64,000 bases of DNA from Escherichia coli (GTDB lineage: Bacteria > Pseudomonadota > Gammaproteobacteria > Enterobacterales > Enterobacteriaceae). The stretch is taken from NCBI GenBank assembly GCA_032372955.1, contig GCA_032372955.1_4725.1; one strand, given 5' to 3'. Shown here piece after piece: positions 1-64,000 of the stretch (positions are counted from its first letter, which is position 1; the number at the start of each line of letters is the position of its first letter). Below the pieces are notes generated by a model. That model saw only the letters and a list, made by a program, of their open reading frames with translations. It did not search any database and was not told the origin of the DNA. A program made the position numbers and the translations under genes.

Positions 1-1
1 T

Positions 2-715
2 GGTGGCGTAGACACGCTGAAAAGCAACATCGATACCTTCAATCAGATGTTCCTTAAATCAGATGGTTATTCGGTTATTGATGGTTTAGGATTAAACATC
101 ATCGACTTCCATTTAGATATGGTTGAAAAACTTCCCGTTGATTATCTGTCTTTCTTGCACGCTGTCAAATCGACACTGGAAAATCGCGGTTCCGTGGAAG
201 GTGCTGACGTTATCACCCCGACGGTTTCCGGAAAACGTATCCGCTACATCAACGGCGCAGTCTTCTTGAAAGAATTCGACGCATCAAAAGACAATATCAT
301 CGATGCGGTTAAACGTTACCTCGACTTGGATATTGTCGTTGACGATGTTGAATGGGATAACGATCCAGAAACGTACGTCCTACCGACACCTGACGATTTG
401 CGTAGCGTTCGACAACTGACGTTCGCGAAAGATCTGTTGATGGTAACAAAACGCGGACGCGCTTTCTCTGAGATATTCTCTCGCAATAAAATCCGTACCA
501 TGGAGCGCATCCAGGAAATCACCATGAAACGCTTCAACGAGCAGAATTTTGATGCGAGCTACCAACAGTACATCGAGATCTATCCTAAGCTCGTTAAGCG
601 TGCGATTCTGCTTTGCGGTAAAGAGAACCGTATTGAAAACCAATTCGCTTACCAATATCTTCGTGCATTGACCTCATTTATCAACACTCTCGTTAAAGCT
701 TATACCAAAGGTTAA
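2..715 (+). CDS. hypothetical protein, 5' end outside window
   Basis: The frame is open from base 2, with no stop before the first in-window ATG (47). The stop is at 713-715, 9 nt before the next gene. Confidence 0.6.
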   Translation, partial: GGVDTLKSNIDTFNQMFLKSDGYSVIDGLGLNIIDFHLDMVEKLPVDYLSFLHAVKSTLENRGSVEGADVITPTVSGKRIRYINGAVFLKEFDASKDNIIDAVKRYLDLDIVVDDVEWDNDPETYVLPTPDDLRSVRQLTFAKDLLMVTKRGRAFSEIFSRNKIRTMERIQEITMKRFNEQNFDASYQQYIEIYPKLVKRAILLCGKENRIENQFAYQYLRALTSFINTLVKAYTKG

Positions 716-724
716 GGAACTAAC

Positions 725-2014
725 ATGGCCCGCATCTCTCTTTTTGATAACGTCAATAAAAACGCATTCGAACTCGCTTTGCTGAGCGCCGAAGATCTTC
801 TTGCGACAATTCCAGCGGAGCAAAATGATCCCAACGCAGAAATCGAAGAGGACGAAGTTGAGTTGGTGATTCGACGCACCGACGAGACGATCGATGAATC
901 CAGCGAACTGGCTGAAATTGCAGTGCGTACTTCAGCAACGCTGGAAGATACCGCATACATGATCGCACCTACGATCCCTGAAGCACGTGCGAGCGACATC
1001 GCCCTTATCCGTCAGATTGCTTCGACGTCAGCAGCTAACCTGGGGATGTCTGATGAAGACATGTTCCAAGCTGACGATCGTTTGGTGGAAGGGCAAGCTA
1101 TTGTGCTGGAAGGCTTTAAAGAACGCGCCGCGCAAGCGTTATACGCAGTTTGGGTAATCATTGCGAACATGGCTGAACAGTTATGTAAGCTGATTCAGCT
1201 GCTTTTCAAAAACCTTGCGGTAGCGTATAAAAAAATTACCGATGTTGCAACCGCTGTAAATAAAGGCGAGCGTCACATCAAACAACTAAATAAACCGACC
1301 GGGAATATGATTAGCATGTTCCCTAACGCAAAAACGGTTAACGCGTTGGAGATTCGTAAACATATTGAGCAGTTGGCGGCATCCACACAAGCATCCTCTT
1401 TTTTACTACTCCAAACCGACGACATTAACAAGAAAGTTAATAAACTAACTGATTTGACGACACTTGCCGATATTCTGGACGATTATATTTACGCTATCAA
1501 GCCTGCGTTAAAAGGACTCAAAATACCAGAAAGCGGTGGGAAACGTTACGTCGTTAAAGGTCTCGACGCTCTTATGGCTGAGAAAGATACCATTAAGGCC
1601 TGCGCGCTCGTGAAGAATATTCAGATCGAAGTGGAAGAAACCGCGACTGGTAGTATCGAAAACGCGAACATTTTCAATAACGACGACGAATTGAAAGCCG
1701 CACTGACCTCGTATCTTAACGTATTTCGTATTGTTGACCCTGCATATTTCCGCCAGACCGAAAGTTTAACGAGTACTGTCGAACGTACTGCTAAACTAAA
1801 CGGTATGAAAATTAAAACTAAATGGGACGGTATGCTCGACAATCTGCCGGAAGCAGATCGTGAAACCGTTCGTCCTTATATAAGCGCCATCTCAGAAATG
1901 GCGCGCTTGAGCGCGGTATTAGCAGCTAAGATCCTCCGTGTTGCTAACCGTCAATATGCGGATGCTGTATTTGCTGCTGCGAAATACTTCGATGCCGTAA
2001 CCGAAAAAGCATAA
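725..2014 (+). CDS. paralog family A protein (possibly a processed head/virion-internal protein; function unproven)
   Basis: 429-aa ORF with AAGGA 6 nt upstream of the ATG. It shares VIRRTDE, IRQIASTSAANLGM and LEGF+amphipathic-helix motifs with the ORFs at 2163, 3448 and 4570. Confidence 0.55.
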   Translation: MARISLFDNVNKNAFELALLSAEDLLATIPAEQNDPNAEIEEDEVELVIRRTDETIDESSELAEIAVRTSATLEDTAYMIAPTIPEARASDIALIRQIASTSAANLGMSDEDMFQADDRLVEGQAIVLEGFKERAAQALYAVWVIIANMAEQLCKLIQLLFKNLAVAYKKITDVATAVNKGERHIKQLNKPTGNMISMFPNAKTVNALEIRKHIEQLAASTQASSFLLLQTDDINKKVNKLTDLTTLADILDDYIYAIKPALKGLKIPESGGKRYVVKGLDALMAEKDTIKACALVKNIQIEVEETATGSIENANIFNNDDELKAALTSYLNVFRIVDPAYFRQTESLTSTVERTAKLNGMKIKTKWDGMLDNLPEADRETVRPYISAISEMARLSAVLAAKILRVANRQYADAVFAAAKYFDAVTEKA

Positions 2015-2024
2015 CCACCATGTC

Positions 2025-2056
2025 CCTTCCTCCAACCCAACAGGGAAGGAGGAAGG
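2025..2056. terminator. conserved Y/R hairpin, copy 1 (inverted orientation, A:A mismatch type)
   Basis: ccttcctccaaccc-aaca-gggaaggaggaagg, followed by tttatg. It lies after gene 725-2014. Confidence 0.7.
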
Positions 2057-2162
2057 TTTATGGCGTTGGTATCCGGTTATCTTTTGACTTCTGAATCAAC
2101 GGTTCAGAAGGTAAATGGCGGACATGATCACCCGCCAAGATTTTCCTACGTAGGAGTTCCAA

Positions 2163-3464
2163 ATGGAAAACGTGTTACAACAACCCATGACATCGTTGTT
2201 TCAAGGGATTGATGATGAACCTGTAGAATCGTTCGGTATCGCTGGCAACGTTCTCGATGCCAGTAATATTGAGAATCAGTTTCACTCAATCGACGAAACA
2301 AACACGGTGATGAAAGAAGGTGAACAACACCTTCAAACATTAAATAAACTCAGGCTGGATATTGTCCCAAACATGGCTGAAGTTGAAGAACGCGATATCA
2401 GCACCATCAAACATATCGCATCGACCGCAGCAGCCGGAATGGGAATGGACCCAAACCACATCATCGAGGGCCTGGAAGAGGAAACTTCCAGCGGGATGAG
2501 CTTGAACATGGAAAGTTTTGACAAGACCGCAAAAGAAGCAACCCGAGCATTATGGCTTTACATGAACGAATTGTACCGCTACGCGATCGATATCTGCAAT
2601 CGTTGTTATCGTCGATTCGTTCGTCAGGTGAAGCCGTTATTAAAGAAAGCGGCTGCGTTGAAAACTATTTCCGAATACGATGTTAATGAAGATAACGCAT
2701 TCTGGGAGAACTTTCCTTACAACTGGCGATATCTTCATCCGAAAGGCGGTGCGGTAAACAGTATTGCTGATCTACGGCAAACCGCAGAAAACATCGTAAT
2801 GAACACAGGAATCCTCGCAGCATGGCATCGTCAACTCGATCCGTTATTAATGCAGCTACTAAAAGCACCGTCAGTGGATAACAAAGAAGGTATCGCTGCA
2901 GAAAACGAAGCCTGTTGGGAGAATATTCTCGAGGTCATCAACGATGCGTTATGCGAGAAGCCGTTAAAGCCTACCGGAACAGACGATATCGTCGTTGACG
3001 TACCTGTTGGTGCTTCCTATCTTAAAGTACACAACATCGAAGACGCAACAGGAACGCAATTCAGCGTTGTGTGGGAAGCCGTATCTTTCCAATCGGCAAA
3101 AGATGGATTCCGTTTCTTACCGTTAAACGATGTTATCGACGGAACCAACGCGATCATCAACGCATTAAGTACGTTATGGTCTACGCTACGACAGTTGGAA
3201 TTTAAACGTTGTCTTGAAGCAAGCCTTGCCGACCAGGACGAATGGATTCAACCTTACGAGCGTTTGCTACAACAGATGGACAACAACGATACCGCATCAT
3301 CCGCTATCGTTCAACGTGTGGGTATCGCGCGTAACGTCGTCGGCTTCCAGGCGGTTGCTTTTGCCCGATTCCTGTTAACTGTCTGCGACGTCATCGACGG
3401 TCTTAACGATTATCTTGACGCGCATCTCGAACTTGAGGAAACCAGCAATGCTGCAGACCTATGA
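2163..3464 (+). CDS. paralog family A protein (function unproven)
   Basis: 433-aa ORF with AGGAG upstream. IKHIASTAAAGMGM and MESFDKTAKEATRALW align with IRQIASTSAANLGM and LEGFKERAAQALYAVW of ORF 725. Confidence 0.55.
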   Translation: MENVLQQPMTSLFQGIDDEPVESFGIAGNVLDASNIENQFHSIDETNTVMKEGEQHLQTLNKLRLDIVPNMAEVEERDISTIKHIASTAAAGMGMDPNHIIEGLEEETSSGMSLNMESFDKTAKEATRALWLYMNELYRYAIDICNRCYRRFVRQVKPLLKKAAALKTISEYDVNEDNAFWENFPYNWRYLHPKGGAVNSIADLRQTAENIVMNTGILAAWHRQLDPLLMQLLKAPSVDNKEGIAAENEACWENILEVINDALCEKPLKPTGTDDIVVDVPVGASYLKVHNIEDATGTQFSVVWEAVSFQSAKDGFRFLPLNDVIDGTNAIINALSTLWSTLRQLEFKRCLEASLADQDEWIQPYERLLQQMDNNDTASSAIVQRVGIARNVVGFQAVAFARFLLTVCDVIDGLNDYLDAHLELEETSNAADL

Positions 3465-4554
3465 TGGACAGATTCAAGCGTTAAGCTTGTTAAAAACATT
3501 ACCTGTGCCAGAGACAGCAACGCAACGACAAATTCACCAGCTTATTTATCAGCAGGCGGGCGGTATGCTGCCGACCAGTTATACCACAGAAAGTGCTGAT
3601 CTCCTCACGATGGAATCGTACAATCAGCTTGCGATGAAAATTATCAAAGCTATCATCGATGCGATCTGGACAACGTTGCGGAACATTACTGCGTTTATCG
3701 CCAGGTTTATCGATCGTAGTCGCGCACTACAGCTCGAACTCAGCAATATCCGTCGTCACTACACAAAAGCCGTTGGTCGTAAACCCATCGCGCAAAGCTT
3801 CGAAGCTTCGACGACGCTGGCCCCACACTTACGGTATGGGAACAGTTTTGGGTTCGATTTCACAACCGGGAATACGCTATACAAACAGAATTTAGCAATC
3901 GCTGAATATCTCTTGTCTTCGTCGTTCCGTGATGATTTCAAGCAGTTCGCTAATACGTTAGATAGAGCGCTCGACATTATCTTAAAACAGACGGATACCG
4001 CATTAATCGATGTGATTAACCGTGATGCGTACACGTTATTGCATAAAGTCTACAGTACGCTGAACGAATCGAGACTTGTCAATGTAACGTTACTGGGCAA
4101 CCGTACGCTACGACTCGATCAGGTTACCGCCTCAGGTTCCGGATCAATTCAACAGTCCCTCGCCATTCAATCTGCACGGTTTGAAGTCCAGGATGTACCG
4201 TCCATTGAACGGGATATGGTGGTTACAACGCCAACATTAGAACAAGTTGGTGTGCTACTCGAGTCTGTAAATACGGGTGTTGATTTGCTGGTTAGTTACC
4301 ATCGTAAAAAGTACGCCAACGAGTTACTCGAAATCGCAGGGAATCTACAAGCAAAACTTAACGACGTTTATCGTCAACAAGGTCAGTTGTCAGTTGCTAC
4401 TGCTTCTGATGATGCTATGGTAGCCCTTTCTCGATACCTTACAGCGTATACCGCGTGGATCAAGGTGCCGCTTGTGGGCTATGCCGAGTTCTTTACGAAT
4501 TCAACAGCGGCTATGCTTGATGTCTCTCGCGAGGCGCTGAAATATTACTTTTAA
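3448..4554 (+). CDS. paralog family A protein (function unproven)
   Basis: I moved the start to ATG 3448 (GAGGAA 7 nt upstream); the track start is 3415. It overlaps the previous gene by 17 nt. It carries TMESYNQLAMKIIKAIIDAIW, matching the family ME[SG][FY]-helix motif. Confidence 0.5.
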   Translation: MLQTYDGQIQALSLLKTLPVPETATQRQIHQLIYQQAGGMLPTSYTTESADLLTMESYNQLAMKIIKAIIDAIWTTLRNITAFIARFIDRSRALQLELSNIRRHYTKAVGRKPIAQSFEASTTLAPHLRYGNSFGFDFTTGNTLYKQNLAIAEYLLSSSFRDDFKQFANTLDRALDIILKQTDTALIDVINRDAYTLLHKVYSTLNESRLVNVTLLGNRTLRLDQVTASGSGSIQQSLAIQSARFEVQDVPSIERDMVVTTPTLEQVGVLLESVNTGVDLLVSYHRKKYANELLEIAGNLQAKLNDVYRQQGQLSVATASDDAMVALSRYLTAYTAWIKVPLVGYAEFFTNSTAAMLDVSREALKYYF

Positions 4555-4569
4555 GAGGAATAACGCTTT

Positions 4570-7500
4570 ATGAAAAAATCGTTAGCTGATCTGATGCGTA
4601 AGTCGCATCTTAACCTGGAAAGCGGCGATACACCTATCGAAGTCAAAGCAACGCTTTCTACCGATAAAGAAGAGCAAGTGATCGCATTACCTACAGCGGC
4701 ACGGCCAGACAGCATCGAAGCGACGATCGAATCAGATACGCTCGAGGAAGGGGCTACCGTTGATGACGCCGTTCGTGTGATTCGTAGCACGGATGAGAAC
4801 GGTGAGGATGTCGTACGTGCTGTTATTGTGACCCGTCCTATTGATGGTAGTTTACGAATTCGTTTCACACCGAGCAGCGGTGGTGTGACCATGGAAGACG
4901 GTAACGATGTTCAACCGTTCGTTCTGATCGCGGTACCGACCGCACCTGGCGAAGAGCCGAAGAACCCATATCCGGCAAACGCGCCAACCGAAACACCGGC
5001 ACCGAAAGTGACCAATGATCCGACCGTTAACGCTGACCGTGACAACCTGAAGAACAAGATTCAGGATGCGGCTAACGCCATCGACCCGACCAACCCAGCA
5101 CAAATCGAACAGGCAGCACAACCTGCGGAAACCACCGAAGGTGTTAAAGGTAACGTCGTCGAACCGGAAAAAGCAGAACCTGTTGCTGAAACAGCGGCTG
5201 CGGCAGCCGAGGTGACGCCAGAAACCAAAACAACGGAAGAACCCATCAAAGTCACCGTGATTAAACGTGTCGTGGAGAAAGTAGAAAAGGTTGAAGATAA
5301 CGTCGCTGACGAACAACCTGTTGTCGACGCTAATGACGGTAATACCGGTGAGCAGAAAGCCGAAGCAGTTGCCCAGGAAACAGAACTGCAAGGCGATGTT
5401 GAGGTCGATAACGCTGACGAAACACCCACCGAGGACAGCACCACCGAACCTGCGTCCGAAGAACCTGCTAACACCGACGCTGACGCTGGTACCACCGACG
5501 ACACAACCACCAAGGGTGATGAAAACACCAAAGGTGACGATGATGAAGACGACGAAAACGAAGAAGATGAAGATCTGAAACAAGAGTCGTTCGAAATTCA
5601 TCAAGAGCTGGAAGCCCGTGGTGTATTAGATGTTCCTGTTGTTGAACAGCGCGCATCGGTTATTCTCGGTGAAGGTGAAACAGATGTAACCGTCATTGAA
5701 ACAGAACAACCGTACATTCCTGGCACCATGGTGGTACGTCGTCTTGATGGGGATAAGAGTGTTATTGTTCGCCGTACTCGTTACGCTGAACGCTTTAACG
5801 CTGATGGTCAGGGTGAAGCGATCGCCATTGTCGACCCTACTCTGCAAGGCGAACTGAAAATGGAATTCCGTCCGGCTGAAGGTCCGATGGAAAGCTTCGA
5901 GATTCGTCCTGAAATCAAAGACGAATACATCATGGAATCGTACAAACAGCTTGATATCGCACTGAATAGCGATCTCAATCTGGAAGACGGGGAAAAGCAA
6001 CCAGGTCGCTTTAAACAGATTCTGAAATCGGTTTACGAAGCGGTCGCGAAGTTCTTAAAAGCCCTCGTGGCACGTTTGAAAAATCTCTTTGGTGTTAATA
6101 AGAAAAAAATCGAAGGGAAGGCCAACAAGCTGACCAAAGAACAACGCACAGCACCGGTGATGAAACTGCTTCCTCCGCCGAGTAATACTTCGGATGAAAA
6201 GAAAGTCAACGTCGAATGGAACAAACTCGATACGCTGCTTGCGAACGACGCTAAATCCGTCGATAAAATCGTAAACGCGGTAAAAGACAGCAAACGTATC
6301 GCTGAAGCATCCCGTAAGTTCTTCGACCAGCTGAAGGATCTTAAAGAAGGCGAAAGTCCAAACGCTGATACGGACATGCTGACAGCAACAACAATGTCTG
6401 GCGTGGCCGCGTTCGGACATAGCGCCGACGCCGCTTTAGACGGTATTCGTAAGTTCCGTGACGAACTTAGCGCCATGAAACAGCAGGATGATGCTGTACC
6501 GTCTAACGTTAGCGTTGATATGCTGATCGATGCGTCAACGAAACTGTTTAACGAAGACCTTCTGAAAGCAGCTACACAACTTCAGGAGACAGCTGAACGG
6601 CTAATCCGTGACCTCGATAAGAGCGGTAGCGATTATGATGTTGGCTACATCGTTAAACGCACGCGCACACTGATGAACTTTGCGACAACAGCATGCACCG
6701 TCTACGGATTCGCTGCGAAAGAACTCGGCGATGTTACCGTTCGTATACTCACCGCTGTTGCAGCGGCTGATAACGGCGATCTCAAACAGGAAGAGTACCA
6801 GGATGTTGCTGGTGAAAACGATCCGGTTGTAACCGTCGAGACATTGGAAGGCGATGCTGGTACTCGTGTTGTTGCTGAGGCGGAAATCGTTGACGATCCT
6901 GCGGTGGTGGAATTCGTTGAGCGTGCTGAAGAAGCGCAGCGAAATCTGGCTATCGGTCGCCATGCGGTGAGCGCGGTGGAAGGTATTCTGGTAGCGGCAC
7001 GCGAGATCGGTCCTGATAACTTCCAGGGTAACGTCGAAGCTACCGAAATTGCGATGGAAGGATTCATGGATACCGTTAAGAGTGCGGTCAACCGTATCGG
7101 TAACTGGATTGAAACCAACCACCGTTACTATACCGCCGCTACGGCTCCATGGGATAAGCTGTTCGCCGAAACGCAGCAAGCGCTGGCCAAAGCGCGTCGC
7201 GGTAACCCAGCAGCGGAACGGATTATTCTGAAACGTTTCATCCGTCATCTTACCATCGGTGGTGAACCTGTTACCGATGTGAAGAAGCTCATCGCTGCGT
7301 TGGGTGAAATCAAAATGCTTGGTAACATGACGCGTGAATTAATCGTTGCTATCGATCGTGAACTCAGCGAAGTGCGGAAGAGCAACCAGTCCGAAACATC
7401 CGCTGGATCGGTTGTTGGTCTGAAGCGTATTCCTATTCAGAAATGGGATAAGCTTATGGTCGCTACCGTACAGCCGTGGAAAGACAGCGATCGTAAAGGC

Positions 7501-7956
7501 GTTGGGTCTAAAGCGTATCTTGGTGAAACGCACATCGTGAAGGTGAGCGCGACCTATGCGACAACGCGTAACAACCCGAACGAGGAAGCAGCGAAACTGA
7601 TGCAGTGGATCTACACCGGTATCAATCGCCAGTTTACGGTTTCTGACGACCTCACCAGTGAGGAATTACCGGTAGCCACTATCAGTGAACTGGAGGCAGT
7701 GCTGCGTGCGGCTCGTGAAGCGCATGAAGCTTGGCTTATTGCTGACAACGCCATGCAGACCCTGCGTTCAATCGATAAATTCCTGGATAGCGAACTCAAC
7801 GTTGAGAACGATGTTAATAATGTCGTTAACTACGGTATTGTTCTCGGCCTGGAAGATTGGTTGTTCCATCCGGCATTGACGTTATGGCAACAGTTCAATA
7901 AACCGATGCAAGCGGTGCTTTTCCTTATCAAAGCCCATTGCGGTGCCTACAAGTAA
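4570..7956 (+). CDS. large (1128 aa) family A-related protein with an acidic, P/T/E-rich low-complexity segment
   Basis: AGAGGA RBS. The N-terminus has VIRSTDENGED, as in ORF 725. It contains MESFEI, IMESYKQL and AMEGFMDTVKSAVNRIGNW motifs. There is a low-complexity region at roughly nt 4927-5590, including DDDEDDENEEDED. Confidence 0.6.
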   Translation: MKKSLADLMRKSHLNLESGDTPIEVKATLSTDKEEQVIALPTAARPDSIEATIESDTLEEGATVDDAVRVIRSTDENGEDVVRAVIVTRPIDGSLRIRFTPSSGGVTMEDGNDVQPFVLIAVPTAPGEEPKNPYPANAPTETPAPKVTNDPTVNADRDNLKNKIQDAANAIDPTNPAQIEQAAQPAETTEGVKGNVVEPEKAEPVAETAAAAAEVTPETKTTEEPIKVTVIKRVVEKVEKVEDNVADEQPVVDANDGNTGEQKAEAVAQETELQGDVEVDNADETPTEDSTTEPASEEPANTDADAGTTDDTTTKGDENTKGDDDEDDENEEDEDLKQESFEIHQELEARGVLDVPVVEQRASVILGEGETDVTVIETEQPYIPGTMVVRRLDGDKSVIVRRTRYAERFNADGQGEAIAIVDPTLQGELKMEFRPAEGPMESFEIRPEIKDEYIMESYKQLDIALNSDLNLEDGEKQPGRFKQILKSVYEAVAKFLKALVARLKNLFGVNKKKIEGKANKLTKEQRTAPVMKLLPPPSNTSDEKKVNVEWNKLDTLLANDAKSVDKIVNAVKDSKRIAEASRKFFDQLKDLKEGESPNADTDMLTATTMSGVAAFGHSADAALDGIRKFRDELSAMKQQDDAVPSNVSVDMLIDASTKLFNEDLLKAATQLQETAERLIRDLDKSGSDYDVGYIVKRTRTLMNFATTACTVYGFAAKELGDVTVRILTAVAAADNGDLKQEEYQDVAGENDPVVTVETLEGDAGTRVVAEAEIVDDPAVVEFVERAEEAQRNLAIGRHAVSAVEGILVAAREIGPDNFQGNVEATEIAMEGFMDTVKSAVNRIGNWIETNHRYYTAATAPWDKLFAETQQALAKARRGNPAAERIILKRFIRHLTIGGEPVTDVKKLIAALGEIKMLGNMTRELIVAIDRELSEVRKSNQSETSAGSVVGLKRIPIQKWDKLMVATVQPWKDSDRKGVGSKAYLGETHIVKVSATYATTRNNPNEEAAKLMQWIYTGINRQFTVSDDLTSEELPVATISELEAVLRAAREAHEAWLIADNAMQTLRSIDKFLDSELNVENDVNNVVNYGIVLGLEDWLFHPALTLWQQFNKPMQAVLFLIKAHCGAYK

Positions 7957-7971
7957 TCCGTGCACATAAAC

Positions 7972-7998
7972 AGCCCGCCCTTCGGGGTGGGCTTTATG
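7972..7998 (+). terminator. rho-independent-type hairpin (UUCG loop) followed by TTATGCTGTC
   Basis: agcccgccc-ttcg-gggtgggct, then ttatgctgtc. It lies 16 nt after the stop of gene 4570-7956. Confidence 0.7.
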
Positions 7999-8044
7999 CT
8001 GTCGACCATCATGTGATATCTTATCTTTCAAACAGGAATCTGCG

Positions 8045-8428
8045 ATGACACGTGAAGCAAAATTTCTTTCACTCGCACTTAACGGTGCGCAGCAACAGAC
8101 ATGCTTGGTAGCGGCGTGCCCGCGACATTCAGTACCCGGTATGTATATTTGCCGTATTAACCCACATACCGCACACGAAACCGTCGTGCAGATTCCTGTT
8201 GCGGCACTACCGGAAGGTACCATCAAACCAATCATCCAAGGATTGCCGTTAGAAGCGCTATACGCTGTTTTAAACAACGAAATAGAAACATTAATGGAAA
8301 CGTCCAATGAAACAGATAAAACGCGTCTAGGGCTTGTTAGAGAGCTTCTACATAGCAGTCTGATTCATTATACCGGATATCGACAACAAGGAGGTGAGGA
8401 AATTAGCGAGGACGACACCGATGCCTAA
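8045..8428 (+). CDS. hypothetical protein
   Basis: 127-aa ORF with AGGAA 6 nt upstream. It is the first gene of a five-gene translationally coupled block. Confidence 0.55.
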   Translation: MTREAKFLSLALNGAQQQTCLVAACPRHSVPGMYICRINPHTAHETVVQIPVAALPEGTIKPIIQGLPLEALYAVLNNEIETLMETSNETDKTRLGLVRELLHSSLIHYTGYRQQGGEEISEDDTDA

Positions 8429-9986
8429 ACTTGATCGAAAAATCAATGACGTATACGCGACGGTAACACGTCCGGTTGCAATCGCGGTGTTACGGCAGAT
8501 CAGCGAGCTTTGCGGATGGGATTATAATCGGGAGAACATTCTTTTTCGAGGGGAAGCGCTTCACGCTAAAATGAGCGCTGCGAACGAGCAACCGCCGCAA
8601 GTTGTTGATCAGGATGTAAAAGGGCCTGCTGACGGGTTTATCCAAATTGAGCTTAATATTGTCCCTGAAGAACAGGCGTCTATGTACGATACCGTTTACA
8701 AACGAAACAGTCTTCCCGTATTCGAAGACCGTAACCTTGGCGTATCGTTAGTACCTGTTTACAGTACAATGGTTGCGACCATGCAGATCACCAAACGGTT
8801 CGAGGATCAGGTCACCGCCGAACGTTGGTGGTACGACATGAAACGTTTGCTGACAAGCCAGCACGTCGCTGCCTTTCTTAGCGCTGAATACAGCTATGCG
8901 ATCCCAACACAGTTTCTCATGCTGTTAAAAGTTATCCACACACACCGAGAAGCAATAGCGGGTTACGGGGATAAGTTCAGCGAATACCTTAGAGACGGGT
9001 TCGACAACCGTGCAACCACCATGACGACAGTTGCCGGTGACGGTAAGAGCGTTAAATTGGTTATCAGGGAAATGCAAGAAGAGATCTCTGGCCAATTTGA
9101 TTTCACCGACGCACCAAAACCCGAGAAGAATGAGAACAGTTCTTCGTACAACGCAACCTTCTCTTACCGTTACACGTACGACACACCAACACACATCGTA
9201 GCACGGTATCCTGTTCAAGTACACCAACAGATACTCCCCGAAGAGTACCTTTACAAACCGAGCCTCTCGGTGCGTGATAAATCCCGTGCGCGTCGTGGTG
9301 GTATGGTGGTGCAGTATCAGGACATTCTTCGTGATTCGTTCTTGCCGGAGCAGGGTGCGTCGATTCAAGCGTATCGGTATCCTGATCTGGATGAATGGCT
9401 ACCGCCATCGAGCGTGGAAACCGAGCTTCCATCATGTACGCTTTTCACCGCACTGCTTGCTATCGATCCCGAACAACCTAACCTGTTGGTGACGTTGGAC
9501 TCGTTAGCCGAAGAAGGTGAATTCCATCCCGATCTTGTTCGGTGGTTCCGCGAGTACCCGGAATGGTCAAAATGCCATTACCAATCTCCTTTTTTCCTTG
9601 AGGTTTGGAAGGGTAAATACCGCTACGCAAGAGACGCGTGGACATTAACCGACGTTGGCGATCTTGAAGCGAAAGATCCGTTAGACTTACGGAGTGATTA
9701 CCACGTTCGTCTGGCGATACTGTTAGATTTAAGTCAGTTACAGGTTGAAACACTTGAAGCGTTGTGTTGTTATCCCAATCTGGTGGATGAACTGTTTGCG
9801 GTATTAGGTTTAGATAAAAAGTACTGGCCTAAGAAGAACAGTCGGGGATGCTATACGCTAATCGGGCTTATCGAAGCCATCAAACGTATCCCAACAACCG
9901 CTTCGTGGTTCAAACATCGTAGTTTATTCGTGCCGAGAATTCTTGTCGGTACCATCGTAGGAGTGAAACGCTATGGCGCTCGCTAA
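8421..9986 (+). CDS. hypothetical protein (likely structural; coupled block)
   Basis: I chose ATG 8421 as the start; it overlaps the upstream stop by 8 nt. The track start is 8394. Long ORF with no recognisable catalytic motifs. Confidence 0.6.
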   Translation: MPKLDRKINDVYATVTRPVAIAVLRQISELCGWDYNRENILFRGEALHAKMSAANEQPPQVVDQDVKGPADGFIQIELNIVPEEQASMYDTVYKRNSLPVFEDRNLGVSLVPVYSTMVATMQITKRFEDQVTAERWWYDMKRLLTSQHVAAFLSAEYSYAIPTQFLMLLKVIHTHREAIAGYGDKFSEYLRDGFDNRATTMTTVAGDGKSVKLVIREMQEEISGQFDFTDAPKPEKNENSSSYNATFSYRYTYDTPTHIVARYPVQVHQQILPEEYLYKPSLSVRDKSRARRGGMVVQYQDILRDSFLPEQGASIQAYRYPDLDEWLPPSSVETELPSCTLFTALLAIDPEQPNLLVTLDSLAEEGEFHPDLVRWFREYPEWSKCHYQSPFFLEVWKGKYRYARDAWTLTDVGDLEAKDPLDLRSDYHVRLAILLDLSQLQVETLEALCCYPNLVDELFAVLGLDKKYWPKKNSRGCYTLIGLIEAIKRIPTTASWFKHRSLFVPRILVGTIVGVKRYGAR

Positions 9987-11289
9987 GAAGCCCGCGAAAC
10001 CCATCATCAACCCCCAACAACCCGCGAAGGCTCGCGACGATGTTTATCGTTCTGCGGTGGTGGATGAGCAATACAATAGTCAAATCGGGTTAGTGAATTA
10101 CGCATCCGGTTATTCCGTAGAATGTGATTATTACGAACAGATTCTCGGTCGCGATGATGAACAAAGCAGTTTTCAAGCTAACCGTGATATCGCTGAACAG
10201 CAGTACCGTCGCATCAGACATTACCCTATCAAGTTAATGTCGTCATTGACGCCGTCGTACGACAACGGTACCGCACGTTTTCAATCCGAGGGTACGTGTA
10301 TACTTCCGGCGGTATCGGTTCCTCTTTTAGGTAACATGCTGTTAATCTCCGGTCTCGATCATCGTATCGCGGTGTACACAATCACCCGAATCACGCCGAA
10401 GAACATCAGCTTAGCACCGGCTTACGAATGCGATATTTCCTTCCAACGTATTCTTGACGAAAAACAGCTTATCGAACTGGAAGCGAAAATCGTTGAAGAT
10501 ACGCTATACGACCAAGACCAGTTAAAGCACGGAAAACATCCCGTAATGGCAACGGAGAAATACAATCGTAAGTATGATTATCTCCGTCGTGCACTGGGAC
10601 TTTGTCACGCGTATTACCACGAATTTTACAGCCGTGAACTCAACACACTGCTTGTTCCTGGTCAGGATGCGGCAACCTACGATCCCTGGTGTGTTAACGC
10701 GTTTACGAAATTATGGTCGTCGCTTGAAGGAAAGCCATCATGGAACTTCGGACGTCTTAACGTAGACGACAGCCAGGAAGCGAATGCGATTTCTGTCTTT
10801 GAATGGGTCATGGACGGACGTCGGGAAGACGAAGCACGGTTGACGGTGAAATTCACACTGTTGTCAACAAAGCGTTTCTATCAATACCCGGCTGCAGGTG
10901 GGATTCGTTTTAGCGGGGCGCGGTTCTGTATGTGGCCTGCGACCACGTCGCTCGGTGATGACGTCGGTAAAGAGTTAGCCGTGCCTGAAAACACACCACC
11001 GACAAACCCGTTGGTGACCAACCTTACATCGATGGAGTATGATGGCGTTCCGTTGTTTCCATCGGTAGCGGACGATCCGTACTATGTTTTCACAGAGGCT
11101 TTCTATCGCAACCAAGCCCCGATGACGATCATTGAGAGTATGGTGCGTGATATGGTCGATGAGAAAGCAATCAGCCATCCAGCACTAAAACAGATGGTTG
11201 ATGCAATACCGTTGCTTTCTCCGCTAGATCGTTATTATTTCACACCGTTCGTTATTATGCTGTTACGAGCAGGAGCTATTGAACCATGA
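9973..11289 (+). CDS. hypothetical protein (coupled block)
   Basis: 438-aa ORF with AGGAG 9 nt upstream. It overlaps the previous gene by 14 nt. Confidence 0.65.
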   Translation: MALAKKPAKPIINPQQPAKARDDVYRSAVVDEQYNSQIGLVNYASGYSVECDYYEQILGRDDEQSSFQANRDIAEQQYRRIRHYPIKLMSSLTPSYDNGTARFQSEGTCILPAVSVPLLGNMLLISGLDHRIAVYTITRITPKNISLAPAYECDISFQRILDEKQLIELEAKIVEDTLYDQDQLKHGKHPVMATEKYNRKYDYLRRALGLCHAYYHEFYSRELNTLLVPGQDAATYDPWCVNAFTKLWSSLEGKPSWNFGRLNVDDSQEANAISVFEWVMDGRREDEARLTVKFTLLSTKRFYQYPAAGGIRFSGARFCMWPATTSLGDDVGKELAVPENTPPTNPLVTNLTSMEYDGVPLFPSVADDPYYVFTEAFYRNQAPMTIIESMVRDMVDEKAISHPALKQMVDAIPLLSPLDRYYFTPFVIMLLRAGAIEP

Positions 11290-11891
11290 GTCTACAACAC
11301 GTTAAAGATACCCCAACCAAACGTCTATTTGAACGTAAATTCGAATTCTGGATTCCCCGTAAATTCATGGTGGATAACTACACCAACGAGGTCAGCGGCG
11401 TCTACTCTTCAGGGGTTGCAGAAATCGACGATATGGCCATGAACGAAGAGGTGCCCGCACAGCTCACCGTACCGCAGGCTGCTGAAAAACATTCTCGTGG
11501 TGTCCCTATGCGTATTGCAAATCCTGACGTGAACGCCATGAAGATGTTCATGCTTCTTCTGGAACACACGGAATACGTTAAATACAATCTCGAAAACGAT
11601 CCTAACGCGCGCGTACCGTCTCTCGAAGCCAGTCGTATCCTCGAAGAGTTCATGGGTGGTCTGTGGAACGTTGCACGCGGTCGCATTAAAGACCCAACCG
11701 AAATGAGCGGATTATCTTCACGTTTACGTGAAATCGGTCAGCGTCGTAAAATCGGCATCAACCGCGCACGTCGCGGTGGTCTCAATGCAGGCCCAACCGT
11801 TGAAGAGCAACTGCAGGCGGTTCGTCACAGTGAATTCCGTGGTACGAAGATCGAAGAATTCATCATCCAACAACAACAACGGGGTCGTTAA
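11286..11891 (+). CDS. hypothetical protein (coupled block)
   Basis: ATGA start/stop overlap with the upstream gene. 201 aa. Confidence 0.6.
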   Translation: MSLQHVKDTPTKRLFERKFEFWIPRKFMVDNYTNEVSGVYSSGVAEIDDMAMNEEVPAQLTVPQAAEKHSRGVPMRIANPDVNAMKMFMLLLEHTEYVKYNLENDPNARVPSLEASRILEEFMGGLWNVARGRIKDPTEMSGLSSRLREIGQRRKIGINRARRGGLNAGPTVEEQLQAVRHSEFRGTKIEEFIIQQQQRGR

Positions 11892-11893
11892 AC

Positions 11894-13261
11894 ATGGATT
11901 ACAAACAGACGCCGTTAGGACGGTATATCGGTACATTTGCGCAGGAAGCAGTTGCTGTTGCGTATAAAGTCACCGCGGAATTAATCACGCCGTCAATGAC
12001 GGTGTCTGTTCCTTTAGTGACTCAAGTCCACACGTATCGAGACTATGAACGTAACGCAGGAGATGAACTTTATATCTCTGTAAAGTTCCCGCCTGGCAGT
12101 TACGGAAAATACATCTTACCGTACCAACAACAACTTAAAATGCGTATCATCGTGCAGGCATACAGCCTGATGCGTGGACAACGCCAAACCGTAGACGATG
12201 CCGCACAAGCTTACGTCTACCGAGCGGTTTGTTTAACAACCGTAGACAGTCGTATGTCTGCTACCGACGAACGTACCGCAACAGATTCTTCGAAGAAAGA
12301 CTACGAACAAATGGTCGATCTTCAATTTCAACTGTTCGATCCTGTTCTTGAAAGCTTCATGCAATCAGAAACCGGTGAAAACTATACTGGGTCGAAAGTG
12401 TTGGATGTGTTGCGCCTTGAATTCAGCAAGATACTTTCTGCGGTTGAAGCCGACACCGGATTCAAAATGCAGGGCGTGGACATTGTTGCGCCGAATAACG
12501 ACAATCTGTTCAAGTTGCTTATTCTTCCGCACGGTACCAACGCAATGGATCTCGTAGACAAAATCCAGAACCAGGTCGGTATTTATTCAGCGGACGTAGG
12601 TTGTTATTATCAATCCCCGTATCTGTATATTTATCCTCTCTACGACGAAACCCGTTTCTCTGACGGTCGTCGCACGGCTATCTTTTACAACTACCCTGCC
12701 GATATGTTTCCAGGCATGGACAAGACCTGGATCAATCGTGACAAATACGTGGAAATTGCATGTACGAGAGGGGCGTCGGTAAGCGACATCAATAACGCGG
12801 CTTCGTTGTTAGGTAATGCGGGTGGGCGTTTTGTTTCGGCAAGTCAGATGAGTCAGGGAATGACATTATCAAAAGGAGGCGATACGATAATCAGTCGTAC
12901 TGTAAACGTTAGCGAGTACGTAACTGAAGAACGTAGCGATAACGTGAAGGTGGCGAAAGGGATGGGACGCGTAACCGATAACCGATGGCGTGAATTAAGT
13001 AATACTGCTGGATTACGCGGCAGGACAATGCAGTTGGTGTGGGAATACGCAAACATGGATATGTTGTATCCCGGCATGCCTGCTAAAGTTGTGTGGATGC
13101 AGGATAACAATCTCTGCGAAGCATACGGGGTTATCATGCGTACCGATTGTGCTGTTACGATGGCAGGTTCTTCTGTACGTGAACCACAGTGGACATGCCA
13201 TGGTACGGTCACGTTATGGCTTGCACCAGAAAAAGACAACACCGTTCGTCCAACCGTTTAA
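11894..13261 (+). CDS. hypothetical protein (coupled block)
   Basis: 455-aa ORF starting 2 nt after the previous stop. It is followed by the conserved hairpin at 13266-13297. Confidence 0.65.
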   Translation: MDYKQTPLGRYIGTFAQEAVAVAYKVTAELITPSMTVSVPLVTQVHTYRDYERNAGDELYISVKFPPGSYGKYILPYQQQLKMRIIVQAYSLMRGQRQTVDDAAQAYVYRAVCLTTVDSRMSATDERTATDSSKKDYEQMVDLQFQLFDPVLESFMQSETGENYTGSKVLDVLRLEFSKILSAVEADTGFKMQGVDIVAPNNDNLFKLLILPHGTNAMDLVDKIQNQVGIYSADVGCYYQSPYLYIYPLYDETRFSDGRRTAIFYNYPADMFPGMDKTWINRDKYVEIACTRGASVSDINNAASLLGNAGGRFVSASQMSQGMTLSKGGDTIISRTVNVSEYVTEERSDNVKVAKGMGRVTDNRWRELSNTAGLRGRTMQLVWEYANMDMLYPGMPAKVVWMQDNNLCEAYGVIMRTDCAVTMAGSSVREPQWTCHGTVTLWLAPEKDNTVRPTV

Positions 13262-13265
13262 TATT

Positions 13266-13297
13266 CCCTCTCCCTTCCCTTACGGGTTGGGAGAGGG
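13266..13297. terminator. conserved Y/R hairpin, copy 2
   Basis: ccctctcccttccc-ttac-gggttgggagaggg, then cttatgctgtc. Confidence 0.7.
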
Positions 13298-13331
13298 CTT
13301 ATGCTGTCTTATTTCGCATTACTCCAGTTTA

Positions 13332-13356
13332 TTTCGCGACTACATTACCTAGGTGA
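13332..13356 (+). promoter_or_regulatory. conserved 25-nt promoter-like motif, copy A
   Basis: TTTCGCGACTACATTACCTAGGTGA, located 35 nt after hairpin copy 2 and ~200 nt upstream of gene 13559. Confidence 0.55.
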
Positions 13357-13558
13357 TAAGAGCGGTTACTGTTGTCGCTGTAAATTTCTCTTAATAATCG
13401 AGGATACAGTCATGGCCTTATTAATACGCGACCCGTCAGCATACGAAAACACGCGTTATAACCATAACCAGTTCGGCAATAATTTCTAACAAAGAACGAT
13501 CAATCTATGCATTGATTCTTCTATCCGCAATCCACCTAACATAGAAAGGTAAAATACG

Positions 13559-14128
13559 ATGTTTAATCCAGAAATCATGATTCTTGATCCTTGGTACCTC
13601 AACAAACTTCCAGGAATCAAAATGCCAGGCGATCCTCACGCATTCGATTTGATGGTCGTTGCCGAAGTTACCAGCAATACGGTTAACACCATCGACGATG
13701 ATGAGGTTCCTGTTGAAGAGGTGTTCTCTGTTACGACGACATTACTGGAAAGTCGAGAGCTGACCGAAAACGGCAGCGCCGATGAAATCATTCCTATCGA
13801 TGGTGAGATGGAGATCATGTTAACACAGGTCGAGTTGCACCATCGTGTCGCACCAACAAAAGACACGCCTTATGACAATGAACCTGCAGAACAACCTGAT
13901 GAAAACGGTCGAGTGAAACTTGCTGACATCGACGACGATGCTCTTGAAGATATCGACGAAAACGAAGAAACGAACTTCTACCAAGCTGAAGCGAAAGAAG
14001 CGTTTGATAAAGCGGTTCAGCATGATCGACGTATCACCGAGAAGATGATCCAACAACAACTTATCGGTAAACGTCTTAAGCTCGAATTCGCAAGCGGGGT
14101 GCTTACTACCTGGTCACTCATCGTCTAA
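13559..14128 (+). CDS. highly acidic hypothetical protein
   Basis: 189 aa with AAAGG upstream. It is very D/E-rich (runs such as IDDDEVPVEE and DIDDDALEDIDENEE). It is the first gene downstream of the promoter-like motif at 13332-13356. Confidence 0.6.
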   Translation: MFNPEIMILDPWYLNKLPGIKMPGDPHAFDLMVVAEVTSNTVNTIDDDEVPVEEVFSVTTTLLESRELTENGSADEIIPIDGEMEIMLTQVELHHRVAPTKDTPYDNEPAEQPDENGRVKLADIDDDALEDIDENEETNFYQAEAKEAFDKAVQHDRRITEKMIQQQLIGKRLKLEFASGVLTTWSLIV

Positions 14129-14197
14129 AACCGAAACAACGTTTTCATTTCCAATCACATACTCAACAATCTAAATCCAATTAAGAGGACAACATTT

Positions 14198-14599
14198 ATG
14201 TTTAATATTCTTAGTGTACCGCGTTCCCCTGTCAGTTCTTACTTCGGTATTATGACCAGTAAAGAACACAACGTGGAATATACTGTTATCGCTAAAGATC
14301 CATCACCGATCAACGTAACGTTTGCTGAAGGTACTACCGAACTCGTTCCGTTAAATGGTGAATTCAGTAAACCTGTTAACGGCGTCTACGAACTTATCAC
14401 TCGCGATCCGAATAACAACGCGACCTACCGTGTGGTGTGTGCGTTCAACAATAACAAATTGGTTATTGTTGCGGATAGCCGTGGGTTATCGTGGATGGCT
14501 GAGGAAGGCACACATCGTTACTACGAAGAATGCTTACGAACCGCAGGCATCTACGATCTGGTAATGGACGCCCGTGCTAAAAACGACCGGATGTTTTAA
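14198..14599 (+). CDS. hypothetical protein
   Basis: 133-aa ORF with AGAGGA RBS. Confidence 0.6.
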   Translation: MFNILSVPRSPVSSYFGIMTSKEHNVEYTVIAKDPSPINVTFAEGTTELVPLNGEFSKPVNGVYELITRDPNNNATYRVVCAFNNNKLVIVADSRGLSWMAEEGTHRYYEECLRTAGIYDLVMDARAKNDRMF

Positions 14600-14605
14600 A
14601 TTATC

Positions 14606-14932
14606 ATGATTACTCGAGAAATCATTTACGACGCTATTATCGAATGCCGCCATCGCGTCATGCGTGGAACGGTGTATAACTACCACTTAAACAACATTAT
14701 CAGTGAATGTACGGCGGTGATGACTAGCGCGCTGGGTAAACCTAGCGCTATCGCACTCTATCCAAACATCACTGAACAGGAGCAAATCAATATCGAAAAC
14801 CAACGTCGAGTGAATCGCCAATACGATGTAACAGCCATGCACGCATGGCTTATCGTTGCAGCGAAACTCAACACGCTTCTCACTGAGAACGGCTGGAAAT
14901 TTTCACCTAATGAATTCATGACAATAAGTTAA
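14606..14932 (+). CDS. hypothetical protein
   Basis: 108-aa ORF, 6 nt after the previous stop. It is followed by the bidirectional hairpin at 14949-14980. Confidence 0.55.
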   Translation: MITREIIYDAIIECRHRVMRGTVYNYHLNNIISECTAVMTSALGKPSAIALYPNITEQEQINIENQRRVNRQYDVTAMHAWLIVAAKLNTLLTENGWKFSPNEFMTIS

Positions 14933-14948
14933 TCAAAGCGGTCATAAC

Positions 14949-15002
14949 CCCTCCTCCTTCCCTTACGGGTTGGAGGAGGGAACCGCACAATCTTTTTTTT
15001 TT
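14949..15002. terminator. conserved Y/R hairpin, copy 3, plus a T-run (bidirectional, between convergent genes)
   Basis: ccctcctccttccc-ttac-gggttggaggaggg. A T-run lies at 14992-15002. TTATG is on the minus-strand side (14943-14947). Confidence 0.7.
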
Positions 15003-15006
15003 GCGT

Positions 15007-16617
15007 TTAAAATTCTAAATCAAATTGTAATTCATTACTCGGTGCTGCGTTTTCATCGAACTTGTTCCACGGACCTTTACCTCCCTCGGAGACAGGTTGT
15101 CCGCCAACCTTGCGGCAATATACTGCTTTCTTACCGTAATCATCAGGAAGCATCCCGATGGTTTGGAATGGCATCGCGAAATGTTTGTCTTCAGGTTTCG
15201 TTGAACCGTTATCCGGTTGACGGTCTTTCCCTAATGCAAAGACCTGCCAGCTTTGACGTTTGCCGGGTTCCTTAACGATATCAACAATCACTTCAAGGTC
15301 AATCTCGCGGTCAATCCCTTTACAACCATCCCAGTAACTTAAACCTGCGACCTGGTCAACGAACTCTTCATCGTTACCATCACGTGCACGCATCTTCGCA
15401 TCGGATGACAGCTGGTGTACGGTCATGCCTAAAATACGTTTAACGCTGCAGAGGTTACGGACTTTGTTAAAGAGTTCTTGGAGCCATGCGCCGGTCGGCC
15501 CATTTCTATCCAGCCCTTCCGATGAGAACATTTTCAGATAGTCAATGAACAACGCCATGACTTCATAACCCATGCGTTCGAAATGGTCGATGAGATTAGC
15601 GAGTTGTTTATAACTCATCCCATCAACACGACGCATACAAACAGAGAAACCCGCATCATTGAACACCTTCAACACATAACGTGATGCCTCGCGAGGGTCA
15701 ATCTTACGAATATCGACATATTCGCCCGTTTCCTGTTCTCGCATGTTCTTGTATATTTGAAGCGTGTTTTCTTCCACTTCGTTTTCTGTCGACAAATGAA
15801 TCAGTAATGCTTTCTTTGCTCGCTCCGGAAAAAAGAAATGGGGTTTATTGTACAGTGCCAGATGCGTGAACAGTTTTAACAACACACCTGACTTGTTCCG
15901 GTGCTGCATCGCACCAATCAGTCCTAAGGTACCGCGACGTAAAACACCGACCGACCCCAACATTTTATTAAAACCTTGCCAGCCGGTTACAAACCCACCT
16001 TCAGGACTGTTACGTTCCATCGCTTTGACGAACATACGTTCAACTTTCTCGATATCGTCTTCACTGTCAGCGATAAAGCCGTCAATCATACACGACATCT
16101 CTTCGGGATTTTCGGTATCCATTTCGATACTGTCTAGCGATAATTTCAAATTCGCCATCGCATCGAAAAATTCTTTATCCCCAAGTCGCCCGTTACTGAT
16201 ATCCATGTACGTGTTTCTAAAGGTTTCGAAAACACGACGACGGGTAATCAGATTACGTAATTCGTTGTAATAGAGTGAACAGACCTTACTGATATGAGCG
16301 TCGTCTTCGATATCGTACAGTCCGTCGGCGAGAATCTCGTAAAGATTGCTTTGCTCAAGGCAATCTAAACGTATCCTTTGTAACAACTGTTGTTTATCGA
16401 AAGGTTCCGATAATGGTTGTTCCAACATCCAATGAATGGTATTCATCAGGTTGTTGAAAACCTCTCTATCTACGTCTGTAGCGAGATGGTTTTTCGGGGG
16501 TTCGACTTTATCTAAGACGGATTTAACATGTTCGATCGTACTGGGATCGGGATGGTTCAATTGTGCATTACGAAACAGTAACGTAATAATCTTAATGGCT
16601 ATCTGTTTTGGGTCCAT
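15007..16617 (-). CDS. DnaB-family / RecA-fold replicative helicase-like ATPase
   Basis: Motifs read by eye: GAMQHRNKSG (Walker A-like), MALFIDYL (Walker B-like) and VHQLSSDAKMR (DnaB H3/H4-like). I set the start at ATG 16617 (AAGGA upstream). The track's GTG at 16701 has no RBS and would overlap the divergent gene. Confidence 0.5.
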   Translation of the reverse strand: MDPKQIAIKIITLLFRNAQLNHPDPSTIEHVKSVLDKVEPPKNHLATDVDREVFNNLMNTIHWMLEQPLSEPFDKQQLLQRIRLDCLEQSNLYEILADGLYDIEDDAHISKVCSLYYNELRNLITRRRVFETFRNTYMDISNGRLGDKEFFDAMANLKLSLDSIEMDTENPEEMSCMIDGFIADSEDDIEKVERMFVKAMERNSPEGGFVTGWQGFNKMLGSVGVLRRGTLGLIGAMQHRNKSGVLLKLFTHLALYNKPHFFFPERAKKALLIHLSTENEVEENTLQIYKNMREQETGEYVDIRKIDPREASRYVLKVFNDAGFSVCMRRVDGMSYKQLANLIDHFERMGYEVMALFIDYLKMFSSEGLDRNGPTGAWLQELFNKVRNLCSVKRILGMTVHQLSSDAKMRARDGNDEEFVDQVAGLSYWDGCKGIDREIDLEVIVDIVKEPGKRQSWQVFALGKDRQPDNGSTKPEDKHFAMPFQTIGMLPDDYGKKAVYCRKVGGQPVSEGGKGPWNKFDENAAPSNELQFDLEF

Positions 16618-16656
16618 CGACTCAATCCTTTCGATACTTGCAAAGAGGTAATCATA

Positions 16657-17277
16657 ATGAAGGAACTCCGATATCTCGTCGTTCCGAATTGGGTAGAACA
16701 CGCGATTATTCGAAATGCGCGTGATGACTTACAGGTGTTATTAGATCCTAAAAGTCTTTTCGGCATACTATCGCCCAATGATGTAGGTTTTTATTTCGCA
16801 GCCCAGAACGTGCCTTTCTTCATCACGAAAGAACACGAACAAGCGAACCCTGCGGTTCATCTTAACAACCTGCTTGGTGGTATGTTTGCGTATCACTATG
16901 ACGAAACAGGTTTGCCGCCAGAGAAGAATGTTGATGTGCTGTGTGAGTACATCAATCGTTATGACAATGGTTATTACCATTTACTGACGAGCTATCCGCG
17001 TGATATTGAACGTCGTTTGGCGGATCCAACTTACAGCCCAGACAAACGTCCGTTGAGTGTTCGGGTGCGTTATGTTAATGAGGATGTGATCGCGATTGTT
17101 GTCGATTGTCTTCCTTTATTGGCAGAAGAGTTATTGAGCGATCGTATTGCTGATAACTACAGCGCCGTTATTGAACACCTGCGAATTAATATGAGTCTTG
17201 CGGAAGTTGCGCAATTGCCGCTGTTCCGTTCATATTGCACCAATCGTTCCATCCATTATCGCCTGCGTCGTTTGTGA
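16657..17277 (+). CDS. hypothetical protein
   Basis: 206-aa ORF with AGAGG 8 nt upstream. It is divergent from the helicase-like gene. Confidence 0.6.
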   Translation: MKELRYLVVPNWVEHAIIRNARDDLQVLLDPKSLFGILSPNDVGFYFAAQNVPFFITKEHEQANPAVHLNNLLGGMFAYHYDETGLPPEKNVDVLCEYINRYDNGYYHLLTSYPRDIERRLADPTYSPDKRPLSVRVRYVNEDVIAIVVDCLPLLAEELLSDRIADNYSAVIEHLRINMSLAEVAQLPLFRSYCTNRSIHYRLRRL

Positions 17278-17393
17278 CGTAGGGAAAAGTTATGCGGCAT
17301 TTTTAGTGTTGTATCACGACCTCAATAACGGTAAGTGTTTACTGATACTATAGTGGCGCATGCACGCGTGTACGCTATGGTCTATCGACCGAC

Positions 17394-17415
17394 TTATATA
17401 AGTTAATTCTGTAAA
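17394..17415 (+). promoter_or_regulatory. capsid-gene upstream motif TTATATAAGTTAATTCTGTAAA
   Basis: It shares 13 of 14 nt with 46308-46321, and ends 11 nt before the capsid ATG. Confidence 0.35.
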
Positions 17416-17426
17416 GGATACTTTCA

Positions 17427-19649
17427 ATGAATGATAAAACCCTTCTTAGCCAACAGGTCGCGGCCACTCGCCAGTTCCTGACCGCTAATGGTAGCAAACC
17501 AGCAGACAAAGGTCTGGAGAACACCTTCCTGTCTATGGAATCTGCTTCTAAGGTTGATTTCAAATCCATGGACAAACTGGTTAACGAAATGGATGTTAAG
17601 AGCTTCAGCAGCGACATCCGTAAAGCAGAAGAACCGGTTCTGTCCATGCTGGGCTTCGAAACCACCACTCCGGAAGAGAAGCAGCGTATTGAAGAACAGC
17701 TGTTCACCATGAACGCACAGCAGGCTCGTGCAGCAGCACTGATCATGCTGGCTCATGGCAACCCGGTGGAATATGCTAAACAAGCACGTTCCATGAACAT
17801 CAGCACCACTCCGTCTGGCCGTGAAGTTGACAGCTCTAACTTCGTCATGATGGCCGCCGATTCCTGCGGTTGCGAATCTGAAGAACTGGTTCAGCTGTCC
17901 TACGACCAGAAAGAACTGCGTGACATGATGCCGTACTCCGTTGTGTTCAACGTGAAGGCTTCTCGTCTGAGCCGCATGGGTAACGAACTGTACAACACCA
18001 TCGTTCTGGCTCCGAACCAGATCGGTTACGACGTATCTTTCCGTCGTCCGCTGGTGTTCAACCACCTGCGTCGTAACGCTGACGGTACTCCGGCTGATTG
18101 GGTACGTCGTCCGCTGCTGGATGCGTTCATGTACAACGACGTTCTGTCCAACGACGTGACCGATCTGCATCCGATCTATCGTGCTGACGATGCTAACGCG
18201 CAGTACTTCGTTGACAAAACTATCGTTGCTCCGCGTGACATCGAAATTAAAGGCGTAACTTACAAAACGTCTTACCTGGCCGTTGATAAACTGATCGACA
18301 TGATCGGTATTGCTGAAGACGATAGCATCCTGGCTAACGGTTACAGCGACAACACCGACGCGCTGGACGCTCAGATCACGCTGACCAAAATCCTGGTGGA
18401 AATCAAATCCACCAAACACAGCAAAACCTCTTACGTACCGTTCGACGTATCTGGTCTGATCACCAACGGTTTCCAGAAATCCCTGGAAGGCGACTTCCGC
18501 AAAATGACCCTGGCGTTCGACACCCACTCCATCTTCGTTGATGAGAACACCGTTGACGTTAAAGGTGCACGAGCTGAAGCGCTGCAGGACATCATCGATT
18601 CGAAATCCGCTGCTCAGCTGGCAATCGAAGTTTACGGTTCTTCCAACGTAGAGAAAGCCGGTCTGCGTGTTAACGGCGCTAACGCTGAACTGTATCGTCT
18701 GGTCGATCGTGACAACATCGAACAACCGCGTAAGGGCGAAGAGTTCAAACAGCTGGCTGAAGACCTGAGCTTCAAACTGGTTGGTTACGAACTGCGTATC
18801 CGCCGTAACAACAGCAACCGTCGTGAGCGTGGTAAGCACCTTGACTTCAACATGAAGCAAGAACGTTACGCAATCGGCCTGCTGGCTCCGTTCTCCATTC
18901 CTCGTCCGCTGGATTGGGAAGAAAACGCTGCTGACCTGGACGTTCTGATCCAAGCTGCTAACGCACGTTTCGACAACCTGATGGTTGAGAAACTGTTCAG
19001 CTACAAAGACGCACTGAAAGCGGTTGCGACCTCTCGCTTCCGTCAGTTCGGCGACATCCAGATCGAAGGTTTCGGTCGTTACCTGATCCGTCCGTGGTTC
19101 GAAGAAATCAATCTGGACCTGGAGAAATCTGTTCAGGGTACCACCACTGCAGAACGTCGTGCTGAAGTGTCCGCTGCGATCATGAACGTGATTCGTGAGA
19201 TGGCATACCGCATGTACTCCGAGTCTGGTTATCAGCCAGCTCTGCAGCTGCTGTCTTCCAACGCTGATGAGAAACCGCGTTGCGTAGTAGCAACTGACAA
19301 CTACATCCCGCAGTTCCTGCAGACCGATGGCGATTTCCGTACCGTTGGTGTGAGCTTCAACTTCGTGGTTGTAGATAACCCGAACGTCATGCTGCGCGAT
19401 AAGATCTTCGTGACCCTGTCTCGTGGTATCCAGGGTTCTCCGGATCCGCTGACCTTCGGTATGTTCCTGTATGTACCGGAACTGGTATCTGTTGCTCAGG
19501 TTACCCGTAACGGTCAGGTTTCTAAAGAAACCATGGTTCAGCCGCGCTGCCGCTTCGTTAACAACTGCCCGCTGCTGGGTCTGATTAACGTTGTGAACCT
19601 GCGTAAGGTCTACACTGAAAACATCAAGCTGCCTGTTCAGACTAACTGA
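17427..19649 (+). CDS. putative major capsid protein (giant-phage size class)
   Basis: 740 aa. It has the strongest host-like codon optimisation in the window (CTG, CGT, GGT, AAC, TTC, GAA dominate), which implies very high expression. As I recall, the size matches phiKZ-class capsid proteins (~750 aa). It has its own upstream motif and a strong hairpin at 19749-19778. Confidence 0.6.
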   Translation: MNDKTLLSQQVAATRQFLTANGSKPADKGLENTFLSMESASKVDFKSMDKLVNEMDVKSFSSDIRKAEEPVLSMLGFETTTPEEKQRIEEQLFTMNAQQARAAALIMLAHGNPVEYAKQARSMNISTTPSGREVDSSNFVMMAADSCGCESEELVQLSYDQKELRDMMPYSVVFNVKASRLSRMGNELYNTIVLAPNQIGYDVSFRRPLVFNHLRRNADGTPADWVRRPLLDAFMYNDVLSNDVTDLHPIYRADDANAQYFVDKTIVAPRDIEIKGVTYKTSYLAVDKLIDMIGIAEDDSILANGYSDNTDALDAQITLTKILVEIKSTKHSKTSYVPFDVSGLITNGFQKSLEGDFRKMTLAFDTHSIFVDENTVDVKGARAEALQDIIDSKSAAQLAIEVYGSSNVEKAGLRVNGANAELYRLVDRDNIEQPRKGEEFKQLAEDLSFKLVGYELRIRRNNSNRRERGKHLDFNMKQERYAIGLLAPFSIPRPLDWEENAADLDVLIQAANARFDNLMVEKLFSYKDALKAVATSRFRQFGDIQIEGFGRYLIRPWFEEINLDLEKSVQGTTTAERRAEVSAAIMNVIREMAYRMYSESGYQPALQLLSSNADEKPRCVVATDNYIPQFLQTDGDFRTVGVSFNFVVVDNPNVMLRDKIFVTLSRGIQGSPDPLTFGMFLYVPELVSVAQVTRNGQVSKETMVQPRCRFVNNCPLLGLINVVNLRKVYTENIKLPVQTN

Positions 19650-19748
19650 ACTACCGTAGCTGCTTCGTTGGACGATATTCTTGACGACAACGTTGCGGAT
19701 GGTTTCATTGCACCGGACATTCATCCGGCACCGTGATACATAAGTCAG

Positions 19749-19778
19749 CCTCCCTCAGCCCGTAAGGGTTGGGGGAGG
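19749..19778. terminator. conserved Y/R hairpin, copy 4 (fully paired variant), after the capsid gene
   Basis: cctccctcagccc-gtaa-gggttgggggagg, then tttctatgccgt. Confidence 0.7.
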
Positions 19779-19811
19779 TTTCTATGCCGTTTACGTTGTG
19801 AATAGAAAAAA

Positions 19812-19836
19812 TTTGACGCTTACATTACCTAGGTGA
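19812..19836 (+). promoter_or_regulatory. conserved 25-nt promoter-like motif, copy B
   Basis: TTTGACGCTTACATTACCTAGGTGA, located 34 nt after hairpin copy 4 and ~150 nt upstream of gene 19986. Confidence 0.55.
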
Positions 19837-19985
19837 CAGACGCCTGCGATGAATAAGGCATAGACAACACGTAAGGTCGTTCTCGCGCTAGGAACGATGC
19901 TGAAACCGTCGGCTGTCGGCTCGATAAGAACAAGAAAAGGGAAATGCGTTATGCGTGATAGTTTTCAATCAGATGGAGGTTGACG

Positions 19986-21422
19986 ATGCCCTCCATGCCA
20001 ATATGTGATACCGCGTTCGAACCGTGGGATGGTACGCACGCTTATCGCATTGACGGTTATGCTGAACCGTTATATGACCTGGAATTAGGATGGGCATGTA
20101 TTAATGAATCTGGCCATACCGTGTTGGTGATCACCTCCGACAATATGTTCCAGTACATTCCTGGTAGGGTTGAGGACGGCAATACATTCAGGATCGTACG
20201 ACGTTCAAAATTTCGTAGTCCTGTAATAGTTGACAGCCATGACGTATCTAATGCGAATGGTGCATTCAGAAACTTCGTCTACGCGGGTAGACGTCGGGAT
20301 ATACTCCGTGTTAAAAACGGCACAGGTTACGCGATAAGGAAACCGCATATCCGTCGTATTGTTAACACAGAGAAAATGCCGCGTCTACTAGACCAGCAAG
20401 ACTGGTACGATACGCTGGATGAAATATGTCAAATTGACCTCAACACGTTGAACTTTAATCAACCCGCATATGTCGCGCAAATCAACGTGGCAATCGTAAA
20501 AGTTAAAGGAGAATACAAAAGCGCAGACCACGTTACGAAAGGGATTGATCACCCCTACATCGCAACGTGCGCGCGGAGCTTGACGGGAAAAACAGAGGGT
20601 TTCCGAATTCTCGGAACGCAACTCACTATCCATTGGACGCCACCCGACTTTCATAATCCGTATAGCTTATGGGTTAACGTGTTAGGGAAAGCGTTCGAAA
20701 TAAAACCAACGAATGGAGCAGGCGCGCCAGGTATGTTGGTTACCTTCGGGAATAATGACTCCATCTTCGTACCGGTCGAAGATTTGGAAAAAGAGATGTG
20801 GAAGTACAATGTTTTTCCGACACGTGAATCGGCATTGCATTGGCGCGACCCCGTCCAAAAAGAAGCCTACAAAAATGATTTCGACCAACGTAGCTACGAA
20901 CGTAAGGCATCGGAAGAAACCCTTAAAGGGGTGATGGCTGAAATGCGACGTATGGCGGATGAACACAAGGCAGTTATCGCACAGATGCATGAGGCGCATC
21001 GCGCCGACGCAAAGCTGCGCGATGAACAACATAAAGCCGAACTCGATCAGCTTAAAGACGAACAAAAACGTAGGATGGAACAACACCAAGCCGAAATGAA
21101 ACGTCAAGATGATCTACGTAAACAAATACACGAAGATTATCAAGCTGATTTAAAACGTCGTGATGATGAGGCTAAACGCAAACATGAAGAATTCGTCGCT
21201 GAACTTCGTCGTCGAGATGAAGAATCCAAACGTAAGCACGACGAGTTTGCTGCTGAGATACGCCGACGTGATGAAGAGGCAAAAAGACAACGTGAAGCGG
21301 AAGAAGCGCGACGTCAACGTAACGTCGATGTTTGGAAAGCCGCTGCGAGTATAACTGCGGCCGTTGTCGGTATAGGTATGACCTTTTTCAAGATTCTTGA
21401 GAAGGCGTCATCGAAAAAGTAA
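19986..21422 (+). CDS. hypothetical protein with a charged 18-aa tandem repeat and a C-terminal transmembrane anchor
   Basis: ATG 19986 lies 6 nt after GGAGG; the track start is TTG 19980. There are three 54-nt repeats at 21150-21311 (RRDDEAKRKHEEFVAE-like). The C-terminus is hydrophobic: AAASITAAVVGIGMTFFKIL. Confidence 0.6.
   Translation: MPSMPICDTAFEPWDGTHAYRIDGYAEPLYDLELGWACINESGHTVLVITSDNMFQYIPGRVEDGNTFRIVRRSKFRSPVIVDSHDVSNANGAFRNFVYAGRRRDILRVKNGTGYAIRKPHIRRIVNTEKMPRLLDQQDWYDTLDEICQIDLNTLNFNQPAYVAQINVAIVKVKGEYKSADHVTKGIDHPYIATCARSLTGKTEGFRILGTQLTIHWTPPDFHNPYSLWVNVLGKAFEIKPTNGAGAPGMLVTFGNNDSIFVPVEDLEKEMWKYNVFPTRESALHWRDPVQKEAYKNDFDQRSYERKASEETLKGVMAEMRRMADEHKAVIAQMHEAHRADAKLRDEQHKAELDQLKDEQKRRMEQHQAEMKRQDDLRKQIHEDYQADLKRRDDEAKRKHEEFVAELRRRDEESKRKHDEFAAEIRRRDEEAKRQREAEEARRQRNVDVWKAAASITAAVVGIGMTFFKILEKASSKK
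21150..21311 (+). repeat. three tandem 54-nt coding repeats (charged 18-aa unit)
   Basis: LKRRDDEAKRKHEEFVAE / LRRRDEESKRKHDEFAAE / IRRRDEEAKRQREAEEAR. Confidence 0.75.
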
Positions 21423-21461
21423 CTTTAATCTGCTTAAGCAACTTTCTGAAAGGAGTGTGTG

Positions 21462-23258
21462 ATGGATCCTAGATTCTGCAAAGCTGTCGCTGAGCTTGCA
21501 CCGAAGATGAACGAGAAGATAGCACGCAACATCGTCGTCGATAAGATGCAAGATGTTGAGTCCTATGTTGATCGTCTTTGGCGGAACAGCAAAGATAGTT
21601 TACCTAAGGATCTGGTGTATCATGGCCTGCGTCGCTGCATGGCCCGCGAACAGTTCCACTACTTAAGCGGAGGAAAGAAAACCAAAGGGAAGGATAGCGG
21701 TAAGCTGACCTTCGACCTTGCGCCTTCCGATGTGTTTATGGTGATGCTGGAATTCCGCTGGTACGGCGCAATGGAATCAGGTGACCGTCGTGAACCAGGA
21801 AAGGACTACTGCATTATCCGACACCCTCTCCTATTGCCCGCGGTAGGTCAGGGTGGTAAAATGCGTCTACGTGGTGCGAACTTCATTCTCAGTGCGGTGC
21901 TCGCTGACCCTGTAATCAGTTACACGAAAGACATGGCGTTCATCATGCTTCCGCGTGACAAAATCACGGTTAAACGTACACCGTATCAGTTCCTGAGCAA
22001 TGATACACCGACCGGTATCGATTATCGTCATTACCTATCATTACCCTGGTCGCAAATCTATCATCTTACCAAACAAAGTAAAGTGAACGGTGACAACATC
22101 AACCACACCAGCGTAACCACACTGGGTCACTATCTCTTTGCGAAGTATGGGGTGGGTGAGTGTTTCCGACGTTTTGCAGGCGTCGAAGCCGTAACCGGAC
22201 GGAACCTTGCTGAACGTGATTTTCCGCGCGACCAATGGGTAATCTATCGCACCATGGGGGTTATTCCTAAAGGCTTTAGTATCAGCAAAAGCGGTAAAAG
22301 CCGTAGCGCTAGCGCTGTACGTTACAAGCATCCTGATATTCAAATTGCCGTAAGACGTGGAGGCACGGAACGTATTGTTCTTGGCCTTGTCGGCGCATTC
22401 TTGTATCTCATCGACCGTTATTACGATCGTTTTCCGGAAGACTATCCGGTTGAAGAGTTCGCGAATGCGCCAGACCATTGGCGTACATTACTCGGTTTGA
22501 TTATCTTTAATAACAACAATGCAGATGCGCGTTTGTTGCGTGATGTAAACCACCACATCGACAGTCTCGATCTTTACGTTGACGAGATTCAGCAGAAGAA
22601 GTTCAAACAGGAAAATATTCCTTGCGATGACTTCTACGAATTTATGGCGTATCTGATTGACAATGTTACTATCGAAATGAGTCGTGTTGATACCACGACG
22701 ATGTTCGGTAAGGAATTGATGGTGTTGGAATATGTCATGGAGGATGTGCGTAAGAGCATCTTTAAACTGGGGTTCCATCTTAAAACCACAGAACGTGGTA
22801 AACGACAGAACAACCGTAAAGAGATGACCAATCGCGATGTACAGAAGGCGTTGCGAAATCAAGTTGCGACGGAAGCGATTCTCAATATCCAGAGCAATCG
22901 TGATAAGCGTGAGAAAGTGGCAACATCGATTCAGTCACCTGGTGATTGCATGCTGTTCAAAGTGAGCACGCATGTTGTTCTCCAGAGCCAAAATGCAGGC
23001 GGTGCTGCATTGGCTGACGAGAGTCGTTTGGTTAGTGGTTCCATCCCGTTCTGTGCAAGCTATCTGAATCTTCCACACTCCGAACCAACCGGACGTCAGA
23101 AGTTCAGTATGTACGCACCTATCGACGAACGTGGTCGGTTAATCATTACCCCACAAATTGCAAATGACGTTGCAGCAACCAATGCAGGCTTGAAGAAAGA
23201 CGTCGGTCGATTCGATGAAGAAATTGTAGAAATTAACGATCACGACATAATCGATTGA
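21462..23258 (+). CDS. hypothetical protein (598 aa)
   Basis: AGGAG 6 nt upstream of ATG 21462. Long ORF with no motif I can assign. Confidence 0.6.
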   Translation: MDPRFCKAVAELAPKMNEKIARNIVVDKMQDVESYVDRLWRNSKDSLPKDLVYHGLRRCMAREQFHYLSGGKKTKGKDSGKLTFDLAPSDVFMVMLEFRWYGAMESGDRREPGKDYCIIRHPLLLPAVGQGGKMRLRGANFILSAVLADPVISYTKDMAFIMLPRDKITVKRTPYQFLSNDTPTGIDYRHYLSLPWSQIYHLTKQSKVNGDNINHTSVTTLGHYLFAKYGVGECFRRFAGVEAVTGRNLAERDFPRDQWVIYRTMGVIPKGFSISKSGKSRSASAVRYKHPDIQIAVRRGGTERIVLGLVGAFLYLIDRYYDRFPEDYPVEEFANAPDHWRTLLGLIIFNNNNADARLLRDVNHHIDSLDLYVDEIQQKKFKQENIPCDDFYEFMAYLIDNVTIEMSRVDTTTMFGKELMVLEYVMEDVRKSIFKLGFHLKTTERGKRQNNRKEMTNRDVQKALRNQVATEAILNIQSNRDKREKVATSIQSPGDCMLFKVSTHVVLQSQNAGGAALADESRLVSGSIPFCASYLNLPHSEPTGRQKFSMYAPIDERGRLIITPQIANDVAATNAGLKKDVGRFDEEIVEINDHDIID

Positions 23259-23292
23259 CACATAACCGAATAAATAAAAAGGATCGTAAGAA

Positions 23293-25851
23293 ATGTATAA
23301 TGGCAGTAACAACATGTATCAACAAATGGGCTATAGCGAAAACCCTTATACGAGCACGGTTAATTATGCGGCTGAACAGGTTCGTCAGCAACAGTATCAG
23401 CAATCACCGTACGGCGCATATCCGAATAACGCCTATCAACCACCACAATACCAACAACCCTCATATCAGCAGAACTATAACTTCATCACCCAAGAAGCAA
23501 CGATCGTCAAAATCCGTCAAGCTATCTTTAATGTCCTGAAAGACTTCGCTCAGCAAGACAAAATACAAACCGAGTTCGTCGCACGTTATACCAATAACGA
23601 TATGATGATGGAATCGCTTGTTGAAGACTGTTGTTGGAACGTGTTCTCTTACATCAACCCGATGCCGCAGAACGCGTCCGACGACCAGATCGTCTCTGCT
23701 GCCGTGAGCACAGTTGCGCTGTATCATCTTGTAACGTGGCTCTTTGAACCGAATCAGTACCCGGAATATTATCGCGCGATTGAATTATCACGCATTAACC
23801 CGGAAGCCGCGAATAAGTACACGCAGCTGAATAAAAGCGGGAGCCTGGCACAAATCGCGCAGAAGTCACGTGGTTTGAAGCAGCAGGTGATGCAGATGGG
23901 GATGACTTATCGTGGCCCGCAAGCAAGCGCGATGGTTAGTGGCGGGTACGGTCAACCACAACAGCCAGCGTACGCCATGTATGGTGGAACCTATCCGCAA
24001 CCGCAATACCAGCCTAATCCGGCAGTTATGCGTGGTATGGCTCCAACAACGCCAGGATACGGCGCACAACCTCGGCCGACGGTTGTTCAACCACAAGCGC
24101 CATCGTACATCGATTCGAAGGATTGTGCGTTCAACCGTTTGTATGATGTTGGTGATGACGATCCTATCGTTGATGATGCACCTGCTGCTACAGCGCCGCG
24201 TTACGAGGCACCACAACCACGGATTTACTCGACAAATCCTGAAGGAGATATTGGTGGTATCAACGATATCTTTGCAGCGGCTGAACAGTTTGCTGAACAG
24301 TACGAAGAGCCAGAATGGCATGTTAAGGCTGGGCAGCAGAAACCCGTTCAACCTGAACCTGCGCAGGTGAAACCGGAACCCGTTCGTACGGCTCGTTCTG
24401 CTACGGTAACAAAGACCGTTAATCCAATTGATGCGACCGAAGATGCTAAGCGTTACGGTCGTGTTGTTCAACATGAAGAATTTATGCAGATGCGTCTGAA
24501 AGCCAAAGACTTTGCACCTAATAGTCGTTGGCCGACGTTGTATGACTTCAGACACTTCGCTCGTCGGGCACGTATCGACGAAAACGGAATTCTTCATGAA
24601 ACCATTGTTGACATTACATCCCTCACGGAGGAAGAAGTGGAATACATCGAACTTGAATCAGATCCAACCGCTCGTCGTATGGCAGAGCAGGAAATGGCAA
24701 AACTGGATCGTATCGCGCAAGCAGAAGTTGTTCGTGTTAGCCTTAACAAACCGGTTCAGCGTGAGCCAATCGTTGTCGGTGAGCAGCGCGAAATGAAACT
24801 GTTTACCGTCACCGACGCGATCGCAGCGTCAAGCGTTGAGGATGCTGAAACCAAAGCTGCGGTAGCGATCATCCAGCAGACCAACACCGACGTCAACCAA
24901 AACGACGCATTAGCATTCCTGGCTACCGTCAATTCCTATCTGGGAACCTATACCGACAAAGAGCTAGATGCAATCCATGAATTCCTGGATGCGTTGTCTA
25001 TTGATAAGGGTCGTAGCGACGATATCAAAGCTTATCGTCAGATCATGCAACAGTATCGTGATGTCATTCCTCTGCGTATTTGGCATTTCCTGAACGATAG
25101 CATGACCAAAGACGTTAACAAGCTGATCAAACGTATCGTACCGAAGAACTTCTCTGAAACCACCATCTCTAGCTTCGTTGATGATATCGGAGAACTGTCC
25201 GGTTGGCTGATTCACGATCTTAAAATGGACCAGAAGTTCATTGAAGATGAATTCTCCAATTGCTACTACACCTGGGTCAACATGCTGAAGTGTCTCTACT
25301 GCAATCGCGATGGCGAAGGTCAGTGGAACATTCGTCTTTCCATGGCTGAACTGTACAACATGCATGACTACCTGAAAGCCGCTCACGAAAAATCTGCAGC
25401 GAATCGTGAACGTCATCTGGTTGCCATGAGTGAGTATCGTGCAGAACTGGAGAAAGATGGCTCTCTGGATGCTGACGAAATCGAACGTCGTTTGGCGGAT
25501 GCGGCTATCGAGGATATGCGTGTTAATCCAGACATCGTTACCGACGAAGATAGCAACGATGCTTACTGGTTCAATCACAGCGTATTCGCGATGCGTCCGC
25601 ATGTTGTTGTTCGCGTACCGACCAACGCCAAGATTCTGAAGCTGAACCAGAGCGGTTACACTCACGCATCGGCTGCAACCAACCCAAGCATTGCTCGTAT
25701 GCTGGATCAGGTGTTCAAGACCTTCGAAACCAAAGTAAAAGGTCTGCAATCTGTTACTGTAATTCTGAGCGATGATACTCGTCTGAAAGCAGTACGTACG
25801 GTAAACGGTATTACCGCTTCCGAGTATCTGCTGGAACGTGAAGAGCAGTAA
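23293..25851 (+). CDS. hypothetical protein with Q/Y/P-rich low-complexity segments
   Basis: 852 aa with AAGGA RBS. The N-terminus reads QQYQQSPYGAYPNNAYQPPQYQQPSYQQNY. A second G/Q/P/Y-rich segment lies at about nt 23893-24120. Confidence 0.6.
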   Translation: MYNGSNNMYQQMGYSENPYTSTVNYAAEQVRQQQYQQSPYGAYPNNAYQPPQYQQPSYQQNYNFITQEATIVKIRQAIFNVLKDFAQQDKIQTEFVARYTNNDMMMESLVEDCCWNVFSYINPMPQNASDDQIVSAAVSTVALYHLVTWLFEPNQYPEYYRAIELSRINPEAANKYTQLNKSGSLAQIAQKSRGLKQQVMQMGMTYRGPQASAMVSGGYGQPQQPAYAMYGGTYPQPQYQPNPAVMRGMAPTTPGYGAQPRPTVVQPQAPSYIDSKDCAFNRLYDVGDDDPIVDDAPAATAPRYEAPQPRIYSTNPEGDIGGINDIFAAAEQFAEQYEEPEWHVKAGQQKPVQPEPAQVKPEPVRTARSATVTKTVNPIDATEDAKRYGRVVQHEEFMQMRLKAKDFAPNSRWPTLYDFRHFARRARIDENGILHETIVDITSLTEEEVEYIELESDPTARRMAEQEMAKLDRIAQAEVVRVSLNKPVQREPIVVGEQREMKLFTVTDAIAASSVEDAETKAAVAIIQQTNTDVNQNDALAFLATVNSYLGTYTDKELDAIHEFLDALSIDKGRSDDIKAYRQIMQQYRDVIPLRIWHFLNDSMTKDVNKLIKRIVPKNFSETTISSFVDDIGELSGWLIHDLKMDQKFIEDEFSNCYYTWVNMLKCLYCNRDGEGQWNIRLSMAELYNMHDYLKAAHEKSAANRERHLVAMSEYRAELEKDGSLDADEIERRLADAAIEDMRVNPDIVTDEDSNDAYWFNHSVFAMRPHVVVRVPTNAKILKLNQSGYTHASAATNPSIARMLDQVFKTFETKVKGLQSVTVILSDDTRLKAVRTVNGITASEYLLEREEQ

Positions 25852-25871
25852 TTAACTTATCGTCCGACGGC

Positions 25872-25893
25872 GGGTATTGTATTTGCAATACCC
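25872..25893 (+). terminator. hairpin after gene 23293-25851 (no U-tract)
   Basis: gggtattg-tatttg-caataccc, an 8-bp stem. Confidence 0.35.
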
Positions 25894-25912
25894 TAGTTGA
25901 TAAGGAAACCGT

Positions 25913-26185
25913 ATGAGTCAATATAAACTCATTACCGTCTCTGTGGATGCAAAGGACTTACGCGAAATTACGTTAGCAGCCAACGCAGTTCAACAGGACA
26001 GTGAACTGACGGCATATGAACGTTACCAGCTTTTCCTCTCGATAAGCGACACGGTAGCACGTATGCAACAGAAGTACCAGGTTCAGCTAACCGTAATCGA
26101 CAAAGGCGCTGTGATCCCACCACACCCTAGTTGGCGCGTACTGAGAAGCAAACTCACCACAATTGAATCGTGGTTAACCTCGTAA
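25913..26185 (+). CDS. hypothetical protein
   Basis: 90-aa ORF with AAGGAAA RBS. It is followed by the hairpin at 26206-26240. Confidence 0.5.
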   Translation: MSQYKLITVSVDAKDLREITLAANAVQQDSELTAYERYQLFLSISDTVARMQQKYQVQLTVIDKGAVIPPHPSWRVLRSKLTTIESWLTS

Positions 26186-26205
26186 TAAATTAAATAGCGC
26201 ATAGC

Positions 26206-26264
26206 CCTTCTCCCCTTCCCTCATCGGGTTGGGGAGAAGGTTAACTATGTGTTATTTTTTTTTT
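26206..26264. terminator. conserved Y/R hairpin, copy 5, plus a T10 run (between convergent genes)
   Basis: ccttctccccttccc-tcatc-gggttggggagaagg. CTATG is present on both flanks (26200-26204 minus strand, 26245-26249 plus strand). A T-run lies at 26255-26264. Confidence 0.7.
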
Positions 26265-26272
26265 ACGTCCGT

Positions 26273-29182
26273 TTAGACAATGTCACCTGAAGTATCGTCT
26301 TCTGACGTTGTGTCGGTCGTCGTATCCTCAGATGTGGTTGTTTCTTCTGTTGAGGTTTCCTCCATCGTTTCGGTATCGAAATCGGTATCTCCGAAATCGT
26401 CACCGCCACCGAAGTCATCAGAAGAACCGGTATCGCTACTTGAATCGGATGACCAAGAACCATCAGATGAAACGCTGCCGTCCTGTGCTTGAGCTCCCAT
26501 CTTCTCTTCAATCTTCTTCGTCAGATTCTGAATATACAATGCAAAATCACCCATGCATTTACCCATGACTTCAATATGTTCCATGGACATACGTTTCCAA
26601 TCTTGCACGGCATTCTTCTTATCGTCAAGACTGAAGAGATCAGCCAACTCCTGATTGAAGTTGTTCTCTTTTGCCCACGTACGCATTGCGGTACCAATAA
26701 TGCATGCGCGGATCATCTGCAGTGTTGTTTCATCAACACCGCCCAGACCCATGACGTAATCAGGTGTTAAATAATCATCAAGTTGCGCAGTAATCGCTTC
26801 CTTGTACTGATTATATTCACGTACCTGATCTTCAAGGCGACGAGCATTGCTATCCGGTAAATGCACACTCAGGCTGTTTAAGAACATGGATACATAAGCA
26901 TCGGCAATAACTTCCTGGACTTCTGGTTTAGTGTAATCCAGATCCATTGTTGCTGATTGGTCGTCAATCTCCTGATAAGCGTTAACGTTACGGATAACAC
27001 CGTTTTCGAAATCGCTACCAAAAAGCTGCTGCAATTGTGCCTGGGAGAGCTTAGACATGTTCGCACGAACCGTGTTTCGTAACGACGTCAACAACACGGG
27101 ACTGTATGCCGTGTATTTCTTGATGTGGTCCGATAACCCATTCGTGATCACCTCGCGACAAACCGTGAACTGTTTCTCTTGCATCGCGTTAGCTGTAATC
27201 ACAGAAGCTGCGAATTCAGATTGGTAGGAAGTATCGATAATCTCCGGAGAAACGCCCAAGCCCATGAAATGGTCACGACGGTAACGATCCATCAGCTCAT
27301 TATCAGGAGACTGATAGTTACGCTGCTCAACACTGACGTCTGTATTCAATTTTGGGAAGCGTGGGTTATTCCCCTCAACCTTCAATCGAATCGAGCTTCG
27401 TTCATACGCGTTGATGATATCCATCGGGTTAGTTTCACCCAACGGGAAACCAGACTGGTAGACACGAGCGAAACTATGCAGTGCTTGTTCGACGGTATCG
27501 ACCGGGTTTCTGTCGGTGTCTTCAAGCATTACGCTTAGCGTCGTATAGTTCAACGAACTTTTGATTTTTGCCATCAGTTCTTGAACCATGAGCATGGCTC
27601 GTTGCGACGAGATCATCTTCGTACTTTCAAGCAGCGAACGACCGATACCGTATTTGTTGTATTCATAGGCGATGTAAGTCACCATTTCACGAGGAATAAA
27701 CAAAACACGGGTCTGTTTATGGGCCAAGCTACGAGCAAGCATCGACAGATAAAACGATGATGTCGCACCGATCTCCACCGCACTGCCAAGATAACCGTTG
27801 ACAATACGTTCAACGATGTAGCGTTGCATCAGCGATTCGTACGATGATACGAAGGCCGACATGTCTACCTGATTACATGACGTACCTTGGATCATGTTCT
27901 TGGCTGCACCAATCATCTCGCTCGCCATGCCGTTGCTTGAAGTCCCTGCGATATCTGCAGTGATCTTCGACAACCGACCTTCCAACTGCTTGTAATACGC
28001 CGCATCTTCAACCAAACGTACTGGATAACCAAACTCATCCAACTGAACCAAATACCCGATATGGTTCTCCGGATCACCTGGTGCGTGTACGGGTTCTAAT
28101 GCCTCAGGTGGTACGTGCATCACACCAGGATGACCGACACTTTGACGATCGAGCGTATCTGGGGTTGCCAACGCGTAAACCGGCGATACCTTGGTGTGAC
28201 GCTGGATGTTGAGTTTATTCCAGATCTCGTTAACCTGTTCTTGCGTCAGCTCACGTCGGTTAGCGGTTAGGGTTGGGTCACCTGACAGTGTTACCAAACC
28301 ACTACCACCTAACGTGTTCGCACGTAACGCACGTTGTACCGCGGTCGCTGCTCGACGTTGATGTAGAATAGGCATGCGGAGGATGTCTGGGTTATCGACA
28401 ACCGTAACCATATCCGGAATATCGATCTTCGCTTCAATGAATTTACCGTCCTTATCACGAAGCAGGGTATTGGTAAACTTAATGCTGTCTATGCGAACAA
28501 CAGGATCGTACGGTATGGTTTCATTAACGCCTGAGAAATAATCTTCCATCGAAACCGTCGCAGGTAATTGATTTTCGTGGCGTTTGCGACTGTCGTTACC
28601 TAGAAGCCCCCAACTTGCAAAATGGTTGTCTTTAAATCCGTATTCTTCAAGTTTCAGTTGACCGTTACCATTAATGGCGCGGTCGAGCGTGCTTTCTGGC
28701 AGAACAACGAAGTTATAACTGCCCTTGATAAAGAAGACGTCTTCGATGATACGAGGGATAAGCGTCTTTATTTTATAGATATTCTTAAAATGCGTGTCGA
28801 TGGTATCGATCATCGGCTGAACGATTTCTGCGACTCTGCCGGGGAAATCTTCGCTGTCGATAAACATCTCGACCGTCTTAAGATCGTTAGGGTTCGTCAA
28901 CGCGGCAACATAGATCTGCATCACGCGTTTAAGTTCAGGGAACAACTCGAGGATGTTTTTATTATCCTCGATGTTTGTCGCGGTCGCACGCGTAACCGTG
29001 TTCATCGTCATTTGGTCGGGAACAACTAACCCGAAACGACCGCTCGCTCCTTCCGCATCACGTGTATTATAAAGACGTGACTGCGGAGCAGGAGCGACAA
29101 ATTTGTTCATGAGTGCCTTCGCAACGTCATTATTACTCATTTGACGTTCGAGGGCGACGCGCCCTTTATTTATATCGTTCAT
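26273..29182 (-). CDS. possible portal protein (by size and context only)
   Basis: 969 aa with AAGGAG 9 nt upstream. It lies near the capsid gene and has no ATPase motifs. The C-terminal ~75 aa are almost entirely S/T/D/E/G. I could not verify any portal motif. Confidence 0.4.
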   Translation of the reverse strand: MNDINKGRVALERQMSNNDVAKALMNKFVAPAPQSRLYNTRDAEGASGRFGLVVPDQMTMNTVTRATATNIEDNKNILELFPELKRVMQIYVAALTNPNDLKTVEMFIDSEDFPGRVAEIVQPMIDTIDTHFKNIYKIKTLIPRIIEDVFFIKGSYNFVVLPESTLDRAINGNGQLKLEEYGFKDNHFASWGLLGNDSRKRHENQLPATVSMEDYFSGVNETIPYDPVVRIDSIKFTNTLLRDKDGKFIEAKIDIPDMVTVVDNPDILRMPILHQRRAATAVQRALRANTLGGSGLVTLSGDPTLTANRRELTQEQVNEIWNKLNIQRHTKVSPVYALATPDTLDRQSVGHPGVMHVPPEALEPVHAPGDPENHIGYLVQLDEFGYPVRLVEDAAYYKQLEGRLSKITADIAGTSSNGMASEMIGAAKNMIQGTSCNQVDMSAFVSSYESLMQRYIVERIVNGYLGSAVEIGATSSFYLSMLARSLAHKQTRVLFIPREMVTYIAYEYNKYGIGRSLLESTKMISSQRAMLMVQELMAKIKSSLNYTTLSVMLEDTDRNPVDTVEQALHSFARVYQSGFPLGETNPMDIINAYERSSIRLKVEGNNPRFPKLNTDVSVEQRNYQSPDNELMDRYRRDHFMGLGVSPEIIDTSYQSEFAASVITANAMQEKQFTVCREVITNGLSDHIKKYTAYSPVLLTSLRNTVRANMSKLSQAQLQQLFGSDFENGVIRNVNAYQEIDDQSATMDLDYTKPEVQEVIADAYVSMFLNSLSVHLPDSNARRLEDQVREYNQYKEAITAQLDDYLTPDYVMGLGGVDETTLQMIRACIIGTAMRTWAKENNFNQELADLFSLDDKKNAVQDWKRMSMEHIEVMGKCMGDFALYIQNLTKKIEEKMGAQAQDGSVSSDGSWSSDSSSDTGSSDDFGGGDDFGDTDFDTETMEETSTEETTTSEDTTTDTTSEDDTSGDIV

Positions 29183-29209
29183 TTACACTGGCTCCTTGGA
29201 GGACCGATC

Positions 29210-31621
29210 GTGTCCAACACTGACTATCAGCTTTATTCGGAAAGCGTGCAGCGTCTAACGGACACCCTGATTATTAAAAGCGACATCACGGCAGAACGGT
29301 TAAACCTCAAGGTTTCCGAAGTCTACCAGATGGCCGTCGGGGACGACCCACGCACGTGGTTATACTACATGAATCTCGCTGGCGAGTATCATCCTTGTCA
29401 GACAATGATGACCGTAAATTCCCTGGATACGCTCGAAGAGATCGAGTTCACCAAGGAAAACATGTTACGGCATCGCATGACAGCAAGGGAATACGCGTAT
29501 GGTGGAGATTATTTCAATCGTTTAATTGCGCGGTACCCGGAACAACGTATGTTGATCTTGGGTATCCTTAACCCCATCGATATCGAGAAAGCAATTGCGG
29601 CACGCAATCATGAGATTCTCTGGTACGATACACAAGAGGTTGAGTCGCGCGAGGCCAATCTTATTCCACGTTTACAGCAAGAAATCGACGATTACTTCAG
29701 ACGCTGGGAACATCCGGCATATGAGAGCGTCGATATGCTTCATTGGCCTGCGCTATACGCCATCCTATTCACACAAATACCTGAGATGATAAAAGGTATT
29801 CGTTGGGAAAACTGTCATACCCATTATGCCCATAGCTTCCATATCTGGAGTTATCTGGCAAGCCATCAAGGTCTTGATCGATTCAAGCGATACATGACCG
29901 AATCCCAAATGCTCTGGTTCTATCGTAACATCGCTTACATTGAAAGAAACATGGGCAGAACGGAAAACTACGATAAGCTCATTCAAAAGGTATTAACCGA
30001 TCGTGGGATTCCAATCGGTGCGTTCTCGATCAAACAAGACGCTTCCGAGATACCTCAGACGTTAAAACCCACAGTTTACATGGAGCGTAAACCGCTTAAC
30101 CTTCAAGAGATCGTCGGTAATGGCACGGTAAGACGTAAGGTCACTACCGTGATGCAACAACAGTTCCCTCTAGCGCGGGATAACGAAGCGGAGTATTATA
30201 CCGAGCTTAACCGCACGATAGAGAAGATGTCGATGCACGACAACAATACCTTAACGACCAAGGTGTTGGAAAGTGAAGCCGAAGACCTTACAGACAGTGA
30301 ACTGTATCCTAAGTATGATTTCCTACTGAACGAATGGATTCATCTTAGCGCGATAGGCATGTATCAGTCACGGTTGACAACAACCAACCCGGTGACGGGT
30401 GATACCATGACGATGTCGATGAAAGATGCATACAAGCTGTTCTTGTATTTGCTGAACTATTCGATGGGCATGACGCTGATTGAAGTACCTAAGATCCATG
30501 CTAACCACGTCAGGGTATTAACGCTACCGACATTCGACCATCTCCGTAGCATTACCGATCCTGCTATCATTCCCGATAAACTGATCTGGTGGTGTTTGGA
30601 TAAGCAAGTGACGCTGCGTGCGGTCGTCAGTACTGAAGAGTTTCTGAGCGCCGTTACCGAGATTTACCAGGGTTGGCGTCGCCATCAGTTCATGTATCAG
30701 CTCCAGGAACATTATCAAGCTCGAGGCATGGCTGAAGCAATCGTTGAAAACTTCTACATGGATGTTGGTGTCGACTTCGGTATTGGGCAGCTTTACAAGG
30801 AATGGTTCTTATCGATGGATTGGGAGCTTGACGCAATCAGTCAAGAAGAGGCGGGAATTCTGGCTCTCGATATCTTCACAAAGGCCACCGGTCAAGATTT
30901 GGAAGATGTCACCAGTCTTAAGGATATTCAATACGGAATGCTGCAGCTGCTTAAGACATTGAGCAGTTACACCATCCATTTTATCCAGACAATCAACAGC
31001 GATCCAATCAAACCGCTAAACAAAATTGCCATCCGTCTCGGCTCGAGTTTAGTAAGCGGTAGTGAAGAACTGTGGGAAGACTGGGCGCAAGCAAACGTTC
31101 ATGATACGGATAACCAGGCTACGGAAGTTATCAAATTCGTACATGATAACAACCCGATGACGAACTGGCGTGAATCGGCAGTTGAAAGTTTGGAAGCGCC
31201 TCCGAAACCAACCTGGTGTGATTGTAGTGGTTACGAGAACACCCAAACCGTTCGATTCAGTACGCAATATTGGGCACAAGTCATTAGCGATCCTGTCTCG
31301 TTGCGTTTCCGTAAAAATCCGCTCGACGGTTTGTGGCTTGCGCCGTTCCCAGGTCGGGCACCACGCGACCTTCGTGAACGTCTGCCGTCAGAGTCGTTGC
31401 GTGGGTTAACCGTAACCCCAATCAAACCGTTCGAACAACGTTTCCGTAAACGTGATCTTCGAGGTCTCTGGATAGAACCGATTTACAAACAGTTGAACGG
31501 TCGTTTCAGATCAGTGGCTCTAAGTGAGACGAATCATGTTGCGTATAAGCCTATCAGTATGCGTCTATCGAATCCGCTCAATCGTTTGATTGTTAAACCT
31601 TTGCCTATCGAGGACGTTTAA
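29210..31621 (+). CDS. hypothetical protein (803 aa) with a basic C-terminal LxGLhhxP repeat
   Basis: GTG 29210 lies 6 nt after GGAGGA; the track start at 29141 would overlap the divergent gene. The C-terminus has RFRKNPLDGLWLAP / RFRKRDLRGLWIEP repeats. Confidence 0.55.
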   Translation: MSNTDYQLYSESVQRLTDTLIIKSDITAERLNLKVSEVYQMAVGDDPRTWLYYMNLAGEYHPCQTMMTVNSLDTLEEIEFTKENMLRHRMTAREYAYGGDYFNRLIARYPEQRMLILGILNPIDIEKAIAARNHEILWYDTQEVESREANLIPRLQQEIDDYFRRWEHPAYESVDMLHWPALYAILFTQIPEMIKGIRWENCHTHYAHSFHIWSYLASHQGLDRFKRYMTESQMLWFYRNIAYIERNMGRTENYDKLIQKVLTDRGIPIGAFSIKQDASEIPQTLKPTVYMERKPLNLQEIVGNGTVRRKVTTVMQQQFPLARDNEAEYYTELNRTIEKMSMHDNNTLTTKVLESEAEDLTDSELYPKYDFLLNEWIHLSAIGMYQSRLTTTNPVTGDTMTMSMKDAYKLFLYLLNYSMGMTLIEVPKIHANHVRVLTLPTFDHLRSITDPAIIPDKLIWWCLDKQVTLRAVVSTEEFLSAVTEIYQGWRRHQFMYQLQEHYQARGMAEAIVENFYMDVGVDFGIGQLYKEWFLSMDWELDAISQEEAGILALDIFTKATGQDLEDVTSLKDIQYGMLQLLKTLSSYTIHFIQTINSDPIKPLNKIAIRLGSSLVSGSEELWEDWAQANVHDTDNQATEVIKFVHDNNPMTNWRESAVESLEAPPKPTWCDCSGYENTQTVRFSTQYWAQVISDPVSLRFRKNPLDGLWLAPFPGRAPRDLRERLPSESLRGLTVTPIKPFEQRFRKRDLRGLWIEPIYKQLNGRFRSVALSETNHVAYKPISMRLSNPLNRLIVKPLPIEDV

Positions 31622-31680
31622 CGTGATAGCGCAGCAAATCGTAAAGTCTTTTTTATCTAATTCCCGGCGAGGAGGTCACC

Positions 31681-32616
31681 GTGAGTGATACGGTAACAAC
31701 TATTGACGACACCGAACTTTACCCGGTCGACGTCTCTTTACCCTCATCCGATCTCGTGTATGGTCTTATCAACCACGATAACCCACCTCAGAACGGAGAG
31801 CATGTTCTAACCCCTGAATTATTGGTTTTAGGAACACCAACCACCAACCAAAGCGCCTACGAGCGCGACACCCAGATTACGGCGACAGCAACCGCTAAGC
31901 TTACCGAGTTGGACGATTATGAAGGTTCGACGACGCTGTATTACGATCGTATTAACATCGGTGCGTATCTGCGTAACGTAGCGCCTATTCTTATCGATGC
32001 GCCAGACGCCGCCAAGATGCGTGATATCTGGCCTATCATCAAAGAACGTTTCGGTCTTGGCCTTACCGCGGAAGAAATCGTCAACGACGAACTTAACTGG
32101 GATACCGTTAACGGACAATTGCTTCGTGTCGCATCTAACTGCCTGGCTTGGACGGGGAGCGTTCGTATCTTGATGAAGTCGCGTGTACCGAATCTTGATG
32201 ATATTATCGCGATCAAGGAGCTGGACGGCCTTAAGTTCTTCGGTCAAGGCGTACGCGCTAGCGGCGAGATTTACAGTTACAGCCGTGATACTTCTGATTA
32301 CGGTGAACTGCTGGCTTCGCTGGTAACAGGTACCGTTATTAGCGATGTGGTGGTTGCCGATCTTCTGGCTGAAATGACTACCGATCGTTGGGTATTAGAC
32401 GACAACGCCGCACCGTATAACCTGTATAATGCTAAAGTGGCTTTCAACGGTGAGTTAGGCGGACGTATTCCAGCAAGAGCAGGTTACCAATACGGTATCG
32501 AGATCAGTCTGGATGAAAACTACTGTACTGCCGTTGGCGGTCCATTGATTTTCTATTACAATGTCGACGGACATACCGCAAGCCTCCAGGGTCGTTCTCC
32601 AGAAGAACAAGGCTAA
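31681..32616 (+). CDS. paralog family B protein (virion/fibre-associated candidate)
   Basis: GTG start 6 nt after GAGGAGG. Family motifs: YYDRINIGAYL, LAWTGSVRILMKS and a C-terminal YCTAVGGPLIFYYNV. Confidence 0.55.
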   Translation: MSDTVTTIDDTELYPVDVSLPSSDLVYGLINHDNPPQNGEHVLTPELLVLGTPTTNQSAYERDTQITATATAKLTELDDYEGSTTLYYDRINIGAYLRNVAPILIDAPDAAKMRDIWPIIKERFGLGLTAEEIVNDELNWDTVNGQLLRVASNCLAWTGSVRILMKSRVPNLDDIIAIKELDGLKFFGQGVRASGEIYSYSRDTSDYGELLASLVTGTVISDVVVADLLAEMTTDRWVLDDNAAPYNLYNAKVAFNGELGGRIPARAGYQYGIEISLDENYCTAVGGPLIFYYNVDGHTASLQGRSPEEQG

Positions 32617-32626
32617 GGAATAAACA

Positions 32627-33478
32627 ATGAGTCAGAAATTGTTAAACAAAAGTCCTAAAGTACTGGTCGCTGAACTTATTCAGGCAGCCAATCCTGACTT
32701 CGACTTTAACTTCGATGCAATTGATATCACGGATGTTGCTGAAAACGGAAACCACGCGTATAAACGGAACACGCGCGCTAAGGTATCGCCTTCGGCAACA
32801 GTAACACCAGCACAATACCGTGAAAGCAGCTACGTGTGGTACGATCGTATCCCTATCCAAGACTTCTTCTTGGGGATGGAACCGAAGCTTGCTATCGATG
32901 CCGGGGTTAAAACGACGCACGATCTTATCCCTCTGATTCAATCAACGTACGGAATCGTTATCGATCAGGATAGCTGCGTCGATTCTCCGATCGTACGAGG
33001 CGATGAATATCCGTTCCCGCACACCGTAGAATTGAAAACCACCGGATTGGCTTGGACGGGAAGTGTTACGTTCTATCTCCTCGATAGTGCCCACGATATT
33101 GCGGGGATGATGAAGACTTCGGTGATGACCGGTCTCAATTTCCCGTACTACACCGCAAATCGTATCCAGGCATTGGTCTACAGTTACGCCATAGACTGTA
33201 CAGCGATCCGTTCCGATCTCGCCGGATTAAAAGTTGGCGGTAACTTAAGCGCACTGGTTAGCTTATTCAACAACGTTGCGCCAACCCCGTGGGTTTATAA
33301 CGGCCGTGAAGACGAAAACAACCTTTACGGAGCCACCGTGCTTGCAACCGGTAAAACAACAGAACTTATCGCACAGGGTTATCCTGTTAACCCGGCGTTC
33401 GCTAACGCTGTCATCGTTACGCTTAGCCAAGATTACTGCACGAACTACGGCGGTATCCTGTTGATGCAATATAACTGA
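32627..33478 (+). CDS. paralog family B protein
   Basis: AAGGAA RBS. Family motifs: WYDRIPIQDFF, LAWTGSVTFYLLD and YCTNYGGILLMQYN. Confidence 0.55.
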   Translation: MSQKLLNKSPKVLVAELIQAANPDFDFNFDAIDITDVAENGNHAYKRNTRAKVSPSATVTPAQYRESSYVWYDRIPIQDFFLGMEPKLAIDAGVKTTHDLIPLIQSTYGIVIDQDSCVDSPIVRGDEYPFPHTVELKTTGLAWTGSVTFYLLDSAHDIAGMMKTSVMTGLNFPYYTANRIQALVYSYAIDCTAIRSDLAGLKVGGNLSALVSLFNNVAPTPWVYNGREDENNLYGATVLATGKTTELIAQGYPVNPAFANAVIVTLSQDYCTNYGGILLMQYN

Positions 33479-33494
33479 TTAAATAGGAAAAGAC

Positions 33495-34379
33495 ATGGCT
33501 TCTACACAAATCCGTGCTACCGATCGTATCGTCCGTACGATTATCGGCGGTCAAGTACAAACTAACCTTACGCTCGGTCTTCCTCATGCATGGGAAGAAC
33601 ACAGCACCTTGAATGAAAAGCTTCAGATTCAATCAAAGGTTTACCCCGAGGGTAATCCTGCTGTACGTTACTTCTGTATCGGCAACCAGGGTCACGAATT
33701 CATCCGCAACGCTAACGGTATCCCTTCCTCGATGCCGATCGCTCACGAAGCAAGCGATCTATCACCGTGGAAAATCAAACCTTTCGTAATGCGTGAAGTT
33801 GGTAACGACTTGACCACGGACGAACGCGCTAAATTTGGGTTACGTCGTATTGAGACACTGGAAAGCGGTAAAAAGTATATCTGTTATTACGGTCGTCGCA
33901 TCGATTTCGATAACGTTGTCCGCTCCATGCGTTATACCAAATACGTCGACGGTGTCGCTCAGACCATCGAATGGCATCCAACCGACGCGAACCTCAACCC
34001 CGCCCGACCAGATATTCCAACAACCGGAATTCTGGTAGCGACCGGGGAGTACTACGACTACAGCTGTAAAGTCTCTTTGGTTTGGACGCCATGGGATATT
34101 AACGAATATCTCAATGTGGCTAAACTCACCGAAGGTGGTGAAGAGTACGCGGTTATTTCTGAAATTGGGATGGTCTCTGCGGGCGATAAAATCGTTCGTG
34201 CTGATGATGGTCAAGGTTCGGCCTTCGACATGAACGAAATCGTCGGTGCGCAGGTTACCGATCTGATTTCGACTTACCACAACCTTTATACCACCAACGA
34301 TACGCTGACACTGAAATACGACCTTGGTGCGTTGGAAGCTCGTAAGGCAGGCCCGACGGGCGCAGAAATCCTACCGTAA
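33495..34379 (+). CDS. hypothetical protein (structural-module context)
   Basis: 294-aa ORF lying between family B genes. No assignable motif. Confidence 0.55.
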   Translation: MASTQIRATDRIVRTIIGGQVQTNLTLGLPHAWEEHSTLNEKLQIQSKVYPEGNPAVRYFCIGNQGHEFIRNANGIPSSMPIAHEASDLSPWKIKPFVMREVGNDLTTDERAKFGLRRIETLESGKKYICYYGRRIDFDNVVRSMRYTKYVDGVAQTIEWHPTDANLNPARPDIPTTGILVATGEYYDYSCKVSLVWTPWDINEYLNVAKLTEGGEEYAVISEIGMVSAGDKIVRADDGQGSAFDMNEIVGAQVTDLISTYHNLYTTNDTLTLKYDLGALEARKAGPTGAEILP

Positions 34380-34394
34380 CCTAAGGGGTGTTAA

Positions 34395-35300
34395 ATGGAG
34401 TACAGTGAAATCCTAGGGTTAGAATCGAAAGAAATCCTCTTTCGGCTGATTCGAAAGCATAGCGATTTCGATGCTCGAGGCGTAACGCTGGATAAACTGG
34501 TTATCGGTGAGGCTTCTGAAAGCACAGGGTACAAGCGTAACAGCAAGTTAACCGTGCATCCCCAGCCGGGTTCAGGGCTGGTGAACTCTGTCGACATCTA
34601 TTATAACCGCATCGATCTTGGTAAACTGGGTACTTGGCCTGGCGGACAGCACCACTGGCCCGTCGAGATCGAAACCTTAGATGCGCTAACCAAGGTCTCT
34701 GAGATCCTACCTGTCTTAGCATCGACGTACGGTATCCTTCTCAACAAAACCGAGATTGTCGACGCAGATCTGGATAAGTCCAAGTCACCGATACAGGTTG
34801 TGATAACACCTAAACCCGGTAACCAAGTATGGGTTGGTCAGTTACTTGTCGAGTTAACTTCAGGACATAATGACCTCAACAACCTCGTTCGCAACAATAT
34901 GTTGGCTGGGTTGAATTATATCATCGATCGAGATAGCAGTAAACTCCCGGGCGCTATTGTTTCGTACAACTGGTTCGTATCTGCTGGTGTTCTGGCGTCA
35001 CTTACCGATGGTTATACGTTAACCTCAGGTGATACGCAATCGGAGGCACTAATCGCAGAAATGAACATGCTGCAATTGGGTCTCTCTGAAGAGATCGACG
35101 GCCTTATGGTCAACGATCGCTGGGTATTGTCAGCAATACCTGGACCACTCAACTTGCAGAATGCGAGAGTAATAGCCGATCCAGAGCAATTCAAAACACT
35201 ACCGTTTGGCGTGCGTACGGATGTTAGTAAAGCCGTCGTACTTCAACTTAGTGTGATGAATACGCTCATCGATGGTTATCTAACGCTATATGTAGCATAA
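34395..35300 (+). CDS. paralog family B protein
   Basis: Family motifs: YYNRIDLGKLG, VWVGQLLVELTS and a C-terminal LIDGYLTLYVA. It is followed by the hairpin at 35310-35341. Confidence 0.55.
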   Translation: MEYSEILGLESKEILFRLIRKHSDFDARGVTLDKLVIGEASESTGYKRNSKLTVHPQPGSGLVNSVDIYYNRIDLGKLGTWPGGQHHWPVEIETLDALTKVSEILPVLASTYGILLNKTEIVDADLDKSKSPIQVVITPKPGNQVWVGQLLVELTSGHNDLNNLVRNNMLAGLNYIIDRDSSKLPGAIVSYNWFVSAGVLASLTDGYTLTSGDTQSEALIAEMNMLQLGLSEEIDGLMVNDRWVLSAIPGPLNLQNARVIADPEQFKTLPFGVRTDVSKAVVLQLSVMNTLIDGYLTLYVA

Positions 35301-35309
35301 CAGCATATC

Positions 35310-35341
35310 CCCTCCTCCTTCCCTGTTGGGTTGGAGGAGGG
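35310..35341. terminator. conserved Y/R hairpin, copy 6 (between convergent genes)
   Basis: ccctcctccttccc-tgtt-gggttggaggaggg, then ttatg. Confidence 0.7.
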
Positions 35342-35351
35342 TTATGTTTGG

Positions 35352-36632
35352 TTATTTGTTTTTCTGACTGGAATCGATCAATTCGAGCTTGTGTACTGTC
35401 TGCAACGTCGCATGCGTTTCCAACCAGACCTGGTGAAGATAAGGCGTATCGTTAAGCCGCTTAACGCGCGTATGTTTGTACAACGTATTTTCAAACAACA
35501 TGTTCTTACGAAGTCCCCAGCGCGAGTGAAGTACCCATAACGGTTTTTCATAGGTCTGCACGTAAGCTGGTAACTCGCCGAGATCGGCTCGAATCAGTCC
35601 TTCCGGTTTCTTACCTAAGAAATACTGTCCTGGTACACCACTTCGTGGTAAAGGTTCTTGTGTAACCTGAATCGATGTTGCTTTGATGTACACCCAGAAA
35701 CTGCAAGGATGCGTCACCCACGCTTTCAATGCTTTATCAGACAATAAACGATTGGCAACAATGTCGGACTGTGGGTCTTCTTCGTTCAACAGAATACCAA
35801 GAGATGTTAGATCAAGGTATTTGCGGGAACGGAAGTATCTTTCATAGAGAAACATGTTAATGCAGTTTATTTTCGCTGTCGTGTCGCTAACGATCGTGTA
35901 ACAATCGTCAAGAAGATGTAAATATCCCCCGAACACCAGCGCGACGGTTTCATCTTCGGCGACCTTGCGCGGTAGCCGTAAATACATCTCGTCCTTATAC
36001 GGCAAGAGCTTCGTGGAATCAGCGATCATCTCTTCTGTGATAGCATGGATTTCCAAACTCCCGATACGGCTAAAATCAATCATACCGATATCGTTTTCTT
36101 GGCCACGCTGTGCTGTCTTGAACCCACCTTGGATATAGACACCAACGTCTTTACCGTAAACGTGAGGATGGACATAACCGCCTACGGTGAACAAGCAGTG
36201 TTTGCCGATATTTTCGTAATTCGTATTCGCTTTCGTCAACAGGATATCAGTGCGTTCCGACTCGGGAATCGCGTTGCTTGGATGATAGCCACTATTACCG
36301 ACTTTAGGGAGAAAGCCTACCGTAATAGCGTCATGACAATAAAGCTTGTGGGTTTTAATCGACAGCTCGCCAGGCTGTCCACGAAGGTTAGTATGCGCAT
36401 CCGATTTCGCTTTCAACCACGCATTGAGTGTATCACTGCTGTTTTGAAGCTCGGATTGAAATGTGTACAGATCAATAACTTGTTGCTGGTCAGCATAGCT
36501 TTCATGGACCTGGATCTTGAGTTTTTGATACGTTGAGAACAACGTACTCAGGACACTTTCACCCGCCTCAAGCGCTGTCCAGGCCGTGCCAGAACCCACG
36601 GGTAATCCGTAAGTTTTTACCAATGTATACAT
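35352..36632 (-). CDS. hypothetical protein (426 aa)
   Basis: AAGGGGG 8 nt upstream of the ATG. It is a lone minus-strand gene inside the + strand structural block, bounded by a hairpin and a divergent intergenic region. Confidence 0.6.
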   Translation of the reverse strand: MYTLVKTYGLPVGSGTAWTALEAGESVLSTLFSTYQKLKIQVHESYADQQQVIDLYTFQSELQNSSDTLNAWLKAKSDAHTNLRGQPGELSIKTHKLYCHDAITVGFLPKVGNSGYHPSNAIPESERTDILLTKANTNYENIGKHCLFTVGGYVHPHVYGKDVGVYIQGGFKTAQRGQENDIGMIDFSRIGSLEIHAITEEMIADSTKLLPYKDEMYLRLPRKVAEDETVALVFGGYLHLLDDCYTIVSDTTAKINCINMFLYERYFRSRKYLDLTSLGILLNEEDPQSDIVANRLLSDKALKAWVTHPCSFWVYIKATSIQVTQEPLPRSGVPGQYFLGKKPEGLIRADLGELPAYVQTYEKPLWVLHSRWGLRKNMLFENTLYKHTRVKRLNDTPYLHQVWLETHATLQTVHKLELIDSSQKNK

Positions 36633-36686
36633 GGGAGAGGCCCCCTTATTTTATAGTTACAGTAATATTTTACCGCTGTTAACACA

Positions 36687-36704
36687 GGATACCCCAGGGT
36701 ATCC
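36687..36704. promoter_or_regulatory. perfect 18-bp palindrome GGATACCC-CA-GGGTATCC in a divergent intergenic region
   Basis: It lies between divergent genes 35352-36632 (-) and 36737-38890 (+). The 2-nt centre argues for a dimeric-protein operator rather than an RNA hairpin. Confidence 0.4.
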
Positions 36705-36736
36705 CATACTTACTAACAACTTGTAAAGGGCGCATC

Positions 36737-38890
36737 ATGACAGATGAAATTAAACGCCTTCCGTATAACCCGCAGGGGAATTTGGATGGCGCATGGGTTC
36801 CAGAAGAACCCGTCACTGTCCGTCCTTCCACGGGGACCGGATTTAACTTTCTCGTTCCTAAATACGCGCCATATTTTCGTAATGGGTTAAAGATCTACAA
36901 CCCTGAAACAAACGCGTATCTGGAAGAAGGCGTTGACTTTTTATGCACTCACCCCTTCCGTGCCATGGCTGCGCTGACCGGCCTGGAATTATACGGTTCC
37001 ATCATGCTGTTGGACACCGCATTCAGTGGACAGTTGCAACTGAACTACTATTCACTGGGGGGTGAGTTTACACTTGATCAACAACAAATTCTTAACGTTT
37101 TAGCCAACAACCTCTACGACCCCCGCGTTACGTTCTGGGAAAAGGTTGCTGACGTTCCTTCCGTATTCCCGCCAATCAACCACCAACATAATGTCGAAAC
37201 CGACACAATGACGTGGGACGATGTGGTGGCGGCAATCGAATCATTGAAAGAACCGCTTGAAGAAGGGTTCAATAAAGCAATGACCGCATTGCTGCAGCAC
37301 GAGAATCGTCGCGATAACCCCCATGGCGTAACCAAGGCTCAAGTTGGATTGGGGAATGTTCAGAACTTCACAACGGCGACCGAGAGCGATCTGGAAACCA
37401 TCGGTGAAAATCTGTACATGACGTTGGCGATGACGCGTAAGATGATCGCTAACCTGAGTGGTGATAGTGCTGCTGCACACATCAGCAACTACAACAACCC
37501 ACACAAGGTAACTAAAGCCCAGGTGGGACTCGGAAACGTTGAGAACTACGGTACAGCCGATAGTAATGCAACCATTACCGGTACGGCCACAAATCTGTAC
37601 ACAACACCAGCGGGTGTACGTGCGGCAATCAAGGCGATCACGGACGGCTTAAGTACGCGCATCGATCATGTCAACGCTGCGTTAACAACCCATACCGGGG
37701 ATAATAACAACCCTCACGCTGTTACGAAAGCACAGGTAGGACTGGGGGACGTACAGAACTACGGTGTGGCGTCTAATGGGGAAGCCGGTGCAGGTGTTGC
37801 TAACAACAAATACATGACGCCCGCAACCACAGCAGCCGCCATCGCAGCGTTAATCACCCCAACCGTAACCGAACATATCGGTAACACCAACAACCCACAT
37901 GGGGTGACCAAAGCCCAAGTCGGTCTGGGAAGCGTGCAGAACTTTGGGGTTGCTACTACCCAAGAAGCTATCGACGGTCAGGCTAACAACAAGTACATGA
38001 CACCAATACTTGTTCGTTACGCGATCGAGCAAATGGCTGGTCAAGGGTTCAGTAGTCACATCGCAAATACCGAGAACCCGCACCAAGTATCTAAAGCACA
38101 GGTAGGGTTGGGGAGTGTTGAAAACTATCCTGTCGCTTCTGATGTGGAAGCACAAACAGGTGTAGCGACCAACCGCTATATGACACCGGCTGCGACAAAA
38201 GCGGCAATCATCGCTTTAGCGGGTGATGGTTTTGCGGCACACGTTGTCGATAAGAGCAACCCGCATGAAGTAACAAAATCTCAAGTTGGGTTAGGGAACG
38301 TACAGGACTTTGCTGTCGCCACCGACACGCAAGCTGCCGACAAGACTAACCAGACGACGTACATGACACCGTACTCGACTTACAAGTCAATTGCGGCGTT
38401 TGCGGCGTTAGCCGATCATACGCACACAGCCGAACAAGTCGGTGCGCTCCCCATCAATGGGGGTAAGTTAACCGGACCAATCGATCTTTCAGCAACGTCT
38501 ATCACGGGTACCGGACTCGGTATCGATGGTGCTAATGGTTCAATCAACGTCAATAAGTTGACCATCAACCAGCTTCTGGAAGCTTACGGTGGCATTGAAT
38601 CCAGTGATACGATTAAAATCCTGAACGACGATGAGACGCCCGCTAACTTCCTTGCCGATGGCGATCTCGAAGGGATCAAATGGGTTAACATCAACAGCCA
38701 AGAACCTGGAGAGAACCAAGACGGCGAGAAGATGCAGAAGATCGGTAAGCTGAGCGATTACCTTAAGAACGATTATTTAACCAGCTTGAAGACGAACACA
38801 GCGTTCCGTGATGTCTTCCAAGCACTGCTTAGGGAATTCCTTGCTAACTTCAACGCGGTTATCAAAGCAACCGACTTCGAGACGTTATAA
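36737..38890 (+). CDS. tail fibre protein with six NPHxVTKAQVGLG repeats
   Basis: It has six ~60-aa repeats of the form H-x3-NPHxVTKAQVGLGxVxN[FY]...N(K/R)YMTP...AI, the classic phage tail-fibre repeat pattern. The terminator at 38897-38932 follows. Confidence 0.8.
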   Translation: MTDEIKRLPYNPQGNLDGAWVPEEPVTVRPSTGTGFNFLVPKYAPYFRNGLKIYNPETNAYLEEGVDFLCTHPFRAMAALTGLELYGSIMLLDTAFSGQLQLNYYSLGGEFTLDQQQILNVLANNLYDPRVTFWEKVADVPSVFPPINHQHNVETDTMTWDDVVAAIESLKEPLEEGFNKAMTALLQHENRRDNPHGVTKAQVGLGNVQNFTTATESDLETIGENLYMTLAMTRKMIANLSGDSAAAHISNYNNPHKVTKAQVGLGNVENYGTADSNATITGTATNLYTTPAGVRAAIKAITDGLSTRIDHVNAALTTHTGDNNNPHAVTKAQVGLGDVQNYGVASNGEAGAGVANNKYMTPATTAAAIAALITPTVTEHIGNTNNPHGVTKAQVGLGSVQNFGVATTQEAIDGQANNKYMTPILVRYAIEQMAGQGFSSHIANTENPHQVSKAQVGLGSVENYPVASDVEAQTGVATNRYMTPAATKAAIIALAGDGFAAHVVDKSNPHEVTKSQVGLGNVQDFAVATDTQAADKTNQTTYMTPYSTYKSIAAFAALADHTHTAEQVGALPINGGKLTGPIDLSATSITGTGLGIDGANGSINVNKLTINQLLEAYGGIESSDTIKILNDDETPANFLADGDLEGIKWVNINSQEPGENQDGEKMQKIGKLSDYLKNDYLTSLKTNTAFRDVFQALLREFLANFNAVIKATDFETL
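37300..38420 (+). repeat. six tandem ~180-nt coding repeats (tail-fibre repeat)
   Basis: The repeated NPHxVTKAQVGLGxVxN[FY] peptide recurs about every 60 aa. Confidence 0.8.
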
Positions 38891-38896
38891 CGGATG

Positions 38897-38932
38897 GGTG
38901 GGTTCTACCCACCTTTCCTTCTTTTTATTTTT
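38897..38932 (+). terminator. rho-independent terminator after tail fibre gene 36737-38890
   Basis: ggtgggt-tct-acccacc, followed by the T-rich tttccttctttttattttt. Confidence 0.7.
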
Positions 38933-38947
38933 CGATAGGATGTGAAA

Positions 38948-39457
38948 ATGGGCACAAAAATGAGTGAATTGGGTGCTCGCATGACGGCATGGTACGCAAG
39001 GAAGGATAACCCTAACCAAGTCACCGCAGCACAAATCGACGCACCCGATAAAAACACGATCGATACGAGAATCGGCAAAAAGCTCCCTAAGGGGATACTC
39101 CCCGTAGCGTATTTCGGTGATTGTACTGATATCCGTAGCGAACGCATCAGCAACGTTACCGCCAGCGGTACGGTAATCTCGTATCCTGAAATACCCGTCA
39201 TGATCGCCGGTACCGACTATATTCTGGCGAAGGGAACGCTAGACATCAAAAAACTTACTTCCGACTGGGCGAACAAAACCGGTTATCTTTTCATTCGTCA
39301 GAAAGACGGATCGATCGATTGGATCTGGCAGAGTAGTGCTGGGGTCGATACGTCAACAGCAATTCGCGTCGGGCAGGTGAGCTGTAACGCAACAGGAATC
39401 ACTTCGGTGGTCTTTAACAAAGTCTTCATCCTCGGCCAAAAACGTTACATGGGGTAA
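38948..39457 (+). CDS. small fibre-associated protein (shares an N-terminal motif with 39462 and 39960)
   Basis: The N-terminus MSELGARMTAWYARKDNPNQVTAAQID resembles a single half-copy of the fibre repeat. I set the start at ATG 38948; the track start is GTG 38942. Confidence 0.5.
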   Translation: MGTKMSELGARMTAWYARKDNPNQVTAAQIDAPDKNTIDTRIGKKLPKGILPVAYFGDCTDIRSERISNVTASGTVISYPEIPVMIAGTDYILAKGTLDIKKLTSDWANKTGYLFIRQKDGSIDWIWQSSAGVDTSTAIRVGQVSCNATGITSVVFNKVFILGQKRYMG

Positions 39458-39461
39458 CCGC

Positions 39462-39947
39462 ATGAAGCTATCAACACTGCTTTCTGAATGGGGGACGTAT
39501 CTTACCCAAAAGAACCCTCACGAGGTAACGCCAACACAAACAGATGTCTACGTTAAGACCGAAGTGGCTTCTAAACTTGCACCGCTTGTTACCCAGTGTT
39601 ACCTTCCCTTTCTTTTTTTCAGTCGCGATCGTATCGTACCGTCTGGTTCTTACAACAACGGAAGAATAAGTTTGTCGGAAGGTGTTGCCGAATACAATAC
39701 CAAAGAGGGTGTTGTTCCTGCAACGACGTTGGATGTGTCTGGTGTAAGTGAATCTGTTGGCTGGGTTTATCTTGCTGTCACCGATAGCGGTTTCGCCTAT
39801 ACGTTAACGGATAGCAACAGTAGTTACAAAAACGTGATGCGTATCGGGACATGGAACAAAGTTCAGGGTACCGTGCACCTCGCGGCAACACGTAAGATCG
39901 GCACCGTTGAAATCGACGACGGACAGCTTCCTGACTCGCCTATTTAA
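39462..39947 (+). CDS. small fibre-associated protein (paralog of 38948)
   Basis: The N-terminus KLSTLLSEWGTYLTQKNPHEVTPTQTD carries the same N-terminal motif. Confidence 0.5.
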   Translation: MKLSTLLSEWGTYLTQKNPHEVTPTQTDVYVKTEVASKLAPLVTQCYLPFLFFSRDRIVPSGSYNNGRISLSEGVAEYNTKEGVVPATTLDVSGVSESVGWVYLAVTDSGFAYTLTDSNSSYKNVMRIGTWNKVQGTVHLAATRKIGTVEIDDGQLPDSPI

Positions 39948-39959
39948 TCGAGGTGAATA

Positions 39960-42563
39960 ATGGCAATGAAAAAGTTCAGCGAACTGGTGAATAGCGTTAC
40001 TACGCGTATCGCCAGTCGCAACAATCCAACAGGACTAAACGCGAGCGATCTCGGTGCCTACAGTACCGCTGAGTTCAACACTGAGATGGAAAAATACATC
40101 GATATTGGCGTAACCGATATCGAACAGGTTGGGGACCAAAGTTATTTTCCTCTGGCAATCGAAGGCTCCGCTGACGGTGCTATCTCCCTAAACGACAGAT
40201 ACCGTCGTTACGGCGTATGTCGTGAATCAGACGGTACTATCGTGTTATTGCGTTCAGCAACGAACAGCGTAAAGAAAGGGGTTTACTACGTTATCTGTAA
40301 AACAGATCAAAACGGGCAAATCACCGAAGTTATCCCAACCAGTCGTCGTTATGAACCCGCGACGCTCGACCGTATTCCTACGGCGATATACTGTCACCAG
40401 AACGGTATCATGTTAGGTCAAGCTGCTTTTGAAGACGGTAGCAGCCCTAAAATGTTTATCGCGTTGACAGACGGAACGTTTGACGCATCCAAACATGTCG
40501 CCATGTATCTTGATGGTAGTCTTGCCAACTTTGTTGATACATCACCGCATATCTGCTGTTGGGAAATTAACGGTAAAATCTACATCGCTATCGCTGGCAC
40601 TAACAGTTATAAACTCTACTTAAATGTTTATACCGTAACTAAATCTTCCATCGGTCCCAGCGGTGGCAGCGTAGCGGCTACGCAGCTTACGAATATTAGC
40701 GGTAGAACGATAGAAGGAACAGCGATAAGCAACAGTGCCGAGATGATTGTCTGCAACCGCATATCTGCGAACGATTTCCCTTCTGACGGGATCGGTCAAA
40801 TCGTCTGGCGCGCTCAGATTCGTCTGCATGCGGCAACCAAAGGCACGAAAGCACGTATTCTGATTGCTTCGTCGTGGTGGACAAACAACCGCAAAAATCA
40901 GCAAAAGAACGGGGTACATCAGTTCTATCTGGATTTTGAAACCACCAACAACAGTTATAGCATGAATCCAGGCGCTGGACAATCCACGTACGTGTCAACC
41001 GATAGCGGAATAGACTGGGTAGGACCTTCCAACACAACGGCGGGGACAAGCGGGTATAACGACGGTTTCTGGCAGTGGGGTTCGGGTAACAGTACGGGAA
41101 ATATTGAAATCGATGAACGTGGTCAAGTCGCTGTGATTCAAAACGACAACTTATCCGCTCCCTACGCACGATCGTACACTATCAGAGGTTTCTCTGGAAA
41201 CGTGTTTGACGAACTTGCCAAACTTGGTCCAACCAGTGGAATACAGCACGACTCAAACTGGAAAAGCGTTGACGATCGTGTCGTTGGTGCACTTGCGTCC
41301 CATGGTTACCTGGGTTTCTTTGCTAAAAACAAGGTTTTCGTTAACTCGCGTACGGCTGGTGGGCAAGGTAATTTCGAAGCCCGTTTGGTGACTTACGATT
41401 GGAACCTTAGCTATCGTTATCGAGGTGAGGGTATAGACGTTTACGGTTTTCCACCTTCCAACAACGTGGTGGTTAGCGCAGGTCAACTATCGCGACCTTT
41501 CCTAACCGTACATTTAAGCGATGACAATACGGTAGTTAGCGGGTCTTATTTAACTGATTCAAACTTATCCGGTAAAATCGGATACGACGCCACCAAACTC
41601 GCACCTTCCGGTGAAGACATCAGTATAACCGCAGCCAACCTGCAAGCGGGCGGACAGCTCGTGTGGAACGCGTATACTGGAACCAAGGTGTCTGGTGTTA
41701 GTCAGTGGCAGCATGCGTTAGCCGTACCTCCAGATGGTACAAACGCACCCTGTATTCTGTTTGTTGCTGGCTGTAATAACAGCACGCGCGTACATGGACG
41801 AATCGCTGCGGAAGTTACCGTATCCGCACGTAAAGGTGCTATTACGGTGACGGGCGTAACCAAACTGCTGGGTTATGTCGAGGAAGCCGATACAACAACT
41901 ATCGGTAGTCAGTATGCTGCCTGGGGTGCATTAGCTTACAAGAAGGTGAGTGATGGATGGCTTGTTGCGGGACATGTTCCGTACTCCCGTCAGTCTGCAG
42001 GGAACCAGAACACCTATCAGTTCCGAGCTGGACGACAAAACGATGGGAACTGGACAACCATCGCATTTGAAGGTATGTATGCTTACCTACAGACAAGCGG
42101 CTGGCGCTGGAACGTGCATCCGGTGTGGGGAATCGGTTATGTTGATACCGCAGTCTCTACGGTGATGGGTAATGGCGGTCAAGTCTTTAGCGCTGTCGGT
42201 AATTCCGTTGCGGAATATAAAGCTCTCGCTGTTAAAAACCGTTACATGGTTTCTACGGTCGTTGCTGCTTCCGGTTACGATATCTACATCAACGAAGACA
42301 TCACTTGCTTGTTTGCCGGTAAAGTCATGACCCTACCTAAAGGCCATTATAACCTAAAAGACTATAATAGCTCACCAGGTAATAAAACATGGTACGTTTC
42401 CGTTGTTCCTAATGGCGACCAGTTAGAACTGGAGTTAACCATCTACAAGCAAGAGGATGATAAAGGACAGCGCGTTAATATCGGAACGATTACGACCAGC
42501 GATACCCAGATCTCTGTCATTAATCTCAATAAGACAACCAAATTAGGTACAGTCACGTTATAA
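39960..42563 (+). CDS. large tail fibre / receptor-binding candidate (867 aa)
   Basis: The N-terminus KFSELVNSVTTRIASRNNPTGLNASDL matches the two preceding genes. The remainder is rich in G/S/T/N/W. It lies between two tail-fibre genes. Confidence 0.5.
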   Translation: MAMKKFSELVNSVTTRIASRNNPTGLNASDLGAYSTAEFNTEMEKYIDIGVTDIEQVGDQSYFPLAIEGSADGAISLNDRYRRYGVCRESDGTIVLLRSATNSVKKGVYYVICKTDQNGQITEVIPTSRRYEPATLDRIPTAIYCHQNGIMLGQAAFEDGSSPKMFIALTDGTFDASKHVAMYLDGSLANFVDTSPHICCWEINGKIYIAIAGTNSYKLYLNVYTVTKSSIGPSGGSVAATQLTNISGRTIEGTAISNSAEMIVCNRISANDFPSDGIGQIVWRAQIRLHAATKGTKARILIASSWWTNNRKNQQKNGVHQFYLDFETTNNSYSMNPGAGQSTYVSTDSGIDWVGPSNTTAGTSGYNDGFWQWGSGNSTGNIEIDERGQVAVIQNDNLSAPYARSYTIRGFSGNVFDELAKLGPTSGIQHDSNWKSVDDRVVGALASHGYLGFFAKNKVFVNSRTAGGQGNFEARLVTYDWNLSYRYRGEGIDVYGFPPSNNVVVSAGQLSRPFLTVHLSDDNTVVSGSYLTDSNLSGKIGYDATKLAPSGEDISITAANLQAGGQLVWNAYTGTKVSGVSQWQHALAVPPDGTNAPCILFVAGCNNSTRVHGRIAAEVTVSARKGAITVTGVTKLLGYVEEADTTTIGSQYAAWGALAYKKVSDGWLVAGHVPYSRQSAGNQNTYQFRAGRQNDGNWTTIAFEGMYAYLQTSGWRWNVHPVWGIGYVDTAVSTVMGNGGQVFSAVGNSVAEYKALAVKNRYMVSTVVAASGYDIYINEDITCLFAGKVMTLPKGHYNLKDYNSSPGNKTWYVSVVPNGDQLELELTIYKQEDDKGQRVNIGTITTSDTQISVINLNKTTKLGTVTL

Positions 42564-42576
42564 GGACCTCCAGGTT

Positions 42577-44625
42577 ATGTCGACACCAATTACCCTGAAG
42601 TACCCCGAGGACTGGACCGGTACACTCGCCAGCAACCACATCGTTGGTGAAGAGCATACCGTTCCACGAACCGAGAATAAATGTTACGCCCTTGATGGCG
42701 GACCGTTCTTCACCGAAAGTCTGGTCATCACTGAAAAGCTTACCGGTAAGACACTGGTACGAGGCGTGGATTATAAACCCATTTTCTTGTATCAGGATGC
42801 AACGCTTTACGCAGGTAAAGAAATCTGTGCAGCCATCGCCATCATCAACGATGATATCGAGGGGACATTAGTTAACGACTATTGTATCATCGGTGGTGTT
42901 TACGTAAGTCTTATTGACGCGTTATATCAGGCTATCGAAGAACTCAAACTTGACGATCGTCCGATCAACTGGGACGACATCAAGAACAAACCGGAACTTT
43001 ATCCGCCTGAACCACACATCCACCACGTTAGCGCCATCTACGGTACCGAACATCTTTGCTTAGCGATCTATTCACTGAAAGCCGCAATACTTATCGGTGA
43101 TGCTGCGTCCGATAACCGTCTCTGGGCAGCAATCGATCAGTTACGCAAAGACATGCAAGCAGCGGATAAAGATCTGACCGATCTGCATTACGCTCACGCT
43201 AACCGTACCGATAACCCGCACGAAACCACAAAAGCCCAAGTCGGACTAGGTAACGTACAGAACTATCCTACCGCAAACAAGGCGGAGGCAGAAGCCGGTA
43301 CTGCACCTGACCGATACATGACCGCACAAACGGTTGGTTGGGCGATTGCTAAACTGGCGGGCGATCTAGTCGATGCGCACGCTAACCGTCGGGATAACCC
43401 GCACAGCGTCACCAAAGCGCAGGTTAACCTTGGGAACGTTGATAACTTCCCGACCGCTTCGGATGATGAGGCGAAAGCCGGGACAGCGAACAACCGTTTC
43501 ATGACGCCGCTACGTACCGTTGCCGCGATCGAACAGTTCGCGTTGATTCCACTTAACGCGCATAAAGCCGATTATAACAACCCACACAGGGTAACGAAAG
43601 CCCAGGTGGGATTAGGGAATGTGCAAGACTATCCGATGGCTTCTGAAGAAGAAGCGCGTGCCGGTGTTGCAGCTAACCGATTAATGGCACCGAACACAAC
43701 CAAAGCGTCCATTGAGACCTTTGCGTTAGTTCCGCTTAATGCACACATCGCTGACAAGAATAACCCACACCAAGTGTCTAAAGCACAAGTAGGGTTAGGA
43801 AGTGTTGAGAACTACCCAACCGCTAACCAAGCTGAGGCGCAAGGTGGTTCTGCGACGAACCGTTACATGACGCCACAGTCTACCAACTGGGCAATTCAGA
43901 AATTAGCGGGTGATCTGGTTAACGCTCACGCTAACCGTCGAGACAACCCGCACGCTGTTACGAAAGCGCAGGTAGGGTTAGGGAACGTACAGAACTATGG
44001 TATCGCTTCCGATGCGCATGCGCAGCAAGATGTTAACACCGTGTATTCTACACCACGTAACGCCCGTCTCGCTGCAACGCACATCATCGACACACGCTTG
44101 TTCTGGGGTTCTTACAGCGGAAACAAACTGGTCTTCGTTGATGGTAATGGTGGTACGCGTTTAGGTAAACATGTCATCATCACGGAGAATGGCGGCGGTG
44201 AGATCACACGCTTCTATTGGGGGAACTCTGCGGGCGGTGGTAGTGCGCTATACTTCAACAGCAATATCGATGTTCCTAACGCTTACATTCGCTCGGATGA
44301 GCGTAGTAAACACGACATCCGTTATCTGAAAGACCATCCAGAATCTCTCAGTGAACGTTTACGTGAAATGGCGCGCAATGGGCTTGCCCGCTTCCGTCAC
44401 AACTACGATCCTGATGTCGAGAAGATCGGTGTTATCGCACAGCGTGTTCAAGAACAGTTCCCTGAAATGATCAACGTATCAGATAAAGGACTGTTAAGTC
44501 TTGACACCATGGTGTATAGCGGGGTTCTGTTAGGCGGTTGGTACGAACACGACCAACAGCTTCGTGCTCTGCGTGCAATGGTTGAAGAAATTGCACATCA
44601 CGTGAAAGGAACCAAGGGTATTTAA
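42577..44625 (+). CDS. tail fibre protein with a C-terminal S74 intramolecular-chaperone (autoproteolytic) domain
   Basis: It has five NPHxVTKAQVGLGNVxNY repeats. The C-terminus reads YIRSDERSKHDIRYL...IGVIAQRVQEQFPEMI...LSLDTMVYSGVLLGGW, which matches the S74 chaperone-domain pattern (SDxRxK...GxIAQxV...PE). Confidence 0.85.
   Translation: MSTPITLKYPEDWTGTLASNHIVGEEHTVPRTENKCYALDGGPFFTESLVITEKLTGKTLVRGVDYKPIFLYQDATLYAGKEICAAIAIINDDIEGTLVNDYCIIGGVYVSLIDALYQAIEELKLDDRPINWDDIKNKPELYPPEPHIHHVSAIYGTEHLCLAIYSLKAAILIGDAASDNRLWAAIDQLRKDMQAADKDLTDLHYAHANRTDNPHETTKAQVGLGNVQNYPTANKAEAEAGTAPDRYMTAQTVGWAIAKLAGDLVDAHANRRDNPHSVTKAQVNLGNVDNFPTASDDEAKAGTANNRFMTPLRTVAAIEQFALIPLNAHKADYNNPHRVTKAQVGLGNVQDYPMASEEEARAGVAANRLMAPNTTKASIETFALVPLNAHIADKNNPHQVSKAQVGLGSVENYPTANQAEAQGGSATNRYMTPQSTNWAIQKLAGDLVNAHANRRDNPHAVTKAQVGLGNVQNYGIASDAHAQQDVNTVYSTPRNARLAATHIIDTRLFWGSYSGNKLVFVDGNGGTRLGKHVIITENGGGEITRFYWGNSAGGGSALYFNSNIDVPNAYIRSDERSKHDIRYLKDHPESLSERLREMARNGLARFRHNYDPDVEKIGVIAQRVQEQFPEMINVSDKGLLSLDTMVYSGVLLGGWYEHDQQLRALRAMVEEIAHHVKGTKGI
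43180..44095 (+). repeat. five tandem ~180-nt coding repeats (tail-fibre repeat)
   Basis: This is the same repeat family as 37300-38420. Some units are also clearly similar at the DNA level (for example, the ENPHQVSKAQVGLGSVENYP units at ~38076 and ~43762). Confidence 0.8.
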
Positions 44626-44630
44626 TTCAA

Positions 44631-44708
44631 CGTTCTAGAACGCGTTGTAACGCTTCGAAAAGTTTAACCTGGGGTTTGCCTGGATTAAATCGTTTATCGC
44701 GTTCTAGA
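44631..44708. promoter_or_regulatory. inverted repeat pair TCTAGAACGCG / CGCGTTCTAGA upstream of the endolysin
   Basis: There are 11-bp perfect arms at 44634-44644 and 44698-44708, separated by 53 nt. The first arm sits inside the 12-bp palindrome CGTTCTAGAACG (44631-44642). Confidence 0.4.
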
Positions 44709-44752
44709 CCCTTCCTTGTTCCTCTAAATCGTTATTCCGACGAGGAGTTCTA

Positions 44753-45388
44753 ATGGCTAAGATTACTGAAAAAGATTTTACCTGCGAATTCATCATTCGC
44801 GACAAAACCGATGTTGAAGGTGGGTATATTGATGACCCGGATGACAGCGGGAAATGTACAAACCACGGCATCACGCAAGCGCTTGCTAATCAATACAAAA
44901 CCACGCTGAAAACGAAATTCGGCTGGAACGGTAACATGCGTAACCTTACCACGGAAATGGCGTTCTTTATCTACAAGACTCATTTCTGGGATAAGATGAA
45001 GCTTGACGAAGTCATGAAACGTTCTGTGTTCTTAGCTGACCGTCTCTTTGACCTGGGTATCAATGCAGGTAAAACGGTTGCGGTTAAGAACCTTCAGCGT
45101 TACCTGAACGTCATGAACAACCGTCAAACTTACTGGAAAGATATCAACGCCGACGGTTTGATGGGACCTGCGACGTTAGGCGTACTCGACGCTTACATCG
45201 CTAAACGCGGAGAAACCGGTAAAGATTATCTCATCGACGCGATGCTAGATATGCAGAGCACTTACTACATCGAATTAGCTGAACGTCGTGAGAAAGACGA
45301 GAAGTTCATTTACGGTTGGCAGGCACGTAAACGTCGTGAGCGTAAGCGTTATGAAGCGATCATCTTGAACGGGTTCAGTGCTGAGTAA
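44753..45388 (+). CDS. endolysin, GH108-type muramidase with a C-terminal peptidoglycan-binding domain
   Basis: The N-terminal VEGGYIDDPDDSGKCTNHGITQ matches the GH108 EGGY...GG.TN.GIT motif. NADGLMGPATLGVLDAYI resembles a PG_binding_3 domain. GAGGAG RBS. Confidence 0.8.
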   Translation: MAKITEKDFTCEFIIRDKTDVEGGYIDDPDDSGKCTNHGITQALANQYKTTLKTKFGWNGNMRNLTTEMAFFIYKTHFWDKMKLDEVMKRSVFLADRLFDLGINAGKTVAVKNLQRYLNVMNNRQTYWKDINADGLMGPATLGVLDAYIAKRGETGKDYLIDAMLDMQSTYYIELAERREKDEKFIYGWQARKRRERKRYEAIILNGFSAE

Positions 45389-45451
45389 AACCCTGCCGTA
45401 AACCGTCATAAAACGCTCCAGAACGAACGGAACGCATAAAGACGTATAAGA

Positions 45452-45483
45452 CCCCTCCTCACCCAATAACGGATGAGGAGGGG
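45452..45483. terminator. conserved Y/R hairpin, copy 7 (divergent variant with a larger loop)
   Basis: cccctcctca...tgaggagggg, a 10-bp perfect stem. It lies between the endolysin and the convergent gene 45683-46225. Confidence 0.55.
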
Positions 45484-45682
45484 CTTAACAGGTGTTCGTG
45501 TTTATTCAGGTTGGTCTGGGTCCCTGGCCGCTTGAGGAGATCCACAACCCTTTCAACACCACGCTTCATACGAAGCGCTCAATGAGAAAGATAAGCGTGC
45601 AACCACGCAGATTGTTACAACCAAATTGTAGAAGAGCAATAGCCGAGCTGTACAAAACCCATACTATTGCTCTTTATGCTTA

Positions 45683-46225
45683 TTAGCCAACAACGCTAAC
45701 GGTCGGTTTCACGAAGCCATCAGCTACGTTATCCGCCAGAACGGTTGCCAGGTCATCTTTCGGTGCAGCTGCGTAGGTCAGTGCAACCTGCAGAGTGCCG
45801 GTATATACCAGGCCATTCTCGATCGCATTCAGAGTTACCTGACCAACAGTACCTGCAGACAGCTGGAAGGTTTCTTCATTGATTTCACCGGTCAGGGAAG
45901 CCAGACCGAATTTGGTGACCAGCTTGCTTACCAGCTCGGAAGCCTTAATGCTGTCGGTACCGTGCGGCAGTTCGAAAGTAACATCGCCAGTTACATCAGC
46001 GAAAACTTCGGACAGAGCCAGACGATCGTAGTAGAACTGCTGAGTACCCTGCAGGTTAGCTGCTTCAGCTGCAGCATCCAGCTGAATAACGGTGTTCTTT
46101 TCATGTTCGGAAGACGTCTGCGGAGTACCGAACTGCAGTTCTTCTTCGGTCAGCGTGCGGGTTGCTTTGGTGTTGATAAGATCAAGCAGAAGGGATTTCG
46201 CTGCTTTGTTAAAGTCTAAGGCCAT
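45683..46225 (-). CDS. abundant short paralog of family B (N-terminal domain only)
   Basis: I set the start at ATG 46225 (GAGG upstream); the track start at 46324 lies in AT-rich promoter DNA. Family motifs: FYYDRLALSEVF and LVYTGTLQVALTY. Its codon usage is as optimised as the capsid gene. Confidence 0.65.
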   Translation of the reverse strand: MALDFNKAAKSLLLDLINTKATRTLTEEELQFGTPQTSSEHEKNTVIQLDAAAEAANLQGTQQFYYDRLALSEVFADVTGDVTFELPHGTDSIKASELVSKLVTKFGLASLTGEINEETFQLSAGTVGQVTLNAIENGLVYTGTLQVALTYAAAPKDDLATVLADNVADGFVKPTVSVVG

Positions 46226-46286
46226 GATAATGTGTCCTCTGATTTTTGATGGTCGAAAAGGAGATTCGGAGTCGTTCTCCATAATA

Positions 46287-46321
46287 TTTACATTAATATA
46301 AAATATATTAATTTCTGTAAA
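46287..46321. promoter_or_regulatory. AT-rich, near-symmetric divergent promoter candidate between genes 45683-46225 (-) and 46367-47260 (+)
   Basis: tttacattaatata-aaa-tatattaatttctgtaaa. Each strand reads TATATTAAT(n0-3)TGTAAA. The plus-strand half (TTAATTTCTGTAAA) matches TTAATTCTGTAAA upstream of the capsid gene. Confidence 0.4.
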
Positions 46322-46366
46322 CACTTACATCTTTTGAGAGTGATGTAACAACCATAGAGGTAGAAA

Positions 46367-47260
46367 ATGGCAACTCAAGTTTCGCTTACTTTAAAAACAC
46401 CTTGGCAACTTATCGTTGATGAGATTAACAAACTCAACGCCGACACTGGTGCCAGCTTCCAATACACCGACCTTAAATACGTTCTTAAAGAAAAGAATCC
46501 TTCTGCTCCAGAAGCAACTTTAACGCTTAGCCCTGGTGATGGTACCCCTTACTTCAATAACCGTGATGTTACCTACCATCGTCTGGATCTGGCTAAATGG
46601 TTCCAGAAAATCGCTGTACGTGTTAACGTTACTGCTGACACCACCATCGGTGATGTGGTTGACCTTGTAGCTCAACGCTACGGTATGATCACACCGACCG
46701 GTGAGAAGTTCCTGGATAAAGATAAAGACATCAAAGCCGATACGTTATCTAATCCGGTTACCTTCAACGAGCATGGTATCCAGACGATCACCCTGGAAGC
46801 TAAAGAAGATTCGTTGGCGTGGTACGGCTCTGTTCAAGTTAAAGTTTATAACACCACGCTGGATCTGGCTAACATCATCAAGGTTACCAATCTGGGTAAC
46901 TTAACCTACGTTGATGAAGGCGACGGCACCAAAACGTCAGCACGTCTGTTAACCTATCCGTTAGACTTCAGTACTTACACCGCAGGTTTACAAGCTATTA
47001 CCAGCAACGATACCAAGATCGATGCAGGCTTAGCAGGTAACCTGACTACCCTGATCAAAGAGCAGACTGGTGTAAGTGATGATATCATCAATGAACTGAA
47101 AACCAATCTGCAAACAGCTACCTTTGTCTATAACGGTGCTACCACCGGGTCTACTGACAAAGGTGTTAACGCTACGTACAGCAATGTGCTGGTGCTGTCG
47201 TTAGCTGACGGTACTCACACCTACGGTAAAGCAGTATTCGGTTATAACGTTTCCGAATAA
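46367..47260 (+). CDS. paralog family B protein
   Basis: AGAGG RBS. Family motifs: TYHRLDLAKWF, LAWYGSVQVKVYN and a C-terminal HTYGKAVFGYNV. It is followed by the hairpin at 47277-47308. Confidence 0.6.
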   Translation: MATQVSLTLKTPWQLIVDEINKLNADTGASFQYTDLKYVLKEKNPSAPEATLTLSPGDGTPYFNNRDVTYHRLDLAKWFQKIAVRVNVTADTTIGDVVDLVAQRYGMITPTGEKFLDKDKDIKADTLSNPVTFNEHGIQTITLEAKEDSLAWYGSVQVKVYNTTLDLANIIKVTNLGNLTYVDEGDGTKTSARLLTYPLDFSTYTAGLQAITSNDTKIDAGLAGNLTTLIKEQTGVSDDIINELKTNLQTATFVYNGATTGSTDKGVNATYSNVLVLSLADGTHTYGKAVFGYNVSE

Positions 47261-47276
47261 TTTTAATTAATCTCTC

Positions 47277-47308
47277 CCTTCCTCCTTCCCTGTTGGGTTG
47301 GAGGAAGG
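47277..47308. terminator. conserved Y/R hairpin, copy 8
   Basis: ccttcctccttccc-tgtt-gggttggaggaagg, then tttatg. It marks the end of the structural block, just before the ORF-free region. Confidence 0.7.
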
Positions 47309-47399
47309 TTTATGTTTGTGATTATTCTTCTCTTTTATAATTTCTAATGATAAGATTAAGTACCTGGAGTAAAAGTTTACAGATGTTGTAAATGTATTT

Positions 47400-47740
47400 G
47401 GAAAGTAAAATTTCCACGACCTCGGCCCCTTCGGGGGACGGGGGAGGAGCGAAGTCCTTTAGAGACGAGCAACAGGATAACTCTAAGAAAAAGAAAAACT
47501 AAACGAGCGAAGCGAGTTTATGTTTTTATCCTTAGAGTTATCAAGCTATAAGCGTAGCGTTAGCGTATAACGGTTATGTCGTATACGAATGCAATGAGTA
47601 TAGACGAGATACTCTGATGAACAACGTGAAGAAGAGTATCACAAATGTTTTTTGAGTTATCCGGATTTAACTAGCATGTAACGAAGTGTAATGCACAGAT
47701 GACATGTGTTACCGTTAAGGTAGTAAACACATGTTATCCA
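47400..47740 (+). ncRNA. candidate structured-RNA region (array of stem-loops); strand and function unknown
   Basis: The hairpins are: 47420-47443 (10 bp, cUUCGg loop); 47476-47542 (12-bp perfect outer stem gataactctaag/cttagagttatc with an inner imperfect stem); 47579-47607; 47608-47640 (gatactct/agagtatc); and 47702-47734 (acatgtgtt/aacacatgt). There is no ORF of 60 aa or more on either strand. Confidence 0.3.
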
Positions 47741-47990
47741 TTGTTTTGAAGATAAGCTTATTAACTTACTTTTAAATCAATTTAAATATACAAACAACTT
47801 AAACATACCAAGATAAAACAATTGAACCTAAGATAAACAAGATAACTTAGACAATACACTTTTAACGAATACAGATAACATCTTACTTAAATCAAAATAC
47901 CTATCCTCGTTTACCTTCCTTGCTTGCAACACCTCTTCTAAATCCATCCCTTCTTAAGAAACAACAAAACCCTTACTGTAACACAAATCC
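47741..47990. repeat. AT-rich non-coding segment with AGATAA/GATAAC iterons and a CTTACTT(TT)AAATCAA direct repeat
   Basis: AGATAA occurs at 47750, 47811, 47831, 47840 and 47873. The direct repeats are at 47765-47780 and 47882-47895. Confidence 0.5.
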
Positions 47991-48015
47991 TTTCACGACT
48001 ATATTACCTAAGTGA
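47991..48015 (+). promoter_or_regulatory. conserved 25-nt promoter-like motif, copy C
   Basis: TTTCACGACTATATTACCTAAGTGA, located 82 nt upstream of gene 48098. Confidence 0.55.
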
Positions 48016-48097
48016 TGCGTACGTACGATGTTCGTATTGCGTCAAATAGAACTCAATACGTTGTTTAATTAACGTGAAAAACAGAGGAACTTTTTAA

Positions 48098-48880
48098 ATG
48101 AACGATGAAATCATTTTTGATACCATGTTTACTGGAGATGAATACCTGGCGTTACCGAGCGATGTTCAAAACGAATGCGTGAAGGTAGCATGCTACAGCG
48201 GCGGTCAGGCTGGGATGCGTGTACGTTGCGTTGACGGGACGAACGGGAAAGTTGTTTGGCGTGGTGCTCACACGTACCCTTACCTGCTTACCGGCAACAA
48301 GAATTGGTACGCTCATCGCAGCCAGCATCCTGCACGGATGAGCGCGAGCGGATTCGTGGTACGTGGTGCGTTGGATGAACGGGTGGAACGCATCGAGATC
48401 ACCGATCGCGCGTTCATCGATCAGCTTGCACAGGTTGCTTACGATGAGGGACGTGCAACAGGGCGATACGGTTGGTTGAAGGTGAACAGCGATACGCAAT
48501 TACAGGTAGGATTCCATCACGCGCTTCCTGGGTGGGCGAACCATACCGTTGGAACGTATTACACCAAAAAGCTTACCATGGTGAAACCTTACATGGCGGA
48601 TGCGAGCTTGGAGGCAACGGATCAGATGCATCAATTGCTTCGCATGTATTATCCACGGGTGGTGCATCCACTTGGGTTCGCTTGGGTCAGCGAAGTGCGC
48701 TACAACCCACGCAAGAAACGCGTTGAAGCGAAGGTGCTTAACGAACGTTGGTTACCGGTTGTGCAACCAGGGCTTGACGATGAATCCATCATGATGCGGG
48801 TAAGCCGAAGCCGGTTCGTACAATGGGATGCTACCATGCTACAACGCCCACAACACGTTACAGGAGAAACGTTCGCATGA
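48098..48880 (+). CDS. hypothetical protein (260 aa)
   Basis: AGAGGA RBS. It is the first gene after the ORF-free region and the promoter-like motif at 47991-48015. Confidence 0.6.
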   Translation: MNDEIIFDTMFTGDEYLALPSDVQNECVKVACYSGGQAGMRVRCVDGTNGKVVWRGAHTYPYLLTGNKNWYAHRSQHPARMSASGFVVRGALDERVERIEITDRAFIDQLAQVAYDEGRATGRYGWLKVNSDTQLQVGFHHALPGWANHTVGTYYTKKLTMVKPYMADASLEATDQMHQLLRMYYPRVVHPLGFAWVSEVRYNPRKKRVEAKVLNERWLPVVQPGLDDESIMMRVSRSRFVQWDATMLQRPQHVTGETFA

Positions 48881-49176
48881 TACGCGCAACAGGATACGAA
48901 AACAAAGGCAAGAACAGCGTGCAGCGTTACGTTGCCGACGAGGAAGGGAAAGCAGAATACCTGGATTGGTTCAACCGTTACAGCGCAAGCAAGGTACGTG
49001 ATCCTAGCATCCTGAGGTTACAGAGCAGTTTCCAATGGCAGGCTTCCGAACAACGCTGGTACATCACGTTGGAAATCGGAACGGTACGGGAAGACCAGCT
49101 TCCTGCATACTTAAAAGAACAACGGGAGCAGATCAACACATTACTCGCACAACACAAAACGGAACCTAAACCTTAA
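48877..49176 (+). CDS. hypothetical protein
   Basis: ATGA overlap with the upstream stop, with AGGAG 10 nt upstream. The track start is 48823. Confidence 0.55.
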   Translation: MIRATGYENKGKNSVQRYVADEEGKAEYLDWFNRYSASKVRDPSILRLQSSFQWQASEQRWYITLEIGTVREDQLPAYLKEQREQINTLLAQHKTEPKP

Positions 49177-49216
49177 TCCAACACCAACAAGCGAAAAGGA
49201 AAGTACAACAGAAATC

Positions 49217-49492
49217 ATGTTGATGAAACCGACAGCAAAGAACAAGGTTTATAAAGCAATCTACGCGTCAGACACAGTCAGCCTGACGAAGATCATCAAA
49301 TACAAACTTGAGAAGGTGCTACGTGTTGAACCGAGCATAGGCTTAGTCCGTTATCGCCTGATTACCGAGAACGGTGAAGGGTATTACGCACCGTCGTCTC
49401 GAAGCGATAACGCCGTTGTGTTAACCCGGGATGTGGTTGAAGCAATCAACAACGGAACGAAGGCGTTCTACGCGCACAGAAAAGCCGTATAA
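49217..49492 (+). CDS. hypothetical protein
   Basis: 91-aa ORF. The RBS spacing is long, so the start is uncertain. Confidence 0.45.
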   Translation: MLMKPTAKNKVYKAIYASDTVSLTKIIKYKLEKVLRVEPSIGLVRYRLITENGEGYYAPSSRSDNAVVLTRDVVEAINNGTKAFYAHRKAV

Positions 49493-49569
49493 CGCAATAA
49501 ACGAATCCAAAGAAGGGAAACTATACCTTAACTTAAAACGACGCTTAGAGAGCGTTACAGGAGCTTAGA

Positions 49570-49977
49570 ATGCAACATGATCAAACGAACACCACCGCAA
49601 CGTCAATAGCCCTTGCCGATGCCGTCCAGGCGTGGAACGAGAACCCAGCCTGTCGAGCAAAGATGGAATTGGTGTACGAAGGATCAACCCGTGTCAGGAC
49701 GGCTGATGATGTTCTGGTCGTACGAGGTGAATTCTTCGCCTTAGGTGTCACGGACCGTGGTCCGTTAGATGCGCTTTGGATCGAGTTACAAACCTGCCCG
49801 CAGAGACCACGCTACGTGACCCGTGACCATCGTCCTGAGAACGCGTTGGTCGGAACCGGTTCCGTGGATATTTTCATCTGGCAGGATACCCTCGACAACA
49901 TGAACAAGATGATCGACGTTGAGAACATCGTTGCAAATAAGTTAACCCAACTTAAAGAACGTCTGATGCCGCTATAA
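49570..49977 (+). CDS. hypothetical small protein, possible distant member of the tandem family at 50090-51341
   Basis: AGGAG 6 nt upstream. VLVVRGEFFALGVTDRGPLDALW resembles the strand-turn-helix motif of the next three genes. Confidence 0.5.
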   Translation: MQHDQTNTTATSIALADAVQAWNENPACRAKMELVYEGSTRVRTADDVLVVRGEFFALGVTDRGPLDALWIELQTCPQRPRYVTRDHRPENALVGTGSVDIFIWQDTLDNMNKMIDVENIVANKLTQLKERLMPL

Positions 49978-50035
49978 CGCATCAACATCACCCGCCTGTA
50001 CCTCATCGTGTTCGGGCGGGGCAATAAGAAACCAA

Positions 50036-50053
50036 GGGGACATCGCCGTCCCC
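50036..50053 (+). terminator. short GC hairpin between genes 49570 and 50090
   Basis: ggggac-atcgcc-gtcccc. It has no clear U-tract. Confidence 0.3.
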
Positions 50054-50089
50054 GTTACTATCATCAACCACTATCAAGAGGAACCTACC

Positions 50090-50533
50090 ATGGAAATTAA
50101 ATTCTGTAAATCGATCGCGATTGTACCTGAACAACCTGCGGATGATCTCGAAAAGCTCGATCATCCCACACTGCAACATGCGCTGGAACGTTTAGCCTCT
50201 TTTGCGCCGTTAGAGAATCATCTTCACTGCGTTAATCTTGAAGCATCCGACTTCGACGTGAAGCTTGGGTTCGTGTTTTCACAAACGGGGAAGGATGTGT
50301 TAGAAAACATATTCTGGTCTGCTGAGCATAAGGCGAGAAATGTGATGACGAAGTTAGTTTATAACGTTAGCCTTAGTGAAGACGGCACCTATTGGACGTC
50401 AGAGGCTTGCTGGACGATTTCTGCGATTTCACGAATGGACAAAATACACTATTTGCATCGTGTTGCTGATAGCATTGTACACCAACTGGATCGTTTTGAT
50501 ACCACCCGCTTATCGAATGGAACACAGTGTTAA
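50090..50533 (+). CDS. small tandem-family protein
   Basis: AGAGGA RBS. VKLGFVFSQTGKDVLENIFW aligns with the P2 and P3 motif. Confidence 0.55.
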   Translation: MEIKFCKSIAIVPEQPADDLEKLDHPTLQHALERLASFAPLENHLHCVNLEASDFDVKLGFVFSQTGKDVLENIFWSAEHKARNVMTKLVYNVSLSEDGTYWTSEACWTISAISRMDKIHYLHRVADSIVHQLDRFDTTRLSNGTQC

Positions 50534-50548
50534 TACGAGGAATCGAAC

Positions 50549-50977
50549 ATGCAAATTAAATGGCCTGAATCAGCAGTAACTGCAGCGCGCGTTGGTCTTT
50601 ATCATTCGCTGGTTGCTCAGCATACCAGCTTACATCGCACCCTATCACTTTTACGCGAAGACGAAAAACTACGTGAACACATTCAGCCGATCTCAGCATC
50701 AATGAATGCGAACACGTTGTCTATGCGTTGCGTTCGATTGACTTTTGTGTGTACCACGTTAGGAAAGACGTTGCTTGAGGCTGCCTATCTTCGTTGTTGC
50801 GAAAGCACGACGTTCACCGACGATATGGTGTTGTCGATCGAGATGTATTGTCAGACAAATGGAATACGTCAACCGCAGATAGTTTGGAAAATATACGGAT
50901 TGACACCAAAAGTAATCAGCACGAAGTTAGATGCGGTTGCTAATAGCCTTAATGAAATTTTGAAAGAAGGAATTTGA
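50549..50977 (+). CDS. small tandem-family protein
   Basis: GAGGAA RBS. RCVRLTFVCTTLGKTLLEAAY aligns with RCILTFTCTKKGVTVIRDVW of the next gene. Confidence 0.55.
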   Translation: MQIKWPESAVTAARVGLYHSLVAQHTSLHRTLSLLREDEKLREHIQPISASMNANTLSMRCVRLTFVCTTLGKTLLEAAYLRCCESTTFTDDMVLSIEMYCQTNGIRQPQIVWKIYGLTPKVISTKLDAVANSLNEILKEGI

Positions 50978-50978
50978 T

Positions 50979-51341
50979 ATGCAACAACGTATCGGTTTAT
51001 CGCTCGCCATTGACCGACTGATCAAAGTCTCATCGTTACGAAGTGAATTTGTTGGCGTCCGTGAAGAAGCGGCGAATAACCGCTGTATTTTAACGTTTAC
51101 GTGTACCAAGAAAGGCGTGACGGTTATCCGTGATGTTTGGGACGCTGTGAACAAACGTGAACCCCGCTGCTCGGTATCTGTCGTTGATTACAAAAACCTG
51201 GATAATACTTACACTATCCGTTTAGAATGGGAGCATCGCCTCAGGACATTCGTTGAAGTTCGGTCGAAGCTGTTAGCTGAATTGTTGAACGAAGCCTGTT
51301 TACGTGACGAGAACGCTACAGAACTCTTCAGAACGCTTTAA
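50979..51341 (+). CDS. small tandem-family protein
   Basis: It starts 1 nt after the previous stop, with AAGGAA upstream. It shares the motif described above. Confidence 0.55.
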   Translation: MQQRIGLSLAIDRLIKVSSLRSEFVGVREEAANNRCILTFTCTKKGVTVIRDVWDAVNKREPRCSVSVVDYKNLDNTYTIRLEWEHRLRTFVEVRSKLLAELLNEACLRDENATELFRTL

Positions 51342-51447
51342 TTCAATCTTAGATAAGGAAACCCCTTAGAAATTAAAACAAACCGTTATACGTCGTTCTG
51401 TGACGTTTAAGCTATACATTGAACTCATGGCAATCGAGGAAAGAAAA

Positions 51448-51837
51448 ATGTTAAATTCAACTTTTACCCACTATCTCCACACCTATGCAAAATTATGCTG
51501 CGTTGACATGGAAGAGCTCGCGAACGATAATACTGTTCGCGATTGTGAGATGCTTCCTAAGCGACAAGGTTTTCTACCCGGTTCGCGGTCAGCGGCGTTC
51601 TTCTTAATCGCTTACTTCATCGTTAGTCATAGTGCGGCGCTGTTGAGCCAAACCAAGAAACAGCGAAAGGATTACGCTACCGCAATCACTCAAGTTTATT
51701 TCGATCGTCTTCACGGACGTGCAGTGAGTATCGATACCGCGTTAACGACCGCGTTTCGTCATCGAGGCGCAACCGCGGTACAGCTACCTGCTTTGGTTAA
51801 GATCGGAAAAGAAATCATCCAGAATGCAACGCGTTAA
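51448..51837 (+). CDS. hypothetical protein
   Basis: I chose ATG 51448 as the start (GAGGAAAG 8 nt upstream); the track start is GTG 51400. It contains a hydrophobic stretch, AAFFLIAYFIVSHSAALL. Confidence 0.45.
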   Translation: MLNSTFTHYLHTYAKLCCVDMEELANDNTVRDCEMLPKRQGFLPGSRSAAFFLIAYFIVSHSAALLSQTKKQRKDYATAITQVYFDRLHGRAVSIDTALTTAFRHRGATAVQLPALVKIGKEIIQNATR

Positions 51838-51852
51838 TAAATAAACCATAAA

Positions 51853-51888
51853 CCTTCCTTCCCCGGCCTTTACGGCTAGGGAAGGAGG
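51853..51888. terminator. conserved Y/R hairpin, copy 9 (variant, between convergent genes)
   Basis: ccttccttccccggcc-tttac-ggctagggaaggagg. TTTATG is on the minus-strand flank (51847-51852), and a T-run lies at 51903-51909. Confidence 0.6.
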
Positions 51889-51907
51889 TTGTATAGCATT
51901 TCTTTTT

Positions 51908-52996
51908 TTATTGGAACGGGTCTGTACGACCGCTGCCACGATCTACACCACCGTGATCGTGGGTGTATACGTTTGTTCCGGTTGGTGAACGCCAAGAGCC
52001 TGCGATGTGTATGAAGTTCCCATTCAACGTCATCGTGTTCCCGTCTTCACCTGTGAAGCTTACAGCTCCAGTGAATACCGTATTAGGACATTTGAACGTG
52101 GTCTGTCCTGATACTTGCGCGGTGTAGCGATCACACTTCAAAGAAACATTCTGGCTCGTAACGCTTTCTGTTTTACTGGTACGCTCGAAGTTCTCACATT
52201 CGGTATAAATGTTTTTTGCTTTCATTCGGATATCGTTCTTAGCAATTGCTTTGAGCGTATCCTCGCATTGGAATGTGATGTTCTTTTTTGTCACGTCGAT
52301 GATGCTGTCGTCCTGGTTTTGATAACGCAGCATATGCTCGACAAAATGGAGTAACAGCAGATTTTGATGGACGCTGTCCGCAACCTGTAGGTAACCCTCG
52401 TCCAGATTAAGTTCCATGTAGACTTGGGTAACTTCACCAAGCTGTGCGCTGGTGCCGATAACCGCTTTCTTGAGGAAAGTATCAACCATTAGGTAATAGC
52501 AGTCTTCCGTTGAAATCGATTTACGGTCCTTCTTGGCGCTAGGACGTGCGCTGATGGTGAGGATAACCGATTCCATGGTCATCAGCTCGCTATCCCCTCC
52601 TTTGGGCTGCCAGTATAGCTGTTCTTCATCGGCGGTACGCCAGACCACCACACGCTGACCTTTCCTCAAGTTAGGTGCTGTCATCCGGTTACTGCCGAAG
52701 GGTAACCAGTAACACTGTACGCTGGTTGTTGTTGCCGCTTTCGCCGTATAACTGTTCCCTTGAGCGTCTGTTGCACTGACTTCTTTCACGCTTCCCGCCG
52801 CTTCAACTTTCCCGTCAGCACCTGACATCATCTCATCAAGAAAGACCTCCAGCGCCTGGTTAGGATCTTCTTCCAGACTTTTATTGGAAAAGTCGGCAGC
52901 AACAGTACCCAAGGCAAAGATACGGAAAACGCTTACGTTGTTGTCTGGAGCTAGCTGACTCCCTTTTGTGCGATTGTCTGTTGCCAGATCGCTCAT
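51908..52996 (-). CDS. baseplate central spike / gpV-like (P2 gpV, Mu gp45 class) protein
   Basis: AGGAG 8 nt upstream. An OB-like segment, WLPFGSNRMTAPNLRKGQRVVVW, resembles the P2 gpV N-domain. The C-terminal apex VYTHDHGGVDRGSGRTDP resembles gpV HTHKHPGDSGGTTGSP (HxH metal-binding tip). Confidence 0.6.
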   Translation of the reverse strand: MSDLATDNRTKGSQLAPDNNVSVFRIFALGTVAADFSNKSLEEDPNQALEVFLDEMMSGADGKVEAAGSVKEVSATDAQGNSYTAKAATTTSVQCYWLPFGSNRMTAPNLRKGQRVVVWRTADEEQLYWQPKGGDSELMTMESVILTISARPSAKKDRKSISTEDCYYLMVDTFLKKAVIGTSAQLGEVTQVYMELNLDEGYLQVADSVHQNLLLLHFVEHMLRYQNQDDSIIDVTKKNITFQCEDTLKAIAKNDIRMKAKNIYTECENFERTSKTESVTSQNVSLKCDRYTAQVSGQTTFKCPNTVFTGAVSFTGEDGNTMTLNGNFIHIAGSWRSPTGTNVYTHDHGGVDRGSGRTDPFQ

Positions 52997-53110
52997 GCTG
53001 TAATCTCCTACTGATTTAAATAACGATATAGAAAATAACGCTGAAGTATGGCTTCAGCTTCGCATTCTGAACCCGTGGTTCAGAAGGTATCGAAGAAGGA
53101 TTATCATAGC

Positions 53111-55567
53111 ATGCGATGCACCTATCTCCACTTACGTGGATTCAATCGTTTTGATACCGGGATGATTCGGGAGCTGGTCATCCGGCCAGATAATCCCGTA
53201 CAACTCATTTTAGGCAGTAATGGTTCCGGTAAGAGTAGTCTACTGCCTTTGCTGTATCCAACCGTTCCTGAGCGTGCCGATTTTGATAAAGATGGGTATT
53301 ACGAGTACCGCTGCGAACACCGTAATAAGCAATACCGTCTTATCAGTCGTTTAGAAAAAGGGTTTAAGCACGAGTTCTACGTTAACGATAGCGAGAACCT
53401 GAATGGTGGTGGTACACAACCAGCCCAGTGGAAACTAATCGAGGAACATTTTGAACTTAATGACGACACCATTCGTTTGTTGTTAGGTTACGAAACGGCT
53501 TACCAGTTCACCGAAATGGGGCCGATGAAACGTCGCGAACGATTAACGCAGATATGTCCGGTTAACGTCGATTATGCGCTTGAGTTGTTTCAGGTGGTTA
53601 AGCAACAAGTACGTTCACTGAAAGCGGTGAATGAACATACACTGAATAAGTTGGTTGAAACATCACAGCGCATTGAAGCGAAATACACCGGCACCGACCA
53701 CCAGGGATTGGAAGCAGAGTTAAAGCAGCAACGCTCAGCGCTCGAAGCGATGATGGGGTTGCCGTTATTCGATAGTGATGTCGATCAACGACAGCTTCTG
53801 GAATCCGCACAACGTGCCCATCATTTTAATCGCGAGCTTCTTCGTGCGGTTGTTCGTTACCAAGGAGGAACATCGCAACAAGAACAGCAGAATCTGGCTG
53901 GACTAAGAGAACAACTCGCGAATGCGAATGCAAAACTCGAAAGTCAGGTTGACGAGCTGTTGGGTATCGATAACATTCTTGACCAGTTGAAACAGTCTGG
54001 AGAAGGTGATATCGATCAAATTAAAGCCCGCATTGCACGTTTGGACGAACAACTTCAGCAAGATCATCCAGGTGAGCTTTTAACAATGAATCTGGACGCT
54101 GCGGTTTGTTTACAACAGCTCATGCAAGTTCAGGCTCCGTTAACGGAATTGCTGCAAGAATGGATTGATACCGACAACACCTATCACGTCTACGATGCTG
54201 AAGCTTACATCAAGGAGGAAGAGGCGGCAAGAATGCGTTTGCGTAACGCGAAACATGCGTTAGCCGATTTGGAAGCGCATCTCGACCATCTTAACCATCA
54301 ACCCCAGACCAGCTGTCCAAAATGCAATTATCGCTTTCACGTTGGTGAAACGGAAAAGACCAGCAAAGCGAGTATTGAACAGCGTATTCAGAAAGGCCGT
54401 GCTTGGGTTGAAGAACAAGAGAAATCGTTAGCTGAGCTTAGCGAGAAGGTTCAGCGCTATACGCTCTGGATGGAACAGCATCGTCAGTTAACACGTTGGA
54501 CGAAGGATTATTACGCCATTAAACCCATGTGGGACAATCTGCTGGAAGAAGGACGTAAAAACGGTTTAGGATTCCGCAGCATTGGAATCATTAACGACTG
54601 GTTGCTTGCGTTTGAGAAACTTGCGCGTTACACACAAGCCGAGCAAGAACGGAAGCATCTTCAAGGCATGCTCGAACGTGTACAAGCGGTTGATGTTGAA
54701 CCGTTACAGCAACGTCGAGAATTGCTTTATAAGAACAGGACAGAGTTGTTAACAACCGTTGAGCGGTTAACACAAGCCATCACAGCTACGGAAGGCAGAT
54801 TGGAAACCATTACGACGATTATGGAAGATCAGGTGCGTTCTGATAACAGCGATAAAGCGTTAACGCAACTGTGGTTAGAGTATCTGCAACACCTCTACAC
54901 GAAATCGTTACGTGCTGCGATGTCTGATACGGTTCGCCGAATAAGTCATGTCGAACAGCAACTACAGGAAGCTAAAACCGACCAGCAGCTTCTGGCTCAG
55001 TTGGAAACGACACAAAAAGAGGTGGAAGAACAGCTCAGTTACGCACAACTTGTTTTGGATGAGTTGAGTCCATCCAACGGATTGATTGCCGAAACAATTG
55101 CTGGCCCAATCAACGCATTCGTTGAATACATGAACGGTATCATTTCGAGTATTTGGGAATACCAACTTCAGATACTCCCGTGTGCTATCGACGCGCAAGG
55201 ATTGAACTATCGTTTTCCGCTTTTAACTGAGAAGTATCCGACACCGCGAAAAGATATTGTTTATGGGAGTAAGGGACAAAAGGAAATTATCAACATCGCG
55301 TTCATCATCGCGATGATGCATTACAAAGGGTTTACGGATTATCCGTTGATGTTAGATGAATTCGCATCAACATTCGATCCGCAGCACCAATCTAATGCCA
55401 TGGATTTTGTTCGTCGTCTGGTTGATGGTCACCGCGTAAGCCAGGTGTGGTTTATCAGTCACTATGTAATCAACCATGCATCATTCCGTAAAGCCGAGTG
55501 TATGGTTCTTGATAAAACGAACATCATTCTCCCTGAAACATATAACGAACACGTCACGATTATTTAA
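53111..55567 (+). CDS. SbcC/Rad50/T4 gp46-like SMC-type ATPase
   Basis: Walker A is GSNGSGKSS. There is a long central coiled coil with a CPKCNYRF zinc-hook-like motif, the signature SKGQKEIINIA and Walker B PLMLDEF. I chose ATG 53111 (AAGGA upstream), which puts Walker A at residues ~36-43 as in gp46. The alternative start is 53048. Confidence 0.75.
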   Translation: MRCTYLHLRGFNRFDTGMIRELVIRPDNPVQLILGSNGSGKSSLLPLLYPTVPERADFDKDGYYEYRCEHRNKQYRLISRLEKGFKHEFYVNDSENLNGGGTQPAQWKLIEEHFELNDDTIRLLLGYETAYQFTEMGPMKRRERLTQICPVNVDYALELFQVVKQQVRSLKAVNEHTLNKLVETSQRIEAKYTGTDHQGLEAELKQQRSALEAMMGLPLFDSDVDQRQLLESAQRAHHFNRELLRAVVRYQGGTSQQEQQNLAGLREQLANANAKLESQVDELLGIDNILDQLKQSGEGDIDQIKARIARLDEQLQQDHPGELLTMNLDAAVCLQQLMQVQAPLTELLQEWIDTDNTYHVYDAEAYIKEEEAARMRLRNAKHALADLEAHLDHLNHQPQTSCPKCNYRFHVGETEKTSKASIEQRIQKGRAWVEEQEKSLAELSEKVQRYTLWMEQHRQLTRWTKDYYAIKPMWDNLLEEGRKNGLGFRSIGIINDWLLAFEKLARYTQAEQERKHLQGMLERVQAVDVEPLQQRRELLYKNRTELLTTVERLTQAITATEGRLETITTIMEDQVRSDNSDKALTQLWLEYLQHLYTKSLRAAMSDTVRRISHVEQQLQEAKTDQQLLAQLETTQKEVEEQLSYAQLVLDELSPSNGLIAETIAGPINAFVEYMNGIISSIWEYQLQILPCAIDAQGLNYRFPLLTEKYPTPRKDIVYGSKGQKEIINIAFIIAMMHYKGFTDYPLMLDEFASTFDPQHQSNAMDFVRRLVDGHRVSQVWFISHYVINHASFRKAECMVLDKTNIILPETYNEHVTII

Positions 55568-55588
55568 GACAAATAAGGATTTCTGTTG

Positions 55589-56401
55589 ATGAAAAAGCCC
55601 ATGAAGAAGCTAGGCCATGCACGCAAGCATCGCTATTCCGATCTGGAGAAAATGTTTTTAACGCAGCAGCCGTTTCTCCAGACTTATTTTAACGGGATGG
55701 CGAAGAAGTTAGCCGATGAGTACCAGGAGCGTGGTACGCCAGCACGAATTACAATCACCGTAATTCCAACGTTCGCTGAAAAGATCTATAACGTCATGAC
55801 GGAGATTATTCCCGAAGACGCAAAATCCCAGGATGAAGTTCTGCGATTAACACGCTACATCCGTTTTAAAGAACATCTGGACGCACAAGCCACCATCATT
55901 CTGGAAAACGAAAAACCTGAACCCGACGTTGAGCTTATTGCTTCTCTCCTCCCTGACCGTTTATTACACGATTTTGTTACCGTGAAACGTATCGACGAAC
56001 AAGGAAAAGAGGTTGAGGTTCAGCTACGCCAAGAAACCGTGGTTGCGTTGGATTGGATTGAAGACCGTTGTAAAGCGCTGAGCAAGCTTCTGGATGATGA
56101 AGGGACGAATGCTCGTGTCGCTATCGATTTCGGTTATGAACCGGATGATGCAGTAACCATGATGCGCGTGCTGTACGATCCTAAGGTTAATGACCACGCG
56201 ATCATCGTTAAACGCGAAGGCGTTAAAGGCGAAGTTAGCCTGGTTAAAGACCTGGGTCCTATTCACACGGTAGGTTTAACCGAAGACCAAACGCCGTTCG
56301 AAAAGCTTTCGGTGTATGAGCAATCGGAAGTTGAACGCTTCCTGGAAGGTGTTGTTGCGAAAACCTTCCCATGGTCAGTAGAGGCTGTTGTAACATCATG
56401 A
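55589..56401 (+). CDS. hypothetical protein (270 aa) downstream of the SbcC-like gene; no nuclease motifs seen
   Basis: AAGGA 9 nt upstream of ATG 55589. I saw no metallophosphoesterase (DxH/GDxxDR/GNHD) motifs. Confidence 0.55.
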   Translation: MKKPMKKLGHARKHRYSDLEKMFLTQQPFLQTYFNGMAKKLADEYQERGTPARITITVIPTFAEKIYNVMTEIIPEDAKSQDEVLRLTRYIRFKEHLDAQATIILENEKPEPDVELIASLLPDRLLHDFVTVKRIDEQGKEVEVQLRQETVVALDWIEDRCKALSKLLDDEGTNARVAIDFGYEPDDAVTMMRVLYDPKVNDHAIIVKREGVKGEVSLVKDLGPIHTVGLTEDQTPFEKLSVYEQSEVERFLEGVVAKTFPWSVEAVVTS

Positions 56402-57012
56402 TCCCACCAGAATACGCTTACGATATTCTGGCAATCGACCCTGGCACCGATACACTCGGTGCGTCGTTACTACGTTTGGACGTGCGTGTCGAAGATATTG
56501 AACTGCTGTATGCGGGGACATGGCACGCCTCACGTCGATACGATCCCGATGGCGATATTGCGCTTGGATACGGTAATCGTGCCGCGCGTATCCAAGAACA
56601 CCGTCGTTCGCTGACAACGTTATTGCAAGAGTACCAGCCGCAAGCGGTTGCTTGTGAGACACCGTTCATCGGTCGTTTCAAGCAAAGCGGTATGGCGCTC
56701 AGCGAGCTGTTTTCAGCGATTCAGACAACGGTTATCGACTTTGATCCTACGGTATCTTTCTTAGGGGTTGATAACCGAAGCGCAAAACGCGCTGTTGGGA
56801 TTATGACGTCCCGTGTTGGTAAGGACGATGTTCGCCAGAAAGTGCTGAACCTCATGAACATCACACCCAGAAACGGTGTCGTGTTAGCGAATCTTGATGA
56901 GCATGCGATAGACAGCATCGCCGTGGGTTATTTCGCAGCTGAACTCCTGTTCGAAGAATGGCGTATTCTTGATGACCATCGAAACGGGAAGGTCGGTACA
57001 AAACGCCGTTAG
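56398..57012 (+). CDS. RuvC-like Holliday junction resolvase
   Basis: ATGA overlap with the upstream gene. ILAIDPGTDTLG (first catalytic D), ACETPFIG (E) and DEHAIDSIAVG (terminal acidic pair) match the RuvC-fold motif order. Confidence 0.7.
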   Translation: MIPPEYAYDILAIDPGTDTLGASLLRLDVRVEDIELLYAGTWHASRRYDPDGDIALGYGNRAARIQEHRRSLTTLLQEYQPQAVACETPFIGRFKQSGMALSELFSAIQTTVIDFDPTVSFLGVDNRSAKRAVGIMTSRVGKDDVRQKVLNLMNITPRNGVVLANLDEHAIDSIAVGYFAAELLFEEWRILDDHRNGKVGTKRR

Positions 57013-57044
57013 CAACTCGTACAAAACCCAAGAAGGAAAACGTT

Positions 57045-58226
57045 ATGAATACGGTTGAATGGGGCCTAGTTGATTATTGTCCTCAAGTCCCGGTTATCTG
57101 TGGTGCAGAGAAATACAGCGAAGATCGTTTTATCGTACCGTTGGTCAGTACGACGACAAAACGTCCGGTTAGTGAAGGTGCAATAACCGGTCTGTTGGCG
57201 CATCTTAACGACGGTAAGGTGCCCGTCATTAGCAGTAAAATCGAAGCGGTGCTTGATGGCGCTGAAGTGCTCTTCCCGATTCGTGACGTGAACGATATCG
57301 TCGGTCGCGTTTTAACAGGATGGTTGGAAGACGACGGTGTGGTAAAAGCCTTGATTCATATTGACCGCGATACTCCTAATGCGGAACGTGTGAAACAGGC
57401 ATTGAATTCGGATGCTACGCGTTTGCAGATCACCGTCATGGACGTTGGTGCTGAAAACAAGTATTTAGTTGAATACTTCGTTCCCATGGTGTCCATCGAA
57501 CCTTTTGACCGCATTGTTGAGCAACCTGAACCTACCGCAGATAAAATAGTGACGCCAGCGGTAATGCGAAGTATCACTGCAGACAACTCGGTATTGAACA
57601 ATGAATCTATCATCCTACGTGGTATTGTTCCTACCGGATACAACGGTGAAGCATTATTAGTCAGAATTCCGGAACTTAATAACCGTCGTGTGTTTATCGG
57701 ATGTGTTGGGTATGAAGTTCTGTACTTCGACGCCGAAGGTCGTGCTGTGATTGCGACAAAATCAAAGTTATTTAACCAGCATAAAGCGCAAGCGTCCGCA
57801 ACCCAACCGTACCGGCTGGTGTATTCCGAAGATAAAGTAACGATCTGGTTCGTGAATGGAAACGATACCCTTAATAGTGCTTTTCCAGAGAAAACATTCA
57901 AACCAGTGACATTAATAGAAATGTTCGGTGGTGAGGCATACGTAGCTAATTGTGTTAATGGTCAGTTCCGTCTACCCTCCTGTTGTGAATTCAAGACGGA
58001 TGACACCATTACCGTAAACAATGTGCGTGTAAGTCTAATAAGAATCGACGCTAGTTCCGGTTTTGCGGTGTTTGAACCCCACGGCATGATTCTCGAAAAT
58101 CTTAAAGAGGCTTGTAAGGTCTCAGAACCATTCGGTGATGAACGCAGCCTTATCATCGTTAAACGTACCGATGTTGATCGGGTGGAGATTACAGTATCGC
58201 AGCCGATGTCGGCGAAAACGAAGTAG
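57045..58226 (+). CDS. hypothetical protein (393 aa)
   Basis: GAAGGAAA RBS. No assignable motif. Confidence 0.6.
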   Translation: MNTVEWGLVDYCPQVPVICGAEKYSEDRFIVPLVSTTTKRPVSEGAITGLLAHLNDGKVPVISSKIEAVLDGAEVLFPIRDVNDIVGRVLTGWLEDDGVVKALIHIDRDTPNAERVKQALNSDATRLQITVMDVGAENKYLVEYFVPMVSIEPFDRIVEQPEPTADKIVTPAVMRSITADNSVLNNESIILRGIVPTGYNGEALLVRIPELNNRRVFIGCVGYEVLYFDAEGRAVIATKSKLFNQHKAQASATQPYRLVYSEDKVTIWFVNGNDTLNSAFPEKTFKPVTLIEMFGGEAYVANCVNGQFRLPSCCEFKTDDTITVNNVRVSLIRIDASSGFAVFEPHGMILENLKEACKVSEPFGDERSLIIVKRTDVDRVEITVSQPMSAKTK

Positions 58227-58242
58227 TTAATTGGAGCGGGGA

Positions 58243-58872
58243 ATGTCTCGTAATAAATATATCGTTATTGAAGGCCTGGATTATTCAGGAAAGAGTTCGG
58301 TTATCTCGTCTTTACACAGTCGTTTAAACAACGTCTGTGTCGTACGTGAGCCGGGTGGTACGCTCTACGGAGAAGCCATTCGTAAACTTATCCTGGAAGA
58401 TCAGACGCCAACGAACAGATTCGATCCAGAAACTGAACTATTGGCGATGATGTCGCAACGCAATCATCTCTTCAACAAGGTGATTCATCCAGCCCTTAAC
58501 GAAGGGAAGACTGTGCTTAGCGATCGTTCGATTGCTTCGACGTATGTTTATCAGGTTAATGACGCTAACGTTAAGTTGTTTGATGCGTTGTTGCCGAACT
58601 TACCGTCTATTATCATGCCGTCTTACTACGTTTATCTGGATATTGACTATCCTACGTATTTAAGACGGTTCCGTGTTCGCCACGCTAAACATCAGATGTT
58701 TGATAACATCGATGAAGCGACATTCAATAAACGACGTTATCGTTACATGGATTTTATGGACTATCTCGGCGATGCGAAAACGTTGTGTATAGATACCAGT
58801 AACACACATTCTCCTGTTGATGTCGCTAATCGTGTTTACGACAATCTGTTGAATGCAGGGTTTGTTGAATAA
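58243..58872 (+). CDS. tmk: thymidylate (dTMP) kinase
   Basis: YIVIEGLDYSGKSS is the P-loop of Tmk (IxxEGxDGxGKST), and VREPGGT is the Tmk REPGGT motif. The DRS/Y segment is present (LSDRSIASTYVYQ). I set the start at ATG 58243; the track start is TTG 58231. Confidence 0.85.
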   Translation: MSRNKYIVIEGLDYSGKSSVISSLHSRLNNVCVVREPGGTLYGEAIRKLILEDQTPTNRFDPETELLAMMSQRNHLFNKVIHPALNEGKTVLSDRSIASTYVYQVNDANVKLFDALLPNLPSIIMPSYYVYLDIDYPTYLRRFRVRHAKHQMFDNIDEATFNKRRYRYMDFMDYLGDAKTLCIDTSNTHSPVDVANRVYDNLLNAGFVE

Positions 58873-58889
58873 CGTTTAACGGCATATTT

Positions 58890-58921
58890 CATCCTCCCTT
58901 CCCTTACGGGTTGGGAGGATG
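58890..58921. terminator. conserved Y/R hairpin, copy 10 (between convergent genes)
   Basis: catcctcccttccc-ttac-gggttgggaggatg, then gtttttatgcgc. Confidence 0.7.
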
Positions 58922-58925
58922 GTTT

Positions 58926-59234
58926 TTATGCGCTTTCTACTTCAACGATAAAACGACGGATTTCACCATCAGAGGCTTTCAATGTTTGCGTGTAGGTGAA
59001 TTTTGCGATCCCTGACGGCAGCAATACATGATCGGTATTTTCTGTATCGTGTTGGAAATCTTTATTGGAATCAAGATCGATACTGTTTAAGGCCTTCCGT
59101 ATACGTGGCATCAGTGGATAAAAATCACCGAGATCGCGTAACCCTGGAATGGGTTCTAATACGATTTTGGTTTCAGTGCCAACACCATTCATGACAGGCG
59201 TTGTTGAAGTAAATTCAACGTTCAAATTGCTCAT
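58926..59234 (-). CDS. hypothetical protein
   Basis: The ORF is open to 59339. I prefer ATG 59234 (AAAGG ~10 nt upstream, MSNLNVEF...). The start is uncertain. Confidence 0.45.
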   Translation of the reverse strand: MSNLNVEFTSTTPVMNGVGTETKIVLEPIPGLRDLGDFYPLMPRIRKALNSIDLDSNKDFQHDTENTDHVLLPSGIAKFTYTQTLKASDGEIRRFIVEVESA

Positions 59235-59344
59235 GTTTATAACCTTTTGTTTAACAGACGATGAATAATCATGCATAGGTGTTGGCCCTCGTGAAGACGG
59301 GGGCCTCGACGATTTCTCGTCATACACTAATGCACACATTGTTT

Positions 59345-59467
59345 TCAGCGTAATACATTATGCGTATTACGCCTTTCTTCAGCCATGATAGCAACAGCGT
59401 GTTTAACAGAGAATGCGCAGATACCCGCCAGCAATGCTCTCTCCATTAGAATGAGTAACATGTTCAT
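59345..59467 (-). CDS. candidate small hydrophobic peptide (38-40 aa), not in the ORF track
   Basis: AAAGGAGGGAG lies immediately upstream of ATGAACATG. The product is MNMLLILMERALLAGICAFSVKHAVAIMAEERRNTHNVLR, with a hydrophobic N-terminal half. Its 3' end contains the hairpin at 59348-59372. Confidence 0.3.
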   Translation of the reverse strand: MNMLLILMERALLAGICAFSVKHAVAIMAEERRNTHNVLR

Positions 59468-59540
59468 CTCCCTCCTTTGTGTTATATTCACACCATTTTC
59501 CTATTTTGTTAATTCTTATTCCTGATATTTAACAGCATAA

Positions 59541-59564
59541 AAGCCTGCCCCGAAGGACAGGCTT
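59541..59564 (-). terminator. rho-independent-type hairpin (UUCG loop on the minus strand) followed by TTATGCTGT
   Basis: The minus strand reads aagcctgtcc-ttcg-gggcaggctt, then ttatgctgtt. It lies 5 nt after the stop of gene 59570-60391. Confidence 0.65.
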
Positions 59565-59569
59565 GATGA

Positions 59570-60391
59570 TTAGTAACGACGTAAGCTATCTACGGTGTTG
59601 CCATAACAGTCAGTAATGTACACACTTTCATTGGGATAGATGAAAATGAAACACGTGGTGTGCGTTGTTGTCGATGTATAATCGTCTACAACGGTTGGTT
59701 CGGTATAGCGTAGAACACCAATCGCTTGACTTAAACGGTAATTGTTTTCATCGTTCATCATAGCGTAATGTTCATCGCATCCATCAGATTTAACGACGAG
59801 GTTGTGATGTACCGCCCGAACCCCAGTAGGCTCTTGTTCTTTTAATGGGCCATCCAATTCGATATCATAACCACCATCGGTGGTGGGTGTTGCCGTAGCA
59901 AGAACCGATCCGTATTTCTTTACCAGGGGCGATAAGCTGGTATTGATCTTCGTATTTGGATCGATGTCATCAAAAAGTAACTGATACGTTAACTTAGCGA
60001 ATTCGGGATGAATATCTTTACCCAGCTGGTTGTTCAGGGCGGCAAGGTATTGTTCAAACGTGTTCTCTGGATTAAACACGCAAACGTCATTAAAATCAAC
60101 CAAAACGTTTGATAAAATTTCTGCGTTTTCGCGCACAACGATAGTCGTGAGACTGATTTCCCGTTTTCTTGCGTCCCGAACGAAGTGTCTAACAGCATCA
60201 CCGAATAACTCTGCCCACGTGATACCGTTGATACAGTCATCGGACGTCAGTGTTCTCACGGCTTTATTTTTAGCGTATTCGATAGCTTCTTTGAATACGG
60301 TACTGTTTCGATTACCTAGAACTGGATCGGTCAGGTACATTGGTTGGCTATTGCCGTTAGTAAACAACTTACAAACAAATACTTTTTCCAT
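59570..60391 (-). CDS. hypothetical protein
   Basis: ATG 60391 lies 6 nt after AGGAA; the track start is TTG 60409. It is followed on the minus strand by the terminator at 59541-59564. Confidence 0.6.
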   Translation of the reverse strand: MEKVFVCKLFTNGNSQPMYLTDPVLGNRNSTVFKEAIEYAKNKAVRTLTSDDCINGITWAELFGDAVRHFVRDARKREISLTTIVVRENAEILSNVLVDFNDVCVFNPENTFEQYLAALNNQLGKDIHPEFAKLTYQLLFDDIDPNTKINTSLSPLVKKYGSVLATATPTTDGGYDIELDGPLKEQEPTGVRAVHHNLVVKSDGCDEHYAMMNDENNYRLSQAIGVLRYTEPTVVDDYTSTTTHTTCFIFIYPNESVYITDCYGNTVDSLRRY

Positions 60392-60492
60392 GATAGGTTC
60401 CTGTTTCAAAGATGATGATTCCGAAGATGATTGGTTTAGGCTAAAAGCCTATAAAATTAGTTGCGGATGCCGTATTTATCTTAATCCAACAT

Positions 60493-60517
60493 TTTTCACG
60501 GCTATATTACTTAAGTG
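60493..60517 (+). promoter_or_regulatory. conserved 25-nt promoter-like motif, copy D
   Basis: TTTCACGGCTATATTACTTAAGTGA, located 24 nt upstream of ORF 60542. Confidence 0.55.
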
Positions 60518-60541
60518 AAGTAAGCCAGCGAGATTTCAATC

Positions 60542-61198
60542 ATGGATAAGACTTTCAGTCTCACCGATGTGGAACAACAATGGTTTCCTATCGAAGTGAT
60601 TGAAAGATACTTTCGCTTGGCTAGGAAACTCGACATACCGCAACAGCTACACCGTTTGAGTGCTCGTGGATGGGTAATGCTGAAAGCCTTACGTGTAGGC
60701 GCAAAACGTTTTTACGCTTTCCTGCACGAGAAACTTAACTGCACATGTAAAACCGAATACCGCCATCCACGATGGTTTAAATCAATTTCATCTCAAAAAT
60801 CGAAGGAGTCTATCATGACCAATAAAGATCAGAAAATGAACAACCAGCCGTTTGAACCATCTGAAACGACTGTTGACCAAGAATCCATTAAGCAATCAAC
60901 TTCCAAACAAGAGGAAACCACCATGAACGTACGTTATGATAACCTTGACCGCGATACCTTAGCCCGCTTGGCTGAATCCGAAATTCATCGGAATGAAGCA
61001 GAGGCTGAATACATGCGTCGTATGGCGCTTGATCAAAAGCCTGACCGTAAATGGCAGTATCGTGCTGGGGTTGCGTTAACGGCGACGAGCGCAGCAGCAA
61101 TGGGCGCTATCGCTCTCTTCTACCTGAAACATACGGGTCTGTTTGACGGTTTGTTAGGGGGAAGCAAACCTGATACAAATGAAGAAGCTGCAAGCTAA
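60542..61198 (+). CDS. hypothetical protein with a C-terminal transmembrane segment
   Basis: The ORF starts 25 nt after the promoter-like motif at 60493-60517 and has a weak RBS. An internal ATG at 60815 has a strong AAGGAG 6 nt upstream and may be the real start. The C-terminus reads AGVALTATSAAAMGAIALFYL. Confidence 0.5.
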   Translation: MDKTFSLTDVEQQWFPIEVIERYFRLARKLDIPQQLHRLSARGWVMLKALRVGAKRFYAFLHEKLNCTCKTEYRHPRWFKSISSQKSKESIMTNKDQKMNNQPFEPSETTVDQESIKQSTSKQEETTMNVRYDNLDRDTLARLAESEIHRNEAEAEYMRRMALDQKPDRKWQYRAGVALTATSAAAMGAIALFYLKHTGLFDGLLGGSKPDTNEEAAS

Positions 61199-61299
61199 TT
61201 GATCCAAGGTCCTCTGATATCAGAGGACCTTGCTTTATATCGTTTTTTCTTTTGTTGTTTTTAACCGATCTTCAAGATGCGTATGTAGGGGAGATGACA

Positions 61300-61827
61300 A
61301 TGCAATACACGTTAATGATTTCTGTTTTGGCTATACTTAGTATCGTTGTTGTTTATGGCGCTTTTGCGCTTCTGAATAGCATGCAGACAACCCTACGGGT
61401 TACCCAATTACATTCTGATGGAGCGAGTACTATGACAACACCACTCATCGATTTGCATGAGCATATTTCCCGTAAACCTGCTGAACGTTTCGTATCACGC
61501 CCTGATCCAATCAGTGACGAGGATAAAGGCTATATCACCGCAACGGTTCAACGTACCGTAGAACGTATGTTACGCCCAGTGGAACAACGTGCTGAGTGGT
61601 CAAACGACTTAGACATTGCAACACTGATGCCTGCTTGGTTGTCTGTATTAACACAACAGGTTACTGCGTCTCTTGAACAGGGTAATCTTCTTCCTAGCCG
61701 ATTTACTATTCGTTGGGAAAGAGACGATGATAAAATTGTTCTCTACGCGGATGCGGATGTAGAGAACATCGGTAAAGTACAGTTGCCCATTAATAAGGTA
61801 AAACCGCTTGCCGACTATTGGGTATAA
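61300..61827 (+). CDS. hypothetical protein with an N-terminal transmembrane helix
   Basis: ATG 61300 lies 6 nt after GGGGAG. The N-terminus reads MQYTLMISVLAILSIVVVYGAFALL. Confidence 0.55.
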   Translation: MQYTLMISVLAILSIVVVYGAFALLNSMQTTLRVTQLHSDGASTMTTPLIDLHEHISRKPAERFVSRPDPISDEDKGYITATVQRTVERMLRPVEQRAEWSNDLDIATLMPAWLSVLTQQVTASLEQGNLLPSRFTIRWERDDDKIVLYADADVENIGKVQLPINKVKPLADYWV

Positions 61828-61838
61828 GTGAGGTCGTT

Positions 61839-62252
61839 ATGGATACTTACTATTGGTATATTGGTATCGGTACGATAATTTTTGTTGCTGCAGCTTTTGT
61901 CGCTGGCTTTTATCTCGGTCGTGGGTCACGAGAGTTCATCGTTATTGATACAAGCGATAACGGAACGGCAACGGGTATCTCTGAGTGTTTGATTGAATCA
62001 TTACGTCAGCTACATCGTCGTGGTCGTGGGGTTCCAATGAACCCCGGTAAAATTCAGCGTAAGTTTAATGAACTGTACGGTGCTTGGTTACGGTTACCTG
62101 AAGACGCGCATCTCGACCTGCGGATCGAACAGTCTAACAAAAATTACTATTTCCATTTTCTCAATCATTACACCCATAACACGATAACAACGATTGTCCT
62201 TCCCATCGGCTGGATTACCGAGGGGATTGACGATGTGCATATTAAAACATAA
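61839..62252 (+). CDS. hypothetical protein with an N-terminal transmembrane helix
   Basis: ATG 61839 lies 5 nt after GAGG. The N-terminus reads MDTYYWYIGIGTIIFVAAAFVAGFYLG. Confidence 0.55.
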   Translation: MDTYYWYIGIGTIIFVAAAFVAGFYLGRGSREFIVIDTSDNGTATGISECLIESLRQLHRRGRGVPMNPGKIQRKFNELYGAWLRLPEDAHLDLRIEQSNKNYYFHFLNHYTHNTITTIVLPIGWITEGIDDVHIKT

Positions 62253-62266
62253 GAAGGATCCTTTCG

Positions 62267-62968
62267 ATGAACCCGTTAAAACGCGCAGTGAGTATTATTC
62301 TTAATTTTATCCCAAACTACCAACGTACCGAAAGATACCGTCATTGGTATAATTTCGTTTACCAGCCGGTGGTAGAAGGACATATTGCTAATCTCGAGAA
62401 AGTGGGAGGCGATAAGAAATACTTGACGGTTACGATTCCGGATATTATCCGCAAGATATACGAAGACCAGGAAGAATTTCCTAACGTCGCTGATATTCTG
62501 TTGTTTATACAAGCGTATCGCTTTCGTCTTACACCACCGAAATCTGTAGTACGTCCGTGGTTTGGAACAAAAACAGATGGTGTGGAACAAGCGATGAAAC
62601 AACGTTTTAACGACCAGTTCGCTCGTCATACTCCTCGCGCGTTACGGGTGATGATGGAAATCCTCAATCGTCCTGATATATGCGTCATTCCGATGATCAT
62701 TGAATCGGAACTGTTTTATTTGTTCGATAAACGATTCGAAGTTACCATCATTGAATACGGTGATGGCCTTTTGGTATTCAGTTACGTTGATTGCGATGGC
62801 GTTGGTGATGTTCGTTACGTTGTTCTGGACGTAGAAGACCGCTCGTCAACGATGACGGCAGCGCAGTTACGTCGATTCGTTGCTTACCTCGAATGGCGCG
62901 ACGAGGATGACGAAGTTCGCCGTAAGAACCATGTTCGCCAGAAGTACGCGAGATTATCTGCATCTTAA
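62267..62968 (+). CDS. hypothetical protein
   Basis: 233 aa with AAGGA RBS. It is followed by the terminator at 62976-63026. Confidence 0.6.
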   Translation: MNPLKRAVSIILNFIPNYQRTERYRHWYNFVYQPVVEGHIANLEKVGGDKKYLTVTIPDIIRKIYEDQEEFPNVADILLFIQAYRFRLTPPKSVVRPWFGTKTDGVEQAMKQRFNDQFARHTPRALRVMMEILNRPDICVIPMIIESELFYLFDKRFEVTIIEYGDGLLVFSYVDCDGVGDVRYVVLDVEDRSSTMTAAQLRRFVAYLEWRDEDDEVRRKNHVRQKYARLSAS

Positions 62969-62975
62969 ACCGACG

Positions 62976-63026
62976 GTCACGGCTCTCCTTCATTGGAGAG
63001 CCTGTGACTATCGTTTTTTTTTTTTT
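62976..63026 (+). terminator. rho-independent terminator with a T13 run
   Basis: gtcacggctctcc-ttcatt-ggagagcc(t)gtgac, then tatcg and T13 (63014-63026). Confidence 0.8.
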
Positions 63027-63040
63027 GCTTGACGGCATAA

Positions 63041-63072
63041 CCCTCCTCCAACCCAACAGGGAAGGAGGAGGG
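63041..63072. terminator. conserved Y/R hairpin, copy 11 (inverted orientation, A:A type)
   Basis: ccctcctccaaccc-aaca-gggaaggaggaggg. TTATGCCGTC is on the minus flank (63031-63040) and AATATG on the plus flank. Confidence 0.7.
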
Positions 63073-63078
63073 AATATG

Positions 63079-63705
63079 TTAAGGTGTTGGATTGATTCCG
63101 GCGTCCTGAAGCAATTTGATAAGTTGCTTTTGGGTTGCAAGTAAAGCTGTTATCTGCTTCTCTTGCGTTTCACAGCGTGCGTAAATGGTATCTCGCTCTT
63201 TTATCGCAGCCTGACGACGGGCTTCGTTTATCTGATGTTGTTCCTGAGTAACGGTATCATCGAGCGTGATTTCCATTATTTTAACTTCAGGTTCGACACC
63301 GAGAATATCACTGGCCTTACCTTTCAATATCGTTGTTAAATACGAAAGGTCAAGACCTGGAGGAAGAGGCCCGAAATCGATACCCAGAATAATGCGACGA
63401 TACCGCAATGAATCGTTCTTTGGGTACGACGTGATATACGTATCAGGTACCAGTACGGGCGCACCGTAATCCGGTTGCAACGTAACGAGATAAGCATTCG
63501 CTTCGAGATGCGCATCGAATGTGGATTTGTCTATCGATAACGGTTCGTACAGTTCCGTAAATAGATCGATTCCGCTACCGATGACTTCGCTAAATCTTCG
63601 CAACGCTGTAACGGTATATAGCGTCGACGCACCAACGGTAAACGGCGCTGATACTGTGAATACCCCGACCGCACCGGGACTCGGCGTCATGCGTGTTACA
63701 GCCAT
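63079..63705 (-). CDS. hypothetical protein
   Basis: ATG 63705 lies 6 nt after GGAGG; the track start is TTG 63711. The upstream gene's stop codon lies 2 nt upstream. Confidence 0.6.
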   Translation of the reverse strand: MAVTRMTPSPGAVGVFTVSAPFTVGASTLYTVTALRRFSEVIGSGIDLFTELYEPLSIDKSTFDAHLEANAYLVTLQPDYGAPVLVPDTYITSYPKNDSLRYRRIILGIDFGPLPPGLDLSYLTTILKGKASDILGVEPEVKIMEITLDDTVTQEQHQINEARRQAAIKERDTIYARCETQEKQITALLATQKQLIKLLQDAGINPTP

Positions 63706-63707
63706 AA

Positions 63708-64000
63708 TCAACCTCCAACAGGCGTGTCGGCTTCATCCGGCATTTTCTTCAGGAACGCTTCTTTTGTTAAGAAGAGATACTGAACATCGTTGTGGCTTTT
63801 CGCTAAGAAGCTATTGCTACCACGCGTAACACGACTATAACCCAACGGTACCGGGTCGTCTTCGGTGAGCGATTCTGCCAGTTTCAGCATTTCGTAAGTG
63901 AACGTGATGAATTCACGTGTCGCATCGTCGATACGGTTAATGTCGATGCTGGTTGTGCTGATGAGCGCGTATTGCGGCCAACGATCGTAGAACTTAAGTT
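63708..64000 (-). CDS. hypothetical protein, 5' end outside window
   Basis: I translated the minus-strand frame by hand and found it open from 63708 to the window edge, with no stop upstream of the first ATG at 63890. Confidence 0.55.
   Translation of the reverse strand, partial: LKFYDRWPQYALISTTSIDINRIDDATREFITFTYEMLKLAESLTEDDPVPLGYSRVTRGSNSFLAKSHNDVQYLFLTKEAFLKKMPDEADTPVGG

Follow-up and report, generated by a model that had tools for sequence, protein, structure and literature searches.

Four copies of a ~36-nt element, all within a single 64,000-nt stretch of DNA (the window), very probably act as early promoters in a Goslar-like chimallivirus; the enzyme that reads them is most likely the RNA polymerase carried in the phage particle (vRNAP). 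The window is 95.7% identical to and colinear with the E. coli jumbo phage Goslar (Chimalliviridae, phiKZ-like), and its source is a Goslar-like chimallivirus, that is, a phiKZ-like, nucleus-forming phage. A preliminary description, made from the sequence alone, had proposed a phage-specific early promoter for a phiKZ-like vRNAP; this proposal is supported by the Goslar-like identity of the phage, by a match to the phiKZ promoter core, and by knock-down RNA-seq. Early-promoter signals are already known in related phages, and the Goslar-type motif is sound but expected; our literature search returned no paper pairing Goslar with a promoter motif, although such a paper could still exist.

The 25-nt motif first reported, TTTSRCGNYTAYATTACYTARGTGA, occurs exactly four times in the window (13332-13356, 19812-19836, 47991-48015, and 60494-60518), always on the + strand as claimed; the fourth copy had been given as 60493/60517, which is off by one. 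No further match was found in the 64 kb when up to three mismatches were allowed, and none in 100 dinucleotide-preserving shuffles, so that all four claimed copies are exact matches where chance would supply none. A position weight matrix (PWM) built from the 13 copies in Goslar scored the four sites at 45–51 bits and the rest of the window, on both strands, at no more than 8 bits; in the Goslar genome the 13 sites reach 30–53 bits, and the runner-up 15 bits. All 13 Goslar copies are co-oriented with the downstream gene and lie between genes or at gene ends, 25–205 nt 5' of the next start codon. In IMG/VR, the motif was detected in Goslar and two close relatives only, apart from three chance single matches without the TG; Rfam and tRNA scans of the window gave no match. 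Open reading frames and annotation place each window copy ahead of the + strand gene set assigned to it in the preliminary description, whose statement that all copies are intergenic holds with a reservation on copy A, which overlaps a 62-aa ORF (13301-13489, Goslar gp047). The annotated start of gp047 is itself doubtful, since it lies upstream of the transcription start predicted for copy A.

The conserved element proved longer than the 25 nt originally described. The full motif, A-N4-A...TTTCACGRC-TAYATTAC-YTNNN-TGA, runs from an invariant A 20 nt upstream of the core through the TGA and covers ~36 nt, including two invariant A residues 11 and 6 nt upstream of the first T of the 25-nt motif. 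Seven of the eight positions of the TAYATTAC core are invariant across the 13 Goslar and four window copies. Counted from the first T of the core, TTTCACG occupies -9 to -3 and the invariant A residues -20 and -15; counted from the predicted start, TTTCACG falls at approximately -23 to -17 and the A residues at approximately -34 and -29. The motif therefore has both features typical of phiKZ-like vRNAP early promoters, an AT-rich core centred near -10 and upstream conservation near -20 and -30. The start site predicted by analogy with phiKZ and AR9 lies 6 nt after TAYATTAC, at the G of the invariant TGA, and a TG at this distance past the core is invariant in Goslar, the window, phiKZ, Eowyn, RAY, and Proteus phage 10. 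Among four Goslar-like genomes, the motif varies at degenerate positions only (-4, +2, +8, and +10 to +12), and at two sites the core is intact while the flanks have strongly diverged; one relative retains the core of copy C within intergenic DNA that is only 75–79% identical.

This pattern of conservation also bears on the fallback reading of the preliminary description, which took a near-palindrome within the motif as a sign of a possible operator. Such a dyad-symmetric site (TTACCTAGGTGA) would bind a phage repressor or activator, and the true promoter would lie elsewhere. The four window copies are indeed self-complementary at 8–10 of 12 positions around CTAG/TTAA, but among the 13 copies in Goslar the value for TTAC..GTGA is as low as 4 and as high as 10 of 12, with six sites at 4–6, and because the palindrome is not conserved the operator reading is unsupported and extremely improbable. 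Moreover, conservation within the element is weakest at the central positions +10 to +12 and is strongly one-sided, reaching 20 nt in the upstream direction only. Between the upstream terminator and the gene there is no second conserved sequence resembling a promoter, and phiKZ, whose transcript ends are mapped, has promoters of the same asymmetric build.

Table 1. Very probable early promoters, the transcription units that they are predicted to head, and associated terminators in the window (scores from the Goslar PWM; terminators of units A–D are predicted folds).
Feature	Position	Strand	Details
Promoter copy A	13321..13356	+	core TACATTAC 13341-13348; exact match; 46.3 bits; orthologue Goslar site 49732, head of early block gp047-gp044
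Predicted start site, copy A	G 13355	+	by analogy with phiKZ and AR9
Promoter copy B	19801..19836	+	core TACATTAC 19821-19828; predicted start G 19835; 45.0 bits; orthologue Goslar 43266, head of early block gp040-gp037; kept in 4/4 Goslar-like genomes
Promoter copy C	47980..48015	+	core TATATTAC 48000-48007; predicted start G 48014; 50.4 bits; orthologue Goslar 15067, head of early block gp021-gp014
Promoter copy D	60483..60518	+	core TATATTAC 60503-60510; predicted start G 60517; 50.9 bits; orthologue Goslar 2567, head of early block gp004-gp001
Early transcription unit A	13357..15002	+	genes 13559-14128, 14198-14599, 14606-14932 (Goslar gp046-gp044)
Terminator, unit A	14938-14986	+	hairpin + T10 run
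Early transcription unit B	19837..26265	+	genes 19986-21422, 21459-23258, 23293-25851, 25913-26185 (Goslar gp040-gp037)
Terminator, unit B	26206-26240	+	hairpin + T10 run
Early transcription unit C	48016..51910	+	eight small ORFs 48098-51837 (Goslar gp021-gp014)
Terminator, unit C	51851-51890	+	hairpin + T-rich run
Early transcription unit D	60519..63026	+	genes 60542-61198, 61252-61827, 61818-62252, 62267-62968 (Goslar gp004-gp001)
Terminator, unit D	62971-63013	+	hairpin + T13 run
Terminator of late operon preceding copy A	13266..13307	+	GC hairpin 13266-13297 + TTATGCTGT tail; -27.4 kcal/mol
Terminator after major head protein gene (17427-19649)	19747..19790	+	GC hairpin 19747-19780 + CTATGCCGT tail; -30.7 kcal/mol

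The features of the window are collected in Table 1. Pfam and PHROG searches with ten of the downstream proteins returned a single match, PHROG 2943 'polymerase' (unit B gene 21459-23258). Unit B was also considered as a counterpart of phiKZ gp67-gp69, which likewise lie behind an early promoter, and no similarity was detectable by BLASTP (E of at least 0.5), although a remote relationship may exist. The conserved hairpin that had been noted ~35 nt upstream of copies A and B is present, at 34 and 31 nt, and belongs to the terminators of late operons rather than to the promoters: the hairpin at 13266-13297 lies directly 3' of the gene ending at 13261, and its tail motif recurs after hairpins at other gene ends. 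A role for these hairpins as a promoter component was rejected, as copy D has no hairpin nearby and the nearest one upstream of copy C is ~670 nt away. Hairpins are the promoters of phage N4, whose polymerase is virion-borne, and this type was likewise rejected for the motif; among the four copies no fold is shared or stable (-2.7 to -5.4 kcal/mol; the structures differ between copies). The N4 vRNAP and the T7/SP6-type polymerases resemble the present case in that a phage enzyme reads a long and highly specific promoter with a conserved start, whereas T7-type polymerases consist of a single subunit and have an unrelated consensus.

The proposal that the downstream sets are early genes is borne out by gene-level RNA-seq from Goslar, of which the window phage is a 95.7% identical relative, comparing ChmA knock-down with control at 30 min (Sup. 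Table 2, bioRxiv 10.1101/2023.09.20.558163). Retained genes, with log2FC of approximately -1.3 to +1.4 under knock-down, fall into nine separate blocks comprising 13 units, and all others drop to between -2.5 and -8.8. Every one of the nine blocks starts at a motif site, and all 13 sites lie at the 5' edges of retained units (hypergeometric P ~8e-14 for motif placement, taking 13 random intergenic regions out of ~250). Four sites are internal to blocks, and each stands ahead of a gene with higher signal; three mark a clear rise of approximately +0.9 to +1.8 log2 (gp106->gp105, gp176->gp175, and gp244/245->gp246), and the fourth only ~+0.3 (gp183->gp182). The gene sets behind the four window copies are exactly those retained on arrest of infection before nucleus formation, with neighbours dropping 8- to at least 200-fold. 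For the equivalent of unit A (gp044-047), log2FC is +0.7 to +1.3 versus approximately -3.2 for gp048 and -3.9 to -5.5 for gp043; for unit B (gp037-040), +0.7 to +1.2 versus approximately -4 for gp041, the major head protein, and -5.6 to -6.8 for gp036; for unit C (gp014-021), +0.8 to +1.4 versus -4.0 to -5.4 for gp022 and -4.8 to -6.6 for gp013; and for unit D (gp001-004), +0.2 to +1.3 versus -5.3 to -7.6 for gp005. Raw reads in the knock-down show the same boundaries (780 for gp004 versus 1 for gp005, and 1396 for gp040 versus 80 for gp041). One Goslar site immediately precedes chmA, which encodes the nuclear shell and is the classic early gene, and whose published start was placed within 91 nt upstream of the ATG. 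One unit, gp159->gp106, would extend ~29 kb from a single recognised promoter; given this length, and given that 13 promoters are fewer than the 28–32 of phiKZ, weaker unrecognised promoters may exist.

The knock-down state has been read by its authors as vRNAP transcription inside the early-infection vesicle (bioRxiv 10.1101/2023.09.20.558163), and this reading conflicts with the view that the motif is a host sigma-70 promoter, in which TATATT/TACATT would serve as the -10 box for E. coli RNA polymerase. TATATT does match TATAAT at five of six positions, and copy C contains a weak 9/12 match (GTAACA-16-TATATT). A consensus scan (-35 and -10 boxes 16–18 nt apart), however, found nothing at copies A, B, or D and no more matches than expected from shuffles, in agreement with the poor fit remarked on in the preliminary description. 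The invariant C+7, T+9, T+13, and G+14 have no role in such promoters, a -10 box cannot account for 36 nt of conservation, transcription continues while the genome is confined to a vesicle containing vRNAP, and chimallivirus infection is reported to be rifampicin-insensitive; we thus regard a sigma-70 promoter as highly unlikely.

Very little probability attaches, too, to a promoter of the non-virion polymerase (nvRNAP), whether of a 'middle' class or of a class active throughout infection. Such a promoter would agree with the good representation of the downstream genes at 30 min in control cells, and nvRNAP subunits, being made early, would be present in the knock-down. The known nvRNAP promoters, however, are short and different: those of phiKZ late genes have TATG, those of phiKZ middle genes a weak motif (AT-rich or TACT) at approximately -22 to -24, and those of AR9 AACA-N6-TA/G (PMC5312081). 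The present motif fits the vRNAP class in both core and spacing. The nvRNAP genes gp247, gp171, and gp165 themselves sit in motif-headed early units, so that some other enzyme must read the motif first. The vRNAP genes gp207, gp205, gp196, and gp078 belong to the lost (late) class, and early nvRNAP genes together with late vRNAP genes are what the known two-polymerase cascade predicts. Among the late set, gp196 was sfGFP-tagged in the study that localised the vRNAP to vesicles (bioRxiv 10.1101/2023.09.20.558163). The split beta/beta' genes of Goslar, in two sets, lie outside the 64-kb window.

Recognition by vRNAP is also suggested by comparison with related phages, beginning with phiKZ, whose early (vRNAP) promoters were reportedly treated by Ceyssens et al. 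in 2014 and are also covered by Wicke et al. 2021 (PMC8244752) and Putzeys et al. 2024 (PMC10914365). Read directly from the genome (NC_004629), these promoters follow aaaaaATTTgAGATyTATATTACTAAnnTG, which confirms the core TATATTAC that the preliminary description had named; it stands upstream of phiKZ gp36, gp41.3, gp54, gp58.1, and gp68, spaced from the downstream TG as in Goslar. The arrangement TATATTAC-N5-TG after an A/T-rich run also precedes chmA in phiKZ, Klebsiella Eowyn, Erwinia RAY, and Proteus phage 10. In published descriptions of early promoters of this type, conservation lies near -10, -20, and -30 and transcription starts 6 nt after the core. Goslar and phiKZ share the core, the invariant TG at +13/+14 from its first T, the A/T-rich TTT element just upstream, the placement of early promoters ahead of chmA and other early operons, and a predicted chmA 5' UTR of 66 nt. 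They differ in that the Goslar type tolerates C at core position 3 (TACATTAC in 5/13 copies), carries TTTCACGRC in place of the ATTTGAGATY of phiKZ, continues after the core with YT instead of TAA, and is present in 13 copies in 237 kb versus 28–32 in 280 kb; the ChmA proteins of the two phages are only ~24% identical. For 201phi2-1, a Pseudomonas phage compared here by its published description, an AT-rich motif ~10 bp upstream of the start, conservation at -20 and -30, and few early promoters (6–8), all ahead of hypothetical proteins, were reported (PMC11512511). The early promoter of AR9, AAATATATATTAT-(6N)-G+1, likewise combines a TATATTA-type core, 6 nt, and a G start, and is read by an injected multisubunit vRNAP independently of protein synthesis; AR9, however, infects Bacillus, has uracil in its DNA, and forms no nucleus, and its promoters have T in place of C at the end of the core and an upstream part made up of AT-rich sequence alone (PMC5312081).

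Taken as a promoter for vRNAP, the element would operate as follows. A virion-packaged multisubunit polymerase would be injected together with the DNA and would need no freshly synthesised phage protein to bind the ~36-bp element (the TAYATTAC core near -10, the TTTCACG-type element near -20, and the two invariant A residues near -30). RNA synthesis would begin 6 nt past the core, at the G of the TGA, and would pass through a block of mostly orphan genes and stop at a hairpin and T-run terminator. The assignment of protein surfaces to the halves of the promoter is tentative. The downstream half is common to all 13 Goslar copies, and the upstream halves form three sub-classes, TTAATCCAACATTTTTCACGG, CAGTTTATTTCRCGAC, and a phiKZ-like ATTGAAAAAAATTTCAGG that includes chmA. 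Goslar site 187639 lacks the TTTCACG half and scores 30 bits, yet heads an early block, which indicates that the upstream half is not strictly required. One speculative and rather unlikely reading is that the promoter is bipartite, with the upstream half carrying regulatory information, such that the sub-classes could differ in timing, strength, or a co-injected recognition factor. In parallel, the near-identity of the downstream half where shell proteins are only ~23% identical would place the vRNAP-promoter contact with the best-conserved traits of the family, and the promoter could then be transferable from one phage to another.

These results leave the accepted view of chimallivirus transcription as it was. 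For the Goslar group, which serves as the model of nucleus-forming phages in E. coli, the gain is an explicit early-promoter consensus and a map that places 13 early transcription units together with their predicted start sites and their terminators. The map can be used to correct annotation (e.g., gp047), to choose targets for mRNA knock-down, and to design in vitro assays on promoter recognition by jumbo-phage virion RNA polymerases, and the promoter could be used for early expression of inserted genes, for which the phiKZ consensus promoter provides a precedent.

Escherichia phage vB_EcoM_Goslar matches an 8-kb piece of the window at 97.7% identity, and the window is colinear over its full length with Goslar, running from 63064 to 1 and on from 237304 to 236318 (95.7% identity). 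Goslar, a jumbo phage of 237 kb that forms a nucleus, belongs to the phiKZ-like family Chimalliviridae, so the preliminary description had guessed rightly that the phage was phiKZ-like. The window sequence differs from Goslar and from both Goslar-like genomes in IMG/VR, which makes it the group's fourth member. At window 63014-63065, inside a convergent terminator region, the start and the end of Goslar's GenBank record adjoin each other, with approximately 50 nt aligning to both; the record therefore begins at a cut that is arbitrary or permuted.

The degenerate 25-mer TTTSRCGNYTAYATTACYTARGTGA matches the window exactly four times, always on the plus strand (copies A-D; see table); allowing up to three mismatches added no further match, and 100 dinucleotide-preserving shuffles produced none. 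The four plus-strand copies described initially are thus confirmed, although the fourth had been placed one base too low (60493 instead of 60494), and the ORFs bear out that each lies upstream of the plus-strand gene set named for it. In the full Goslar genome, TAYATTACYTNNNTG occurs 13 times, exclusively on the minus strand of the record, which is the plus strand of the window. The logo of these 13 sites reveals a conserved element longer than the 25 nt first recognized: numbering from the first T (T0) of the core TAYATTAC, A-20, A-15, T0, A1, A3, T4, T5, A6, C7, T9, T13, and G14 are invariant, and TTTCACG (positions -9 to -3) and A15 are nearly so. With a weight matrix built from these sites, the four window copies scored 45-51 bits and everything else on both strands 8 bits or less; in Goslar, the 13 sites scored 30-53 bits and the next best 15 and 8.4 bits. 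This genome-wide scan, suggested earlier as a check of strand and intergenic bias, placed all 13 Goslar sites in intergenic DNA or at the 3' end of a gene and in the orientation of the next gene, with its start codon 25-205 nt downstream. The upstream halves of the 13 promoters form the sub-classes TTAATCCAACATTTTTCACGG, CAGTTTATTTCRCGAC, and ATTGAAAAAAATTTCAGG, the last being phiKZ-like and including the chmA promoter.

Several other explanations for the motif were considered. The near-palindrome had also been read as a possible operator, and the TTAC..GTGA dyad is indeed self-complementary at 8-10 of 12 positions in the window copies, but six Goslar copies reach no more than 4-6 of 12, and the centre of the supposed dyad is the most variable part; the operator reading is therefore not upheld. 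A scan for host sigma-70 promoters found nothing at copies A, B, and D, and its single weak hit, at copy C, was within chance expectation, in agreement with the original statement that the spacing does not fit sigma70. An N4-like hairpin promoter was likewise rejected, as no structure is common to the four copies.

The nuclear-shell protein, ChmA, was knocked down in Goslar infections by Armbruster et al. (bioRxiv 10.1101/2023.09.20.558163, version 2). The genome is then arrested in the early-infection vesicle along with the injected virion RNA polymerase (vRNAP), and the transcriptome matches that of wild-type infection at 5-20 min. Supplementary Table 2 of that study provides per-gene reads and log2 fold changes (knock-down versus control, 30 min); these data are gene-level and concern Goslar rather than the window phage, and the start nucleotide is beyond their resolution. 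Two gene classes are apparent, retained (about -1.3 to +1.4) and lost (about -2.5 to -8.8). Retained genes form 13 units in one-to-one correspondence with the motif, each unit carrying one copy at its 5' edge and every copy heading one unit. Nine blocks are bounded by lost genes and all nine start at motif copies; the chance of 13 random intergenic regions (of ~250) including all nine block starts is ~8e-14. The four internal copies each precede a gene with higher signal, the rise being clear from gp106 to gp105 (~0.1 to ~+1.0), from gp176 to gp175 (~-0.5 to ~+0.9), and from gp244/245 to gp246 (~-1.1/-0.7 to ~+0.9), and only ~+0.3 from gp183 to gp182. Raw knock-down reads at the boundaries of the gene sets downstream of copies A-D (units A-D) are 597 for gp046 versus 27 for gp048 (A), 1396 for gp040 versus 80 for gp041, the major head protein (B), 798 for gp021 versus 4 for gp022 (C), and 780 for gp004 versus 1 for gp005 (D). 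First-gene read density varies only ~3-fold over the 13 units, with no obvious link between promoter sub-class and strength. At 151634 on the minus strand of Goslar NC_048170, in the gap upstream of gp165, a gene for a beta subunit of the non-virion polymerase (nvRNAP), there is a degenerate copy of the motif that scores 15 bits, TACATAACCTAAGGGAA; it coincides with a small rise in knock-down signal (gp166 ~0.1, gp165 ~0.5) and may be an early promoter that is weak or has decayed.

Motif copies, retained units and neighbouring features in the window and in Goslar
Feature	Window position	Strand	Goslar	Remark
Motif copy A	13332	+	49732	heads retained unit gp044-047; predicted start 13355
Motif copy B	19812	+	43266	heads retained unit gp037-040; predicted start 19835
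Motif copy C	47991	+	15067	heads retained unit gp014-021; predicted start 48014
Motif copy D	60494	+	2567	heads retained unit gp001-004; predicted start 60517
Retained unit			gp070-075	motif copy at 5' edge
Retained unit			gp094-105	motif copy at 5' edge
Retained unit			gp106-159	motif copy at 5' edge
Retained unit			gp162-175	motif copy at 5' edge
Retained unit			gp176-182	motif copy at 5' edge
Retained unit			gp183-186, gp247, gp246 (ChmA)	motif copy at 5' edge
Retained unit			gp225-244	motif copy at 5' edge
Retained unit			gp214-216	motif copy at 5' edge
Retained unit			gp200-201	motif copy at 5' edge
Unit A terminator	14938-15002	+		hairpin fold
Unit B terminator	26206-26265	+		hairpin fold
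Unit C terminator	51851-51910	+		hairpin fold
Unit D terminator	62971-63026	+		hairpin fold
Hairpins upstream of copies A, B	13266-13297, 19747-19780			terminator family
Terminator family members	13266-13307, 19747-19790, 7960-8002, 47277-47320			
Terminator family members	59495-59540, 62995-63040	-		
Terminator family, further members	14949-14980, 26206-26240			
AT-rich non-coding stretch	47309-47979		14972-15825	inverted repeat 47476-47495 / 47523-47542
gp047 ORF	13301-13489		gp047	62 aa, annotated

Elements of this kind are already well known. All jumbo phages that encode RNA polymerases carry a conserved, phage-specific AT-rich motif of ~10 nt upstream of early operons, centred near -10 (PMC7598289); in early promoters of phiKZ, an extended -10 box is combined with a T-rich element upstream of -19 (PMC8244752), and early promoters of phiKZ and 201phi2-1 are conserved at -10, -20, and -30 (PMC11512511). 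In sequences taken directly from the phiKZ genome, the regions upstream of gp36, gp41.3, gp54 (chmA), gp58.1, and gp68 contain TATATTAC with aaaaaATTTgAGATy before it and TAAnnTG after it; Goslar has an identical core and TG offset (+13/+14), so the phiKZ-like core cited originally proved correct. Upstream of chmA, the sequence was also read in Klebsiella phage Eowyn (TATATTACTTAGGTG), Erwinia phage RAY (TATATTACGTATGTG), Proteus phage 10 (TATATTACTAAGGTG), Ralstonia RP12 (CATATTACTATCTTG), and PhiPA3 (TATATCACAGGTGTG), family members with ChmA only ~22-26% identical to that of Goslar. AR9 early promoters read AAATATATATTAT-(6N)-G+1, and phiKZ and phiR1-37 start sites likewise lie 6 nt past the consensus (PMC5312081). 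By analogy, transcription would start at the G of TGA. The published chmA start site is located only to within 91 nt upstream of the ATG, an interval that includes the core and the predicted start, 66 nt from the ATG. The annotated gp047 ORF begins in the terminator tail and spans promoter A; as the predicted start lies inside it, the annotated gp047 start is unlikely to be in use. Transcript A would still carry a 25-aa ORF whose ATG, at 13412, follows a GAGGA sequence.

Eight sites were aligned in up to four Goslar-like genomes. Invariant columns number 292 of 304 within the motif and 1661 of 1786 in the remainder (odds ratio 1.8, p = 0.045), and the variable columns inside all fall at logo-degenerate positions (-4, +2, +8, +10 to +12). 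At Goslar 113797, the flanks have diverged at many positions in a relative and the 38-nt element is altered only at a Y position; the same holds for a copy C ortholog, with the surrounding 500 nt 75-79% identical. IMG/VR UViG_3300011560_000001 (L016 ~3046-3110) carries, 47 nt downstream of its promoter C ortholog, a second copy of the 3' part of that ortholog (TTACCTTCATGATGC), a partial tandem duplication within an otherwise diverged intergenic region.

Units A-D each end at a strong GC-rich hairpin, convergent with a minus-strand late gene and followed by 10-13 T (a T-rich run in unit C); thus, the unit behind each copy has both a defined 5' signal and a 3' terminator. The conserved hairpins noted before copies A and B do belong to a conserved family, one of terminators (CCYTCYYCC-TTCCC-loop-GGGTT-GGRRGARGG). 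They close the late operons lying before these two copies, the major head protein gene being the last gene in one, and are neighbours rather than parts of the promoter. Their tail is TTATGCYGT without a T-run; in this family, the stem is followed by that tail after late operons and by T10-T13 (T-rich in unit C) after early operons. YTATGCYGT occurs six times (1.65 expected), five of them directly after a gene-end hairpin. The tail includes TATG, the phiKZ late-promoter consensus, and may be a terminator tail only or a late start signal too. Between a terminator and promoter C lies a non-coding stretch of ~670 nt, also found in Goslar, with many GATAA/TTATC boxes and a 20-nt inverted repeat; it holds no ORF >40 aa, tRNA, or Rfam family, and a non-coding RNA, a replication element, or a packaging element are possibilities. 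Among ten downstream products, Pfam gave no family above threshold; that of 21459-23258 alone matched a PHROG (2943, 'polymerase'), and the other nine are orphans. Orphan products are typical of early genes in such phages (PMC11512511). BLASTP against phiKZ gp67-69 found no similarity.

The words 'promoter' and 'motif' are absent from the text of Armbruster et al., and the link between the motif and the early blocks is therefore not reported there; we found no account of the Goslar-type consensus or of this link in the collection of papers searched, and one elsewhere is possible. Recognition by the nvRNAP would be a further reading of the motif, but known nvRNAP consensus elements are short and different, and motif copies stand upstream of the nvRNAP's own genes. 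As the copies head units retained in the Goslar ChmA knock-down, the proposal of a phage-specific early promoter is judged correct, and the motif is very probably the vRNAP early promoter of this Goslar-like phage.

Follow-up and report, generated by a model that had tools for sequence, protein, structure and literature searches.

The five open reading frames (ORFs) singled out in an earlier note on this DNA are true paralogs and represent the chimallivirus family DUF7941 in this stretch. The proteins of this family probably form self-associating, flexible filaments on the exterior of the virion, in which three of the five (A, B and C) would be adaptors and the other two (D and E) bulk subunits. 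The observation of a paralog family is correct but not new, as the genes, their paralogy, their presence in the virion and a functional model have been published for a phage that is 96.5% identical. Virion presence, copy numbers and gp22 filaments were shown by others on orthologues that are 91-98% identical. What is added here is the conservation of the connector between the two domains, the tandem and lectin fusions, the evolutionary rates of the gp22- and gp23-like genes, and the linkage of the family to wedge, spoke and endolysin genes. In a model jumbo phage of the nucleus-forming type, each virion carries thousands of copies of the family's proteins, and the family may represent a new kind of host-capture organelle. 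The residual value of the present analysis is that it joins three literatures (Pfam DUF7941, SPN3US family B and phiKZ gp127), that it exposes an unaddressed contradiction on the position of these proteins, and that it identifies the linker as their most constrained element.

The window, which is the whole stretch of 64,000 nucleotides that was analysed, is approximately 96.5% identical to the chimallivirus Escherichia phage Goslar (median nucleotide identity 96.7%), and it is collinear with Goslar gp1 to gp56 and covers approximately gp1 to gp57 of that genome. The phage in the window is Goslar-like but a strain of its own. All five ORFs were present as described, and each quoted motif string was found in their translations. 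They are orthologues of Goslar gp34, gp33, gp31, gp23 and gp22, in the same order and orientation, at 91-98% amino acid identity. Member A (31681..32616, + strand, 311 aa) is the gp34 orthologue and a full-length DUF7941 protein with an N-domain, a conserved connector and a C-domain. It matches Pfam PF25613 with an E-value of 7e-64 (216 bits, profile positions 3-275 of 276), and it is 98.4% identical to gp34 with a dN/dS of 0.045. Member B (32627..33478, + strand, 283 aa), the gp33 orthologue, is also full length (PF25613 E 1.5e-47, 163 bits; PHROG 1037 E 7e-61) and is 97.9% identical to its counterpart with a dN/dS of 0.069. Member C (34395..35300, + strand, 301 aa), the gp31 orthologue, is the third full-length protein (PF25613 E 2.8e-55, 188 bits; 98.0% identity; dN/dS 0.077). 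Member D (45683..46225, - strand, 180 aa) is the gp23 orthologue and a short form, which matches only profile positions 4-174 of 276 (E 2e-21, 77 bits) and comprises an N-domain followed by only the first half of the connector, without the C-domain. Its start is almost certainly the ATG of MALDFNK, since the Goslar annotation has that start, rather than the GTG of a 213-aa ORF. Member E (46367..47260, + strand, 297 aa; PF25613 173 bits) is the gp22 orthologue, full length and transcribed divergently from D.

Membership in the family was supported by both profile and pairwise comparisons. All five ORFs matched a single Pfam model at E-values of 1e-21 to 1e-64, and their whole-protein scores of 77 to 216 bits exceed the PF25613 (DUF7941) gathering threshold of 27 bits. 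The coverage of A, B and C lies within profile positions 2-275 of 276, and the domain architecture of A to D was fixed from this Pfam coverage. Pairwise BLASTP was significant for eight of the ten pairs: A-B (1e-19), A-C (2e-11), A-E (3e-10), A-D (4e-10), B-E (1e-10), B-C (1e-9), C-E (1e-9) and C-D (3e-4). By BLASTP alone the remaining pairs, B-D (0.45) and D-E (0.04), were not significant, which is the one point in favor of a similarity due to chance or composition with no family at all. That explanation has a negligible probability and is already refuted by the eight significant pairs, by the match of all five to a curated Pfam model at E <= 2e-21, and by the agreement of the fold with phiKZ gp127, the sole solved DUF7941 member. 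In addition, three neighboring ORFs used as controls (33495, 35352 and 44753) never gave a BLASTP E-value better than 0.5 against the five. A profile built from the five sequences found no sixth member among the window's 451 six-frame ORFs with a length of 50 aa or more; the five ORFs scored E <= 2e-57 and the next best 0.16. The ORFs at 33495-34379 and 35352-36632 were considered as further members and rejected, as they are dissimilar and belong to other families (DUF7208 and the phiKZ gp130 homologues, respectively). None of the five matched PF12699, the inner-body/ejection family (SPN3US paralog family A), at E <= 0.1. All five proteins are acidic, with a pI of 4.3-4.9.

The earlier note did not recognise the family. 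However, it is already catalogued as Pfam DUF7941, as PHROG 1037/2935 and as "paralog family B" of the Salmonella phage SPN3US (2016-17), and it has one solved structure. The claim of novelty therefore fails, because a well-known annotated domain was the very outcome that the note had named as grounds for abandoning it. The count of five members holds inside the window but not genome-wide, as the Goslar preprint lists five more, gp86, gp91, gp92, gp93 and gp161 (bioRxiv 10.64898/2026.04.21.720040). These lie outside the window because their gene numbers exceed the range of approximately gp1 to gp57. According to a published claim, the DUF7941 domain occurs in Spiroplasma proteins as well.

The four long members share an N-terminal globular domain of approximately 160 aa, a connector of approximately 35 aa and a C-terminal domain of approximately 100 aa. 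The two motifs reported earlier fall on the N-domain columns with the highest conservation in an alignment of 72 members (Y70 96%, R72 99% and G154 92%), but a third and better conserved motif between the domains had been overlooked. This motif, L-x8-L-x-GL-x-YP ... K-x-A-x2-YSY-x2-D, lies in the connector and corresponds in E to L176, G178, L179, Y181 and P182, plus Y-S-Y. Across 25 gp22 orthologues, variability is lowest in the connector, residues 166-200 (entropy 0.15; N-domain 0.40, C-domain 0.50), and the connector is the most information-rich segment across 72 diverse members (1.76 bits versus 1.41 and 1.55). Thus, the so-called linker is the most constrained and best-conserved element of the family. 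An AlphaFold2 model of E (pLDDT 89 overall, pTM 0.60) shows a pair of domains with a less confident segment between them, and the lowest pLDDT, approximately 70, is that of the connector. This prediction used a shallow alignment of 40 sequences, as a second homologue search, run with the diverse alignment, returned almost only gp22 orthologues. Natural single-chain fusions carry two or three N-domains, or an N-domain and two C-domains; SPN3US gp155, for example, has tandem N-domains. Other natural fusions join the family to Laminin_G_3 lectin and He_PIG Ig domains, and members encoded elsewhere in the genome bear lectin, hydrolase or LRR domains.

The family sits in the baseplate and tail-fibre module, as had been proposed. 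Directly upstream of A is the baseplate wedge gene (29210..31621, + strand; Goslar gp35), which is 34% identical to PHIKZ128 by BLASTP (E 4e-119). Between B and C lies the DUF7208 baseplate "spoke" gene (33495..34379, + strand; Goslar gp32, phiKZ gp139), which matches Pfam PF23838 (E 2e-96) and PHIKZ139 (tblastn, 34% identity, E 2e-41) and has no similarity to the five members by BLASTP or the family profile. Directly downstream of C is the phiKZ gp130 homologue (35352..36632, - strand; Goslar gp30; BLASTP to PHIKZ130 25% identity, E 1e-27). In the phiKZ atlas, gp128 is a wedge subunit and gp130 is a star-lobe protein of the outer baseplate, beneath which the fibres attach. A link of members A, B and C to the baseplate is supported by their position among these wedge, spoke and star-lobe homologues. 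An endolysin gene lies near D, and wedge, spoke and endolysin genes are linked with family genes in Goslar, phiKZ and SPN3US. In approximately 11 phages from several chimallivirus groups, the spoke gene has a DUF7941 gene less than 1 kb away. The spoke protein is a likely docking partner of the family.

Members D and E evolve rapidly. Member D is 91.1% identical to Goslar gp23 (dN 0.052), and the dN/dS values of D and E are 0.32 and 0.25, compared to a window median of 0.059. By dN, D ranks 5th and E ranks 7th among 56 genes. At the protein level the gp22- and gp23-like genes evolve approximately five times faster than their neighbors, and they are among the genes most diverged from Goslar (8-9% amino acid difference).

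The 2026 Goslar preprint reports that these genes are paralogs, gives their domain layout and copy numbers, describes gp22 filaments and offers a functional model (bioRxiv 10.64898/2026.04.21.720040). Mass spectrometry detected all five orthologues in this near-identical phage, so that the earlier description of the five as virion proteins was borne out. The reported copies per virion are approximately 2100 for gp23, 580 for gp22, 112 for gp33, 27 for gp34 and 8 for gp31. Co-purification of filaments with virions, if it occurs, could have raised these estimates. Purified gp22 formed long filaments in vitro by negative stain EM, AlphaFold3 predicted head-to-tail dimers, and the authors proposed a baseplate-anchored "fibre cloud" of long flexible filaments that catch the host; DUF7941 density was not seen in the baseplate, capsid or neck maps (bioRxiv 10.64898/2026.04.21.720040).

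In phiKZ, the band of gp139 dimers terminates at gp127, a DUF7941 protein of the outer peripheral baseplate (PDB 9xqd chain 0), which was placed by docking an AlphaFold model of residues 1-150 only in a 4.4 A map. The phiKZ members gp126, gp127 and gp143 show only 18-24% identity, and phiKZ has three paralogs compared to ten in Goslar. Six copies of the gp127 N-domain were modelled and a filament was not described for phiKZ. Just as A adjoins the wedge gene in the window, gp126 and gp127 abut gp128 in phiKZ.

In SPN3US, the published family B comprises gp83, gp138-155, gp160 and gp237 (PMC5105663, PMC5694885, PMC10052503). Family HMMs built from 5 and 72 sequences matched 15 SPN3US ORFs (gp83, 138-145, 148, 151, 154, 155, 160 and 237; E 6e-14 to 2e-82), and Pfam DUF7941 itself matched gp138, gp141, gp145 and gp148. 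The family numbers between 15 and more than 20 members in SPN3US, and a single tandem array located 34 kb away from the spoke gene holds most of them; gp83, which is the reciprocal best match of D, adjoins the spoke gene. In SPN3US, as in Goslar, one long member and one short one are present at high copy. In tailless SPN3US heads, which were CsCl-purified from two mutants, nearly all family members were kept and the spoke protein gp84 was lost. Spectral counts from wild type to tailless were 19 to 18 for gp83, 420 to 326 for gp141, 280 to 149 for gp160, 66 to 0 for gp84 and 686 to 8 for the sheath. Family B, except gp237, remained at 50-100% of wild-type counts on DNA-filled tailless heads at 1.424-1.430 g/ml, the retention was confirmed in triplicate with a tail-tube amber mutant, and only gp237 follows the tail. 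These data argue that most of the mass of the family does not depend on the tail. A purely baseplate-anchored cloud cannot be general because tailless heads keep these proteins, and this conflict is absent from the discussion in the Goslar preprint.

The proposed mechanism is that the subunits would be arranged as "beads on a string," with the connector (and the C-domain) of one docking on the N-domain of the next to give flexible head-to-tail filaments outside the virion. The gp23-like D and the gp22-like E would be the bulk subunits, at hundreds to thousands of copies. Members A, B and C, whose copies number in the tens or below, are the strongest candidates for an adaptor role, in which they would fasten these chains to the spoke tip of the baseplate in the way that gp127 of phiKZ caps the band of gp139. 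With members that bear lectin, hydrolase or LRR domains, such an assembly would enlarge the capture radius for host-surface glycans. We infer the docking mode, the external position of D and E and the split between adaptors and bulk subunits; the head-to-tail interface is a predicted one rather than an observed one. The tandem-module fusions and the tandem N-domains of gp155 support a serial arrangement. A docking role for the connector is supported because it is the most conserved segment and yet has the lowest pLDDT in the monomer model. An external, glycan-facing role is supported by the lectin and Ig fusions, the acidic pI and the fast evolution of D and E. The earlier suggestion of surface or adaptor proteins agrees with the published model, the lectin fusions, the fast-evolving members and the linkage to the spoke, although the surface position of the abundant members is the inferred part of it.

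It is possible, but less likely than not, that D and E have no anchor on the baseplate and instead attach to the head or neck, or are even packaged within it, like nearly all SPN3US members in the two tailless mutants. The fibre cloud would then extend from the capsid side or the proteins would have a role after ejection, and true baseplate parts would be limited to a small number of low-copy proteins (the phiKZ gp127 type, SPN3US gp237 and possibly A to C). The stricter form, that the abundant members are internal head proteins which are packaged alongside the DNA and enter the host by ejection, appears unlikely. The label 'Head ejection?' was tentatively given to gp141 and gp160 by the SPN3US authors, and the retention on DNA-filled tailless heads, an abundance like that of the PF12699 ejection proteins and the lack of ordered external density for the family in Goslar cryo-EM all fit with it. 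However, the prohead protease leaves the members unprocessed, whereas gp53 and gp54, the major ejection proteins, are processed, and the peptide coverage of SPN3US gp141 is 94%. The surface-type domains fused to members (lectin, Ig, glycoside-hydrolase and LRR), the outer baseplate position of phiKZ gp127, the long filaments of purified gp22 and the location of the genes in the baseplate-fibre module rather than the head module also argue against it.

An equally improbable explanation is that the family is only a low-copy "cement" that caps or braces the baseplate periphery in vivo, and that the high counts and in vitro filaments reflect self-aggregation and co-purification. The single gp127 modelled per star lobe in phiKZ (6 per virion), the missing filament density in Goslar and the low copy numbers of the A, B and C orthologues (approximately 8 to 112) would all be expected of a cement, and gp22 polymerises alone, so that free polymers are possible in lysates. 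Against the cement explanation, filaments made of protein alone would not be expected at the CsCl density of 1.39-1.43 g/ml where virions and heads band, yet the family proteins persist after dual gradients. Goslar and SPN3US independently yielded similarly high counts for a long and a short member. In addition, the strong conservation of the connector and paralog numbers that have grown to 10 or to more than 15 argue for a selected polymer function. External filaments thus remain the preferred explanation.

A literature search for hair- or whisker-like appendages in DUF7941-rich Erwinia phages returned nothing usable. The family profile, when applied to six-frame ORFs of the phiKZ locus, matched only gp126, gp127 and gp143 and not gp131-135 (SPN3US family C), which is a paralog expansion in the same baseplate-fibre module that is unrelated to DUF7941 in sequence. 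In chaperone-usher pili, a peptide of each subunit completes or binds the next globular domain, which results in a thin, flexible polymer bearing adhesin variants. DUF7941 has no sequence or fold relation to these pili and has neither chaperone nor usher, but the docking logic proposed here, with its predicted interface, would be analogous.

The five ORFs of the family are A (31681-32616), B (32627-33478), C (34395-35300) and E (46367-47260) on the plus strand and D (45683-46225, 180 aa) on the minus strand. All five had been listed in the earlier note, and every motif string quoted there was found in them; only the coordinates of D were amended, as its start is almost certainly an internal ATG, as in the reference-phage annotation. 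Significant BLASTP similarity was obtained for 8 of the 10 pairs, from 1e-19 (A-B) down to 3e-4 (C-D), with B-D and D-E as the only weak pairs. Three adjacent control ORFs gave no BLASTP value below 0.5 against the five members. In addition, a five-member profile run against the 451 six-frame ORFs of the window (at least 50 aa) retrieved exactly A-E (E <= 2e-57; next 0.16). Chance similarity among the five is excluded.

Across 31681-35300, identity to the 237-kb chimallivirus Escherichia phage vB_EcoM_Goslar is 96.5%, and gp1 to gp56 of this phage are collinear with the window in reversed order. A-E are orthologues of Goslar gp34, gp33, gp31, gp23 and gp22, which carry the RefSeq label "virion structural protein." All five match Pfam PF25613 (DUF7941; E 2e-21 to 7e-64), with full model coverage in A, B, C and E and positions 4-174 only in D, and also PHROG 1037 and 2935 ("virion structural protein"). 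Among PDB sequences, a search with the family profile identified phiKZ gp127 in 9xqd (outer peripheral baseplate; E 3.5e-17). When 1.84 billion cluster representatives were searched exhaustively with an HMM, 2241 clusters of the family were recovered with E <= 1e-3 and 837 with E <= 1e-10. By tblastn, relatives were located in 115 phage records, enterobacterial jumbo phages in nearly every case, with 1 to 6 places detected in each genome. The observation made in the earlier note is genuine and accurate. The family that it did not recognise is, however, already documented at all levels, in PF25613, in proteomics, by a single solved structure and through a proposed mechanism for 91-98% identical orthologues, so that by the note's own criterion of a known annotated domain it does not count as new. 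Of most use to others are its equivalence with SPN3US family B, a head-versus-baseplate contradiction and a conserved connector motif.

An April 2026 Goslar preprint (bioRxiv 10.64898/2026.04.21.720040) refers to the family as DUF7941 and lists ten Goslar members (gp22, 23, 31, 33, 34, 86, 91, 92, 93 and 161). Copy numbers per virion are estimated there at about 2140 for gp23 and 580 for gp22, with about 112 for gp33, 27 for gp34 and 8 for gp31 in its Table S4. Purified gp22 forms filaments by negative stain, head-to-tail oligomers are predicted by AlphaFold3, and the preprint proposes that a "fibre cloud" anchored on the baseplate serves to recognise the host. A 2026 paper (PMC13375240) states that, per InterPro, DUF7941 occurs in Spiroplasma Spaid-like proteins, which would contradict the preprint's claim of a chimallivirus-exclusive module. 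Proteins of the DUF7941 family had been described in 2016-17 in the SPN3US papers, uncited in the preprint, under the name "paralog family B"; of its roughly 20 members, gp141 (32.6 kDa) and gp160 (18.5 kDa) exceed 300 copies each. Between them, our own profiles and Pfam DUF7941 match SPN3US gp83, gp138-145, gp148, gp151, gp154, gp155, gp160 and gp237, so family B is DUF7941.

The AF2 model of E (mean pLDDT 89.2, pTM 0.60) has an alpha/beta N-domain (about 8-165), a lower-confidence segment (about 166-200) and a C-domain (about 201-297). In 25 gp22 orthologues, column entropy is 0.15 in the connector between the domains versus 0.40 in the N-domain and 0.50 in the C-domain; in 72 diverse members, its information is 1.76 bits versus 1.41 and 1.55, respectively, with the motif L-x8-L-x-GL-x-YP ... 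K-x-A-x2-YSY-x2-D. The motif is complete in A, B, C and E, and D has its first half only. In these alignments, no other segment of the protein is as tightly constrained as the so-called "disordered linker." A stretch that is strongly conserved and yet has low pLDDT in the monomer is compatible with a peptide becoming ordered upon partner binding, which the head-to-tail model needs. Natural single-chain fusions carry two or three N-domains, or one N-domain and two C-domains; for example, SPN3US gp155 (725 aa; L007 6170-8347) has a tandem pair of N-domains. By a Rosetta-stone style argument, such fusions suggest a serial arrangement. Further fusions bear surface-type domains (Laminin_G_3 lectin, He_PIG Ig), which point to an external, glycan-facing role. 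Also, some Goslar-like phages (contigs up to 243 kb) encode internally deleted gp22 orthologues of about 205 aa (P0065, P0067, P0069 and P0071), in which profile positions 4-75 join directly to 148-272, so that about half of the N-domain is gone and the connector and C-domain are kept.

A, B and C sit among homologues of the phiKZ wedge gp128 (4e-119), spoke gp139 (2e-41) and star-lobe gp130 (1e-27), and phiKZ gp126 and gp127 also adjoin gp128. Similarly, some 300 bp separate D from the endolysin gene, as the short phiKZ gp143 adjoins endolysin gp144. In about eleven phages of several groups, the distance between the spoke gene and a DUF7941 gene is less than 1 kb; in SPN3US, one of these phages, the DUF7941 gene is gp83, the reciprocal best match of D. 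Gene order around the family is conserved. The wedge homologue (29210-31621; 34% identity to phiKZ gp128) is only a "hypothetical protein" in the Goslar annotation; its ATG at 29210 is conserved, and the automatic ORF listing begins at TTG 29141. In phiKZ GenBank AF399011 (L006 1116-3290), gp128, like gp145 and gp146, is labelled "structural head protein," whereas cryo-EM in the 2026 phiKZ atlas (PMC13250141) makes it a baseplate wedge subunit, so early head/tail labels are fallible. The same module holds a separate paralog pair of large fibre-like proteins, gp29-like (36737-38890) and gp25-like (42577-44625), in each of which a repeat of about 45 aa (core NPH-x-VTKAQVGLG-x-V-x-N) occurs 6-7 times; the latter ends in Peptidase_S74 (intramolecular chaperone) per the Goslar annotation.

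Compared with Goslar, D (dN 0.052, dN/dS 0.32) and E (dN 0.044, dN/dS 0.25) rank 5th and 7th in dN among 56 window genes, whereas dN/dS is 0.045-0.077 in A, B and C (window median 0.059). By evolutionary rate, the members form two groups. It is somewhat more probable than otherwise that D and E are subunits that would polymerise into filaments on the virion surface, and that A, B and C would serve as low-copy adaptors tied to the spoke tip; in the phiKZ atlas, each star lobe bears a single gp127 at the outer tip of a band of five gp139 dimers.

The SPN3US data conflict with baseplate anchoring of most of the family. Spectral counts for CsCl-purified tailed and tailless particles of mutant 64_112(am27) (Table S4) fell from 686 to 8 for the sheath and from 66 to 0 for the spoke homologue gp84, and fibre paralogs gp168-170, present in tailed particles, gave 0. 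However, MCP (1723 and 1691), gp83 (19 and 18) and, roughly, gp138-154 were retained, as was gp155 on tailless heads; gp141 went from 420 to 326 and gp160 from 280 to 149. A tail-tube amber mutant, analyzed in triplicate after dual CsCl gradients, agrees, with gp237 alone moved to the tail. This short protein (L008 6365-6916), whose gene adjoins the tape-measure and gp238 genes, is the sole member lost with the tail. Most family mass in SPN3US thus associates with the virion independently of the baseplate. Head- or neck-anchored filaments, capsid-entangled filaments, an internal location or lineage differences are possible reconciliations. That the members are internal head or ejection proteins is nevertheless unlikely, given the lack of protease processing, the 94% peptide coverage of SPN3US gp141, the lectin fusions and the phiKZ member on the baseplate. 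A purely structural baseplate cement, whose abundance would be a co-purification artefact, we also regard as improbable.

Median amino acid identity of window genes to Goslar is 98.5%, and a few diverge far more. For example, the gp16-like ORF (50549-50977) is 56% identical with dS 1.46, effectively a different allele, and the gp27-like (39462-39947) and gp21-like (48098-48880) ORFs are 83% and 87% identical; at the other extreme, identity reaches 100% for the gp6-, gp17- and gp19-like ORFs. Such a mosaic suggests recombination among Goslar-like phages. Orthologues of gp22 (P0008, P0015, P0020 and P0046) also occur on 236-246 kb contigs within assemblies submitted under the names Salmonella enterica, Shigella flexneri or E. 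coli; thus, complete Goslar-like genomes appear to accompany sequenced isolates, by carrier state or contamination.

Lastly, an AT-rich geneless gap of 837 bp (47261-48097), also unannotated in Goslar, separates the gp22-like and gp21-like genes and contains no Rfam match, tRNA or ORF above 39 aa. The genes on either side show some of the strongest divergence from Goslar (93% and 89% nucleotide identity), although the 400-bp core of the gap (47361-47761) is 99-100% identical. The core has inverted repeats and three of the window's ten AGTTATCM boxes within 190 bp, and folds into about 8 strong hairpins in a row (plus strand, -119 kcal/mol, z -6.2). This element may encode a non-coding RNA, act as a regulatory array or represent a patch of recent exchange.

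Follow-up and report, generated by a model that had tools for sequence, protein, structure and literature searches.

An abundant gp23-like DUF7941 gene, its divergent gp22-like neighbor, and a candidate readthrough tail on the capsid gene of a Goslar-like chimallivirus

INTRODUCTION

The DUF7941 family consists of virion proteins specific to chimalliviruses, and its members include gp22 and gp23 of Escherichia phage Goslar as well as gp126 and gp127 of phiKZ. For the Goslar virion, label-free mass spectrometry yields an estimate of ~2,140 copies of gp23 compared with 1,615 capsid proteins, and gp23 ranks first in abundance among the virion proteins that have not been modeled (bioRxiv 10.64898/2026.04.21.720040). 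The location of gp23 in the virion and its polymerization have been approached through AlphaFold predictions, with negative-stain images for gp22 only, and the head-to-tail oligomerization described for the Goslar proteins draws on AlphaFold 3 and the negative stain of gp22. The filament proposal in the same preprint needs micron-long filaments from six sites, and codon bias, promoters, and a tail motif shared by gp23 and the capsid protein are not mentioned there (bioRxiv 10.64898/2026.04.21.720040). As for transcription, the late promoter of phiKZ is TATG with the G at +1, and the sequence downstream of it matters (PMC7598289, PMC12809450). Here, we analyze a divergent pair of DUF7941 genes from a relative of Goslar, the spacer that separates them, and the end of the capsid gene in the same stretch of DNA.

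RESULTS

A gp23 ortholog and its divergent gp22 paralog

The 64,000-nt stretch of DNA analyzed here (the window) derives from a Goslar-like chimallivirus. It shares 93.5% nucleotide identity with Goslar, and its capsid gene product matches the Pfam family PhiKZ_MCP, which together place the locus in a nucleus-forming (chimallin-encoding) jumbo phage, the host type of DUF7941. The 180-aa reading frame that the original prediction had located on the minus strand was confirmed (Table 1). Its product matches Pfam DUF7941 (PF25613) at 77.8 bits (E=1.2e-21; curated cut-off, 27 bits) over residues 5-175, and this match stops at profile position 174 (positions 4-174 of 276), whereas that of the divergent neighbor, at 173 bits, covers positions 4-275. 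The proposals that the shorter protein carries only the N-terminal domain and that the two genes are paralogs are therefore both upheld, and the two proteins are 24% identical across ~100 aa. An AlphaFold2 model of the gp23-like protein (pLDDT 88.6, pTM 0.77) retrieved the N-terminal domain of phiKZ gp127 with Foldseek (PDB 9xqd_0; E=4.8e-7, probability 1.00, TM 0.62/0.73), the second-best match reaching only E=0.06, and the gp22-like protein matched the same structure by phmmer (PDB 9xqd chain 0, PHIKZ127; E=9.8e-7). Profile match, N-terminal fold, and phage type thus all agree on membership in DUF7941. The shorter protein shares 91% amino acid identity with Goslar gp23, and it is clear from these results that its gene is the gp23 ortholog, a DUF7941 short form made up of the N-terminal domain and a tail, and that the neighboring gene is the gp22 ortholog.

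The label "truncated" that had been given to the shorter gene is misleading, as 180-aa short forms constitute a conserved subfamily that includes phiKZ gp126 and is represented by PHROG 2935, a profile of length 180 of which positions 5-174 are matched by residues 3-172 of the gp23-like protein (E=1.7e-21). The 34 short-form homologs that we collected range from 123 to 184 aa. Across the 24 homologs compared, down to 44% identity, the tail motif DLATVLADNVADGFVKP is among the best-conserved stretches, with L159, V162, A168, G170, F171, and P174 invariant, and the conserved tail spans about 25 residues. The contig MAVE01000539, whose apparent identity of 63% stems from frameshift errors, was left out of the protein comparison.

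Table 1. Features of the gp22/gp23 locus and of the capsid gene region (positions in the window)
Feature	Position	Strand	Remarks
Capsid-gene TATG with hairpin from +1	17376-17390	+	Upstream of the capsid gene, near its motif copy
Capsid-gene motif copy TTAATTCTGTAAA	17403..17415	+	Overlaps ribosome-binding site (AAGGA 17414-17418, ATG 17427)
Capsid stop TGA (then A), 28 in-frame sense codons TTVAASLDDILDDNVADGFIAPDIHPAP, TGA	19647..19736	+	Candidate readthrough tail
gp23-like CDS, DUF7941 N-terminal globular domain and C-terminal tail	45683..46225	-	180 aa; extreme E. coli-like codon usage
Conserved tail motif DLATVLADNVADGFVKP	45704..45757	-	Residues 157-174; 24 homologs compared
Conserved gp23-side block	46226..46283	-	Candidate TATG, hairpin, leader, Shine-Dalgarno
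gp23 Shine-Dalgarno GAGGA	46239-46235	-	55-nt leader
Small hairpin GGAGAACGACUCC	from +1 (46280)	-	Within gp23-side block
Candidate phiKZ-type late start TATG	46283-46280	-	G+1 at 46280; by analogy with phiKZ
Variable AT-rich core between divergent units	46284..46313	.	Holds most of near-palindrome 46287-46321
Spacer copy of 14-mer	46308-46321	+	Position confirmed
Conserved gp22-side block	46314..46366	+	TCTGTAAA, imperfect hairpin, Shine-Dalgarno
TCTGTAAA	46314-46321	+	Invariant in all ten relatives; 46322 also A in all
Imperfect hairpin TTACATC/GATGTAA	46325-46331 and 46342-46348	+	Within gp22-side block
gp22 Shine-Dalgarno GAGG	46357-46360	+	Within gp22-side block
gp22-like CDS, full-length DUF7941 paralog	46367..47260	+	297 aa
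Third motif copy TTAAATTCTGTAAA	50097..50110	+	Inside codons 3-7 of ORF 50090 (gp17-like)

Codon usage tracks protein abundance

Codon adaptation was scored against 30 ribosomal-protein and elongation-factor genes of E. coli K-12. The 56 open reading frames of the window have a mean codon adaptation index (CAI) of 0.413 (sd 0.095), and the gp23-like gene, at 0.734, lies 3.4 sd above it, exceeded in the window by the capsid gene alone (0.798) and followed by a gene at 0.578, so that the extreme host-like codon bias originally described is borne out. Genome-wide, the CAI of Goslar averages 0.386 (sd 0.089), and five genes stand apart from the rest, namely, gp41 (0.80), gp58 (0.79), gp23 (0.73), gp214 (0.73), and gp246 (0.70), with the next gene at 0.58; every one of these was already known to encode an abundant protein. 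These outliers and the copy number of gp23 in the Goslar virion agree with the very high expression that had been proposed from codon usage, and such expression is already documented for Goslar by published virion proteomics. The capsid-level codon optimization of gp23 is explained by its rank as one of the few most abundant proteins of the phage.

Two conserved leader blocks flank a variable core

The spacer at 46226-46366 is, as originally described, a 141-nt AT-rich interval between divergent genes (70% A+T), and it is 96-98% identical to the spacer of Goslar, where the arrangement is likewise divergent. Among nine Goslar-like genomes, conservation is lowest in its center: 10 of the 30 columns of the AT core (46284-46313) vary, a rate of 0.33 to which indels must be added, compared with 7 of 58 columns (0.12) on the gp23 side and 8 of 53 (0.15) on the gp22 side. 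We propose that the spacer would comprise two back-to-back transcription units, each with a conserved leader block bounded by the start codon and by the poorly conserved core; in the gp22 unit, the conserved block starts at TCTGTAAAC. On the gp23 side, none of the relatives compared departs from CCATA, which reads TATGG on the minus strand. One genome has capsid-gene segments that are 99-100% identical and a gp23 allele that is only 52% identical, with divergence setting in from ~46255, and the segment from the TATG through the hairpin (46256-46283) is unchanged in this genome even though the gp23 allele and the proximal leader have been replaced. An upstream in-frame ATG at 46282 is shifted out of frame in relatives by a 1-nt indel, which indicates that the region is a leader rather than coding sequence.

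A candidate late promoter for gp23

By analogy with phiKZ, on which the assignment relies, the TATG at 46283-46280 on the minus strand is most likely the gp23 promoter. Transcription would begin at the G at 46280, from a late initiator of the type used by the phiKZ non-virion RNA polymerase. In Goslar, a TATG with an inverted repeat from +1 precedes gp7, gp23, gp30, gp41, gp88, gp146, gp161, gp214, and gp218, and 10 of the 90 sense intergenic TATGs carry such a repeat compared with a baseline of 5.2% (p=0.018), although this criterion was set after examples had been seen. As RNA, the putative gp23 leader is predicted to fold no more stably than shuffled sequence (z = -0.4). The gp22 strand of the spacer, when searched for TATG, contains TCTG instead.

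As the gp22 side has no TATG, the promoter model accounts for only half of the divergent pair. Separately, the enrichment of TATG on the sense strand of intergenic regions (64 versus 41) was set aside as promoter evidence, as most of the excess comes from a conserved phiKZ-type terminator motif in which TTATGCYGT follows a hairpin. Neither Rfam families nor tRNAs were found when the full window was scanned for them.

The near-palindrome and the shared 14-mer

The original prediction had read the core of the spacer as a symmetric divergent promoter and the 14-mer within it, TTAATTTCTGTAAA, as a promoter or UP-like element of the most abundant late genes. All three copies of the motif are exactly where they had been placed (Table 1), and TGTAAA does occur on both strands of the near-palindrome. 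The symmetry, however, did not stand, as the plus strand reads TATATTAA-TTTC-TGTAAA and the minus strand TATATTAA-TGTAAA, and the self-complementarity is at chance level, equalled by 73 of 1,000 dinucleotide shuffles of the spacer. The nine Goslar-like genomes, otherwise near-identical, differ in both the minus-strand TGTAAA arm and the TTAAT half of the 14-mer, and the right arm of the palindrome is TATATTAAT in the window and TATACTGAT in Goslar. Nor is the 14-mer enriched, with 7 occurrences in the window at up to three mismatches where 8.4 are expected.

Some observations do speak for a promoter function of the shared motif. Its 9-mer core, TTCTGTAAA, is somewhat more frequent in the window than expected (3 copies versus 0.55; at least as many in 2 of 100 shuffles), the spacer and the region upstream of the capsid gene, a pair chosen post hoc, show a local similarity that only 4 of 1,000 shuffles attain, TCTGTAAA is unchanged in relatives, and a start at the G of TCTG would leave a Shine-Dalgarno sequence on the capsid and gp22 mRNAs. 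Against this, 4 of the 7 copies of the core in the 237-kb Goslar genome are coding or antisense and one lies inside the early gene gp17, the core is absent upstream of Goslar gp58, gp214, gp88, gp158, and the sheath gene, and the gp23 strand of several relatives lacks the motif as well. In the window, the TTAAATTCTGTAAA copy is coding sequence, as ORF 50090 has a good upstream Shine-Dalgarno sequence, and the operon of this ORF lies downstream of an early-promoter-like motif at 47999. A sigma-70 scan of 45300-47500 found no promoter-like site in the spacer, and a host UP element would have no reader there, since chimalliviruses use their own polymerases and their transcription is independent of that of the host (PMC7598289); a sigma-70 promoter, defined by -35/-10 hexamers spaced 16-18 nt apart and an A+T-rich UP element, was rejected on these grounds. 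Taken together, we consider it quite improbable that the near-palindrome and the 14-mer act as a promoter of abundant late genes.

An early-promoter reading of TATATTAAT was also rejected. Early promoters of chimalliviruses, which serve the virion RNA polymerase, are conserved AT-rich motifs of about 10-17 nt. The form that the motif takes in this phage, CTAyATTACyTArGTGA, has four matches in the window (at 13340, 19820, 47999, and 60502) and, in its strict core, eight in the Goslar genome; the spacer contains no match, lacks the 3' half, and has TATATTA alone in common with it.

The same inverted repeat (ATTAATATA...TATATTAAT), central to a divergent gene pair, could also be viewed as an operator at which a dimeric phage regulator coordinates gp22 and gp23. 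Besides the chance-level score, the arms are mutated or split by a 7-nt insertion in relatives, and an 88-nt deletion in one metagenomic contig, a low-coverage assembly, removes the whole spacer core, and we judge this explanation very improbable.

AU-rich leaders enhance translation in E. coli, and the element (UAUA..UUAAUUCUGUAAA) could act in the RNA, as a leader or translation enhancer ahead of the ribosome-binding site of the highly translated capsid, gp22, and, in variant form, gp58 mRNAs, rather than as a signal in DNA. In the capsid gene, 11 nt separate the ATG from the end of the copy, which overlaps the Shine-Dalgarno sequence, the related TTATTGTAAAGGAAAC (UUAUUGUAAAGGAAAC) stands at the same distance from the ATG in Goslar gp58, the second most codon-optimized gene, and UGUAAA adjoins the Shine-Dalgarno sequence in gp61 and gp29. 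The gp22 copy, however, is 46 nt from its ATG with a hairpin in between, a geometry unlike that of the capsid gene, gp23 has no element next to its ribosome-binding site even though it is the most abundant of the three, and the instances are too few for statistics. A role at the RNA level is, in our estimation, unlikely, if less so than the promoter role. The region upstream of the capsid gene is 100% conserved in 4 genomes and thus provides no footprint. Neither the near-palindrome nor the 14-mer is in itself a specific regulatory element; the spacer on its gp22 side and the region upstream of the capsid gene may nevertheless have some functional element in common, given the similarity of these two regions beyond most shuffles and the invariance of TCTGTAAA.

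A gp23-like tail beyond the capsid stop codon

The UGA of the capsid gene is followed by an in-frame open extension of 28 codons that is unannotated in Goslar and goes undiscussed in the structure preprint. This extension and the tail of gp23 have DNVADGF in common, and in the six frames of the window and of Goslar, NVADGF occurs only twice, each time 15 residues before a stop. The extension is conserved at the protein level, as all 3 sites that are polymorphic among 13 genomes are synonymous third positions, and the seven extension codons whose residues are identical to those of the gp23 tail differ from the gp23 codons at 4 positions, all synonymous. Among the 15 IMG/VR loci surveyed, 9 (RAY-like, SA002-like, and one other) have the tail fused to the capsid protein, with TAA as the stop, and homologous tails stand behind TGA in two further chimallivirus lineages. 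That related phages carry the tail, either fused or behind TGA, points to programmed readthrough and to a means of anchoring gp23 on the capsid. On this pattern of sequence conservation, readthrough of the capsid UGA is probably real and functional.

A fraction of ribosomes would pass the UGA, and the 28-residue tail appended in this way would mimic the docking tail of gp23, the general form of the motif being [VL]xDG[LF]xxxP (DNVADGF in gp23). As the C-terminal arms of the capsid protein form a beta-barrel at the hexon centers, the rare tails would project there and could recruit the N-terminal domains of gp23 and gp22, and the DUF7941 polymer of ~2,000 copies would be anchored or nucleated on the capsid and not solely at six baseplate sites. 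RAY-like and SA002-like phages, with the tail on every capsid subunit, would represent a constitutive version. That the capsid gene is recoded in Goslar-like phages and at least two other chimallivirus lineages, and that the gp23-like tail of 28 residues anchors or nucleates the polymer on the capsid, is a tentative proposal that we hold to be less probable than readthrough itself.

The RNA downstream of the UGA can fold into a stem that begins at the stop codon (z = -1.6), and this was not used as evidence. The phiKZ capsid gene, considered as a further case, likewise stays open in frame beyond its stop codon but lacks the motif there and was not counted. Pattern searches for gp23-like tails in distant phages recovered Goslar-like gp23 loci only.

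DISCUSSION

The explanation that we favor as a whole, and consider somewhat probable, is that the short gene is a gp23 ortholog with abundance-driven codon use, that the spacer holds two leader units, that gp23 transcription starts at a late TATG, and that the palindrome and the 14-mer are non-specific. The gene belongs to a family described in 2026, the promoter idea attached to it does not hold, and by itself it adds little. The conserved TATG block, on the other hand, is a defined candidate late promoter for the Goslar-like phage group. Codon adaptation alone recovers gp41, gp58, gp23, gp214, and chimallin, the top-abundance set from work on virions and infected cells, and CAI ranking is therefore a cheap predictor of abundance for uncharacterized chimalliviruses. 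The tail motif shared by gp23 and the capsid extension offers a concrete, testable alternative to the six-site filament proposal for the ~2,100 copies of gp23 and, if the extension is translated as proposed, would be the first programmed stop-codon readthrough in the capsid gene of a jumbo phage.

Among known systems, gp22 and gp23 of Goslar, the DUF7941 "fiber cloud" proteins, are the direct orthologs of the pair in the window, gp23 consisting of the N-terminal domain and a linker and gp22 adding a C-terminal domain; the window is a separate isolate or metagenomic genome at 93.5% nucleotide identity. The phiKZ proteins gp126 (147 aa) and gp127 (290 aa) share with the window pair the family, the fold, and the pairing of a short with a long form, and our model superposes on the gp127 N-terminal domain that has been modeled in the outer peripheral baseplate (PDB 9xqd). 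The phiKZ genes, however, are in tandem on one strand whereas those of the window are divergent, and the tail of gp126 ends in ...IPVTLEFESS, without the VxDGF motif of gp23.

The resemblance to phiKZ late promoters lies in an invariant TATG that precedes the gp23 start codon by 55 nt, at the edge of the conserved block, and in the conserved sequence downstream of it, a position where sequence is also important in phiKZ. The phiKZ promoter P119L, when checked, has no hairpin or inverted repeat at +1, unlike the gp23 unit, and the gp22 side has TCTG rather than TATG.

UGA is the leakiest stop codon in E. coli. The A1 readthrough protein of Q-beta arises from leakage of the UGA that terminates the coat gene, and 10A/10B of T7 from a capsid frameshift. 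The candidate in the Goslar-like phage differs in that it belongs to a 240-kb dsDNA jumbo phage and in that its extension is only 28 residues long and looks like the docking tail found in a different family of virion proteins. What it would share with Q-beta A1 and T7 10A/10B is a minor capsid isoform that results from recoding where the major capsid gene ends.

Identity and expression of the gp23-like gene

A 2-kb query around the gp23-like gene found Escherichia phage vB_EcoM_Goslar, a nucleus-forming jumbo phage of the Chimalliviridae, as its sole match in the phage collection (93.5% identity, full length), and for a window position w the Goslar coordinate, which lies on the opposite strand, is ~63088 minus w. 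Goslar gp23 (HOV27_gp023) and gp22 are both annotated as "virion structural protein" and are divergent, in the same arrangement as in the window. The gp23-like protein matches Pfam DUF7941 (77.8 bits; cut-off 27) at profile positions 4-174 of 276 only, and the gp22-like protein covers positions 4-275. The original prediction took the shorter protein for a truncated paralog; it matches PHROG 2935 end to end, however, and since this profile spans no more than 180 positions, the short forms are a conserved subfamily rather than a one-off truncation. An equal short and long pairing is found in phiKZ, where gp126 (147 aa) adjoins gp127 (290 aa). Pairwise, the gp23-like and gp22-like proteins share just 24% identity over ~100 residues. 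The gp22-like protein matches PDB 9xqd chain 0 (PHIKZ127, outer peripheral baseplate) in sequence, and the gp23-like protein, modelled with AlphaFold2 (24 homologs, pLDDT 88.6) and searched with Foldseek, hit the same chain (E=4.8e-7) and nothing else credible.

The extreme host-like codon bias claimed for the gp23-like gene was confirmed. When CAI was weighted on 30 genes of E. coli K-12 for ribosomal proteins and elongation factors, it scored 0.734 against a mean of 0.413 (sd 0.095) for 56 window ORFs, with only the capsid gene (0.798) above it and the gp22-like gene at 0.578. Five outliers stand out among the 247 annotated Goslar genes, namely gp41 (0.80), gp58 (0.79), gp23 (0.73), gp214 (0.73), and gp246, encoding chimallin (0.70); the gene ranking sixth scores 0.58, and all others are at or below this value. 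A recent preprint estimates ~2,140 virion copies of gp23, 2,150 of gp58, 580 of gp22, and 1,615 of the capsid protein, and lists gp214 among the most abundant unmodelled Goslar proteins (bioRxiv 10.64898/2026.04.21.720040). These abundances support the very high expression deduced from codon bias, a deduction already in the literature for the ortholog, as both the gene and its abundance are known from Goslar. Codon adaptation is a sharp predictor of the most abundant Goslar proteins. The same study describes gp23 as gp22 minus the C-terminal domain and suggests that DUF7941 proteins assemble into head-to-tail filaments, a "fiber cloud" on the peripheral baseplate (bioRxiv 10.64898/2026.04.21.720040).

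In one relative, L055 (IMGVR_UViG_3300011560_000001), the capsid-gene segments that were sampled match the window at 99-100% identity, but the gp23 allele at only 52%. Compared with window 45683-46255, divergence begins in the 5' leader at ~46255, leaving TATGGAGAACGACTCCGAATCTCC intact, and the protein retains its first 30 residues and its tail. The gp23 gene appears to undergo exchange or diversification as a cassette, which would be expected of an exposed protein. Directly 3' of the gp23-like stop, between the convergent endolysin and gp23-like genes, an inverted repeat with a long loop of ~21 nt (AGAGCAATAG...CTATTGCTCT, then TTATGC) may be a bidirectional terminator.

Features of the window and of related genomes (window positions)
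Feature	Position	Strand	Remarks
gp23-like CDS	45683-46225	-	180-aa ORF
gp22-like gene	46367-47260	+	
Further DUF7941 family members	34395-35300; 32627-33478; 32017-32616		
Inverted repeat 3' of gp23-like gene	45633-45676		
Candidate late start TATG, gp23 strand	46283-46280	-	55-nt leader
TATG-plus-repeat sites, G at +1	17379(+); 46280(-); 36705(-); 59321(-)		
Goslar TATG-plus-repeat genes			gp7, gp23, gp30, gp41, gp88, gp146, gp156, gp161, gp214, gp218; mostly abundant virion proteins
Early-promoter-like motif	13340-13356; 19820-19836; 47999-48015; 60502-60518	+	
Hairpin-TATGCYGT examples	2020-2065; 7970-8001; 13265-13306; 19750-19789; 47272-47315; 63033-63075(-)		
Goslar 9-mer core sites			capsid upstream; gp22/gp23 spacer; in gp17; upstream of homing-endonuclease gene; three antisense/coding
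Capsid post-stop extension	19650-19736	+	28 in-frame codons TTVAASLDDILDDNVADGFIAPDIHPAP, second TGA, then terminator hairpin
L051 and L052 (relatives)			capsid stop TGA-C; tail LGTVIRNRVLDGLHATPFE
L053 (relative)			capsid stop TGA-A; tail SDSLFTKYKLDGFKRVDS

The divergent spacer and candidate promoters

The spacer between the gp23-like and gp22-like genes is 141 nt long and 70% A+T. It had been read as a symmetric palindromic promoter, which the data do not bear out: the right arm has 4 extra bases, and the self-complementarity was equalled in 73 of 1,000 dinucleotide shuffles. No sigma-70-like promoter was found in the spacer; chimalliviruses transcribe with their own virion and non-virion polymerases (PMC7598289). 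The spacer was aligned across ten Goslar-like genomes (eight full-length, one cut off, and one with a deletion) drawn from GenBank, IMG/VR, and metagenomes. Variable columns clustered in the AT core at 46284-46313, where 10 of 30 differ and indels occur as well, one of them a 7-nt insertion; the flanking blocks have 7 variable columns of 58 and 8 of 53, most of which adjoin the start codons. Relatives carry TTCACA, TTCATA, or TTTATA in place of the left arm TTTACA (minus-strand TGTAAA), and CTGAT (in Goslar itself), GTAAT, TTGAT, TGAAT, or TTAAA in place of the TTAAT of a 14-mer overlapping the right arm. Two elements do not vary among the aligned relatives, CCATA at 46279-46283, which reads as TATGG from the gp23 side, and, at 46314-46321, TCTGTAAA. 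A low-coverage metagenomic contig, L016 (ERZ1664509 NODE-109), has an 88-nt deletion equivalent to window 46267-46354, with GAG microhomology at its ends, that takes out the entire AT core, TATG, TTCTGTAAA, and the gp22 leader hairpin, and this is either a real variant or an assembly artefact.

The late promoters of phiKZ consist of TATG, with G as +1, and need downstream sequence for which no consensus is known. On the gp23 strand, a TATG invariant in all relatives forms the border of the variable core and the conserved block, and a phiKZ-type start here is the best available model for a candidate late promoter of gp23. L055 supports this reading too, since TATGGAGAACGACTCCGAATCTCC is intact there next to a divergent gp23 allele. 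An in-frame upstream ATG at 46282 was ruled out as the gp23 start because in relatives a 1-nt indel puts it out of frame with the annotated start codon. The gp22 strand of the spacer has no TATG, and the conserved block on that side begins at TCTGTAAAC. Across Goslar, an inverted repeat (perfect, 4 bp or longer, beginning at +1 or +2) follows 10 of 90 sense intergenic TATGs, compared with 5.2% of intergenic G positions (p=0.018, with the criterion chosen after the examples). Such a repeat at +1 could be the late promoters' "downstream determinant", a possibility that we treat as a lead only, since the criterion is post hoc, the repeat is absent from phiKZ P119L, and the fold stability of the gp23 leader is not unusual. 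In addition, G+C-rich conserved hairpins (CCTCCTTCCC-loop-GGGTTGGAGGAGG), followed by T-rich sequence and TATGCYGT, lie behind many genes and match the conserved phiKZ terminator motif ...GGBYTTATKYYGT (PMC10914365); as TATG is embedded in this motif, counts of the late-promoter core are inflated.

Upstream of small-gene blocks, the motif yTAyATTACyTArGTGA, with TTTCnCG before it, has the appearance of an early (virion RNA polymerase) promoter in this phage group; Goslar has eight strict-core matches, including those upstream of chimallin (gp246) and gp214. One copy ends an 837-nt A+T-rich (65%) stretch from the gp22-like gene to the following operon (47261-48097). In this stretch, neither strand has an ORF of 50 aa or more, and there are no Rfam hits or tRNAs; its Goslar equivalent (14972-15825) is likewise unannotated.

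The 14-mer was proposed as a promoter or UP-like element of abundant late genes. Its three copies (46308-46321, 17403-17415, and 50097-50110) are indeed present, but there is no enrichment once mismatches are allowed, and the copy at 50097 is coding sequence of the gp17-like gene, in an operon downstream of the early-promoter-like motif. The 9-mer core TTCTGTAAA occurs three times in the window (0.55 expected) and seven times in the whole Goslar genome, and is absent upstream of Goslar gp58, gp214, gp88, gp158, gp53, and the sheath gene. The sole point in favor of the proposal is the local similarity of the gp22 side of the spacer to the capsid upstream region (ATATA..TTAAT.TCTGTAAA), equalled in just 4 of 1,000 shuffles, for a pair picked post hoc from about thirty intergenic regions; a symmetric palindromic promoter with a shared 14-mer is not supported. 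In front of the capsid gene, the motif overlaps the Shine-Dalgarno sequence and its end lies 11 nt before the ATG, and Goslar gp58 has a related TTATTGTAAAGGAAAC at the same spacing, so a role in the translation initiation region fits better than a promoter. The capsid gene and gp58, which top the codon-optimisation ranking, have in common an extended ribosome-binding region, TGTAAAGGA(T/A)AC, with identical ATG spacing (17410-17426 at the capsid gene; Goslar ~65092-65120, minus strand, upstream of gp58), and a similar GGTACTTTCACAATG is found in the phiKZ gp119 start region.

A shared tail behind the capsid stop codon

The most interesting outcome lies outside the region of the original prediction and concerns a tail motif common to gp23 and an extension behind the UGA stop of the capsid gene. 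The capsid ORF ends in ...KLPVQTN-TGA-A, and the extension contains a motif of the gp23-like C-terminus, ...APKDDLATVLADNVADGFVKPTVSVVG. Across all six reading frames, whether of the window or of the full Goslar genome, NVADGF has just two occurrences, one in the gp23-like tail and one in the capsid extension, each 15 residues ahead of a stop. Local alignment of extension and tail scores 55-61, compared with best scores of 33-47 for 60 shuffled peptides against the whole genome, and the seven codons common to both differ at four positions, all synonymous. The capsid TGA does not vary across 13 Goslar-like genomes, and three sites of the extension are polymorphic, each a synonymous third position; within the gp23 family, the tail is also among the best-conserved regions, down to 44% identity. 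TAA is the usual stop in Goslar (175 TAA, 60 TGA, and 12 TAG).

The simplest reading of these sequences is candidate programmed UGA readthrough, which would yield a minor capsid isoform; the alternative is that the extension is a recently silenced relic. The extension is unannotated in Goslar and unmentioned in the preprint (bioRxiv 10.64898/2026.04.21.720040), and we found no paper on it. In the preprint model, a DUF7941 linker or tail docks on the adjacent subunit's N-terminal domain (bioRxiv 10.64898/2026.04.21.720040), and from this we infer that a readthrough capsid tail could recruit gp23 or gp22 to hexon centres.

Among 15 IMG/VR capsid 3' ends surveyed, nine carry a fused tail whose stop is TAA. 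In the other six, three of them Goslar-like (TGA-A) and three belonging to two additional lineages, TGA closes the capsid core and a tail with the same motif follows in frame. In Erwinia phage RAY and Salmonella phage SA002, a C-terminal tail at the equivalent capsid position lies inside the ORF, e.g., ...IPVATGDLAANIATAVLDGLNAQPKP.
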